The notes under the pieces: model-generated | Database searches by the model: none | Told to the model about the DNA's origin: nothing | Seen by the model: the letters and a program-made list of their open reading frames with translations, nothing else | Position numbers and translations under genes: made by a program | Origin: Patescibacteria group bacterium | GTDB taxonomy: Bacteria > Patescibacteriota > Patescibacteriia > UBA2591 > UBA4787 | Assembly: GCA_038063835.1 (NCBI GenBank) | Contig: JBBTUI010000065.1 | Coordinates: 1-26,955, forward strand | Direction: 5' to 3' | Length of the DNA: 26,955 bases | Shown here: positions 1 to 26,955 of the stretch, one piece after another | Position numbering within the stretch: position 1 is the stretch's first letter | Layout of the letters: every line of letters begins with the position of its first letter

Positions 1-627
1 CGGCACCGATATTTCGCCGATGCGAAATCCACACTCGATAACCTGGAAAAGAACCTGGCTGTCAAAAACAAAATCATCAGAATTTCCCATAAAATTAATG
101 CTTTCCAAAACTTTTCTTTTATAAGCGCGCATGCCGGTGTGCCACTCGGATAAATTTAACCCGCTCGCCATATTCTCAAAAATCGTCAACAAACGATTAA
201 AAAAATACTTGTGTATGGGCATGCCTCCAGCCAAAGCCTCTTTTCTGCTGCGAATCCTGGAGCCCAGCATTACATCAAAATAGTCGTTAACGATAAAATT
301 AACAAAATAAGGAATTAATTTCGGGTCGTACTGATAATCCGGGTGCAGCATAACCACAATATCAGCGCCCCTATTTAAAGCTGTTTCGTAACAAGTTTTC
401 TGATTAGCTCCATAGCCTTGATTTTTCTTGTGTCTAATAACTAATAAACCCAATTGTTTAGCGAGCTCGGATGTTTTATCGCAACTGCCGTCATCAACTA
501 AAATAATCTCGTCAACAAAATTAACGGGTATGTCGTTAACCGTCTGTCTTAAGGTTTTTTCAGCATTATAAGCAGGCAAAACAACAATAATTTTCGATTT
601 GTTTTTTGATTGCTCTAAATCGATCAT
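1..627 (-). CDS. Glycosyltransferase family 2 (DPM-synthase-like), 3'-truncated by the window edge
   Basis: Absent from the ORF track because it has no stop in the window. Manual translation from ATG at 627 gives MIDLEQSKNKSKIIVVLPAYNAEKTL...IILVDDGSCDKT...NQGYGANQKT...DIVVMLHPDYQYDP...FQVIECGFRIGEISVP, with GT2 motifs, and stays open to position 1. Confidence 0.9.
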   Translation of the reverse strand, partial: MIDLEQSKNKSKIIVVLPAYNAEKTLRQTVNDIPVNFVDEIILVDDGSCDKTSELAKQLGLLVIRHKKNQGYGANQKTCYETALNRGADIVVMLHPDYQYDPKLIPYFVNFIVNDYFDVMLGSRIRSRKEALAGGMPIHKYFFNRLLTIFENMASGLNLSEWHTGMRAYKRKVLESINFMGNSDDFVFDSQVLFQVIECGFRIGEISVP

Positions 628-651
628 GATGTTCTATATTAGCAAAATTAA

Positions 652-689
652 ATTAAATTAAAAGGGAGCTTGTTTTTTACAAGCTCCCT
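652..689 (-). terminator. Intrinsic terminator of the metallophosphoesterase gene
   Basis: Perfect 11-bp stem agggagcttgt (663-673) / acaagctccct (679-689) with a 5-nt loop. A U-rich tract follows on the minus strand, and the stem begins 7 nt after the TAA at 697. Confidence 0.85.
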
Positions 690-696
690 ATTGAGG

Positions 697-2718
697 TTAC
701 ATAGACTCGAGTTCCTTCTCGTCGAAATACTCAGGGGTGACCGAAATCACGTCCCCGACGCCATCCAGGCAAACCCGAACCACCCAGCATCCGATCTGAG
801 GCGTAAGGGCCTTCCTGATGAGGTAGTCGGTCTCGCCCTGCATACCCGGCACCATGAAACCGGCGATGCCGTTGTTCAGCATGAACAAGGCAACATGGAG
901 ATGGCCTATTGCCAAACTGTGAATGTCGTCACCTTCTTCGACTAAGACTAAGATCAGCTTCCTGATTGTCTCTTGCAACCGATAGCTGCGACCCATCGGG
1001 ATTCCGCCATCGGGATGAAGAAGCCGAACTTTGATCTTATTGGGTTGCCGACCGCAGTTGGAATCGCCCCTGTCATGGCCCAAATAGATCAGCACCTTCC
1101 GTCCGACCAAAGCATTGACGCCGTCGCAGATGGCCTCCACCACATCATGTCCGGCTCCAGCATACGCCCGGCACATGTCATGATTTCCGGAGATCACCTC
1201 AGTATTCGGCATCTCGGGATGTTTCTTGTAGATCGGAACCAGAATTTTCTTCATTCTTTCCTTCTGGTTATCCGCGCCGCAGGCAACCAGATGCTCAGAA
1301 TGGCCGGCATAGATATCTTTTCCGTCGGTCACGTCACCGGCATGGAGAATTTTCTGTACCTTGCGCAAAAGAGCCAACTTGTAGATCTTGGGAATGAGTT
1401 TCGGCCGATCATTGTCCGATCCAATCTGAGTATCGCCATAAAGCAAATACTCCACGTAATTGGCCTGGATCTCGGTCCAGGGGATGTTGATCGGCTTGAA
1501 TTCGACCCGGCGATCACGGACAATCTTCCAGGCTCTCTTGGCTTCGTCGCGGATGAGCTCAAATCCCAGTTTCTGGAGACCGCTGATGGTCTCCTCCACA
1601 TAGGTCTTGTCTTTTCCTATAAGCCGCGACAAGGCTCCGGTCGAAGCAGAATTGCTCAACAGACAGTCGAGCACCTTCTTCTGATCTTCGCTCGGCTCGC
1701 CCTCGGCACTCGGCTGACGCTTTGGCGCCTCTTCCAAGTAGTCCTTCTCAATGGTATAACCGCTCAGGTTGTAGCAGGTGACGATGGGCTTTACGAACTT
1801 GCCCTTTTCGTCGAAGATCAAGTCCATCACCACGAAACCCACCATCGGCGAACCGATCTTCTTCTCCCCGTCCATCATATCGCTGGGATTATAGAGTCCG
1901 GGAACGGAGATCATGTGGTACCCGCCCTCTTTCTGCGGAGGCTGATGCATGCCGACGAAGTGTCCGCCGACGATCATAATCTGGAAATTCTGACGACCGG
2001 TATGACGCCATTCGGAAACTCCGATCTGCGAAGCGGCTAGGTTCTCTACGGGATACGAAAGAGTGTAGGCTCCTGGTCCACTTTTCTTGGAATGGGCCGC
2101 AATCACCTTGACACCGTTGATATCGAACTCGGAAAAGAGATCTTTGCGCGCAACCAGATCATCGCGACCAGTAGCGATCTCTTCGGCAACATTCTTGCCA
2201 GAACTGATGTCCGACGGCCCGTTGATGACGTAGATCTTGAACTTCTTGGATACCGGAAAATTATCGCGAGCGTACTGGATCTGCTCCTCGGTATCGGTAA
2301 GAAAATAGTGCTGCTTGGTTTTGGAAGTCGGTTTGCCGGCGATCATATTGCCCAAAAAAATGGCGAAGTCGACGCCCAATCCTTCGGCATGTTTGATCAC
2401 GGCGTGGACCAAAGAATTCTGTTGAAGCTTCGAGCCCAAAAAGGCATCGGACATCAGAAGAATCCTTTTCCTGCTTCCGAAAACCGGAGACAGCGGCTTC
2501 ACATCCTTCTCCGACGGAGAAGACTTGACGAGCTGGACCGATTCGGTCGACATATCGGCTACAACATTGATGCCGTTTGCCCTCATCTGGTCAACACCCT
2601 TGCGAATAATCTCCTTGCTCACGCCGAGCTTCGAAGACAAGTATTGCAACTTGAACTCGATGCCAGGCTGCAGAATCTCGGCCAGGTGTGTGACGACCTT
2701 GGCGATTTTGTCCTTCAT
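697..2718 (-). CDS. Tandem [winged-HTH + calcineurin-like metallophosphoesterase]x2 protein
   Basis: 673 aa. The C-terminal domain has GDTQIGS / HAGDVTDG / ISGNHD / LLHPDGG / IGHLH. The N-terminal homologous domain has SDAFLGS / GNMIAG / INGPSD / AHS / GGHFV. An HTH-like segment precedes each domain (LSSKLGVSKEIIRKGVDQMRANG; LSRLIGKDKTYVEETISGLQKLG). Strong RBS, own promoter and own terminator. Confidence 0.8.
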   Translation of the reverse strand: MKDKIAKVVTHLAEILQPGIEFKLQYLSSKLGVSKEIIRKGVDQMRANGINVVADMSTESVQLVKSSPSEKDVKPLSPVFGSRKRILLMSDAFLGSKLQQNSLVHAVIKHAEGLGVDFAIFLGNMIAGKPTSKTKQHYFLTDTEEQIQYARDNFPVSKKFKIYVINGPSDISSGKNVAEEIATGRDDLVARKDLFSEFDINGVKVIAAHSKKSGPGAYTLSYPVENLAASQIGVSEWRHTGRQNFQIMIVGGHFVGMHQPPQKEGGYHMISVPGLYNPSDMMDGEKKIGSPMVGFVVMDLIFDEKGKFVKPIVTCYNLSGYTIEKDYLEEAPKRQPSAEGEPSEDQKKVLDCLLSNSASTGALSRLIGKDKTYVEETISGLQKLGFELIRDEAKRAWKIVRDRRVEFKPINIPWTEIQANYVEYLLYGDTQIGSDNDRPKLIPKIYKLALLRKVQKILHAGDVTDGKDIYAGHSEHLVACGADNQKERMKKILVPIYKKHPEMPNTEVISGNHDMCRAYAGAGHDVVEAICDGVNALVGRKVLIYLGHDRGDSNCGRQPNKIKVRLLHPDGGIPMGRSYRLQETIRKLILVLVEEGDDIHSLAIGHLHVALFMLNNGIAGFMVPGMQGETDYLIRKALTPQIGCWVVRVCLDGVGDVISVTPEYFDEKELESM

Positions 2719-2725
2719 GACGAAT

Positions 2726-2734
2726 ACCTCCTTT
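2726..2734 (-). promoter_or_regulatory. Shine-Dalgarno site (AAAGGAGGT)
   Basis: The minus strand reads ctgAAAGGAGGTattcgtcATG. Confidence 0.85.
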
Positions 2735-2800
2735 CAGATATTTTTTTGATTTTTTAAAAGAACAATAAAAGGTATTAAACCTTTTGATATCTGCGCTCGC

Positions 2801-2847
2801 TCGGAAAAGCAAATTCATTTGCTTTTCTCTCGCTCGCTTGATAATAA
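2801..2847 (-). repeat. Hairpin element, copy 1 (paralog at 20940-20987)
   Basis: tcg-gaaaagcaaa-ttca-tttgcttttc-tctcgctcgcttgataataa. Positions 2824-2847 are identical to 20964-20987 (24 nt). Confidence 0.8.
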
Positions 2848-2861
2848 GAACTCTTAATATA

Positions 2862-2889
2862 ATTAAAGCAAATTGTCAAAAGTTGTCAA
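2862..2889 (-). promoter_or_regulatory. Sigma70-type promoter for the metallophosphoesterase gene
   Basis: Minus strand: TTGACA (2884-2889), 16-nt spacer ending TGC, then TTTAAT (2862-2867). The same TGC-TTTAAT extended -10 occurs in the promoter at 11691-11719. Confidence 0.6.
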
Positions 2890-2890
2890 C

Positions 2891-3026
2891 CCCCGTAGTA
2901 GAACTTCGAGTCGATGCTTAAACTTCATAAGTTTAAGATATTTAAACGAAACGCTTATTACCCTTTTACTTAATAAAAAACGCCGCAATAGAGCATCGAA
3001 AAAAATTCTCGAAGTTCACTACGGGG
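2891..3026. mobile_element. MITE-like element C (136 bp, about 19-20 bp TIRs)
   Basis: Left end ccccgtagtagaacttcgag and right end ctcgaagttcactacgggg differ by one indel. Inner inverted repeat tcgatgct/agcatcga. Internal perfect hairpin cttaaactt-cat-aagtttaag at 2917-2937. Confidence 0.6.
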
Positions 3027-3086
3027 CTTCGCCCCAACCATCATATTTTAAAAATTTAATTAATCTTTTTCAAGTGAGGGGCTCAA

Positions 3087-4592
3087 TTATTCGGCAATGA
3101 GTTTTCGCAAGAATTTTTCCGCGGATGAACGATTCTTAAGGCGCCCCAAAAATTGTTCTTTGCGCAAGATATCCAAATAGCGACCGATGGCTGGGCCGGG
3201 TTTGATTTTAAAAATTTTCATAATCTCGTGGCCATTTAAAGGCGGGGGTAAAATTTTCCGATTTTTTTTCTTAAGAAGACCGAGATCCTTAATGCGCCTT
3301 AAACACGAATAAAAATTAGTTAAATTTGGCTTTCGGGGCGGCAAGATTGAGGCCAGAGCGTCTGCCAAATGAAGTTTTAATAAGTCTATGCCTGGATAAT
3401 CGGCATTAAAAAAATATTTAGCTATTGTTTGGGGGCGCATTACTTCAACATTATTAGAAAAAAGCATGTGGTTTTTAACCAGCCAAATTGTTTTTTTAAT
3501 ATCAATGCCTACTTCTTCCGGACTTGATAATTTAAGTCGTTCGCAAATAATTTGAGCCAATCGCGCGCTCTCTTGATCGTGATTATAAAAAGTTAAACGT
3601 CCGTCTTGGCGAGCCAAAGTATAGGGCTTGCCGATATCATGGAAAAAGGCGGCCGCCATCAATTCGCCGGAAATATTATCTTTAGGAAATTCTTTTTTAA
3701 ATTTTAAGCTACGCAAAGCTTCGACAATTGCCATCGCATGCTGCCAAACATCGCCCTCGGTATGATATTCTTTGGGCTGCGGACATTTTTTCATTTTTAA
3801 TATCTCCGGCATTAAAATTTTGAAGGCGCCTGACTTGTCCCACAAAATAATAGCCCGAGAAAAACCTGCGCGCAAAGATTTTAGAAATTCTCTGCCGACT
3901 ATCTCGCGAGGAACCAAATACTCATCTCGCTGATTTAATTTATTGAGGCAAGGAATCAGTTTTTTTATAGACGCCCACGTTTTTTTCTCTATTTCAAAAT
4001 CCAGCTGGCAAGCAAAACGAATAGCGCGCAAAAGCCGTGAATAGTCTTCGCGAAACCTTTCTTCCGGTCTGCCCACGGTCCGAATCACTCTTTTTTTTAT
4101 ATCTTCTAAACCGTTAAACGGGTCGATAAAAATATTATCGGGACGGGCAAAAAGATTAATCGCCATAGCGTTTATGGTAAAATCCCGACGGCTCAAATCT
4201 TCTTCAATTTTAAGAGAAGCGTTACTTTGAATTTTGAAATCGCGATAAGCCCCGCTGCCTAAAGATTTTTCCGCGCGCGGCAAGGCAATCTCAATGATCT
4301 GGCCGTCAAAACCGCGCGGCGTAAATTTAAAAACGCCGAAGCTCTTGCCAACCAGACTAACCCTGCCGTTCTTCTTCAGCCAAGCTTCGAGCCGGCGAAG
4401 AGAAATATTCCTAACCACGAAATCATAATCTTTGATTTCCCGCGATAAAAAAATATCGCGTGTGGCGCCGCCGACTAAAAATACTTCGGTCCCGGGAAAA
4501 ACGCGATGAAATTTCAACCAAAAATTAAAAACTTTCTTTCTCAATAATTTTCGGCGAAAAACATTTAGATTGGTTAAAATAGATTTATCCAT
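3087..4592 (-). CDS. cca: Class II CCA tRNA nucleotidyltransferase with HD domain
   Basis: VGGATRD...DYDFVV, EEDLSRRDFTINAMA, EDYSRLLRAIRFA, and HD region HTEGDVWQH...FHDIGKP. Confidence 0.85.
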   Translation of the reverse strand: MDKSILTNLNVFRRKLLRKKVFNFWLKFHRVFPGTEVFLVGGATRDIFLSREIKDYDFVVRNISLRRLEAWLKKNGRVSLVGKSFGVFKFTPRGFDGQIIEIALPRAEKSLGSGAYRDFKIQSNASLKIEEDLSRRDFTINAMAINLFARPDNIFIDPFNGLEDIKKRVIRTVGRPEERFREDYSRLLRAIRFACQLDFEIEKKTWASIKKLIPCLNKLNQRDEYLVPREIVGREFLKSLRAGFSRAIILWDKSGAFKILMPEILKMKKCPQPKEYHTEGDVWQHAMAIVEALRSLKFKKEFPKDNISGELMAAAFFHDIGKPYTLARQDGRLTFYNHDQESARLAQIICERLKLSSPEEVGIDIKKTIWLVKNHMLFSNNVEVMRPQTIAKYFFNADYPGIDLLKLHLADALASILPPRKPNLTNFYSCLRRIKDLGLLKKKNRKILPPPLNGHEIMKIFKIKPGPAIGRYLDILRKEQFLGRLKNRSSAEKFLRKLIAE

Positions 4593-5676
4593 TATTTAAA
4601 AATTGATTGATTGTTTTAACAAATTCTTTTTTAAAATTTTCTTTGCTAAAACTTTCGGCGTGTTTTTTTATTTCTTGCGGGTTGTATTTTTGGGGGTCAA
4701 ATTTGATAACCGCGTCAGCCAAAGACTGCCAGGTTTGTTCTTCAAAGAATTCTCCAGTCTTGCCTTCTATAACAGTTTCTAAGGCGCCACCGGCCCGATA
4801 AGCAATCACTGGCCGACCGGCCGCCATAGCTTCAACCGGCGTGATGCCGAAATCTTCTTCTTGAGGATGAATTAGAGCCAGACAGCGAGATAAATACTTA
4901 GCCTTTTCTTCGTCAGAAACCGCGCCCAAAAATTCAATATTAGAATTAGCTCTCTTCAACAAATCGCTTCCTTCGCTGGCCCCGATTATCTTTAAAGGAA
5001 TTTTCATTTTATTGAAAGCCTCTATCGCTAAATCAATTCTTTTATATGGGCGGAAACGCGAAATAACCAAAAAATAATCGCCCAACTCCGGAGAAATATA
5101 AAACTTCTCTGTTTCCACCGGCGGATAAACAACGGTTGAATCGCGACGATAATATTTTTTGATCCGCGCCGCAATATTATGAGAATTGGCGATAAAATTG
5201 TCCGGCCGCTGGGCCGCAACATAATCCCAAATTCTTAATCGGGACAACAAAGACAATAATAATTTGGCCATAATCTTTTCTATGCCCCGCAAATTTTCTA
5301 TATAATCGTAAGTATCGGACCAAAGATAACGAGTAGGCGTATGGCAATAACAAATGTGTTTAGTTTTTTGTTTAGTGATAATTCCTTTGGCATAAGCCGA
5401 AACATTGGAAATTACCAAATCAAATTCGCTTAAATTAAAACGCTCAATGGCCATAGGCATCAAAGCCATATACCAGCGATATTTCTTAACGCCTAGCGGT
5501 AAATTTTGAATCGGGGAACAGCGTATTTGCCAATTATCGTAACGATGATTTAATACTTTTTTGTCGTAAATTAAAGTATAAATTGGCGCTTCCGGCCAAA
5601 TTTCGTGAAGCGCTTCTAAAACTTTTTCCGCGCCTCCGTATTGACTTAAAAAATCATGCACTATGGCTACGCGCAT
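4585..5676 (-). CDS. Glycosyltransferase family 4
   Basis: MRVAIVHDFL...GGAEKVL, CYCHTPTRYLW, EDFGITPVEAMAAGRPVIAY (GT4 ExFG..E motif). Confidence 0.92.
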   Translation of the reverse strand: MRVAIVHDFLSQYGGAEKVLEALHEIWPEAPIYTLIYDKKVLNHRYDNWQIRCSPIQNLPLGVKKYRWYMALMPMAIERFNLSEFDLVISNVSAYAKGIITKQKTKHICYCHTPTRYLWSDTYDYIENLRGIEKIMAKLLLSLLSRLRIWDYVAAQRPDNFIANSHNIAARIKKYYRRDSTVVYPPVETEKFYISPELGDYFLVISRFRPYKRIDLAIEAFNKMKIPLKIIGASEGSDLLKRANSNIEFLGAVSDEEKAKYLSRCLALIHPQEEDFGITPVEAMAAGRPVIAYRAGGALETVIEGKTGEFFEEQTWQSLADAVIKFDPQKYNPQEIKKHAESFSKENFKKEFVKTINQFLNNG

Positions 5677-5692
5677 AATAGGATAAATTTAG

Positions 5693-5708
5693 TCCGCCAA
5701 TTGGCGGA
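5693..5708. repeat. REP-like palindrome TCCGCCAATTGGCGGA
   Basis: Perfect 16-bp palindrome in the secF/GT4 spacer; the family recurs across the window. Confidence 0.85.
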
Positions 5709-5733
5709 TAGAAATTAGAATTACTTCTACTTT

Positions 5734-6639
5734 CTATTTTCTGTTTAAACCCTTGCGATTAAATAAAAGGAAAGAAGCTGCGATGGAAATTGAAGAATAA
5801 GCGCCGGTTAAAACGCCGACAGCCATGGCAAAAGCAAAATCGCGCGTGCTGACGCCTCCGAAAAGCGCCACAGCCAAAATCGCAAAAATAGTGGTCAGGG
5901 TAGTGTTAAAAGTCCGCGCGATTGTTTCATTAAGACTTTTATTGACTACCTCCTCTAAGTCGCGGCCACCTTGCGCTAAAATATTTTCGCGAATACGATC
6001 GTAAACAACAATCGTATCATTAACCGAATAACCCAGTACGGTTAAAATAGCCGCAATAGCCAAACTATTGAATTCCATTTGGCGGAAATGACCCATAACG
6101 GCGTAAAAACCGACTATAATAATAATATCGTGAAATAAAGAAAATATAGCGCCGAAAGCATACCGCCACGATTCCCCTTGTTTTATAACTTTAGATAATT
6201 TTCTGAACGACCAAGCGACATAAAGCAAAATACAAAGCGTAGCTAGAATAACGCTCCAGCGGGCCTTGTTCGTCAATTCACGACCAATCATCGGCCCCAT
6301 AGAATGAAAAGAAATTTCTTCTAAGTCGCCGATCTCATTTAGGACGGTTAATATTTTTTGATGAGTTTCTTCGTCAACATCTTTAAAACGCATAACCGCG
6401 CCATTCTCTCCTGTCAATTGAACGCTCAAATTTTCCAGTTTTAAGTCTTTAAGTTTGTCAATAATTTGTTGGTTATTGTCAATTTTAACGGAAAGATAAC
6501 GCACCTCCATAATTGTACCGCCGGTAAAATCTATGCCGAATTTTAAGCCCCAAACAATCAAGGCTATTAAAGAAAATAAAATAACAACCGCGGAAATAGT
6601 TAAAAATATTTTTCGTTTTTGAATAATTTTATAAAACAT
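5734..6639 (-). CDS. secF: Protein translocase subunit SecF
   Basis: GLKFGIDFTGGT, GPMIGREL, HDIIII, GYSVNDTIVVYDRIREN, RTFNTTLTT; lies directly downstream of secD. Confidence 0.97.
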   Translation of the reverse strand: MFYKIIQKRKIFLTISAVVILFSLIALIVWGLKFGIDFTGGTIMEVRYLSVKIDNNQQIIDKLKDLKLENLSVQLTGENGAVMRFKDVDEETHQKILTVLNEIGDLEEISFHSMGPMIGRELTNKARWSVILATLCILLYVAWSFRKLSKVIKQGESWRYAFGAIFSLFHDIIIIVGFYAVMGHFRQMEFNSLAIAAILTVLGYSVNDTIVVYDRIRENILAQGGRDLEEVVNKSLNETIARTFNTTLTTIFAILAVALFGGVSTRDFAFAMAVGVLTGAYSSISIAASFLLFNRKGLNRK

Positions 6640-6644
6640 ATATT

Positions 6645-8279
6645 TTATTTGTTAAATAATTTTAATAAATTGCGGGTTACGGTAATTGCGGTGAACATAC
6701 TGAGAATAACGCCCAACCCCAGGGTTAGCCCGAAACCGCGGATTAAACCGGTGCCAAAATAATAAAGGATAAAACAAGTGATCAGAGTAGTAACATTGCC
6801 GTCGCGGATGGCGGTCCAGGCATGGCGGAAGCCATCGTTAATTGCTGTTCCGCCAAATTTGCCTAAACGCTTTTCGTCTTTAACGCGCTCAAAAATAAGC
6901 ACATTCGCGTCAACGGCCATGCCAAGCGAGATGATAAAACCCGCGATCGCGGATAAGGTTAAAGTAACTGGCAATAATTTATAAACAGCCATATTAATTA
7001 GAGCATAAATCAATAAAGCAATTGAGGCGATTAATCCATAAAAACCATAAAAAGTAATCATAAAAATCATCACCGCTAAAAGACCGATTATGCCGGCCAC
7101 AAAACTTTTATTAACTGAAAGACGGCCTAAACTGGGACCGATATTTTGTTGACTGACCAAATTAATAGCCACGGGCAAAGCGCCGGCGCTTAATCGTTGC
7201 GCCAATTCCTTCACCTCCTTGATATTAAAATTGCCGGTAATAACTGCTTTGCCGCCGGTAATAGTTTCGCGTACGGTTGGGACGCTAATTGGCACCCCGT
7301 CCAAAAAAATAGCCACTGGCTTGCCAATATTGCGCTGGGTGATCTCGCCAAACAACTTAGTTCCCTCTTCATTAAATTCCAAAGAGACTTCTGATTCATT
7401 GGTGTTCCCGCCAAAACTCACTTGGGCGCTTTTTAATTGCTTGCCGGTTAAGCCCGTATACTGCCACTGTGATTGCGGATTACTCAAATCAATTTCGAGC
7501 GATTGAGTTTCAATAAGAATATGGCTGGCCTTAATTTCTTCCTTTCCGTCGGCTGTTTTTCTTTCGTCAAATTTTTTAATAATATGATAGCCGAAAAAAC
7601 TTTCTACTAATTGTTTGGTGACTTCTCCCTTTTTTAAAGCAAAAGCCGCTTTTTCAAATTCCGGAATCATAGCGCCTTTGCCGAACCAACCAAGATCGCC
7701 GCCTTGATTTCCACTACCCTCATCCTCTGAATATTCCTTAGCCAAAGCGGAAAAATCAGCGCCGGACTTTAGGACTTTTTTAAGAATTTCACTAGCTTTC
7801 TGTTCGGCTTGTTGATTGTAATTTTCTCTGTCTTTTTTTTCTTGATCGCTTAATGGCTTGGACGAGGCCTGTTCTCTAAATTCCAAAATTGGCGTTTCGC
7901 CGATCATTTCAATGGCCTCTTTCACATTCCTAATACCAGGCAATTCAACCACCAACCTCCATTCATTTTCAGCTTTCACGGTATGGATAACCGGCTCGCT
8001 TACACCGAAAAAATTAACGCGGCGCTCAATTACATCGCGCGCGCCCTCAACTGCCGCCTCTCGCTGGTCTCCGGGAATATTAGTTGTATCTGTCTGATAA
8101 ATCAACTGTGTTCCGCCTTGCAAATCAAGACCTAAATGAATTTTTTGCTTAGTAAACCACTGACTAAGAGGTACCCAACTAGGCACTCTCGGAATGTTAA
8201 CCAATAAAGAAAAAATCGTTATCAAAATAATAACGATGAGTAATGTCCAATTTTTATTGCTTTGCGACATATAAAACAA
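6645..8279 (-). CDS. secD: Protein translocase subunit SecD with an inserted parvulin-type PPIase domain
   Basis: LGLDLQGGTQL, RRVNFFGVSEP, LSAGALP, IGPSLG, GMAVDANVLIFER, AIRDGNVTT. The insert reads FSALAKEYSED...GGDLGWF...PEFEKAAF...GYHIIK...ASHILI. Confidence 0.95.
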   Translation of the reverse strand: MFYMSQSNKNWTLLIVIILITIFSLLVNIPRVPSWVPLSQWFTKQKIHLGLDLQGGTQLIYQTDTTNIPGDQREAAVEGARDVIERRVNFFGVSEPVIHTVKAENEWRLVVELPGIRNVKEAIEMIGETPILEFREQASSKPLSDQEKKDRENYNQQAEQKASEILKKVLKSGADFSALAKEYSEDEGSGNQGGDLGWFGKGAMIPEFEKAAFALKKGEVTKQLVESFFGYHIIKKFDERKTADGKEEIKASHILIETQSLEIDLSNPQSQWQYTGLTGKQLKSAQVSFGGNTNESEVSLEFNEEGTKLFGEITQRNIGKPVAIFLDGVPISVPTVRETITGGKAVITGNFNIKEVKELAQRLSAGALPVAINLVSQQNIGPSLGRLSVNKSFVAGIIGLLAVMIFMITFYGFYGLIASIALLIYALINMAVYKLLPVTLTLSAIAGFIISLGMAVDANVLIFERVKDEKRLGKFGGTAINDGFRHAWTAIRDGNVTTLITCFILYYFGTGLIRGFGLTLGLGVILSMFTAITVTRNLLKLFNK

Positions 8280-8332
8280 AGTTTAAAATTATATTTATTA
8301 ATAATAGCACCGAACAATTAAAATGGCAAGAA

Positions 8333-9592
8333 TTAATCTTCAACTCTTTTTATTTCTGCTCCCAAACTGTTCAGGCGTTCCTCAATTTTTTCGTAACCCC
8401 GGTCAACGACTTCCGCCTGATTAATAATTGTTTCTCCTTGAGCGATCAAACCCGCGATAATCAAAGTAGCGCCGGCGCGCAAATCAAAGCTCCTGATTTC
8501 CTGGCCATAAAGCGGAGTGGGCCCATTGATAATAACGCGGTGCGGATCAGCCACAATCGCATTAGCCCCCATCTTAATTAATTCTTGAATATAACCCATG
8601 CGTCCCTCAAAAAGCGGGTCTTGAATCAATGTTGTTCCCTGACATTGTGTAGCCAAAATGCCGAAAGGCGCTTGCAGATCGGTTGGAAATCCCGGATAAG
8701 GCAAAGTCTGCAATCTGAATGATTTTAAATTTGAGGATGGCAGAAATTCAACGGCCTTATGGCGAACCTCAAATTTAATGCCGATTTGATTTAGCTTTAA
8801 CAAAATTATGTCCAGGTGTTCCGGCTCAATGCCTTTGAGAATAACATGTCCGCGCGTTAAAGACGAAGCAACGGCAAAAGTGCCGGCTTCGATCTGATCC
8901 GGAATAATATAATGCTCGGTTCCTTTTAATTTTGACACTCCTTCAATAATTAAAGTATGCGTTCCGACGCCGGATATTTTAGCTCCCATTTTATTTAAAA
9001 ATAAACATAAATCTTGGACATGGGGCTCGGCGGCGGCCAATTTAATTATCGTTTTGCCCTGGGCTAAAACCGCGGCCATTATTGTGTTTTCAGTTGCGGT
9101 AACTGAAAATTCTGGTAAAATAATAAGGTTGCCGATTAGTTTGTCCACTTTTATTTTATAAACCGCGTCTTCTTTAATAATTTTAGCGCCCAATTTTTCT
9201 AAAGCGTAAAAATGCGTGTCTAATGGACGATTGCCGATAATGCACCCGCCTGGTTCCGAGATTTCTACTGAACCAAAACGGCCTAAAAGCGGTCCCATAA
9301 AAAGGACTGATGAGCGCATTTTTTTGACTAATTTCTGATCAAGATTTTTTAAATCAACTTCTTTATTGCATATCTTCACGCAACCTTCAGAAACCTTTTC
9401 AATTTTACTGCCCAAACTTTTTAGAATATCAATCATCGCGGAAACATCTGATATCTGAGGCAAATTATCAACCAAGCAGGGTTCTTCGGTAAGCAGGGTA
9501 GCCGCCAAAATTGGAGTCGCCGCATTTTTCATCCCCTTAATTACAACTTCGCCGTTTAATTTTTTACCGCCCTGAATAATAAATTTAGACAT
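8333..9592 (-). CDS. murA: UDP-N-acetylglucosamine 1-carboxyvinyltransferase
   Basis: GMKNAATP, MRSSVLFMGPLLGR, PGGCIIGNRP (catalytic Cys present), PYPGFPTDLQ, DLRAGA, RGYE. Confidence 0.97.
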   Translation of the reverse strand: MSKFIIQGGKKLNGEVVIKGMKNAATPILAATLLTEEPCLVDNLPQISDVSAMIDILKSLGSKIEKVSEGCVKICNKEVDLKNLDQKLVKKMRSSVLFMGPLLGRFGSVEISEPGGCIIGNRPLDTHFYALEKLGAKIIKEDAVYKIKVDKLIGNLIILPEFSVTATENTIMAAVLAQGKTIIKLAAAEPHVQDLCLFLNKMGAKISGVGTHTLIIEGVSKLKGTEHYIIPDQIEAGTFAVASSLTRGHVILKGIEPEHLDIILLKLNQIGIKFEVRHKAVEFLPSSNLKSFRLQTLPYPGFPTDLQAPFGILATQCQGTTLIQDPLFEGRMGYIQELIKMGANAIVADPHRVIINGPTPLYGQEIRSFDLRAGATLIIAGLIAQGETIINQAEVVDRGYEKIEERLNSLGAEIKRVED

Positions 9593-9596
9593 ACGG

Positions 9597-9705
9597 GTTA
9601 GAATTATGAATTATGAATTTAGAATTACGAATTGAGAAGCAAAAATTGGTAATTGAAAATTGATTGAAAATTGAAAATTGGTAATTGAAAATTAAAAATT
9701 GACTT
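9597..9705. repeat. 7-nt-period tandem arrays (GAATTAT-type, then AAAATTG-type)
   Basis: gaattat gaattat gaattta gaattac gaattga, then aaaattg gtaattg aaaattg ... aaaattg aaaattg gtaattg aaaatta aaaattg, between the divergent murA and PEGA genes. Confidence 0.85.
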
Positions 9706-9729
9706 TTGAATTTTAATTTTTTATCTATC

Positions 9730-11184
9730 ATGCCGGAAAAACTAAGAAAATTAATTATCGGATCAGGGGTATTGGCTTTCCTTATTTTAACTCCTTTAAT
9801 TATTTTGTATAGCTACGGCTATCGCTATAGCCCCATTAGCCGGCGCTTTACGCAAACCGGCAATCTTCATCTAAATTCCGCGCCACCAGGAGCCGACGTG
9901 ATTATTAATGGCCGAACCATCAATGATCATTGGTATCAACGATTGTTATTTTATAAAAAAGCGCTGGGTTTAACAAAAATAGAAAGTAGTACGCCCACCT
10001 TGATCAGCCATCTCATCCCTAATATTTATAATGTCTCTGTAAATAAGTCTGGCTATCAAAATTGGCAGAAAAAATTAGAGGTCAAGGCCGGCCAAACGAC
10101 TTTCAGCAAAAAAATAAACCTCTTTTTGGAGCAGTCAATTTTAGAAAAAACAGAAATTCCCAACAATACAGCGTCGGAATTTAACCATCGCCAGACTAAA
10201 ATTATCGTCTCAGAAAAAACATATAAAGAAATTTATTTGATTGATGGTTTAAATTTAAAATCATCTGTTCGTCCACTAATGAAAAATAATTTAGCTGGCG
10301 AAGTCAAAAATAATTTGAGCGAAGATGGCGCCAAAATTTCAATAGTTGATCAATTCGGCAATATTATGATTGTTAACTTGGATAATCCGAATAAAGACTT
10401 TATTAAAATTCCGAACATATCCTTTGTTCGCCGAAACCGCTGGACCAACAACGGATTAAATTTGTATTTTGACAATAAAAAAATCGTTTACGATTATGAC
10501 CTTAACCAGCGATCTTTAAAAATCCTTTTTAATCCCCAATGGATCGGTTTCAAAAACTCGGAAATAAATGATTGGCTGATTGATAATAATTTTATTTATT
10601 TGATCGCCAAAAACCAAAAAGGCGTTAATTTCTACCAAATCAAAAAAGAGAGCGGATGGACGAACTACAAGACGGACGATATTATTAAAAAAATAAATCT
10701 GCCTGACGGCAAATATCAATTAGAAAATATTTTTTTAACTGACGGATTTATTTCCATTAAAGATAAGCTGGATAATTATTATTTTATCAATATAGAGATC
10801 GGCCAAACGCAAGAATTAACGAATAAATACTTTTGCCGAAAAATAATCAAATATAACGAAACTGCTATTTGTTTTAATGACTGGGAAATTATTGCCCTGG
10901 CTGTTGAGAAAGAGAATGATCAAAAAATTATAAAAAATGAAATAGTTTTACGCGAAAGCAATTTGATCAAAGACGTGGCTTGGTATGATAATGACTATAT
11001 TATTTACGCTAATTCCGACCGACTTATCGCCTTAGAGCTTGATAACCGCGACTATTATTATCGAACCGAGATTATAAAAGGCGTTTCCATCGAAGAAATA
11101 TTGGGAGTAGACCAAAATAAAAATTTATACTTCATGGAACGGCAAAATAACAAAAATTACTTAGTTAAAATTAAAATACAATAA
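9730..11184 (+). CDS. Membrane-anchored PEGA-domain protein with a probable beta-rich/propeller C-terminus
   Basis: N-terminal TM helix followed by YSYGYRY. PEGA-like GNLHLNSAPPGADVIING and YNVSVNKSGYQNWQKKLEVKAGQT. The ATG at 9730 was preferred over the TTG at 9706. Confidence 0.75.
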   Translation: MPEKLRKLIIGSGVLAFLILTPLIILYSYGYRYSPISRRFTQTGNLHLNSAPPGADVIINGRTINDHWYQRLLFYKKALGLTKIESSTPTLISHLIPNIYNVSVNKSGYQNWQKKLEVKAGQTTFSKKINLFLEQSILEKTEIPNNTASEFNHRQTKIIVSEKTYKEIYLIDGLNLKSSVRPLMKNNLAGEVKNNLSEDGAKISIVDQFGNIMIVNLDNPNKDFIKIPNISFVRRNRWTNNGLNLYFDNKKIVYDYDLNQRSLKILFNPQWIGFKNSEINDWLIDNNFIYLIAKNQKGVNFYQIKKESGWTNYKTDDIIKKINLPDGKYQLENIFLTDGFISIKDKLDNYYFINIEIGQTQELTNKYFCRKIIKYNETAICFNDWEIIALAVEKENDQKIIKNEIVLRESNLIKDVAWYDNDYIIYANSDRLIALELDNRDYYYRTEIIKGVSIEEILGVDQNKNLYFMERQNNKNYLVKIKIQ

Positions 11185-11297
11185 CCCCATTAGAGATTCA
11201 ACCGATGCTATCTTTTATAAAGAATATCTCGAGCGATAGCGCCTTACGGCTCACATCAGACTATCACCCCCGTTCAATTTTAAATCTCTAACGGGGT
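11184..11297. mobile_element. MITE-like element, family 1, copy a (114 bp)
   Basis: TIRs accccattagagatt / aatctctaacggggt (15 bp, 1 mismatch). The interior is homologous to 13188-13310. It begins on the last base of the PEGA stop codon. Confidence 0.7.
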
Positions 11298-11343
11298 GAA
11301 CCTCGCCAAATATATTCATTAAATAAAAAATAAAGATACTTTT

Positions 11344-11598
11344 ATGGAACTTGTCGGTTATATCGCCGGCTTTTTTAGCGCCGTTAGCTTGTTGCCGCAG
11401 ATTAGAAAGACCCTAATCACCAGAAACGTCAAAGGTCTTTCTTTGGGTATGATTTTGGCGTACCTAATGGCTGTTATTTTCTGGTCTTGGTATGGAATTT
11501 TGAAATCAAGCCCGCCGATTATTCTAACTCAAATATTGTTCGGCGCTTCAACTATTTTCCTTTTAATTTTAAGGCTAAAATATAAACGCAACGACTAA
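11344..11598 (+). CDS. SemiSWEET/PQ-loop family small transporter
   Basis: 84 aa with three hydrophobic helices and LLPQIRKT...VKGLSLGM...W..YG. Confidence 0.85.
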   Translation: MELVGYIAGFFSAVSLLPQIRKTLITRNVKGLSLGMILAYLMAVIFWSWYGILKSSPPIILTQILFGASTIFLLILRLKYKRND

Positions 11599-11624
11599 AT
11601 CTCTGCTGTTTTTCAGGACTATTT

Positions 11625-11656
11625 CAGGTCTGATCTGGTCAAACAGGTCAGGCCTG
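11625..11656 (+). terminator. Hairpin downstream of SemiSWEET, possible terminator
   Basis: caggtctgatctg / caggtcaggcctg forms a 13-bp stem with two G-U pairs on the plus strand and a 6-nt loop. The U-tract is weak. Confidence 0.4.
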
Positions 11657-11690
11657 TTCCATCTTGTTTATAATACCCCTTTTTTTGCTC

Positions 11691-11719
11691 TTGACAAAAA
11701 ACGATTTTTGTGCTTTAAT
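11691..11719 (+). promoter_or_regulatory. Sigma70-type promoter
   Basis: TTGACA, 17-nt spacer ending TGC, then TTTAAT. Confidence 0.7.
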
Positions 11720-11781
11720 AAATATAATTGAAACATAGGATCTTTAATGGATCTTTAACAAAAAACAAAAGGAGATCAACC

Positions 11782-12408
11782 ATGAAACGGACTCTGATTT
11801 CCCTGTTCGTGGCGATCGCGATTTCCGCCATACTGGCCAGCCCGGTTTTGGCTGAAAGGGCGCAACTCAACTACGGTCTGACTTTGCCCGAATCAACGCC
11901 CAACGAGAACCTCATGAAAGCCGCGGCAGTACGCGACGCCTACCTGACCAGCCAGGTGCCGGCCATTGACAAAGCGCTGAAGGAGATAACCGCGGACAAC
12001 GTGATCAGCACCCAGGACTGGAACAAAATCATACCCTTGATTGACAAATTCCAAAGCGATCGGAAAGAAGCCATTAAGATTTACGGCAACAGTCTGATCA
12101 CCGCGGAACTCAACCCCAACCTGGTCAAACTGAACAAGCTTTACTGCAAGCCCATCTTAAACGGCCGAGATCCCAAAGGCGAAATCAAGGCTTTATTGGC
12201 CATTATGACCGGCCAGGACATCAAACAAGTGGATCAGGGAAAAGACCCTATTAATATTTTGATGGCCTTACTAATAATAGTGGCAATATTCGTGGATTTT
12301 ATCGGAATTGGCCTCCTGCTCGGTGGAAATGACAGAAAATTCCGCATCGCTGGCCTCGTGCTGCTGGTAATAGGCGGCCTCGTGCTGTCGATCATCCTAA
12401 CAGTCTAA
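11782..12408 (+). CDS. Hypothetical exported protein with signal peptide and two C-terminal TM helices
   Basis: The true start is probably ATG 11782 (aaAAGGAGatcaaccATG). Signal peptide MKRTLISLFVAIAISAILASPVLA. Two hydrophobic C-terminal segments. GC-richer than its neighbours. Confidence 0.75.
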   Translation: MKRTLISLFVAIAISAILASPVLAERAQLNYGLTLPESTPNENLMKAAAVRDAYLTSQVPAIDKALKEITADNVISTQDWNKIIPLIDKFQSDRKEAIKIYGNSLITAELNPNLVKLNKLYCKPILNGRDPKGEIKALLAIMTGQDIKQVDQGKDPINILMALLIIVAIFVDFIGIGLLLGGNDRKFRIAGLVLLVIGGLVLSIILTV

Positions 12409-12422
12409 GCCATAAGCCAATC

Positions 12423-12457
12423 AACCCTGCTCGAAAAAAGAGCAGGGTTTTCTTTTT
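12423..12457 (+). terminator. Intrinsic terminator
   Basis: aaccctgctc / gagcagggtt 10-bp stem followed by ttcttttt. Confidence 0.85.
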
Positions 12458-12483
12458 GAATTTTAATTTCTTAACTCGTAATT

Positions 12484-12560
12484 CATGCTCCACGCTCCAT
12501 GCTCCACGCTCCAAGTTTCAAGTTTTGACTTCTACTTTCTATTTTCTAACCTCTACTACT
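12484..12560. repeat. 7-nt-period repeat mosaic
   Basis: catgctc cacgctc catgctc cacgctc caagtttcaag ... ttctact ttctatt ttctaac ctctact. Shares modules with 20038-20077. Confidence 0.75.
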
Positions 12561-12567
12561 TAGGAAA

Positions 12568-12705
12568 CCGGGCAGTGAAAATTCGATAGTGTTCTTTGTT
12601 TCGCTTCGCTAATTAATCTTTTAATATACCAAATAACTAACTTTTATTTTCAGTGCATCGCCCACATAATCACACCCTAAGAAGCATCGAATTTCTACTG
12701 CCCGG
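12568..12705. mobile_element. MITE-like element, family 2, copy A (138 bp)
   Basis: TIRs ccgggcagtgaaaattcgat / atcgaatttctactgcccgg (18/20 match). Homologous to the reverse complement of 25967-26117. Confidence 0.72.
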
Positions 12706-13165
12706 CGAACACCCAAAATTTATTGGAAATAAATCTGACAAATAAAATAATGATAGCGCAAAAAACCTTGGCCAATAAGTCATAGAAGTGGGCGTGGACA
12801 AGTAAAACAAAAAACCACTGATAAATCAGGGTGGTGACAATAACCATTATCCAGAATTTGATATATTGCCAAAATATTTTTTTGTCTTGGTTTTTAAAAA
12901 CTATTTTTTTGCTCCAAAGAAAAAAAATAGTGGCGCTTATAATCAAAGCGATAATATTAGCCCACTCGTAATACGCTTGCCAGAAATTAAAAAAGCGGGT
13001 CAAAAAAAAATAAACCGCAAAATCAAAAAGCGTGCAAATACTGCCCGCGATAAAATAATGTATCATCTGCCTGCCCAATTCCGTATGATAGAAATTTTTT
13101 ATTCTGTGTAGTGGTAAAAATTTAAAAATAGAATTTGGGGTTATAAATTTAGAATCTATAATCAA
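12695..13165 (-). CDS. GtrA family protein (putative lipid-linked sugar translocation)
   Basis: QMIHYFIAGSICTLFDFAVYFFL...F.WSKKIVFK...QYIKF...AKV...RFISNKFWVF; four TM helices. The start is uncertain. Confidence 0.8.
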   Translation of the reverse strand: MIIDSKFITPNSIFKFLPLHRIKNFYHTELGRQMIHYFIAGSICTLFDFAVYFFLTRFFNFWQAYYEWANIIALIISATIFFLWSKKIVFKNQDKKIFWQYIKFWIMVIVTTLIYQWFFVLLVHAHFYDLLAKVFCAIIILFVRFISNKFWVFAGQ

Positions 13166-13187
13166 CTAATTTGCCAATCTATTATTC

Positions 13188-13310
13188 ACCCCGTTAGAGA
13201 TTCAGCCAAAGTAATCTTTTTTAGATCCGCCAACTGGCGGACTCGAGCGAAACCGCCTCACGGCTTTTGATGGTCTATAAAACATGATCAATTTTAAATC
13301 TCTAACGGGG
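13188..13310. mobile_element. MITE-like element, family 1, copy b, containing a REP-like palindrome
   Basis: Perfect 14-bp TIR ccccgttagagatt / aatctctaacgggg. It shares atctttt, ctcgagcga, acggct and tcaattttaaatctctaacgggg with 11184-11297. Confidence 0.72.
13226..13241. repeat. REP-like palindrome TCCGCCAACTGGCGGA
   Basis: Read directly; nested within the family 1 element. Confidence 0.85.
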
Positions 13311-13437
13311 CGGGTTTACGAATTTTTATTTGTATATTTGGACAGATTTGTAAATTTGTTGATAAGTTTACTTTTTAACTTATACTTTTGACTTTGAGTT
13401 ATCCTTCGCTTGGCTCAGGATGGTGAGCGAACAGGGA

Positions 13438-15687
13438 TTATTCTTTGATTTTAATCGTGGACACATAAACTCCGCCTAAGAAATTTTTAGAATAAGCGAA
13501 AAATTGGGATTTAACATCGCCATAATAATCAAAGATACGGATATGCGGCCCGCCGCCGAAACCAGGACCGGCAATAACTTCGGCTAGGCCGTCATCGTTT
13601 AAGTCGCCGGCGGCGATATTTACGCCTTTATTAAAATTGCGATCGTAAGCTAAATACTGAACTCTTAAATCGCCGAACTGATTAAAAACCCTGACGAAAG
13701 GACTGGCTTTAGAGGCGATGGCCGTGACAATTTCCGCTTGGCCGTCGTTATTAAGATCGCCGACCGCGAGATTAACTCCACCGCGGAAAGTTTTAAGAAA
13801 CGCGAAAAAACTATATTTAGCCCAGCCCTCCGGGGTGAAAATCCTCACATGAGGACCGCCGCCGGCTTGCGGCGCGGTAACAATTTCTTTAACGCCGTCT
13901 TTATCAACATCGCCAACCGCCACATTAAATCCGCCCAAGAAATTTTTAGAATAAGCTAAAAATTTTAATTCTAACTCGCCGCCAAAATTATAAACATAAA
14001 CATACGGAGCGCTTCCCGAACCGGCCGCCACTAAAATTTCCGCCTTGCCATCTTCGTCAATATCGGCGACCGCTAAATTCCCGCCTTTAAATTTGTCGTC
14101 TTTATTAACGACAATGAATTGATTTTTTAGCTGGCCCTGATAATTAAAAATTTTTAATAAATGGTGGTTTCCCGAAGCCGGCAGAGTGATAATTTCATCT
14201 TCGCCGTCGCCGTCAACATCTCCGGTGGCAACTTTCACTCCTCCTTTGAATTTATTGTCATAAGCCATAAAGCCAGATAGTTCAATGCCATTGGATTTTA
14301 AAATTCTTACATGCGGACCGCCGCCCGGTCCGGCGGCTGTCACTATATAACGCGGCTGAGGCAGATTAAGAAGCTGGCCGTAAACATAATTAACCGCGCG
14401 ATAAACATTCAGCCGGCCGGCGCCTAGTTTGCCGGCATAATCAATATTTAATAAATCAATATTATCGGCTTGAGCCATCAAAATATTTCTAATCTGGACG
14501 TTGCTGATTAACGGGTTAACTGCTTTTAAAAGCGCGGCGGCGCCGGAAACCAAGGGCGTAGCCACAGAAGTGCCAGACCAGTATCCGCCATAATATTCTT
14601 TAAAATCGTCGCCTATGGCCTGGTTATAAACCATTAAGCCATACACTCGACTGCCGGGCGCGGAAATATCAATACAACGCGAACCATAATTGGAAAAACC
14701 GCCTTTTTGATCATTCTGATCAGTCGCGGCTACGCCGATGATATAATTTTCGCTATCATCCGCGTCCAAACAAATAGGATAAGCCGGAACTTGATCTAGA
14801 TCTTCTGTTTGACCAGTCGCTTCATTGCCTGCCGCGGCCACGATAACCAAGCCGGCCTGCCAAGCCCTTTTCAATGCTTGGACCAAAAAATCACTTTTAT
14901 TAGAACCGACAAAACTTAAATTAATAATATTAGCGCGCTGGCTAACCGCGTAATTGACCGCGCGAATTACTGAATCAACCGAACCATTGCCCTCGCTGTC
15001 TAAAACTTTTAAGGCCATAATCTTTGATTTCCAAGCTACGCCCGCGACGCCTTGATTGTTGTCGCCTACGGCCGCGACTAAACCAGCCACAATTGTGCCA
15101 TGATGAATAGCTGCGGCATTATAAGGTTCGTCAAATTTCGGCCGCGGATTGGGATCATCGCGCGCGAAATCCCAGCCATAATAATCATCAATATATCCGT
15201 TGCGATCATTGTCTATGCCGTCGCCGGGAATTTCCTTTTCATTGGTCCAAATATTGGCCCGCAGATCAGGATGATTAATATCAACGCCCGCGTCCAAAAT
15301 AGCAATAATTACATCATTCGCTCCACCCTTAGTAATATCCCAAGCTTGCGGCGCCCTAATTTTGCTTAAATTCCACTGCTCTCCGAACAATGGATCCGAA
15401 GGCAGATAACTTATCTTGAATAAATAGTTCGGTTCAACCTTCGCAATACTGGTATTGTTCAAAATAATTTCCCTTAATTCTTTTAGGTCTGGGTTGTCGG
15501 GATATTTAATTTTGTAAATTTTATTGCTGTCTTTGAGTTGAACGAGGAGCTCGCCGGGAATATAATTGTCATCGGATGGCGAATTAGCAATATTATTTGA
15601 TTGCGCCAATAAAAAACCATGAAAACCGGCAGATACCAGCATCAAACTAAAGAAAAAAATAAGAAATTTTTTAATCCCAAAATTCAT
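13438..15687 (-). CDS. Secreted S8 (subtilisin-like) serine protease with C-terminal FG-GAP repeats
   Basis: Signal peptide. Catalytic triad LDAGVD / HHGTIVAG / GTSVATP and oxyanion AAGNE. Repeats such as GGGPHVRI and VATGDVDGDGEDEIIT. Confidence 0.92.
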   Translation of the reverse strand: MNFGIKKFLIFFFSLMLVSAGFHGFLLAQSNNIANSPSDDNYIPGELLVQLKDSNKIYKIKYPDNPDLKELREIILNNTSIAKVEPNYLFKISYLPSDPLFGEQWNLSKIRAPQAWDITKGGANDVIIAILDAGVDINHPDLRANIWTNEKEIPGDGIDNDRNGYIDDYYGWDFARDDPNPRPKFDEPYNAAAIHHGTIVAGLVAAVGDNNQGVAGVAWKSKIMALKVLDSEGNGSVDSVIRAVNYAVSQRANIINLSFVGSNKSDFLVQALKRAWQAGLVIVAAAGNEATGQTEDLDQVPAYPICLDADDSENYIIGVAATDQNDQKGGFSNYGSRCIDISAPGSRVYGLMVYNQAIGDDFKEYYGGYWSGTSVATPLVSGAAALLKAVNPLISNVQIRNILMAQADNIDLLNIDYAGKLGAGRLNVYRAVNYVYGQLLNLPQPRYIVTAAGPGGGPHVRILKSNGIELSGFMAYDNKFKGGVKVATGDVDGDGEDEIITLPASGNHHLLKIFNYQGQLKNQFIVVNKDDKFKGGNLAVADIDEDGKAEILVAAGSGSAPYVYVYNFGGELELKFLAYSKNFLGGFNVAVGDVDKDGVKEIVTAPQAGGGPHVRIFTPEGWAKYSFFAFLKTFRGGVNLAVGDLNNDGQAEIVTAIASKASPFVRVFNQFGDLRVQYLAYDRNFNKGVNIAAGDLNDDGLAEVIAGPGFGGGPHIRIFDYYGDVKSQFFAYSKNFLGGVYVSTIKIKE

Positions 15688-16725
15688 TTAATTTAAATAT
15701 TTTTGCTTAGCCGCGTCGTGTTCTTCTTTCGTTTTGCTATAAATAATCTGGCCGTCATCAGTTGAAAGAAAATACCAATAATCATTTTTTGACGGCTGCA
15801 GAACAGACTTGATTGAAGAAAGGCCGGGGTTTCCAATCGGGCCAGGCGGCAAACCGCGATATTTATAAGTATTATAAGGTAATTCAATTCTTGTGTCTTC
15901 AATACTTAGACGCGTTTTCTTTTTGGGTAAAATATAATTTATGGTAGCGCAAGATTGAAGTGGCATACCGATTTTTAAACGCCTTAAAAATATATCGGCC
16001 ACTAAACGCCGATCAATTTCGTTGGCCGCCTCTTTTTCAATAATAGAAGCCAAGATTAAGACCTCGAAAATACTTTTATATTGACGAGCGATTTCTTCTT
16101 TTATACCCGAATCAAGCTTAACATCGAAATTGTCCAACATTTTCTTAATAACCGTTTCCGGTTTAGCGTCGCGATAAATTCTATAAGTATCAGGGAAAAG
16201 ATATCCTTCCAAAGAATAATTATTGGGCTTATCAGCCAAAAAATCATAATCCAAAATCCCAGAAGATCCCAAATAATAACAAGCGTCTAAAAATTCCTGT
16301 CGAGAGAATAATCCTGATTTTTCCAAATAAGCGCCAATCTCTCCTTGCGTCCACCCTTCGCGGATAATAATTAATTGCTCATTGACCATCTTCGCGGTCA
16401 AAAAATTAATGACTTCTTTCCAGCTCATAGCCGGATTAAGATAATACCGACCAGGCTGAAAAAGATTAATGCGATTCCTTAAATAGGCATAGACCTTAAA
16501 GCCAATCTCGCTTTCAATCACGCCTTGGCTTTTAAGTTGGCGAATAATTTCGCTGGCTGGCTCGTTCCGCGCGATATTAATTTGTTTTAATTCAAGATTT
16601 TGATTTAAAAGAACATAAGCCTGCCATCTATAATACAGAATGACCAGCAAAAAAACAAGAAAAATATATAAAATAAAAAGATATTTTTTAAACATTTTGG
16701 AATTAAAATACTTCTCCTTTTTCAA
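15688..16725 (-). CDS. mltG: Endolytic transglycosylase MltG (YceG family)
   Basis: N-terminal TM helix, LEGYLFPDTY, ASIIEKEA (catalytic Glu), YNTYKYRGLPPGPIGNPG, YWYF. The start may be ATG 16695. Confidence 0.95.
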   Translation of the reverse strand: MKKEKYFNSKMFKKYLFILYIFLVFLLVILYYRWQAYVLLNQNLELKQINIARNEPASEIIRQLKSQGVIESEIGFKVYAYLRNRINLFQPGRYYLNPAMSWKEVINFLTAKMVNEQLIIIREGWTQGEIGAYLEKSGLFSRQEFLDACYYLGSSGILDYDFLADKPNNYSLEGYLFPDTYRIYRDAKPETVIKKMLDNFDVKLDSGIKEEIARQYKSIFEVLILASIIEKEAANEIDRRLVADIFLRRLKIGMPLQSCATINYILPKKKTRLSIEDTRIELPYNTYKYRGLPPGPIGNPGLSSIKSVLQPSKNDYWYFLSTDDGQIIYSKTKEEHDAAKQKYLN

Positions 16726-19447
16726 TAGTAATAACTCCGCCTTTATCTAAAATCGCCGTATCTCGCCGGCCGATTTGGCCAGCTAAAAGAAATTTAGCCA
16801 AAGAATCGTTTATTTTCTCTTGGATAACCCTTTTAAGCGGCCGGGCGCCAAAAATCGGGTCAAACCCAAGCTGGGCCAATTCTTCTAAGGCCACATCAGT
16901 AACTTTTAAAGTAATGCCTTTTTCCGCCAATTGTTTGGCTGTTCCTTTCACCAATAAAGAAGCAATTTGCTTAATTTCGATTTGGGTCAACGGTTTAAAA
17001 ACTATAACTCCGTCAAAACGGTTAAGAAACTCCGGTCTGAAATATTCATTTAATTTTTCTTCAAGCAGTTTTTTGCGCAATTCCGCAAAAGGCATATTAT
17101 TGCGCGTTGATTCTTGGATAAAAATTGAACCGGCATTTGAGGTAGCGATCAAAACCACATTTGTAAAATCAATAGTTCGGCCCAAGGCATCGGTCAAACG
17201 ACCATCGTCCATCACCTGCAAAAAAACATTTAGAATATCCGGGTGGGCCTTTTCAATTTCATCTAATAGAACCAGCGAGAAAGGATTTTGGCGAACCGCT
17301 TCAATAAAATAACCTGATTCGCCCGAACCCGGCACGCCGATTAAACGATAGATGCTCGCCTTATCTTGATATTCGCTCATATCCAAACGGATCATTTTAT
17401 TTTCGTCGCCGAAATAGACGCTGGCCACAGTTTTGGCCAACTCGGTTTTACCAACGCCGGTCGGTCCCAAAAACAACAGATTGGTAATTGGTTTTTTGGG
17501 ATTTCTTAATTCCGTGCGCGCCCGGCGCAAAGCCGCGGCCACCATTTTTACCGCCTCGTCCTGGCCAATAATTCTTTCATGTATTCGCTCTTCTATGTCG
17601 AGGAGTTTCTCGCTCTCGCTTTCGGTTAATTTGGTCAATGGGATATTGGTTTTTTCCGCCACCAAAGCCGACAAATCTTCAGCTACCACTACATTTTGTT
17701 TGCCGCGTTTATTGCGCACAAAAACTGAAGCCTCATTTAAGAGATTAATGGCTTTGTCGGGCAAAAAACGATCATATATATAACGAGTGGAAAGAATATA
17801 GGCTTGTTTAATGGCGCTATAAGAAAAATAAACTTGCTCTTTGGATTCAATATTCGCCACATTAGCCTCTAAGATTTGAATGGTTGTGTTTTTGTCCGGC
17901 TCTTCAATATTGATTTTTTGCAAGACCTCACCCAATGATCGGTTCTCAATAACGCGAGTATAGTCATTGGGCGTCGTAGTGGCTAAAACTATCAAAAGGC
18001 GTTTTTTGATCGCGTCAGCCAAAATCTCTGAAATATCCAATTCTCCTTGCGTGGTTTTCACGCCCACGATATTTTGGATATTTGAAATAAATAAAATAAT
18101 ATTTCCTGAGCGGTTAATTTCGCTTAAAATAAACTGTAAGCGCTGTTCGATCTCACCCGACTGGGAAGCGCCGGCTATCAAATCTGAAATATTCAAACTT
18201 ACCAGGCGTTTGTCCTGAAAAACCTTGGGCATATCTTCGGTTGCCATGCGCCTAGCCAGTCCATTGATTATTGTAGTTCGACCGACGCCGGGCTGGCCGA
18301 CCAAAACGACTCCGCACCCGCCTCCTTCAATCGCCCGTAAAATTGAATCTTGCTCTTTTTCTCTGTCAATGCATATTTTAAAATAACCCGCCCGCGCCGA
18401 TAAAGTTAAATCTTGGCTATACAAATCCAAATTCGGAGTAGCAACGGCAGTCATAGCTCGGTTCATACCGCTCTTGGGCTTAAATCTCGCTAAACCGGCA
18501 AATCTTTTCCACTCTTGATACAATTGATTATAAATTTCTATCCAAACTACCACATTGCGTATATCATCAACCGCAACGCTAAAATCATATAGAATGTCTT
18601 TAACCGGCCCCTCTTGTACGCTTAAACTCTCTAAAATTTGCAAAGAGTCAATTTCTTTTATTTTTTTATCGCTGGCTAAACCATAGGCCTGAACAAATAC
18701 TTCTTTAGTCTCTTTAGAAATTATCGGGACGGTTAAAATCTTGTTTTGGACCGGCAATTTACTTAAGGCTGTGGAGATTTTTGTTTGCATTTTGGACCAA
18801 TCAAAACCCAGGCGCATTAAAGCTAAATTGACCTTGGAAACGGAGAAACTGACCGCGAAAAGATGAATCGGCATCAAATGGTCATGCCCCATTTTCCTCG
18901 CTAAACCCATAGCCTTTAAGAACATTTGCTCGGCCTCTTGCGAAAGCGCGTCAGTAGCGTTAATTTTAATCTTACGGCTCAAGCGTTCAATCTCTTCCCA
19001 TGTCGCCGGCAGATTGGGAATCGATCTGACAGTTTTCGGCCAAATTTTTCTTTTTTCTTCACTTTTACGAGTAAGACTATAATATAAAAAACAATCTGTA
19101 ATTATTGACAGCCAGAAAATAATTAATAAGCTTTGCTGGTTATGATTCAAATCAATTAAACCAAAAAAGTTGATATTATTTAACCAAGGGGCATCAAAAC
19201 GAAGAAAAAACTTGAGAATCGCCAATAAACCAACTAGGCCGTATAAAAATAAAATGGCTTCTATAAGAAAAACAACTACTCTCTTAATATGGAATAGCCA
19301 AATTTGCCAGCCCATGTAAGCTCGGCGAAAATACACCAAAAAACCGCCAGCCCAAGCATAAAGACCAGCCCGACGACAAACAAGGCAGATTTTTTTATCA
19401 GCCGAGTATCCGGAACCGTCGCATTTTGGACAATAAATAAAATCCAT
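16703..19447 (-). CDS. ClpA/B/C-family AAA+ ATPase with N-terminal Zn finger, TM helices and a degenerate D1
   Basis: CPKCDGSG...CLVC, two hydrophobic segments, Clp_N-like repeats. D1 has GQPGVGRTT / ILFISNIQ. D2 has GPTGVGKTE / LLDEIEKAH / FRPEFLNRFD / GARPLKR. Confidence 0.9.
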   Translation of the reverse strand: MDFIYCPKCDGSGYSADKKICLVCRRAGLYAWAGGFLVYFRRAYMGWQIWLFHIKRVVVFLIEAILFLYGLVGLLAILKFFLRFDAPWLNNINFFGLIDLNHNQQSLLIIFWLSIITDCFLYYSLTRKSEEKRKIWPKTVRSIPNLPATWEEIERLSRKIKINATDALSQEAEQMFLKAMGLARKMGHDHLMPIHLFAVSFSVSKVNLALMRLGFDWSKMQTKISTALSKLPVQNKILTVPIISKETKEVFVQAYGLASDKKIKEIDSLQILESLSVQEGPVKDILYDFSVAVDDIRNVVVWIEIYNQLYQEWKRFAGLARFKPKSGMNRAMTAVATPNLDLYSQDLTLSARAGYFKICIDREKEQDSILRAIEGGGCGVVLVGQPGVGRTTIINGLARRMATEDMPKVFQDKRLVSLNISDLIAGASQSGEIEQRLQFILSEINRSGNIILFISNIQNIVGVKTTQGELDISEILADAIKKRLLIVLATTTPNDYTRVIENRSLGEVLQKINIEEPDKNTTIQILEANVANIESKEQVYFSYSAIKQAYILSTRYIYDRFLPDKAINLLNEASVFVRNKRGKQNVVVAEDLSALVAEKTNIPLTKLTESESEKLLDIEERIHERIIGQDEAVKMVAAALRRARTELRNPKKPITNLLFLGPTGVGKTELAKTVASVYFGDENKMIRLDMSEYQDKASIYRLIGVPGSGESGYFIEAVRQNPFSLVLLDEIEKAHPDILNVFLQVMDDGRLTDALGRTIDFTNVVLIATSNAGSIFIQESTRNNMPFAELRKKLLEEKLNEYFRPEFLNRFDGVIVFKPLTQIEIKQIASLLVKGTAKQLAEKGITLKVTDVALEELAQLGFDPIFGARPLKRVIQEKINDSLAKFLLAGQIGRRDTAILDKGGVITIEKGEVF

Positions 19448-19454
19448 ACCAAGT

Positions 19455-19569
19455 TTAATTTAAAATTCAAAAATCAAAAATTAAAATGACAAATCAAAAT
19501 GTAAAATTATCAGTATTATTCGTTAAATTCCAAGCTCTAAATTCCATATTCTAAATTCCAAATTCTATT
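19455..19569. repeat. 7-nt-period tandem arrays
   Basis: aaaattc aaaaatc aaaaatt aaaatga...; tctaaat tccatat tctaaat tccaaat tcta. Confidence 0.7.
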
Positions 19570-19920
19570 CTATTTTATTAATTGATAAACCGCGTAAGGC
19601 AAAATAGCAAGCCAAGCGAAAAATAATACCAACAATATTGCCGCGCCAATTATAAATAATATTAAATAAACCACTAATTGCAGAACGCGCATAAAAAAAC
19701 TGATGATTCTTCCGCTAAACGAATATTGACCGAACATTGGCTTAAACATATTTGCCAATAACAAACGGAGCGCCAAAGAGCGCGCTAATTTATAAACATT
19801 ATCGCGCAAAGAAAATGCGGCATTTTTTAAACCTTTCGTATACCACCAAATCGGAAAATACAAAATTTCTAAAAGCGGGTTGATGATAGTAAATTTTACG
19901 AAAGACGCGAATGAATACAT
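19570..19920 (-). CDS. Hypothetical membrane protein upstream of the Clp ATPase
   Basis: 116 aa, hydrophobic, with YFPIWWYTKG and FKPMFGQY; same orientation as its neighbours. Confidence 0.75.
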   Translation of the reverse strand: MYSFASFVKFTIINPLLEILYFPIWWYTKGLKNAAFSLRDNVYKLARSLALRLLLANMFKPMFGQYSFSGRIISFFMRVLQLVVYLILFIIGAAILLVLFFAWLAILPYAVYQLIK

Positions 19921-19924
19921 GAAA

Positions 19925-20077
19925 AATTGAATTATGAATTATGAATTATGATATTGAAACTTGTAGCTTCGTGCTTTACGCTCCACGTTTTGCGCTTTGC
20001 GCTCTCCGCCCAAGGCGGATCCGCCTCTGGCGGACAAGCTCCATGTTCCAAGTTTCAAGATTCTATTTTCTACTTTA
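19925..20077. repeat. Composite repeat mosaic with tandem REP-like palindromes
   Basis: gaattat x3 and tttgcgc x2, then tccgcccaaggcgga (20005-20019) abutting tccgcctctggcgga (20020-20034), then ccaagtttcaag and ttctattttctact. Confidence 0.8.
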
Positions 20078-20106
20078 CCAATTTTGTTTAATTTTCACAA
20101 TGTATA

Positions 20107-20859
20107 TCAAGAAGATGGTTTTACGCTCTTGTCTCCGCTATGCAACTTCTTAAAGCTTAACTTTTGTTGAACAATGGTTAAAACTAGGCCGATTAACCAG
20201 TATAACATCAAACCGCTAGGCAAACCCAAGCCGATAAAAACCGTTAAAATGGGCATCATAAAAATCATTTGCTTGTTCATAATCGCCATTACGGTTTCAT
20301 CTTTAGCGCCTTCTTTTTTGGCGATATTCGGAAGAGGCTGTATAGTTGTCAGCATTTTTCCCTGCCAATATTGAAGAAGCCCGGTAATCAATGTTAAAAT
20401 TAGATTGGGTTTTGATAAATCTAAAACTCCAAAAGAAAGAACATTCAAAACGCCGGGATTATGGATAAAGCTGTAAAGATCAATAGCTAAATTTTTAGAA
20501 ATAAGGCCGTTACGGAAAACCTGATAAACCGCCAATAAAATTGGCAGTTGAATCAGTAATAAAAAAATGGAAGAAAAAGGATTAACTTTATTTTCTTTAT
20601 AGATAGCCATAGTCGCCTGAGCTAATTTGGACGGGTCTTTCTTGTATTTTTCCTTTAGAGCGCTAATTTTTGGTTGAATAGCTTGCATCGCTTTTTGCGA
20701 TCTTAAAGCTTTTTCTGATAATGGCCAGAGAACGAGGCGGATTACCAAGGTTAACAATAAAATCGCCAGACCCAAATCAGCGAACGGAAAAATATTATAA
20801 AAAAAGACCAGCAAATTAAGCAGCGGGCGATAAAGTACTTCGTTAAAAAGATGGATCAT
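20107..20859 (-). CDS. yidC: Membrane protein insertase YidC/Oxa1 (short form)
   Basis: LGLAILLLTLVIRLVLWPL, MQAIQPKI..LKEKYK, YKENKVNPF, LLIQLPIL, LPSGLMLYW. Confidence 0.95.
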   Translation of the reverse strand: MIHLFNEVLYRPLLNLLVFFYNIFPFADLGLAILLLTLVIRLVLWPLSEKALRSQKAMQAIQPKISALKEKYKKDPSKLAQATMAIYKENKVNPFSSIFLLLIQLPILLAVYQVFRNGLISKNLAIDLYSFIHNPGVLNVLSFGVLDLSKPNLILTLITGLLQYWQGKMLTTIQPLPNIAKKEGAKDETVMAIMNKQMIFMMPILTVFIGLGLPSGLMLYWLIGLVLTIVQQKLSFKKLHSGDKSVKPSS

Positions 20860-20861
20860 AT

Positions 20862-20905
20862 AATTAGAATTATGAATTTAGAATATAGAATTTAGAATTT
20901 AGAAG
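20862..20905. repeat. 7-nt-period tandem array upstream of yidC
   Basis: gaattat gaattta gaatata gaattta gaattta gaagc. Confidence 0.8.
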
Positions 20906-20922
20906 CTTGCCTGCCCCTCCGA

Positions 20923-20940
20923 ATCCGCCAGCTGGCGGAT
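20923..20940. repeat. REP-like palindrome ATCCGCCAGCTGGCGGAT
   Basis: Perfect 18-bp palindrome. Confidence 0.88.
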
Positions 20941-20987
20941 CGGAAATGAAAATAAAATTTTCATTTCTCTCGCTCGCTTGATAATAA
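20940..20987 (-). repeat. Hairpin element, copy 2 (overlaps the rnpA 3' end)
   Basis: tcg-gaaatgaaaat-aaa-attttcatttc-tctcgctcgcttgataataa; same frame as 2801-2847 with a different stem core. Confidence 0.8.
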
Positions 20988-21320
20988 ATTCATTTTTTTA
21001 AAAGCCTTATAAATTGATTCTTTTAATTCCAAAAATTTAATGGATTTTATCGGCTGACGAGCAATAAAAACAAAATCATAACCGGTAGAAATATCACTCA
21101 CTAAGCCGCGAACAATTTCCCTCATAATTCTTTTAAGATAGTTTCGGCGCGGGGCTAATTTAGAGATTCTTTTGGAAACGACAAAACCGAAACGGGAGAA
21201 AGGTTCGTCTCCTCTTTTAAAACTTCTGATGACTAAAAATGGCAAAACCAAAGACCGGCCGAACTGGGCTACCTTAGCAAAATCGCGTTCTTTGGTCAAC
21301 CGATTAATCTTAGAAAGCAT
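20961..21320 (-). CDS. rnpA: Ribonuclease P protein component
   Basis: MLSKINRLTKERDF, RFGFVVSKRISKLAPRRNYLKRIMRE, GYDFVFIAR; position between rpmH and yidC. Confidence 0.95.
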   Translation of the reverse strand: MLSKINRLTKERDFAKVAQFGRSLVLPFLVIRSFKRGDEPFSRFGFVVSKRISKLAPRRNYLKRIMREIVRGLVSDISTGYDFVFIARQPIKSIKFLELKESIYKAFKKMNLLSSEREK

Positions 21321-21330
21321 GAGGGAAAAG

Positions 21331-21468
21331 CTAAGCGGTTAATTTCTTTCTCTTTTTGGCGCGGCGCCTAGACAAAACCTGGCGACCACTCTTCGTGAGC
21401 ATTCTTTTTAAAAATCCGTGGGTGCGCGCTCTTTTCCTTTTTTTAGGCTGATAAGTTCTTTTTGGCAT
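21331..21468 (-). CDS. rpmH: 50S ribosomal protein L34
   Basis: Not in the ORF track. Manual translation gives [45 protein letters not shown] (45 aa). Confidence 0.97.
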
Positions 21469-21484
21469 AATATTTTTCTTACTA

Positions 21485-22279
21485 TTAAATTAATATTTCT
21501 TCATCGCAACGCGTAATCTTCTTAGATAAATGACTTTTGTCGTCTATTTCGATTAAAACCGCGTTGATAGTCGTTTGTCCTTCTTGGGGTGAAATTAAGG
21601 GTTCTGGAATTTGCGTTAAATACGAGCGAATAATGCCTTCTTTGGCGGCGCCAATAACTGAATCGCTGGCACCGACCATCCCGATATCGGTAACATAGGC
21701 AGTGCCTTTGGGTAAAATTTTATTGTCGGCGGTGGGTATGTGCGTATGAGTGCCAACCACCGCGGAAACTCTTCCGTCTAGCCAATAACCAAAAGCCACT
21801 TTTTCCGAAGTTGCTTCGGCGTGAAAATCGATAATAATAATATTTTTCTTTAGACTAGCTTTGGTCTTTTTTAAAACCTCTTCGACCTTGCGAAAAGGAC
21901 AATCAAGGGTGGGTCTTAAAAAAACTCTGCCCAAAAGATTGATTAATAAAATATTCTGTTTGTCTTTTTTTATAATCACATAACCTTGACCCGGAGTATC
22001 TTCCGGATAATTCGCCGGCCTGATAACTGGCATTTTTTTATTAATCACCTCTATCACATCTTTTCTGGCAAAAAAATGATTTCCGTTGGTCAAATAATCA
22101 ACACCGGCGTCTAAAACTTCTTTAACGGTTTTGGGCGTCATGCCTTTTAAATGAGCTAAATTTTCGCCATTAGCTAAAATCAAATCCGGTTTATACCGTT
22201 TTTTATATTGCGGTATAGCTTTTTTAATGGCCTGGCGTCCCAGACCGCCCATAATATCCCCGAAAAATAATATTTTCAT
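21485..22279 (-). CDS. ymdB: YmdB-like (TIGR00282) metallophosphoesterase
   Basis: [40 protein letters not shown]; lies downstream of rny. Confidence 0.93.
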
Positions 22280-22307
22280 TGTCTTGAAATTTGAAACTTA
22301 ATATTTA

Positions 22308-22316
22308 ATTATAGCA
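22308..22316 (-). promoter_or_regulatory. Extended -10 promoter (TGcTATAAT) upstream of ymdB
   Basis: The minus strand reads tttgTGcTATAATtaaatatt; there is no good -35. Confidence 0.55.
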
Positions 22317-22324
22317 CAAAATAA

Positions 22325-23842
22325 TTATCTGGCGAACTCAATAATTCTGTTTTCTCTGATAACAGTGACTTTAATTTCTCCCGGATATTTAAGTTCCGCT
22401 TCAATGCGATCAGCGATCTGACGAGCCAGCTTGGCCGCTTCTAAATCGTTTATTTCCTGCGGCACCACAAAGACCCTTAATTCGCGGCCGGCCTGAATAG
22501 CGTAAACTTTTTCCACGCCGGCAAAACTTTTGGCCACACCCTCAAGATCTTCCAATCTCTTAATAAAATCTTCGTAATTGTCTTTTCTGGCGCCCAAACG
22601 CGAAGCTGACAAGGCATCAGCTACTTTGACAATTACCGCTTCCAGTGTCGGCGGGTGATCTTCGTGATGAGTCGCGATAGGAATAATTATTTTCTCCGGG
22701 AAACCAAATTTTTTCATCAAGTCTTGCCCGATAGCGGGATGAGTTCCTTCTACCTCATGATCAACCGCTTTTCCGATATCATGGAAAAATCCAGCTTTTT
22801 TGGCCACAAATTCGTCGGCGCCCAATTCGGTGGCTAAAATTTCCGAAAGATTAGCCACTTCGATTGAATGCTGTAAAACATTTTGGCCGTAACTTGTCCG
22901 ATATTTTAAACGGCCAATTAAAGTGACAAGCTTCGGGTCAAGGCCGGTGATGCCTACCTGATAGGCGGCGTCTTCTCCGGCAGAACGAATATCTTGCACT
23001 AACTCTTTTTTGGCATCTTCTACTACTTTCTCTATGCGCGCCGGTTGAATGCGCCCGTCCAAAATTAATTTTTCTAAGACCATTTTTGCCAATTGGCGAC
23101 GGATTGGATTAAAGCCGGAAATGAAAATAGCGCCGGGCGTATCATCAACTATTATTTCCACGCCTGTTAATTGCTCTATGGCCTTAATATTCCGACCTTC
23201 GCGGCCGATGATCCGACCCTTTAAGTCATCAGAAGAAATATTAACCGTGCTCGTCGTTCTTTCAGTGGCATGAGAAGTGGCAATTCTTTCCATAGCTAAA
23301 CTCATTACTTCGCGCGCCTTTTTCTCATACAAATCGCTTCCCGCCCGTTCTACTTTTTTCAAGCGCTCTAAAATTACTTCTTGATTGTCTTTCTCTATTT
23401 TTTCTAAAAGAAAATTAATGGCCTCTTCTTCGGTCATTCCTGAAATCTCTTCTAATTTAGCGATGGCCTCTTCGTGTAATTCCCTAATTCTTGATTTTAT
23501 TTCTTCTAATTTAGAAGCTTTTTCGCTTAATTGCTGTTGTTTTTCTTCTAATTCCAGTAATTTCTTGTCAAATAAACTTTCTCTTTTTTCTAAACGATCG
23601 GTCAAGGCCCTAAGTTCTTTCCTTCGGCTGATTTCTTCGCGTTTGGCTTCATCAATAACTTTCATCGCCTCTTCGCGCGCGTTGAACAACAATTCTTGTT
23701 GTTTATTTTTCGCGCTTTTAATAATTTCTTCTACTTGCGCTTCGGCGGTCGCGGCTTTTTTTAGGGCGACTAAACGCCTAATCCAATAACCCAATCCCAT
23801 GCCAAGGATTAAACCGCCGATTGTCAAAATAATATTCTGCAT
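22325..23842 (-). CDS. rny: Ribonuclease Y
   Basis: N-terminal TM helix, coiled coil, KH domain (KGRIIGREGRNI), HD domain (HSIEVA...FHDIGK), and C-terminal YAIQAGRELRV. Confidence 0.97.
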   Translation of the reverse strand: MQNIILTIGGLILGMGLGYWIRRLVALKKAATAEAQVEEIIKSAKNKQQELLFNAREEAMKVIDEAKREEISRRKELRALTDRLEKRESLFDKKLLELEEKQQQLSEKASKLEEIKSRIRELHEEAIAKLEEISGMTEEEAINFLLEKIEKDNQEVILERLKKVERAGSDLYEKKAREVMSLAMERIATSHATERTTSTVNISSDDLKGRIIGREGRNIKAIEQLTGVEIIVDDTPGAIFISGFNPIRRQLAKMVLEKLILDGRIQPARIEKVVEDAKKELVQDIRSAGEDAAYQVGITGLDPKLVTLIGRLKYRTSYGQNVLQHSIEVANLSEILATELGADEFVAKKAGFFHDIGKAVDHEVEGTHPAIGQDLMKKFGFPEKIIIPIATHHEDHPPTLEAVIVKVADALSASRLGARKDNYEDFIKRLEDLEGVAKSFAGVEKVYAIQAGRELRVFVVPQEINDLEAAKLARQIADRIEAELKYPGEIKVTVIRENRIIEFAR

Positions 23843-23926
23843 ATCTTCAATTTTATTTAATTAATTTTTTAACAAAAACTGACCGATTTTCTCGGCTTTT
23901 GAAAAAAGAATCTTGTGCGGTAAAAA

Positions 23927-24505
23927 TTATTTGTGGATAATTTTGTCGACGATGCCGTAACGCTTGGCTTCTTCGGCGGACATAAAGAAATCGCGATCCG
24001 TGTCTTTTTCTATCTTTGTTAAAGGTTGATCCGTGTGTTTAGCCAAAATTTTATTAATTTGATCGCGCACTTTAAGAATATGCTCGGCTCTAATTTTAAT
24101 GTCTGTCGCCTGTCCTTCAAATCCGCCCATCACCTGATGAATCATAATCTCAGCATTCGGCAGAGCCAATCGTTTGCCTTTAGCGCCGGCGCTTAATAAA
24201 ACCGCGCCCATTGAAGCGGCCGTGCCAACGCAAATAGTCATAACATCCGGCTTGATGTATTGCATGGTATCATAAATCGCCATTCCGGCCGTCACTGAAC
24301 CACCCGGGGTGTTAACATAAAGCTTGATGTCGCGGCTCTTGTCCTCGCTTTCCAGAAATAAAAACTGCGCGATTACCGTATTAGCGATCGCATCGTCGAT
24401 CATGTCTCCTAAAAAAATAATTCTTTCTTTCAAAAGACGAGAATAAATATCATAAGCTCGTTCTCCGTGAGTTGATTTTTCAATTACTGTTGGAACGAGA
24501 TACAT
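23927..24505 (-). CDS. clpP: ATP-dependent Clp protease proteolytic subunit
   Basis: [31 protein letters not shown] (Ser), IMIHQ (His), DRDFFMS (Asp). Confidence 0.98.
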
Positions 24506-24551
24506 AATAACTATGCTTTATTAAACTTTATTAAATTAATTAGATTAAGAT

Positions 24552-24580
24552 ATTGTAGAACATCCAAGGGGGGTTGTCAA
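24552..24580 (-). promoter_or_regulatory. Sigma70 promoter for clpP
   Basis: TTGACA (24575-24580, overlapping the murC stop), 17-nt spacer, TACAAT (24552-24557). Confidence 0.75.
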
Positions 24581-25965
24581 ATGTTTTGCCGTGGCGCCGC
24601 TTGTATTTTATCGGCGATTTCGTAAATATCGCCCGCGCCCATTATTAAAACCACGTCTCCGAAATGCTGATTTTTCTTATAAAGATTCAAGCTATCTTCT
24701 GGCGAACTGACATAAAATACCTGATTTTGTCCGTTCTTTCTAACCGCTTCCGCCAAGTCTTGCGAGCCTATATTCTGATCTTCTGAATTTTCTCTTCCTG
24801 CCACATCATAAATTTCCGCCAAAATGATTAGATCCGCTAGGGCAAAGCTTCGGCTAAAATCTTTAAATAAATTTTTAGTTCGATTATGCTGGTGAGGCTG
24901 GAAAATTACCACCAAACGACGATTGGGGAAAAAACCTTTAGCGGCTTTAATGGTTTCTCTGATGGCCGTGGGGTGGTGCGCGTAATCAGATACAACAGTA
25001 AGCGCGCGATCGTTTTTAATAATCTCAAATCTGCGCCAAATTCCTCCAAAGTTTTTTAATGTTTTTTGCATAACTTCGAAATTAATATCAAATTTCAAAG
25101 ACAAAGCAATAGCGGCCAGGGCGTTATAAATATTAAATTCGCCCGGCGCCGCTAATTCTATTTTCCCTAAATTTTCATTTTTGAAAAATAAATCAAAGCG
25201 CGTTAAGCCGATTAAAAATTCTATATTCTTAGCCATAACGTCTGCGTTATTTTTAATGCCGTAAGTAATAACGCGGCATTTTGGTTTTAATTTGGCTATA
25301 TTTTGATCATCAGTATTTAAAATTAAAAGGTCGTCGGACGGCAACTTGTCTATATACGCTTGAAAAGTGTTAATAATATGATTTGAGTCGCGATAGTAGT
25401 CTAAATGATCCGCTTCGATATTAGTTAAAACAATTACCTTCGGGAAAAGATTAAGCATGTGCGCTCGCCACTCGCAAGCTTCAACAACAAAATAATTTGA
25501 ACTTCCCAAACGAAAATTTCCTTGCCACTCTTTAACGCGGCTGCCCACGATTACCGTCGGGTCCAGATTCGCGGCTTCTAATATCAAACCAGCCAAAGCC
25601 GTGGTTGTGCTTTTGCCGTTAGTGCCGGATATGGCGATAGTAAAATAATCTTTAGAAATTTCTCCTAAAAATTCATTATAAGATAGTTCTCTGATGCCTA
25701 AAGTTTTGGCGGCTATCCTCTCCGGATTATCAACTGGCGCGGCCGAAGAATAAATAACCAAATCCAAGTCATTAAAAATATTTTCTTTCTTGTGTCCGAA
25801 AAATATTTTTATGCCCAAATTTTCCAGTTCTTGAGTAATTATGGAACTAGTTAAATCTGAACCGCTGACCTCGGTTCCTAATTTATCAAGCCAACGCGCA
25901 ACAGCAGAAACGCCGATGCCGCCGATGCCAATAATATGAACTTTTTTTAATTTATCTATGTCCAT
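24577..25965 (-). CDS. murC: UDP-N-acetylmuramate--L-alanine ligase
   Basis: HIIGIGGIGVS, GTNGKSTT, VEACE, NIEADHLDYY, RRFE, DYAHHPT, FQPHQ. Confidence 0.95.
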   Translation of the reverse strand: MDIDKLKKVHIIGIGGIGVSAVARWLDKLGTEVSGSDLTSSIITQELENLGIKIFFGHKKENIFNDLDLVIYSSAAPVDNPERIAAKTLGIRELSYNEFLGEISKDYFTIAISGTNGKSTTTALAGLILEAANLDPTVIVGSRVKEWQGNFRLGSSNYFVVEACEWRAHMLNLFPKVIVLTNIEADHLDYYRDSNHIINTFQAYIDKLPSDDLLILNTDDQNIAKLKPKCRVITYGIKNNADVMAKNIEFLIGLTRFDLFFKNENLGKIELAAPGEFNIYNALAAIALSLKFDINFEVMQKTLKNFGGIWRRFEIIKNDRALTVVSDYAHHPTAIRETIKAAKGFFPNRRLVVIFQPHQHNRTKNLFKDFSRSFALADLIILAEIYDVAGRENSEDQNIGSQDLAEAVRKNGQNQVFYVSSPEDSLNLYKKNQHFGDVVLIMGAGDIYEIADKIQAAPRQNI

Positions 25966-25966
25966 C

Positions 25967-26117
25967 CCAGGTAGTAGAAATTCGATGCTCCGCCAGTTGG
26001 CGGATTAAGGTGCGGTTATTAAGAAATGCGCTGAGAGCAAAAAATTGGTTATTTTATTAATATTGAGACCAAATAGCAAGCCAAAGAGAAAAGCACTATC
26101 GAATTTTCACTACCTGG
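25967..26117. mobile_element. MITE-like element, family 2, copy B (151 bp), containing a REP-like palindrome
   Basis: TIRs ccaggtagtagaaattcgat / atcgaattttcactacctgg. The reverse complement aligns end-to-end with 12568-12705, plus a palindrome insertion at 25989-26004. Confidence 0.72.
25989..26004. repeat. REP-like palindrome TCCGCCAGTTGGCGGA
   Basis: Its reverse complement is identical to the copy at 13226-13241. Confidence 0.85.
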
Positions 26118-26167
26118 CATAGTTTAAATCTATCATAAATTTATAATCTGCGCTAATTCTAAAAACT

Positions 26168-26198
26168 AAAAATAAAAGCTGGCGATATGCCAGCCTTT
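26168..26198 (-). terminator. Intrinsic terminator
   Basis: gctggc-N5-gccagc stem followed on the minus strand by ttttattttt. Confidence 0.65.
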
Positions 26199-26230
26199 AT
26201 CTATATATTGGTGAAATGTTTTTATTATTT

Positions 26231-26728
26231 TTACAAGGCAATGTCTGTGCCTTGCGATTCATTGTTCGTTTCTGTAACGCCGCAACTCTTGCGATCTGTC
26301 TTAAATTGCCGCCAAACAGCTTTAATCTCGCCGACATAAACCTTTTGAGCTCCCAATTTAGCCGCGCGAAAAGCTTTCCAAGCCGCTAATCTAGCCGCGA
26401 GTCTTTCCTTAATTGTGGTTTTATCCCATGCTTCTTTCAAAGCGGTTTTCCTGGTTGTTAAAGCGGTTTTAATAGCCGCGGTCTTTTTATCATAAGCAGC
26501 AATAACCGCCGACTCTCTTTTTTCAACAGCGCTCTTAACGCAGGCTATGTCCAGCTGTGGCTTATTGGCCGAAAGTGTTCCTATGCCCATGCGCGCTTTT
26601 AGTACTTTCTTAATTCCTACGCCGGGATTTTGCAGAGCATTGGGAGTGGTGGTTTGGGCAATTACTACTTGCGCCACGGTTAAAACCAAAACCGCGGACA
26701 GAACAATAACGAAAATTTTCTTTTTCAT
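26231..26728 (-). CDS. Hypothetical secreted, basic, alpha-helical protein
   Basis: Signal peptide MKKKIFVIVLSAVLVLTVAQVVIA, Ala/Lys-rich helical body, two Cys. Confidence 0.75.
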   Translation of the reverse strand: MKKKIFVIVLSAVLVLTVAQVVIAQTTTPNALQNPGVGIKKVLKARMGIGTLSANKPQLDIACVKSAVEKRESAVIAAYDKKTAAIKTALTTRKTALKEAWDKTTIKERLAARLAAWKAFRAAKLGAQKVYVGEIKAVWRQFKTDRKSCGVTETNNESQGTDIAL

Positions 26729-26860
26729 GTGTTCTAATTATTAAATTAAATCTTTTTATAATATTGACTCATTATAATAATACAAAAAATTATGAACTTT
26801 GTCTACGTCTATACTTCCCATCGCGCCCTCGTTTTCATCGCCACCGAATCGGTCGGGGAA

Positions 26861-26876
26861 TCTGCCGATTGGCGGA
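26861..26876. repeat. Degenerate REP-like palindrome TCTGCCGATTGGCGGA
   Basis: 14/16 match to the 5693 copy. Confidence 0.55.
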
Positions 26877-26955
26877 CGGAAAGTTTAATTTTGGTGTATT
26901 TATTGTACCAAACTCGCACCTATTTCCAAAACAAAGTGAGGTAATGACTTCGCAC

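Follow-up and report, generated by a model that had tools for sequence, protein, structure and literature searches.

The metallophosphoesterase (MPE) superfamily includes the class III cNMP phosphodiesterases and ApaH, and Mre11 and SbcD are nucleases that work on DNA ends as dimers. In the literature, DP1-type phosphoesterases figure in two guises: as a proofreading subunit in archaea, and as the B-subunits of eukaryotic DNA polymerases, which are inactivated DP1 homologs (PMC7544198). DP1 itself is the small subunit of the archaeal family-D polymerase (PolD; COG1311, PRK04036) and a 3'-5' proofreading exonuclease (PDB 5ihe, 6hmf, 8ppt). Among phage proteins, replication of Bxb1 DNA requires gp47, a protein with limited activity as an exonuclease (PMC11795197), and A10ZJ24 gp48 damages host DNA (PMC12287305). 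Calcineurin-type phosphoesterases also heal RNA ends (PMC2190708).

Here we describe a gene of an ultra-small Patescibacteria group bacterium (assembly GCA_038063835.1), analysed within a window comprising the whole 26,955-nucleotide stretch of contig JBBTUI010000065.1. Its product (P0001, hereafter the target) belongs to a family that is real, conserved and uncharacterised in the literature; papers retrieved under the name 'YonJ' were all unrelated. The closest characterised relative of its live domain is DP1.

Two homologous units in a single chain

The target gene is organized as follows.

697..2718, minus strand: whole open reading frame, 673 aa plus the stop codon at 697-699; a winged helix-turn-helix (wHTH) and dead MPE, followed by a wHTH and putatively live DP1-like MPE
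2524..2718, minus strand: N-unit winged helix, residues 1-65; DSSP order H-S-H-H-S-S (H2-15, E21-23, H24-31, H35-47, E52-55, E60-63)
2473..2523, minus strand: flexible linker, residues 66-82; pLDDT <50 at residues 66-80
1729..2472, minus strand: N-unit pseudo-metallophosphoesterase, residues 83-330; unit HMM E 5.7e-45
1690..1728, minus strand: inter-unit connector, residues 331-343; HMM envelope boundaries at 327/329, no regular secondary structure by DSSP
1519..1689, minus strand: C-unit winged helix, residues 344-400; DSSP H344-355, H360-367, H371-383, E388-391, E396-399
700..1470, minus strand: C-unit DP1-like metallophosphoesterase, residues 417-673; unit HMM E 1.5e-79

A unit HMM built exclusively from 60 single-unit proteins matched the target twice over an equal span of the model, at residues 2-327 (E 5.7e-45) and 329-672 (E 1.5e-79). 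Splitting the protein and aligning its halves directly by BLASTP, the check put forward with the original prediction, gave only a marginal match (E 0.06), colinear over 236 columns; each half alone, however, matched the same single-unit proteins over their full length (P0045, for example, at 1e-27 with the N-half and 1e-37 with the C-half). Because the halves share common single-unit proteins and a common HMM, homology between them is decisive by transitivity, and sequence comparison thus shows the target's two units to be homologous.

The original prediction had proposed two homologous units, each an HTH-type segment followed by a calcineurin-like fold, divided near residue 335, and this architecture was borne out: the HMM matches both halves, the boundary falls at about 330-343, and the alpha/beta sandwich fold of MPEs was recovered for the C-unit (residues 417-671, Z 18.4) and the N-unit (model residues 85-324, VIA Z ~13.5 to LpxH). 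The motif pairs from which the duplication was initially recognized all lie at homologous HMM columns. Indeed, AYTLSY (217-222) and GRSY (576-579) represent the conserved Y..SY..Q motif of the family, and VGFVV and IGCWVV have in common the invariant G of HMM column 343. The AF2 model of the target is confident and two-lobed (pLDDT 87.9, pTM 0.84); an intramolecular dimer geometry is predicted from it, with the pTM as sole basis. No characterised family was found to match this architecture.

Both heads have the topology of a winged helix-turn-helix by DSSP (H1-S1-H2-H3-S2-S3) together with profile similarity to such domains, so that the HTH-type modules expected before each phosphoesterase can be specified as winged helices. 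For the N head of the target the Pfam HTH_11 match is weak (residues 22-55, E 0.004), and the homologous position in relatives carries TrmB (P0027) or HTH_11/HTH_24 (P0055), all above cut-off. The family profile of the C-unit head matches AdcR/MarR (E 1.7e-6) and PH1932 (4.7e-6), and also Lrp, BirA and Z-alpha wHTHs. Binding of DNA by these heads is a prediction, and wHTH domains may equally bind protein or RNA.

A dead N-unit and a putatively live C-unit

The C-unit displays the five calcineurin-like motifs as D429-T-Q431, G461-D462, G511-N-H-D514, H568 and G605-H-L-H608. The resulting set of ligands (D429, Q431, D462, N512, H513, D514, H568, H606, H608) is canonical at 8/9 positions, the exception being the D-x-Q of motif I. 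This agrees with the earlier reading of the domain as keeping its ligands save for a first DxH altered to DTQ. Histidine occupies this position in 96% of family C-units, where the target has Q431; D-x-Q nevertheless recurs in 10/105 single-unit proteins whose sites are otherwise intact, and the other eight ligand or catalytic positions of the C-unit are intact and conserved in both the target and its sister species. Pfam Metallophos (PF00149 clan) scores 19.3 bits on the target, under the gathering score of 21.5 that relatives pass, and phrog_7339, annotated as 'DNA repair exonuclease', matches the C-unit (E 1.6e-9). At the level of sequence, the two-metal site of the C-unit is thereby shown to be complete, save for a His-to-Gln replacement in motif I that recurs in the family.

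In the N-unit, the corresponding positions read D91-A-F93, G123-N124, G167-P-S-D170, H209 and G251-G-H-F254, and the calcineurin-like motif set is lost: D91, F93, N124, P168, S169, D170, H209, G252 and F254 (DFNPSDHGF) stand in place of D, H, D, N, H, D, H, H and H. At most two of four ligands per site remain, which leaves no alternative intact metal site in the domain. The original prediction was correct that this first domain is degenerate and has lost most of its metal ligands, but the degeneracy proved to be family-wide, an ancient trait of all double-unit proteins and not a peculiarity of the target. Non-catalytic family motifs are retained (R185-x-D187, Y..SY, Q146, P155). The N-unit is 87% identical in amino acid sequence to that of the sister species, and the dN/dS of each MPE domain, N and C, is 0.145 in this comparison, consistent with equal purifying selection. 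We have thus shown that the N-unit has lost its metal site yet is conserved and under purifying selection. The family-wide ligand pattern, the fold of both units and this selection argue for the single-chain pair of active enzyme and pseudo-enzyme that had been proposed.

The replacement of a metal-ligand histidine by glutamine could mean that catalysis is weakened or abolished in this genus. Taken to its limit, D-x-Q would inactivate the C-unit too, leaving two non-catalytic units as a DNA- or protein-binding scaffold comparable to the eukaryotic B-subunits or Vps29. Dead MPE scaffolds are well known, Vps29 is among the fold matches of the target, the B-subunits are themselves inactivated DP1 (PMC7544198), and Q431 departs from a histidine that is nearly universal in C-units. 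We nevertheless regard an entirely dead protein as highly improbable, given the eight intact and conserved positions, the dN/dS of the C-unit MPE and the D-x-Q of otherwise intact single units. Furthermore, Bxb1 gp47, a protein reported to be a weak exonuclease, also has D-T-Q as its motif I, so D-x-Q is compatible with a working protein.

Family, phylogeny and distribution

The pairing of a dead N-unit with an intact C-unit is found in 46/46 double-unit representatives. Across this set, conservation of ligands by HMM column in the C-units is 100% for D142, 96% for H144, 98% for D175 and 100% for H221, H266 and H308, whereas retention in the N-units falls to 11% for H144, 22% for D175, 7% for H221 and 4% for H306. 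A tree of units separates an N-clade (support 0.99), which contains the target's N-unit, from a C-clade (0.93), which contains its C-unit; since most N-units form one clade, the main family derives from one old duplication. With two unit-HMM matches, an N-unit in the degenerate clade and a C-unit in the intact clade, the target is a member of this tandem dead/live family of wHTH and DP1-like MPE units.

The wider family numbers 987 cluster representatives at 50% identity (E <= 1e-3). Double-unit genes occupy ordinary chromosomal sites in Patescibacteria and are patchily distributed, being present in 10/55 genomes of the order and in 3/400 other genomes sampled across the phylum; this rarity implies a dispensable role. 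The single-unit relatives are mostly found in uncultured tailed phages, so that the original prediction requires a further correction, in that phages are the main carriers of the unit itself. A tblastn search of 50,697 deposited phage genomes recovered only Halorubrum tailed virus BLv36, whose ORF43 is a true family member (unit HMM E 4e-85), and IMG/VR loci match the unit HMM at E 1e-63 to 1e-111. The phage HTH-wHTH-MPE proteins are likewise true members with intact ligand sets, and differ from the target in having one unit, varied HTH heads and a viral location with variable neighbourhoods. No recurrent partner was found across 14 viral loci, which hold endolysins, methyltransferases, HNH proteins, O-like initiators and tape-measure proteins. 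One phage single unit carries an intein-like insertion of ~330 aa directly before the conserved S-Y motif, and ESM Atlas clusters include Hint/LAGLIDADG versions of the family. Inteins favour such sites in important DNA-metabolism enzymes.

Genomic context

The flanks of the target gene comprise housekeeping genes, its neighbours being cca and a GT2 glycosyltransferase gene. The following features lie in the adjoining DNA.

2719..3086, minus strand: 368 nt of spacer separating the target from the gene for the CCA-adding enzyme; contains the Shine-Dalgarno (SD) sequence AAAGGAGGT
2804-2827: perfect 11-bp hairpin within this spacer
2888-2910 / 3008-3029: imperfect inverted repeat of ~23 nt within this spacer
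663..689, minus strand: hairpin terminator-like site 8 nt past the stop codon, with an 11-bp stem of which 6 pairs are GC

The SD sequence is strong and precedes the ATG by ~8 nt. In this order the target lies directly downstream of cca (PolyA_pol+HD) and, in the seven other order genomes with scanned neighbours, also upstream of a gene for an RluA-type pseudouridine synthase; the three genes are co-directional with mostly short gaps. The divergences of target and cca co-vary (r 0.86). In the sister species, a GIY-YIG fragment adjoins the target orthologue.

This gene order invites the view that the target is an enzyme of RNA or tRNA 3' ends which works with the CCA-adding enzyme, either healing or trimming them in the manner of the phosphoesterase module of Clostridium thermocellum Pnkp or acting as a 3'-5' exoribonuclease. 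RNA-end healing is described for calcineurin-type phosphoesterases (PMC2190708), and the wHTH profile matches include one to Z-alpha of ADAR1, an RNA-editing enzyme. We considered synteny with cca, rluA and gmk as a functional link and rejected it: it is real within the order, whereas the homologs at G155, P0023 and P0027 adjoin unrelated genes. Being confined to the order, it is treated as inherited gene order, from which the co-variation with cca is also expected. Moreover, the target is set apart by a 368-nt spacer upstream and has an SD and a terminator of its own, and phage relatives have no tRNA context. A role at RNA ends is decidedly unlikely.

The viral affinity of the unit raises another alternative, namely a domesticated phage nuclease used in conflict, either to exclude superinfection or to defend against phages, in which the dead unit would be an auto-inhibitory or sensor module that sets the live nuclease free on infection. 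The overwhelmingly viral single-unit relatives, the patchy cellular distribution, the GIY-YIG fragment next door in the sister species and a deviant GC3 (0.67 vs ~0.39) would all fit. Set against this, no defence, integrase or prophage genes lie near the target, and PADLOC-DB 2.0 gave 0 matches for the target itself, its relatives matching only via the generic wHTH of CasR/Csa3 models. The conservation of chromosomal position across families and a divergence that tracks the neighbouring gene indicate long vertical residence, and we consider a conflict nuclease of this kind very unlikely.

The GC excess is one of synonymous GC. Recent horizontal insertion was rejected as its cause, the locus being conserved and its divergence tracking that of cca. 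Four-fold sites are unsaturated between the two sister-species orthologues, so that the high GC3 may be no more than an inheritance from the ancestor of the genus. Two long antisense open reading frames (973-2040, 355 aa; 2092-2757, 221 aa) were also discounted as a signal, as the longest antisense frame averaged 367 aa when the synonymous codons of the target were shuffled (P 0.44). A further candidate role, that of DnaQ substitute, was rejected: PF00929 occurs in just 6/55 order genomes, with or without the target.

Predicted function

No signal peptide or transmembrane segment was found in the target protein, and on the best overall explanation it is probably a soluble cytoplasmic enzyme. 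The reading that we favour, at somewhat better than an even chance, is an Mn/Fe-dependent nucleic-acid exo- or endonuclease acting as a built-in asymmetric dimer. According to this model, one ancestral unit, a winged helix joined to a binuclear metallophosphoesterase of DP1/Mre11 type, would have given rise to a covalently fused asymmetric dimer. The C-unit, dependent on Mn2+/Fe2+, would be a 3'-5' exonuclease or an endonuclease of ssDNA, cleaving phosphodiester bonds of single strands or at the ends of nucleic acids. The dead N-unit would stand in for the second protomer of the ancestral homodimer and serve as scaffold or substrate platform, and the two winged helices would position the enzyme on DNA or a partner protein. 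The nuclease reading draws on kinship of fold and sequence, and fold similarity does not prove a substrate; nor does any recurring partner gene or operon at the loci surveyed indicate a pathway.

An alternative is suggested by the heads, which resemble regulators of the MarR/Lrp/BirA type and vary among the phage relatives. The winged helices might sit on operator DNA while the live MPE cleaves a nucleotide messenger or a comparable small phosphoester (cNMP, Ap4A or a cyclic oligonucleotide). Such a protein would link a signal to transcription; in phages, it would erase an immune signal of the host. ApaH and the class III cNMP phosphodiesterases do belong to the same superfamily. However, the catalytic domain is nearest to nucleases, DP1 (Z 18.4) and then Mre11/SbcD, with enzymes of the Rv0805/CpdA type not near; the enzyme part has no PADLOC match, signalling genes are absent nearby, and no palindromic operator was identified for the target gene. 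We regard a regulator or small-molecule phosphodiesterase as unlikely. Thus, of the roles originally offered, nuclease, nucleotide-signal hydrolase or defence factor, the nuclease is favoured by kinship with DP1 and Mre11, and the defence role is unsupported in view of the PADLOC result, the housekeeping flanks and the conserved gene order. Since the unit belongs mainly to tailed phages and the Patescibacteria harbour a resident double version, the favoured nuclease probably works in the cell in the processing of DNA ends, in repair or in the salvage of nucleotides, not in defence.

These observations reveal a sizeable family with a DP1-type catalytic domain in uncultured tailed phages and Patescibacteria, which differs in its N-terminal head and whose cellular branch is a conserved dead/live tandem. 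The family bears on the origin of the PolD proofreading module and points to a nuclease, so far unstudied, in organisms whose complement of DNA-repair genes is minimal. In its most far-reaching form, the proposal would be that, outside the archaea, nothing is more closely related to the PolD proofreading subunit than the wHTH-fused DP1-like phosphoesterases of phages and Patescibacteria, and that these act as stand-alone or polymerase-associated 3'-end editing exonucleases where a DnaQ-type proofreader is largely lacking. We hold this to be rather improbable; if true, the DP1 proofreading module has circulated in viruses and bacteria, and conversion into a dead, structural copy occurred independently here and in the eukaryotic B-subunits.

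Comparison with known systems

The live domain is specifically DP1-like, but the target is not DP1. With the target model as query, the top 10 Foldseek matches are all PolD DP1, and the C-unit MPE superimposes on 5ihe_A/6hmf_A with a VIA Z of 18.4 (rmsd 2.7 A, 222 residues, 21% identity), an alignment limited to DP1 chain residues 348-619. Profile comparison against the PDB gives E 2.9e-11 for DP1 (Mre11 1e-3). The target shows the sequence features of the DP1 phosphodiesterase (PDE) domain, and the two have in common an extended motif II, 'GDvvDG.g.Y.GQ', and the sequence 'GH.HV..Y.G...QTE' after motif V. The NCBIfam DP1 model NF003118 also matches family members, down to 1.2e-13 for P0044; its scores of 20-51 bits are far under the equivalog cut-off of 445, so that the likeness is at the domain level only. 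In contrast to DP1, the target has neither the OB fold nor the N-terminal domain of DP1: ahead of its PDE, residues 344-400 form a winged helix of three helices and two strands, with no five-stranded barrel by DSSP. No PF03833 match that would indicate DP2 was found in the target's genome (G000, 97% complete), whereas three archaeal control genomes match. DP1 is, moreover, archaeal, and the target family is bacterial (Patescibacteria) and phage-borne; the target is duplicated with one dead copy and carries D-x-Q in motif I.

Mre11 and SbcD share the binuclear MPE nuclease fold (Z ~12-13.6; Mre11 13.6), with a weaker relationship in sequence (E 1e-3). The target lacks a capping domain, ending at residue 673 with the last MPE strands, and no Rad50/SbcC gene adjoins it, the sole strong AAA_23 protein being encoded on another contig. 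In the target, an intramolecular dead/live pair replaces the Mre11 dimer.

Bxb1 gp47 and A10ZJ24 gp48 are phage DP1/Mre11-like MPEs with DNA-directed roles, in the same superfamily and distant. Despite its D-T-Q, gp47 was rejected as a family member (unit HMM E 0.02; hhalign probability 29% over 55 columns), and phage MPEs of this type, at ~255 aa, have no wHTH and no duplication.

As in the B-subunits and inactivated archaeal DP1 groups, a DP1-type PDE without ligands has been kept as a conserved structural module (PMC7544198). The target departs from these in that its inactivation is independent, no catalytic polymerase subunit bearing a C-terminal domain to match is present, and the dead and live copies of one unit are fused in cis. 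The dead/live tandem is not a new kind of system; it offers a clear case from nature in which a fused pair of enzyme and pseudo-enzyme has taken the place of a homodimer.

The target protein is an internal duplication

The target gene encodes P0001, in which two successive units (the N-unit and C-unit) each join a winged helix-turn-helix (wHTH) segment to a calcineurin-like metallophosphoesterase (MPE) domain. The gene and its associated features are as follows.

window:697-2718, minus strand: target ORF, single frame, encoding P0001 (673 aa)
8 nt 3' of the target stop codon: 11-bp hairpin, terminator-like site
window:2804-2827, within the target gene 5' leader: perfect 11-bp hairpin, GAAAAGCAAAT / ATTTGCTTTTC
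window:973-2040, plus strand: long antisense ORF (355 aa)
window:2092-2757, plus strand: long antisense ORF (221 aa)

A strong ribosome-binding site (AAAGGAGGT) lies approximately 8 nt 5' of the ATG, and a search of the P0001 sequence found no signal peptide or transmembrane segment.

Direct BLASTP comparison of the two halves of P0001 gave a colinear but marginal match (E 0.06). An exhaustive HMMER search returned 987 cluster representatives at E <= 1e-3, comprising proteins of 650-880 aa that match over the full length and proteins of 300-440 aa that match one half. The short proteins matched by one half of P0001 alone are also matched by the other half, in each case over their full length; P0045, for example, scores 1e-27 with the N-half and 1e-37 with the C-half. 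Furthermore, a profile built from 60 short proteins only (the unit HMM) aligns to P0001 in two places, each covering one and the same stretch of the model: residues 2-327 at E 5.7e-45 and residues 329-672 at E 1.5e-79. The internal duplication claimed in the original prediction is thus established at the level of sequence, and the boundary proposed there, near residue 335, agrees with the limits of these matches (327/329).

Of the 46 N-units in a tree of 197 units, 40 form one clade with nine units of other 650-780 aa proteins (support 0.99), and 40 of the 46 C-units form another (0.93); the P0001 units fall within these main clades, which may or may not be sisters (split support 0.67). As read from this tree, the main double-unit family is the product of one old duplication event. 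Six double-unit proteins lie outside both clades (P0051, P0069, P0072, P0086, P0098 and P0140). Degeneration of the N-unit is seen in these as well, in some of them only in part (P0140: NHDDHDHQH), and they may represent a second, independent dead/live tandem.

A degenerate unit and a largely intact one

Nine unit-HMM columns that hold metal ligands or catalytic residues were surveyed in 46 double-unit representatives (50%-identity clusters). The C-units carry the canonical residues (D 100%, H 96%, D 98%, H 100%, H 100%, final H 100%). Among the N-units, the motif-I H is present in 11%, the motif-II D in 22% (mostly N instead), the motif-III H in 7% (often R or K) and the first H of motif V in 4%; none of the 46 has a complete ligand set. 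P0001 follows this pattern: its N-unit signature is DFNPSDHGF and its C-unit signature DQDNHDHHH. The first domain is therefore degenerate as predicted, through a loss shared by all 46 N-units, and the second keeps its other ligands beside the anticipated DTQ in motif I. Since at most two of four ligands are left at either metal site of the P0001 N-unit, the intact alternative site that would have told against this picture was sought and is absent.

The D-x-Q of the C-unit recurs in the same-genus ortholog, in 10 of 105 single-unit proteins that are otherwise intact, in one viral locus and in the phage protein Bxb1 gp47 ('PDTQ'). That both units are inactive in this genus and P0001 is purely a scaffold, a reading that must face these otherwise intact relatives, seems to us most improbable. 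In three phage members (L020:9932-10813, L021:9932-10813 and L022:5754-6599), the first Asp of motif I is replaced by Cys (CHDNHDHHH), as is known for the debranching enzyme Dbr1.

Several family motifs outside the catalytic set (R..D, Y..SY..Q, the Q of column 198 and the P of column 207) are kept in N-units as well as in C-units or better. Comparison of the two species of the genus gives each MPE domain a dN/dS of 0.145, and amino acid identity is 87% in the dead domain versus 76% in the live one. Rather than a decaying remnant, the N-unit is a functional module without catalytic activity.

Genomic setting and codon composition

The remaining genes of the window are housekeeping genes, encoding SecDF, MurA, a ClpB-like protein, YceG, YidC, RnpA, YmdB, RNase Y, ClpP, MurC, the CCA-adding enzyme (cca) and glycosyltransferases. 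The genome is 644 kb in size and 97% complete, and its relatives are labelled Patescibacteria, Parcubacteria or 'Candidatus Tagabacteria'. In SecD (window:6645-8279), a parvulin-type PPIase (Rotamase) domain is inserted at residues ~150-239 and separates SecD_1st from the P1 head; the sister species has conserved this insertion (L002:2194-3819). The cca-target spacer holds an imperfect inverted repeat of ~23 nt (window:2888-2910 and 3008-3029) enclosing 97 nt, which may be the remnant of a small mobile element; the equivalent spacer of the sister species holds a 49-aa GIY-YIG fragment (L002:7647-7796).

Target GC3 is 0.67 versus 0.37-0.41 in seven neighbouring genes, and it is 0.69 in the sister-species ortholog; in other genera the excess of the ortholog over its flanks is only +0.01 to +0.14. 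As four-fold sites are unsaturated between the two species, their shared GC3 excess may be inherited. The antisense ORFs are expected from the codon composition of the target (synonymous shuffles, P 0.44) and were dismissed as a signal.

A resident gene with viral relatives

Proteins in the ESM Atlas that resemble the single unit are 90-100% viral (Uroviricota), and the clusters that match the double unit in size bear a mix of viral and Minisyncoccota labels. On 17 IMG/VR contigs, single units whose sites are intact lie beside ordinary phage genes, and no recurrent partner gene was found around them. Among 50,697 deposited phage genomes, the family appears only in Halorubrum tailed virus BLv36 (ORF43, E 4e-85). 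One phage single unit (L035:9746-11797) is split by a ~330-aa insertion at HMM column 275, directly before the S-Y motif, that looks like an intein; Hint/LAGLIDADG domains in Atlas clusters of the wHTH-MPE family likewise indicate putative inteins.

All double-unit genes with readable context are chromosomal and flanked by housekeeping genes. They occur in 10 of 55 genomes of this order and in 3 of 400 others sampled across the phylum. In all seven further genomes of the order with scanned neighbours, as on the metagenomic contig of P0003, the gene sits between cca and an RluA-type pseudouridine synthase gene, with a nucleotide kinase gene (guanylate kinase, for instance) next in most cases; in the genus of P0001, a GT2 glycosyltransferase gene takes the downstream place. 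Target divergence co-varies with that of cca (r 0.86), the target evolving faster (~30% identity between families versus 45-50%). Together with the gene order, this co-variation is consistent with long vertical residence and many losses. It is tempting to speculate that the protein acts with cca in RNA or tRNA end processing; the cca/rluA synteny disappears outside this order, however, and is therefore not read as a functional link, leaving such a role quite unlikely. The neighbourhood survey suggested in the original prediction describes a resident gene with order-specific synteny, not an island.

Fold, function and relation to known systems

An AlphaFold2 model of P0001 from the 46-sequence family alignment (pLDDT 87.9, pTM 0.84) has the following layout.

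residues 1-65: wHTH
residues 66-80: disordered linker
residues 83-330: MPE
residues 344-400: wHTH
residues 417-673: MPE

The ten best Foldseek matches in the PDB are all DP1 chains, DP1 being the small, proofreading 3'-5' exonuclease subunit of archaeal DNA polymerase D (PolD); Mre11/SbcD, LpxH, Vps29 and GpdQ follow. By VIA-align, C-unit residues 417-671 superimpose on DP1 348-619 with Z 18.4 (rmsd 2.7 A, 21% identity) versus ~13.6 for Mre11, and N-unit residues 85-324 match an MPE fold independently (Z ~13.5). Layout and matches uphold the proposed HTH-like segment and calcineurin-like fold in each half, and fold and ligand pattern support an active/pseudo-enzyme pair with two wHTH modules in a single chain.

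The head profile of the C-unit matches solved winged-helix regulators (AdcR/MarR at 1.7e-6; also PH1932, Lrp, BirA and Z-alpha), and homologous heads of relatives exceed Pfam cut-offs for TrmB, HTH_11 and HTH_24. With DP1 chains as the best matches of the fold, we regard a small-molecule phosphodiesterase or regulator as unlikely. Our preferred reading, to which we give slightly better than even odds, is a Mn/Fe-dependent nucleic-acid exo- or endonuclease working as a built-in asymmetric dimer; the dead N-unit would serve as a scaffold or as a platform for the substrate, and the winged helices would anchor nucleic acid or a partner. The closest experiments concern two distant phage MPEs: DNA replication depends on Bxb1 gp47, which also has weak exonuclease activity (PMC11795197), and A10ZJ24 gp48 causes damage to host DNA (PMC12287305). 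A defence or exclusion nuclease, at odds with the housekeeping flanks of the double-unit genes, appears very unlikely. A role as DnaQ replacement is unsupported, since most genomes of the order lack DnaQ-type domains with or without the target (PF00929, DnaQ/RNase_T-type, is above cut-off in 6 of 55 genomes; none in that of P0001).

Papers on PolD and on B-subunits present DP1 as an archaeal and eukaryotic protein (PMC7281927, PMC7544198), and we came across none that describes a DP1-like protein in tandem or fused to a wHTH. No family member has been characterised, and the architecture belongs to no characterised family. The C-unit MPE profile favours DP1 (2.9e-11) over Mre11 (1e-3) and shares with DP1 an extended motif II and a post-motif-V segment; family members are also matched by NCBIfam DP1 models. 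Nevertheless, P0001 is not DP1, as it lacks the OB fold, its host is bacterial and the genome has no DP2, the catalytic partner. Nor is it Mre11/SbcD, lacking the capping domain and an adjacent Rad50/SbcC gene, and membership of the Bxb1 gp47 type was ruled out by sequence. Taken together, our findings give the family a real evolutionary angle and a testable enzymology, with no new mechanism as yet: it is an architectural variant of DP1/Mre11-type metallophosphoesterases, new as an architecture.

Follow-up and report, generated by a model that had tools for sequence, protein, structure and literature searches.

The REP/BIME and REPIN-RAYT repeats of proteobacteria are short, high-copy sequences that code for nothing and lie strictly between genes; they form hairpins in which changes compensate each other, stand alone or clustered, and combine with other short motifs into mosaics. 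IS200/IS605 elements and PATEs, their derivatives without a gene, lack terminal inverted repeats, have subterminal hairpins and insert directly 3' of a specific tetranucleotide resembling their own 3' end; in IS608-type elements, this tetranucleotide matches the last four bases of the element. IS91 and Helitrons also combine a subterminal 3' hairpin with a lack of terminal inverted repeats. Pneumococcal BOX, RUP, Correia/NEMIS and ERIC are ~100 nt, modular, structured and co-transcribed with their neighbours; they can change gene ends and expression, and contain no transposase. In integron attC sites, conserved outer segments pair, spacers stay unpaired, the central stem is free in sequence and length, and a stop codon often comes immediately before a copy. 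These traits recur in the subject of this analysis, an undescribed folded DNA repeat, dozens of copies of which have apparently entered the intergenic regions of tiny groundwater bacteria; we found no published description of it in the literature.

The element also differs from these systems. Unlike REP/REPINs, it has neither a 5' GTAG-type motif nor inverted pairs, its tandem copies being head-to-tail, and it has three helices, one of them long-range. Unlike IS91, ISCR and Helitrons, it targets ATAA, not CTTG/GTTC. Correia and RUP carry terminal inverted repeats together with TA-type duplications, and BOX is built of boxA-B-C modules; we know of no sequence relation between the element and BOX, RUP, Correia/NEMIS or ERIC. 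Unlike attC, it lacks RYYYAAC/GTTRRRY boxes and an integron integrase, each genome having only one Xer-like recombinase, and its copies are dispersed among housekeeping genes in both orientations rather than assembled into cassette arrays.

Architecture and distribution of the element

The window, a stretch of 26,955 nt from a Patescibacteria genome, drew attention through a sequence-only reading that described a two-copy hairpin. The sequences are present where that reading placed them: the two copies share orientation and an identical 24-nt block, TTTCTCTCGCTCGCTTGATAATAA (2824-2847 and 20964-20987), and both stems pair perfectly, GAAAAGCAAA/TTTGCTTTTC over 10 bp with loop TTCA and GAAATGAAAAT/ATTTTCATTTC over 11 bp with loop AAA. 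The shared 20-mer occurs twice in the window versus 0 expected (100 shuffles). Neither the number nor the size of the unit held up, however. The right-arm 19-20-mer, with ≤3 mismatches, has 35-37 matches in the 644-kb genome (0 for reversed-pattern controls), and a profile search gives 41 copies there and 55 in the genome of a sister species, G001. The repeat unit is ~83 nt, with a second hairpin at its left, and begins at 2764/2765 in copy 1. Both window sites are probably copies of a mobile DNA element of ~83 nt that is non-coding and non-autonomous; it has the look of selfish mobile DNA, not of a switch for genes.

The consensus reads ATAA, then, after the insertion junction, AGGGTATTAACCCTGTGTTATCTGCGCTCGCTCG, a variable hairpin and CTCGCTCGCTTGATAATAA; it is non-coding and lacks terminal inverted repeats. 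The fold comprises three helices and constant arms and is equal on either strand (z about -5 on each): P1 (AGGGT/ACCCT) is a small left-end hairpin; P2 is a long-range helix pairing TTATC with a distant GATAA; and P3, the hairpin noticed originally, is central, free in sequence and preserved in pairing. On each side of P3 lies a conserved unpaired GCTCGCTCG arm, and these arms are the best-conserved part of the element across phyla (alignment A1). The centre tolerates the swapping in of other palindromic modules, whole, and hairpin-less forms occur, which points to frequent rearrangement at the direct GCTCGCTCG repeats.

The covariation counts come from model-fitted alignments, which favours the structure. 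Compensatory pairs number 12 of 21 among 22 diverse copies. All five P1 pairs show compensatory changes across copies, all ten P3 pairs covary across lineages, and P2 subfamilies covary as well (TTTTC/GAAAA, TTTG/CAAA). Paired cells amount to 93.5% and 91.8%, versus 77-78% in shuffles; none of five covariation measures was reached by any shuffle (0/500), and sliding the partners lowers pairing to 42-52%.

The element sits only between genes. It is patchy in its order (9/41 genomes) and occurs also in many further CPR lineages, among them Falkowbacteria, Komeilibacteria, Magasanikbacteria, Saccharibacteria and Parcubacteria, as well as in Elusimicrobia MAGs of 1.5-2.3 Mb; other lineages have shorter core forms, starting near TTATC.

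The two copies in the window

Copy 1 (2764-2848, plus strand; ATAA-AGG...GATAATAA as displayed) is full-length: it matches positions 1-85 of covariance model R1 with 104 bits (nhmmer, 72.6 bits) and folds as ssDNA at -17.4 kcal/mol (z -5.2; complement, z -5.4). All its parts lie on the plus strand. By the fold, P1 (2767-2785) pairs AAAAGGT with ACCTTTT around loop ATTAA and begins exactly at the insertion junction following ATAA (2765-2768); P2 (2788-2843) joins TATC (2788-2791) to GATA (2840-2843) and surrounds the arms and P3. The variable hairpin P3, by sequence and fold, spans 2803-2828, and the constant right arm CTCGCTCGCTTGATAATAA (2829-2847), which includes CTTGATA, consists of near-invariant columns of alignment A1. 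The left end lies 46 nt from the start of a 673-aa gene (697-2718, minus strand, from the ORF list); its proposed identity as a metallophosphoesterase finds no Pfam match at E≤0.001. Read off the sequence, promoter-like TTGACA boxes are followed by copy 1 and then by the gene start. Copy 1 would be an intact insertion slightly upstream of a gene start.

Copy 2 (20938-20987, plus strand) is 5'-truncated: nhmmer matches only profile positions 34-82, and just P3 (20943-20967) and the right arm (20969-20987) are retained, without P1 and the left half of P2. It adjoins a separate module, the 16-nt palindrome TCCGCCAGCTGGCGGA (20924-20939), which replaces or interrupts parts of many element copies; its 14-nt core has 53 exact occurrences in the genome, and the palindrome is found within copies on contigs C26, C45, C66, C92, C100 and C101. 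A composite repeat block (20860-20981) is present here where rnpA (RNase P protein; 20961-21320, minus strand; PF00825, Ribonuclease_P, E 2.2e-24) meets yidC (20107-20859, minus strand; PF02096, 60KD_IMP, E 9.6e-47). The sister genome has a 12-nt rnpA-yidC spacer instead (...AAT TTA TTA AAA TAA ACATTT ATG, the last codon being that of yidC), and the G003 site also lacks the element, so this copy is a gain in the source genome.

As the sequence-only reading had it, copy 2 encodes the RnpA end L L S S E R E K and its stop, with yidC as the next gene. Translation assigns the S S E R E K codons and the TGA stop to the element (20961-20981, minus strand), and the comparison of termini agrees: RnpA ends in ...KKMNLLSSEREK here and in ...KKMNLLK in G001, whose site is without the element and whose protein lacks the SSEREK* tail. 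Copy 2 is probably the right half left by an old insertion at rnpA's TAATAA end; further repeats have since rearranged it, and the remnant now gives rnpA six codons and a stop.

Insertion, age and the level at which the fold acts

Does the element move? Flank mapping finds just ~6-7 sites in common between the source genome and the sister species; many sites are occupied in one genome and vacant in the other, and copies 1 and 2 are both missing from the orthologous sites of G001. Fourteen clean filled/empty pairs place the element immediately 3' of ATAA, and the empty-site junction is an exact ATAA in nine of them. The flanking ATAA, judged from these junctions, may be a target-site duplication, or a target plus the end of the element. 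Before new copies, its TAA is very often the stop codon that ends the gene upstream, and 22 of 34 sense copies adjoin or overlap that stop codon. G000 copies are on average 80% identical to each other versus 75% to G001 copies; nearest neighbours share 95-98%, and identical copies are solely tandem units. Since the copies are not very young, part of the insertion polymorphism could reflect not gain but loss of copies when the flanking ATAA repeats slip. With 41 and 55 copies, few shared sites, filled/empty pairs and covariation, the suggestion of a dispersed mobile hairpin with constrained structure is borne out.

If the fold is constrained, does it act as RNA or as DNA? One reading makes the element a cis-acting structured RNA (5' leader, processing or stability signal, terminator), repeated by chance. 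It folds stably and covaries strongly, many copies lie within operons and must be co-transcribed, and copy 1 sits between promoter-like boxes and a gene start. The sequence-only reading, which placed a regulatory RNA relative to start codons, had also noted that the hairpin base lies ~85 nt from a minus-strand ATG at both sites. The distances are 87 nt (ATG 2718) and 84 nt (ATG 20859), but their similarity is coincidental: from the element's left end to the gene start they are 46 and 78 nt, and other antisense copies range from 5 to 393 nt, the spacing to starts or stops being variable. Among co-directional genes, the two orientations occur equally often (34 sense, 27 antisense). That reading had looked to further copies for conserved pairing and orientation bias: the pairing is conserved, the bias is absent, and the regulatory interpretation fails. 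Moreover, G·U is not in excess, G·T and A·C mismatches being equally frequent (62 vs 60, and 33 vs 45); no terminator-like site is called at either window copy; Rfam returns no family at E≤1; the sister species lacks both window copies at the same genes; and stems decay in parallel with the rest of the element. A cis-acting RNA is accordingly very improbable.

Broken pairs rise with constant-region divergence (Spearman 0.48, p 8e-4; 0.62, p 3e-7), which fits neutral decay after insertion. Together, the lack of orientation bias, the lack of G·T/A·C asymmetry and the parallel decay indicate that the fold matters for DNA propagation, not for a local regulatory RNA. The fold and constant arms would be what a mobilising enzyme recognises on DNA, probably in a single-stranded or extruded state; new copies would arise solely from copies with an intact fold and, once inserted, would decay neutrally. 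The proposal that structure is under selection or mechanically regenerated thus stands for constrained pairing and falls for local selection or local stem regeneration. The latter has a rival form, a neutral repeat whose stems are kept by palindrome self-correction (intra-strand templating or gene conversion) with zero selection, in keeping with the exchange of whole palindromic modules at the centre and the existence of hairpin-less forms. Yet P2, with arms ~50 nt apart, covaries too, and the unpaired arms are the best conserved across phyla; ~6-8% of cells are unpaired, mostly through single transitions, and these build up with copy age, which argues against efficient local correction. We give this account very little credence.

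Rival routes of movement and a candidate mobiliser

How, then, would a non-autonomous element move? A classical MITE, with a DDE transposase duplicating a 3-4-bp TAA/ATAA target and inner TTATC/GATAA serving as short inverted repeats, would give what is seen at the sites: ATAA on both sides when filled, a single ATAA when empty. The shorter core forms starting near TTATC agree with it, and clear TIR-type miniature elements exist in the same genome, some nested inside this element. However, AGGGTATT... and ...CTTGATAATAA, the actual termini, do not form an inverted repeat; the right end stays ATAA at sites with a deviating left flank (ATAG, ATAT, ATGA, CCGC); and DDE_Tnp_1, the one DDE family searched for, has no match in G000, G001, G005 or G022. 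A MITE is unlikely, although less so than the other alternatives. If the element were of REP/REPIN type or derived from IS200/IS605, and the genome's IS200-like Y1 (RAYT-like) protein moved it in single-stranded form, this would account for hairpins without terminal inverted repeats and for insertion 3' of a tetranucleotide that equals the element's own last four bases, a mode that would also explain exact head-to-tail arrays; a 229-aa Y1_Tnp gene is present on contig C15. But a different palindrome, ACAGGTCAGACCTGT.ACAGGTCTGACCTGT, which has its own ~8 loci, flanks this gene, the only Y1 gene of the genome, on either side; Y1_Tnp is missing from G001, G003, G004 and G005, all carriers of the element, and present in 20 of 32 genomes without it. 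Unlike IS200/IS605, the element has one hairpin adjoining the junction with no linker and an orientation unbiased relative to replication (29 copies concordant with GC skew, 26 discordant), its wobble mismatches lack strand asymmetry, and the near-complete sister genome has no TnpA. Movement by a Y1 protein is quite improbable, more so than by a DDE enzyme.

No transposase partner gene was found for the element. G001 (99% complete, four contigs, 55 copies) has no match to Y1_Tnp, DDE_Tnp_1 or RVT_1, and neither G001 nor G000 has one to Rep_1, Y2_Tnp, Phage_GPA, Rep_trans or Rep_OBD. Two sister genomes and four Elusimicrobia MAGs contain no copy with a gene between its ends; scans of viral, plasmid, phage and metagenome sequences gave only chance matches or ordinary copies; and no element ends lie close to the IS91-like gene that one Elusimicrobia MAG carries. 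The best lead for a mobiliser of this DNA element would be a nicking enzyme of the HUH type, since CTTGATA(ATAA), at the right end, is the core at which origins of the pC194 and phiX174 types are nicked; the annotated origin nick of phiX174 is CTTG|ATA. Unlike in pC194 and phiX174, the insertion junction is displaced 7 nt downstream from this canonical nick, and unlike in pC194, TTATC and GATAA are ~50 nt apart with P3 between them. The likeness to pC194 nonetheless extends to the layout: there, a TTATC..GATAA inverted repeat like P2 surrounds the site, and a hairpin like P1, GGGTA...TACCC, comes next. The end-to-end junction of two units, CTTGATAATAA-AGGGTA, is identical at 16 of 17 positions to the core of the pC194 rolling-circle origin (CTTGATAATAAGGGTA; PMC7072734); just 2 of 2000 shuffles reach this score at any place in pC194, and the actual match falls on the origin.

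The repeat, its modules and its fold

The two hairpins in the window carry an identical 24-nt block, TTTCTCTCGCTCGCTTGATAATAA (2824-2847 and 20964-20987), and stems that differ yet pair perfectly, GAAAAGCAAA/TTTGCTTTTC in copy 1 and GAAATGAAAAT/ATTTTCATTTC in copy 2, as the sequence-only reading described; a 20-mer shared by them occurs 2 times in the window versus 0 in 100 shuffles. The feature is real and non-random, but it is not the two-copy element it was taken for. If up to 3 mismatches are allowed, the genome of the window (644 kb, 105 contigs, 97% complete, 38.6% GC) contains 35-37 instances of the right arm, one of two constant unpaired regions (reversed-pattern controls, 0), and a profile search finds 41 copies there and 55 in the sister species. 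Flank alignment defines a unit of ~83 nt, ATAA|AGGGTATTAACCCTGTGTTATCTGCGCTCGCTCG-[hairpin]-CTCGCTCGCTTGATAATAA. The whole unit is present in copy 1 (2764-2848); copy 2 (20938-20987) lacks the left third and aligns with profile positions 34-82 only. As had been noted, copy 2 covers the last codons of rnpA (Pfam Ribonuclease_P), with yidC (60KD_IMP) next to it; the supposed metallophosphoesterase gene beside copy 1 encodes 673 aa and has no Pfam match.

The element is modular: many copies have part of the left arm or the hairpin replaced, by a 16-nt palindrome TCCGCCAGCTGGCGGA, by a CCCGCC...GGCGGG hairpin or by a whole miniature element with terminal inverted repeats (TIRs). Head-to-tail arrays also occur (for example, on contig C12, with an 81-nt period), as do hairpin-less forms in an Elusimicrobia MAG. 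In hairpin-less copies (G044 C3:153323-153357, C3:31468-31498 and C3:181399-181429; G041 C44:3475-3509), the left and right arms have one GCTCGCTCG in common, and the central hairpin may have been gained by duplication of this 8-9-mer or lost via slippage between direct repeats.

How well is the fold supported? RNAalifold, applied to 22 diverse copies, yields three helices, P1 (AGGGT/ACCCT), P2 (TTATC with a distant GATAA) and P3, the hairpin noticed at the outset, with compensatory changes in 12 of 21 pairs. In two large alignments, which were fitted to the model and hence favor structure, paired cells make up 93.5% versus 76.7% in shuffles (69 distinct copies from other lineages) and 91.8% versus 78.3% (62 copies from the window's genome and the sister species). 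In either copy set, 0 of 500 shuffles reach any of five measures, and pairing falls to 42-52% when partners are slid. Pairing is kept in the P3 variants GAAGAGCAAA, GAAAAGTAAAT, GATATGCATGAT and GAAATTCAAAAA, and P2 covaries via the subfamilies TTTTC/GAAAA and TTTG/CAAA.

Insertion sites and the case for a DNA element

The whole of the sister genome was compared, with the 500-nt flanks of every copy mapped reciprocally between the two species. Although the two share 80-88% identity in coding DNA, few sites, about 6-7, are filled in both. Fourteen sites form clean filled/empty pairs; the empty junction is an exact ATAA in 9 of the 14 and 1-2 bases off in most others, and the filled site reads ATAA[AGGG...GATAATAA]. 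ATAA stands on both flanks of filled sites and once in empty ones, a pattern that fits either a target-site duplication or a target joined by a terminal ATAA borne by the element. Insertion 3' of a fixed tetra- or pentanucleotide without TIRs, as seen here, is a feature of the IS200/IS605 type. A classical MITE, derived from a DDE transposase, has TIRs at its ends; in the element, AGGGTATTAACC... at one end is not the reverse complement of ...GCTCGCTTGATAATAA at the other, and the sole inverted pair, TTATC/GATAA, is internal. Copies are on average 80% identical within the window's genome versus 75% between the two species, which points to spread or homogenization after the split.

Both window copies are absent from the sister species. 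At the copy 1 site, its sequence ...TTTTAAAAGAGC directly joins TATATATAATTAAAAC; at the copy 2 site, it reads AAT TTA TTA AAA TAA ACATTT ATG, with rnpA ending 6 nt before yidC. A third genome, G003, also lacks the element between rnpA and yidC; because it is missing from both, copy 2 is a gain in the lineage of the window's genome. The comparison of RnpA C-termini bears on the same event: the protein ends in ...KKMNLLSSEREK here, with the element, versus ...KKMNLLK in the sister species, without it. About 120 nt of repeats (20860-20981) stand where the sister species has a 12-nt spacer.

Copies lie between kept ORFs, except for 3 and 2 that fall inside a called ORF (ORFs come from a simple caller, and some calls overlapping copies are doubtful). 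The position bias relative to start codons that the sequence-only reading had suspected does not emerge: between co-directional genes, 34 copies are sense and 27 antisense, and the spacing of about 85 nt to an ATG is coincidental because distances to gene starts in the antisense class range from 5 to 393 nt. Orientation shows no replication-strand bias by GC skew in the sister species (29 copies concordant, 26 discordant), unlike the single-strand, lagging-template insertion expected of an IS200/IS605 derivative (PATE). The upstream stop codon, on the other hand, is abutted or overlapped by 22 of the 34 sense copies, in two arrangements: either the TAA stop lies within ATAA, or the reading frame extends 14 nt into the element, to a stop in the P1 loop. 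We take this to mean that ATAA is the target, stop codons being ATAA sites where insertion is harmless.

Is the fold, then, that of a regulatory RNA, or of DNA? The sequence-only reading had offered both a regulatory RNA and a dispersed mobile hairpin; the latter has held up and the former has not. An early count in the central hairpins of the window's genome (9 A·C to 1 G·T) had suggested that the complementary strand was functional as RNA or single-stranded DNA; this signal vanished with 62 and 69 sequences, and the idea was dropped. Were one RNA strand functional, G·U should be tolerated and A·C not; instead, G·T and A·C mismatches show no asymmetry (62 vs 60 and 33 vs 45). As single-stranded DNA, the two strands fold equally well (z about -5). 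No Rfam 15 family matches the element in a search of the whole window at E<=1 (the sole match is an unrelated, weak Flavo-1 at 12879-12954), and promoter and terminator scans at both copies stay at chance level, with no terminator-like site called. The further a copy has drifted from the consensus at its constant unpaired positions, the more of its pairs are broken (rho 0.48, p 8e-4; rho 0.62, p 3e-7), the pattern that neutral decay after insertion predicts, rather than selection on, or self-repair of, each local copy. Our conclusion is that the DNA element needs the fold in order to propagate and that the fold does not serve the neighboring genes.

Likeness to rolling-circle origins and the search for an enzyme

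The right arm ends in CTTGATAATAA and, in arrays, the next unit begins with AGGGTATTAACCCT; the junction presents a CTTGATA nick core followed by a hairpin, the CTTG and AATAA columns being invariant and the two between them nearly so. The rolling-circle origin of pC194, TTCTTATCTTGATAATAAGGGTAAC...GTTACCC (PMC7072734; record NC_002013), is identical to this junction at 16 of 17 positions in its core, a post hoc comparison, pC194 having been chosen because of the resemblance; an equally good score at any place in the plasmid is reached by only 2 of 2000 shuffles, and the real match falls on the origin itself. The likeness extends to architecture: in pC194 a TTATC..GATAA repeat surrounds the site and a GGGTA...TACCC hairpin follows, as do P2 and P1 in the element, and the annotated phiX174 origin is nicked at CTTG|ATA, as found in the element's right end. 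The element looks like a pC194-type origin core whose loop the arms and P3 have enlarged. A contiguous origin of this kind would read TTATC-TTGATAATAA-AGGGTA, and circles or new tandem units would join ...CTTGATAATAA to AGGGTATT....

A possible, though doubtful, explanation of the element's spread is that it is a miniature rolling-circle or “peel-and-paste” parasite, a mobile origin core of the pC194/phiX174 type served by an HUH nuclease in trans. CTTGATAATAA would be the nick region, flanked by TTATC/GATAA and followed by the GGGTA...TACCC hairpin, with a loop enlarged by the variable hairpin; the nuclease, either an enzyme of the host that has gone unrecognized or one encoded by a single-stranded DNA phage or an unbinned plasmid, would nick and rejoin the element as single-stranded DNA. 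Against a simple form of this reading stand the element's junctions, which lie after ATAA, 7 nt 3' of CTTG|, unlike those of rolling-circle origins and IS91; the IS91 target is CTTG/GTTC, whereas the element targets ATAA and its empty sites lack CTTG. Rolling-circle systems also have a Rep or Y2 gene, whereas neither Rep_1, Y2_Tnp, Phage_GPA, Rep_trans nor Rep_OBD is matched in the window's genome or the sister species. If the origin reading is true, no smaller transposable element derived from an origin is known; the element would have spread without genes across phyla, from Patescibacteria to Elusimicrobiota, and would point to a hidden rolling-circle mobilome in CPR bacteria.

The sister species, with its 55 copies, also lacks matches to DDE_Tnp_1 and RVT_1; DDE_Tnp_1, the DDE family searched, is absent from the window's genome, G005 and G022 as well. 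Y1_Tnp is present in the window's genome and was not found in the sister species, G003 or G005, in MAGs that omit plasmids and phages; across genomes of the order, it does not track the element, occurring in 5 of 9 with it versus 20 of 32 without. A RAYT gene flanked by the element, as in a REP/REPIN-RAYT system, was not found: the one IS200-like Y1 gene of the window's genome, on contig C15, instead has on either side another palindrome, of the ACAGGTCAGACCTGT type, with its own small family. An integron fits poorly too: attC sites come in cassette arrays with an integron integrase, whereas the element is dispersed in both orientations, each of the two genomes has a single Xer-like recombinase, and alignment A1 shows no R''/R' core boxes (GTTRRRY/RYYYAAC) at the element ends.

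Could a gene-bearing relative supply the enzyme? Every left arm pairs with a right arm ~49 nt off, and no split copy encloses a transposase in the window's genome, the sister species or four Elusimicrobia MAGs; a search for arms parted by a gene returned nothing but miniature elements nested in copies and a single orphan gene, which is GC-rich. One of the Elusimicrobia MAGs has an IS91-like gene; it was set aside, with no element ends near it. A paralogue and accessory-gene screen of the sister species for a multi-copy transposase turned up nothing notable. In viral contigs the right arm has 0 matches and the junction 5 chance matches, all coding; plasmid and phage BLAST gave chance matches only, and a metagenome junction scan gave mostly chance coding matches, alongside a small number of ordinary copies, these from the Hainich aquifer. 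No gene-bearing version or extrachromosomal carrier appeared in any collection searched; since plasmids and small phages are missing from MAGs, an enzyme may act in trans. A concrete handle for finding it is offered by the origin-like end and by the fold, whose three helices are well supported.

Spread across lineages and neighboring repeats

Within the order, the arm is patchily present, in 9 of 41 genomes. In a wider scan, with each species represented by a single genome, full-length copies turn up in MAGs labeled Falkowbacteria, Komeilibacteria, Magasanikbacteria, Portnoybacteria, Parcubacteria, Saccharibacteria and Gracilibacteria, and in four independent Elusimicrobia MAGs (1.5-2.3 Mb, 2-18 copies each); because of the latter, the element is not confined to CPR. 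About 17 chance matches to the searched 19-mer are expected across 596 Gb by our own estimate, which would account for single matches in unrelated taxa. Distant CPR classes and Elusimicrobiota have 19-nt arms that are nearly the same, which points to horizontal spread in groundwater communities. One carrier labeled Gammaproteobacteria, CAZVCF01, is placed in the same order as the window's genome, so its label is doubtful; four other “binchicken” MAGs with that label carry the element (“binchicken” loci L041, L070, L080, L087 and L092), and their labels look wrong.

The element belongs to the small non-autonomous bacterial repeats, with REP/BIME, BOX, Correia and PATE, from which it differs in architecture, target, phyletic spread and origin-like end; literature searches under CPR/Patescibacteria repeat terms and with the sequence itself returned no description of it. 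CPR genomes are regarded as extremely streamlined. Despite this, the element reaches 41 copies in the window's genome (about 0.64 Mb) and 55 in that of the sister species (about 0.77 Mb), and several further repeat families are present too. Its copies lie upstream of gene starts and between genes that are transcribed together, and it remodels gene ends, supplying the RnpA tail here and, across the two genomes, the stop codons of about eight other ORFs. Metagenome assemblies also break at it. Contigs from public runs in Logan break within it, at 2798 and 20959, and its repeats probably explain much of the fragmentation of the window's genome into 105 contigs; the assembly is itself broken by a run of N in a copy at C12:2405-2510. 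A covariance model of the family would mask recurrent false “novel RNA” calls in annotation.

Several other repeats accompany the element. The palindrome TCCGCCAGCTGGCGGA (20924-20939 in the window) includes a CAGCTG of the PvuII type. Exact matches to its core number 53 in 644 kb, and 73 if one mismatch is allowed; it lies within other repeats and sometimes at the tip of the central hairpin (for example, in locus L086). Some copies house, in their center or right arm, the miniature element with TIRs, CCCCGTTAGAAG...CTTCTAACGGGG (C37:7343-7590 in the window's genome; C1:180639-180815, or L136:639-815, in the sister species), so the repeats are layered insertions. A non-ATAA left flank, CGGCAAGCCGC, is common to three copies in three genomes (L074, L068 and C27:1943 of the window's genome), which suggests a further module traveling with the element. 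An AT-rich, low-complexity TAGAAT/TTAGAA-type repeat lies between yidC and copy 2 (20862-20905), and similar tracts adjoin copies on contig C88 and stand near the Y1 gene on C15. That gene (229 aa, RAYT-like; C15:1391-2080, or L009:1258-1947, minus strand) is flanked (L009:1195-1235 and 2005-2040) by ACAGGTCAGACCTGT(T/A)ACAGGTCTGACCTGT, which recurs at ~8 other loci, with a degenerate window copy near 11625-11660; gene and palindrome together look like a REPIN-RAYT system in a CPR genome.

In G002, a genome of the same family, the 3' end of rnpA (C18; L116, about 860-900) runs over ...AAGCGGGCTCGCTTAATAAAAA, which resembles the element's right arm in sense orientation, perhaps as what is left of an old copy at this gene end, perhaps by chance. 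In the sister species, a 257-aa ORF (C1:180956-181729, or L136:956-1729) lies between two copies, one holding a nested element and the other degraded; visibly much GC-richer than the ~38% genome, and with a paralogue >60% identical in the same genome, it looks foreign.

Follow-up and report, generated by a model that had tools for sequence, protein, structure and literature searches.

Short GC-rich hairpin cassettes as a candidate non-autonomous insertion element of Patescibacteria and other bacterial phyla

The palindrome TCCGCC-N3/4-GGCGGA (hereafter P; 15 or 16 nt) constitutes a module of its own, whose active gain and loss in the genomes compared here is supported by empty orthologous sites and by paralogous repeats with and without P. 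We assign a probability of roughly one half to the reading that P represents a cross-phylum family of GC-rich hairpin cassettes, a non-autonomous insertion element that would spread by templated copying and without a RAYT. The genome studied (G000) is a fragmented 644-kb MAG of an ultra-small groundwater bacterium from Patescibacteria, and it was compared with the whole of a genome from the same genus (G001).

Copies of P in the window and in the genome

The window (the whole analyzed stretch of 26,955 nt) contains six exact copies of P and one degenerate copy (Table 1), all at the positions given in the preliminary description, while no exact copy was observed in 100 dinucleotide shuffles of the window. 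Genome-wide, 91 copies of P have been identified in G000 versus zero in the reversed control. Of these copies, 53 match the consensus TCCGCCAGCTGGCGGA. P is perfectly palindromic, the whole element being an inverted repeat: it is formed by the 6-bp stem TCCGCC/GGCGGA and a loop of 3-4 nt that varies freely, and in 75/91 copies the stem ends at 6 bp. Copies frequently occur as abutting pairs (15+15 units with no spacer); the majority of 16-mers are single. In particular, the double hairpin of the window recurs as the same 30-mer at C51:4734, C52:5652 (inside tsaD) and C63:2187, and in the reversed orientation at C55:4529.

P decays both by point mutation and by slippage of 15-nt units, stem complementarity being retained. 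There are 27 copies with one mismatch and 19 copies with double, compensatory mismatches, and 15-nt units have been lost at C33:1425 and C86:544. One copy, at C71:900, harbors a 36-nt palindrome within its loop.

Table 1. Copies of P and P-less reference repeats in the window
Feature	Position	Strand	Context
P copy TCCGCCAATTGGCGGA	5693..5708	.	between secF and a glycosyltransferase gene; exact P also at the orthologous site of G001 (TCCGCCGGCTGGCGGA), among only three exactly shared sites
P copy TCCGCCAACTGGCGGA	13226..13241	.	nested in Family 1 TIR element 13188-13310; whole element missing at the orthologous site of G001
Double hairpin, two abutting copies, TCCGCCCAAGGCGGA + TCCGCCTCTGGCGGA	20005..20034	.	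missing at the orthologous site of G001
P copy TCCGCCAGCTGGCGGA	20924..20939	.	in a truncated ~92-nt hairpin MITE, between yidC and rnpA; sits where P-less copies have GCTCGC
P copy TCCGCCAGTTGGCGGA	25989..26004	.	nested in Family 2 TIR element 25967-26117, upstream of murC; element missing at the orthologous site of G001
Degenerate P TCTGCCGATTGGCGGA	26861..26876	.	one stem mismatch
P-less Family 1 element	11184..11297	+	"empty" reference paralogue (MAFFT alignment)
P-less Family 2 element	12575..12700 (approx.)	+	"empty" reference paralogue (MAFFT alignment)
P-less hairpin MITE copy, ancestral tgcGCTCGCtcgg	2750..2850	+	alignment with P-bearing copies

Turnover and insertion junctions

The whole-genome comparison shows that, among 59 sites of P in G000 that could be mapped to G001, three carry an exact copy, 13 a degenerate one, and 43 are empty. 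The reciprocal comparison, starting from G001 (32 copies of P, 18 mappable sites), yields three exact, four degenerate and 11 empty sites in G000. These data bear out the initial suggestion that P is an insertable module.

Insertion of P overwrites 0-15 nt of the target. The bases lost are caat in folD, ttct in ftsK, and, at other sites, aaa and GCTCGC, and clean inserts of 30 and 39 nt are seen in a pilM-like gene and pheS. Neither target-site duplications nor direct repeats are present at 12 clean junctions, target bases being lost instead, and the 12 clean empty sites share no consistent microhomology or target motif; the candidate motif "purine-CAG" is not present at these sites. Sometimes a variable donor flank is brought along on one side, as in the pheS insert (...tccgaa followed by P), which matches the window at position 20911.

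Nesting in other repeats

MAFFT alignments reproduce the three paralogue pairs described initially, in which one copy has P and the other lacks it. In Family 1, ATAAAGAATAT of the P-less paralogue corresponds to TTAGA followed by P; in Family 2, GA or GAA corresponds to P; in the hairpin element P stands against GCTCGC, the left half of this third alignment being looser. The ~92-nt hairpin MITE carries P in 10/27 copies of G000 and in 0/22 copies of G001. P always substitutes the same hexamer, also at orthologous copies of the MITE, which differ in P only, and all P-less copies, 17 of them in G000, have the same GCTCGC-type hexamer. Thus, both the nested hierarchy of repeats and active gain of P are supported.

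The claim that P favors other repeats holds only in part. At least one flank recurs elsewhere for 60/91 copies, but the remaining 31 have no repeated flank, and since about one third of copies reside in unique sequence, essential genes included, P is not simply repeat-favoring. P also occupies the loops or arms of hairpin repeats of other kinds, with sequence modules shuffled around it, and it overwrites 8-nt stretches in pseudo-tRNA copies at C3:457 and C87:7400-7860. Interpretation of P as a tRNA intron was rejected, as the number of tRNAs is 36 both before and after deletion of all P-type hairpins. Similarly, heptamer tandem arrays do not appear to be a part of P: period-7 arrays are ubiquitous, and just 44 of 482 are located within 60 nt of P, hence P lands in such arrays and does not make them. 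No known RNA families were found in the window, and the rRNA content of the G000 assembly is a partial 16S with no 23S.

Insertions within genes

All copies in the window lie between ORFs, in agreement with the preliminary description, but this does not extend to the whole genome, where 32/91 copies are found in crude ORFs, ~22 of them inside or near the termini of Pfam-confirmed genes (the extragenic share of P is ~75%). Genes with in-frame copies encode LeuRS, IleRS, PheS, TsaD, FtsK, Der, FolD, MAP and QueA. Within ORFs, the net length change at P sites is invariably divisible by three (+12, +39, +30, -15, +15, +27, +57, +9, +12, +9, 0, -15, +6), and at intergenic sites it never is (+7, +11, +13, +10, -55, +11, -25, +10). 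No reading frame of P can give rise to a stop codon, the junction codons (NNT, NTC, ANN, GAN) included; depending on the frame, P encodes SAxGG, PPAGG or IRQLAD, with 3-19 codons added per insertion.

In three congeners, as well as in outgroups, the conserved proteins have no insert. The length of TsaD increases across congeners from 375 to 395 and 427 aa, the outgroups having no insert at the exact site, and the predicted junction peptide is ...SSKLSAQGGSASGGQVSR... In the AlphaFold model, confidence is high (pLDDT 87.9) everywhere but in the inserts coded by hairpins, and in-gene copies of P are predicted to fall in surface or disordered loops of essential proteins.

Distribution across genomes and candidate enzymes

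P is found phylum-wide in Patescibacteria, and multiple copies of the same 16-mer are present in Bacteroidota and in an Elusimicrobia MAG, so the earlier remark that the element may be undescribed in this lineage was too narrow. The stem is identical across the order, the phylum and the other phyla. Complete genomes of related bacteria contain between 0 and 106 copies. The P-bearing genomes come from many studies and include that of the isolate Mucilaginibacter flavidus RT5R15 with 27 copies, where GTAG precedes and CTAC follows P, as in tagged REPs (cf. PMC3733652). P-bearing repeats of Bacteroidota have conserved flanks, and in a Cyclobacteriaceae MAG the same 16-mer stands in place of helices P3 and P12 of RNase P RNA. 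We found no paper containing the 16-mer, and none linking CPR to REP, RAYT or MITE repeats.

The preliminary description placed P in the context of REP elements and RAYT nucleases, and this framing is not supported. The sole Y1 gene of G000 (C15:1391-2080) has acaggtcagacctgt-type palindromes, and not P, on either side; G001, G063, G069 and G108, with 28-32 copies of P each, have no Y1 match; in five further P-rich genomes, the 1.5-kb surroundings of 12 Y1 loci are free of P. Moreover, neither the GTAG/CTAC nor the CGTC tag is enriched around P in G000, the top flanking tetranucleotides being CGGA, CCGA and TGAA.

Another candidate is provided by GIY-YIG nucleases, among which are proteins of ~85 aa. 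The P load correlates with the number of these multi-copy genes (rho 0.54 and 0.56, the latter in 120 genomes, and partial rho 0.50 when Y1 is controlled for, all uncorrected for phylogeny), while covariation with Y1 is gone once GIY-YIG is controlled for (partial rho 0.04). Still, no GIY-YIG match was found in G020 (55 copies of P) and G044 (21 copies), both genomes being less than 90% complete, and none of the GIY-YIG genes of G000 is located within 500 nt of P. The correlation may merely mirror hitch-hiking of P on GIY-YIG-related MITEs.

Possible mechanism and alternative explanations

P could spread by templated copying associated with replication or repair. A nascent strand would switch onto an existing copy of P and read through the palindrome, whose folding into a hairpin would free this strand to re-anneal a few bases downstream. 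The process may start at breaks made by GIY-YIG nucleases, and homologous conversion would afterwards transfer P among copies of the same MITE; RAYT would play no part. Against this inferred copying are the lack of consistent microhomology and the exceptions to the GIY-YIG correlation noted above, and an identical stem in different phyla is hard to maintain unless a sequence-specific factor acts or horizontal transfer is frequent.

The latter consideration leads to the main alternative, mobilization of P in trans by a dedicated enzyme (HUH Y1/RAYT-like, GIY-YIG or another protein) that would recognize sequence or structure and act upon single-stranded hairpins, which would make P a true REP-type miniature transposon. 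The constant stem with free loops, the compensatory stem variants, the tag-like flanks in M. flavidus and the covariation with GIY-YIG genes agree with it, but the other palindromes around the only Y1 gene of G000, the Y1-less genomes rich in P, the Y1 loci remote from P, the vanishing Y1 correlation and the tag missing in G000 do not, and variable target loss with a variable donor flank is unlike the precise insertion of the IS200/IS605 type; we consider this explanation rather unlikely. It is less plausible still that P is not selfish DNA but a motif selected by the host, such as a binding site, an mRNA 3' stabilizer, a terminator, a processing site or a DNA-uptake-type signal. The stem is indeed more conserved than the loop and undergoes compensatory changes, P persists throughout the phylum, intergenic copies are mostly situated between co-directional genes (39, versus 8 between divergent and 3 between convergent ones), and dependence on DNA uptake has been assumed for Patescibacteria. 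However, congeners keep just 3/59 sites, P arises by insertion rather than by point substitution, related genomes differ strongly in its number, and it interrupts essential proteins in what are predicted to be disordered loops. An intrinsic terminator, in particular, was rejected, as at least six T in the 9 nt downstream are seen for just 2/91 copies against the background of 6.9%.

Two further explanations concern the origin of the observed differences. If P had been a fixed constituent of every larger repeat from its origin, the scenario that by the preliminary description would refute the insertable module, P-less copies would be sporadic deletions, and palindromes are prone to deletion, 15-nt units have been lost at the two sites mentioned above, and the flanks of the Bacteroidota repeats are conserved. 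Yet the MITE has no P in G001 and its P-less copies all carry the same type of hexamer, conserved proteins lack the insert in congeners and outgroups, and a third of copies are devoid of repeated flanks, which makes this origin very improbable. Finally, an artefact of metagenome assembly, an adaptor or a chimera might be suspected from the fragmented state of G000 and from 8/91 copies lying within 150 nt of contig ends, but with reading frames preserved every time, decayed and compensated copies present, the genome of an isolate among those from many studies that contain P, and no paper or primer found that contains its sequence, its probability is negligible.

A stronger version of the copying explanation, which we offer tentatively and hold to be possible rather than likely, is that among the self-propagating DNA elements known in cells P is the smallest, being a replicator of 15/16 nt defined by structure only, lacking its own transposase and hijacking replication or repair at hairpins. 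It would overwrite short stretches such as RNase P RNA helices, tRNA-like sequences and protein loops, move between bacterial phyla, and continually supply the essential proteins of ultra-small bacteria with additional small, flexible loops. If so, P would constitute a class of bacterial insertion elements about ten times smaller than MITEs or RPEs and common to several phyla, and genomes deemed streamlined would be remodeled by it in their intergenic DNA, other repeats, structural RNAs and essential proteins alike. This would account for some of the insertions that are typical of CPR proteins and otherwise unexplained, and for much of the fragmented state in which such MAGs assemble. A concrete candidate enzyme is suggested by the covariation of P with genes for free-standing GIY-YIG nucleases.

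Comparison with known systems

REPs are high-copy, mainly extragenic imperfect palindromes of 20-40 bp, and REP, BIME and REPIN elements are associated with RAYT (Y1 HUH) transposases (PMC3116915, PMC2817692, PMC3733652). The REP tag is an unpaired GTAG or CGTC at one end (PMC3733652), and, according to Di Nocera et al., CGTC REPs likewise have no dedicated transposase. P is similar to these elements in being a high-copy GC-rich hairpin, found mainly outside genes and frequently flanked by co-directional ones, occasionally intragenic, and forming mosaics with other motifs. It differs in its perfect palindrome of 15-16 nt, the missing GTAG/CGTC tag, the lack of association with the RAYT-like gene of G000 and presence in G001 without Y1, the same sequence across phyla, and the overwriting of target bases. 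REPIN doublets consist of two inverted REPs with a spacer, whereas pairs of P abut directly. Unlike MITEs, P has neither the architecture of TIR plus TSD nor a parent IS.

Rickettsia palindromic elements (RPEs), as summarized in PMC10969869 and PMC3733652, are genus-restricted, ~100-150 bp long, translated into a conserved peptide and tolerated by the protein fold. Both RPEs and P are palindromic selfish DNA residing in frame in unrelated housekeeping genes of a reduced genome with the ORF preserved, but P is approximately ten times shorter (15-30 nt), crosses phyla, adds 3-19 codons and encodes a peptide that depends on the frame.

GC clusters and double-hairpin elements of fungal mitochondria (PMC4478555; Paquin et al. 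2000, as cited there) are 30-80 nt long with putative AG/TAG target duplications, and free-standing or intron endonucleases are suspected in their movement. They share with P the GC-rich hairpins in a small AT-rich genome, rapid turnover between close relatives, merging, nesting and shuffling, the double-hairpin form, and the location in intergenic DNA, structural RNAs and coding genes. P differs from them in being bacterial rather than organellar, in its length of 15-16 nt, and in the loss of target bases with no duplication. The M. flavidus isolate may thus serve as a tractable bacterial model for the 40-year-old question of how mitochondrial GC clusters move.

The uptake signals (DUS/USS) of Neisseriaceae and Pasteurellaceae resemble P in being short, strongly over-represented, shared within a clade, present in genes, and found in inverted pairs. 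These signals arise by substitution, with the length unchanged and positions conserved, whereas P is inserted with a change of length, its sites differing by +7 to +57 nt from empty alleles, and turns over rapidly, with 3/59 sites conserved between the two congeneric genomes.

Copy number and distribution of the palindrome

The palindrome TCCGCC-N3/4-GGCGGA is a real element, and a wider one than the preliminary description, bound to the window, had envisaged. A pattern search of the window reproduced the six exact copies and the degenerate one, which has a single mismatch, and none of 100 dinucleotide-preserving shuffles of the window contained a match. The window genes are bacterial housekeeping ones (SecDF, MurA-like, MurC, YidC, RnpA, RNase Y, ClpP). 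The window is contig C65 of the source genome (G000; 644 kb, 105 contigs, 38.6% GC, 97% complete), which agrees with a Patescibacteria (CPR) genome of groundwater origin. This genome has 91 exact copies, the reversed control none; the count is a lower bound, since eight copies lie less than 150 nt from contig ends, a zone comprising 4.9% of the genome.

Of the 91 copies, 53 are the perfect palindrome TCCGCCAGCTGGCGGA and the remainder vary in the loop; in 75/91 the stem stops at 6 bp. The symmetry of the stem is maintained: a mismatch census of the genome yielded 27 copies with one mismatch and 19 with two compensatory ones (TGCGCC/GGCGCA, TCAGCC/GGCTGA, CCCGCC/GGCGGG, TTCGCC/GGCGAA), the latter being far above chance expectation. 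Inspection of the flanks revealed no GTAG/CGTC tag beside the copies.

Of the 41 genomes of the order, 33 have the palindrome, the copy number ranging from 0 to 106; across the phylum it occurs in 75 of the 121 genomes, with 0 to 75 copies. Outside the phylum, the exact 16-mer was found, with zero matches in each reversed control, in a Paludibacter MAG (47 copies), Mucilaginibacter flavidus RT5R15 (27), two Cyclobacteriaceae MAGs (16 and 7) and an Elusimicrobia MAG (91).

Gain, loss and junctions

Turnover of the palindrome is high. All sites were mapped through their flanks between the source genome and G001, a genome of the same genus (765 kb in four contigs, with 32 copies of the palindrome). 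Among the 59 source sites mappable in G001, three are exact, 13 degenerate and 43 empty; in the reciprocal comparison (18 mappable sites) the respective numbers are 3, 4 and 11. The palindrome overwrites its target without duplicating it: comparison of junctions with empty alleles showed no target-site duplication and the replacement of 0-15 nt, such as caat in folD, ttct in ftsK, aaa, GCTCGC, and 8-nt stretches in two pseudo-tRNA-Lys copies, while the pilM-like gene and pheS contain clean inserts of 30 and 39 nt. Old copies decay via point mutation (der) or slippage of a 15-nt unit (queA, C33:1425).

At the tRNA-Lys locus, an intact tRNA-Lys(UUU) lies between the two pseudo-copies (replaced stretches gcagtagc and atcagggt), and G001 has a single tRNA at this place. 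In a duplicated tRNA-Pro 3' end, the T loop is interrupted by a clean double-hairpin insert of 30 nt.

Nesting in other repeats

The three paralog pairs reported to differ in the presence of the palindrome were recovered in alignments. The hairpin MITE, aaagggtattaaccctgtgttatc-YGC-GCTCGC-tcggaaa-hairpin-...cttgataataa (about 92 nt), bears the palindrome in 10 of 27 copies in the source genome and in 0 of 22 in G001; in all ten it sits exactly in the place of GCTCGC, and at two orthologous MITE copies the palindrome is the sole difference. As the palindrome-bearing copies are spread over different MITE sublineages, it entered MITE copies already present, the simplest route being short-patch conversion between homologous flanks. 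A second site of this MITE is also overwritten (C37 and C101 copies), and in one case the palindrome's own loop holds a 36-nt palindrome. As in BIMEs, modules are shuffled around the palindrome; both flanks are repeated in 32 of the 91 copies, one in 28 and neither in 31. The intergenic DNA is dominated by AT-rich period-7 tandem arrays (TAGAATT, GAAAATT, TTCTACT, GCTCCAC and others; 252 of 832 TRF hits), whose heptamers are translated as KIEN/KFKI-type peptides beside in-gene hairpins.

Copies inside genes

The claim that all copies are intergenic holds in the window, but genome-wide 32 copies lie inside ORFs (crude calling), of which about 22 are within Pfam-confirmed genes or near gene termini. 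The Pfam-confirmed hosts are LeuRS, PheS, IleRS (two copies), TsaD, FtsK, Der, methionine aminopeptidase, FolD, QueA, FemAB, a glycosyltransferase, an HD protein and a PilM-like protein. Insertions are filtered by frame: compared with empty alleles, the net length difference is divisible by three at every ORF site and at no intergenic one, which speaks for translation of the in-gene copies and purging of frame-breaking events. In 12 of 13 cases the 15-mer encodes Ser-Ala-x-Gly-Gly (p ~2e-5 under a one-in-three expectation for the frame), and the 16-mer uses all three frames (SASWR, PPAGG, IRQLAD). As its sequence shows, the palindrome can introduce no stop codon, whatever the frame, and this extends to the junction codons NNT, NTC, ANN and GAN.

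The polarity of insertion is clear in TsaD: the protein is 375 aa long in two further congeners, 395 in G001 and 427 in the source genome, and outgroups have no insert at the same site. The AlphaFold model (pLDDT 87.9) is confident except for residues 132-162 and 235-249, which are exactly the hairpin-coded inserts. At three variable loops of TsaD, ten other CPR lineages have SAxGG or PPxGG peptides of their own. The 36-nt palindromic element tcatcgagtctgaggactcttcagagtctgaacga, encoding GRSDSEESSDSMSG, is in frame in IleRS and in the HD-domain protein, the latter copy lying inside the palindrome's hairpin loop.

Structural RNAs

In one of the Cyclobacteriaceae MAGs, the two local copies of the palindrome, each the identical 16-mer TCCGCCAGCTGGCGGA, make up helices P3 and P12 of a class A RNase P RNA. 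A second hairpin family, CCCGAC-N3-9-GTCGGG, numbers 25 copies in the source genome and 13 in G001, with none in the reversed control. In the source genome it provides the stems for two helices of RNase P RNA; the G001 stems at these places are equally long but unrelated, with a nearly identical loop at one. It is also inserted in frame in tsaD and tsaE. The 23S rRNA was not found in the source assembly, which contains just the 5' half of the 16S rRNA, about 150 nt longer than the Rfam model over positions 9-546.

Transposase and nuclease genes and the possible mode of spread

The palindrome is independent of RAYT transposases, to which it had been linked. The only Y1_Tnp gene of the source genome, a RAYT-like gene of 229 aa with HxH and Y motifs, has another palindrome on either side, tandem acaggtcagacctgt, which constitutes a separate small REP-like family. 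No Y1 hit was obtained in G001 with its 32 copies, nor was the palindrome found within 1.5 kb of Y1 genes at 12 loci in five palindrome-rich genomes of other phyla. Among 120 genomes of the phylum, the association of its load with Y1 is weak (rho 0.27) and vanishes with GIY-YIG controlled (partial rho 0.04). The load follows the number of GIY-YIG matches in these 120 genomes (rho 0.56, p 3.5e-11; partial rho 0.50 with Y1 controlled) and in 41 relatives (rho 0.54), all values being uncorrected for phylogeny. Since the small GIY-YIG genes of the source genome share their flanking TIRs with the window's Family 1 and Family 2 miniature elements, this covariation may only reflect hitch-hiking of the palindrome on GIY-YIG MITEs.

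The palindrome could spread by copy-choice (template switching) or gap repair from an existing copy, the nascent copy being released through hairpin folding, possibly triggered by breaks made by GIY-YIG nucleases, and homologous conversion would spread it within MITE families. Mobilization by a dedicated enzyme is a serious rival to such copying, given that different phyla share one and the same stem sequence. Our literature search returned no paper that contains this sequence or reports an element of this kind from CPR. Among described systems it comes closest to tagged REPs, some of which are intragenic and one class of which (CGTC) has no transposase (PMC3733652), to Rickettsia RPEs (PMC10969869), and to mitochondrial GC clusters or double-hairpin elements, whose mechanism is unsolved, with endonucleases suspected (PMC4478555).

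The source genome has seven small (about 85 aa) GIY-YIG genes; G001 lacks the C52 copy. The pair cccYgttaaat...atttaacaggg encloses three of the genes, the Family 2 TIR (ccaggtagtgaaaattcgatag...atcgaatttctactacctgg) one and gccccgctaaat...atttagcgggg another. The miniature Family 1 and Family 2 elements of the window look as if derived from GIY-YIG-carrying TIR elements, without the ORF.

Coordinates of the features (source genome unless indicated)
Feature	Contig	Position
Exact palindrome	window	5693, 13226, 20005, 20020, 20924, 25989
Degenerate palindrome	window	26861
Family 1 element, without and with palindrome	window	11184-11297, 13188-13310
Family 2 element with palindrome	window	25967-26117
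Period-7 arrays	window	9601-9702, 19457-19567, 19928-19951, 20864-20904
RAYT-like Y1 gene	C15	1391-2080
GIY-YIG loci	C52, C50, C32, C75, C37	4640-4940, 2424-2675, 2131-2382, 600-845, 4856-5074 (respectively)
15-nt slippage	C33	1425
tRNA-Lys locus	C87	7400-7860
tRNA-Pro 3' end	C3	440-520
Orthologous MITE copies	C45, C26	1589, 5798 (respectively)
Palindrome with 36-nt palindrome in its loop	C71	900
tcatcgagtctgaggactcttcagagtctgaacga element	C71, C48	915-950, 985-1020 (respectively)
Second hairpin family, RNase P RNA	C59	14099-14150
Second hairpin family, tsaD and tsaE	C52	5349-5420, 6411-6540
RNase P RNA, Cyclobacteriaceae MAG	L158	4274-4680
16S rRNA 5' half	C89	22-961
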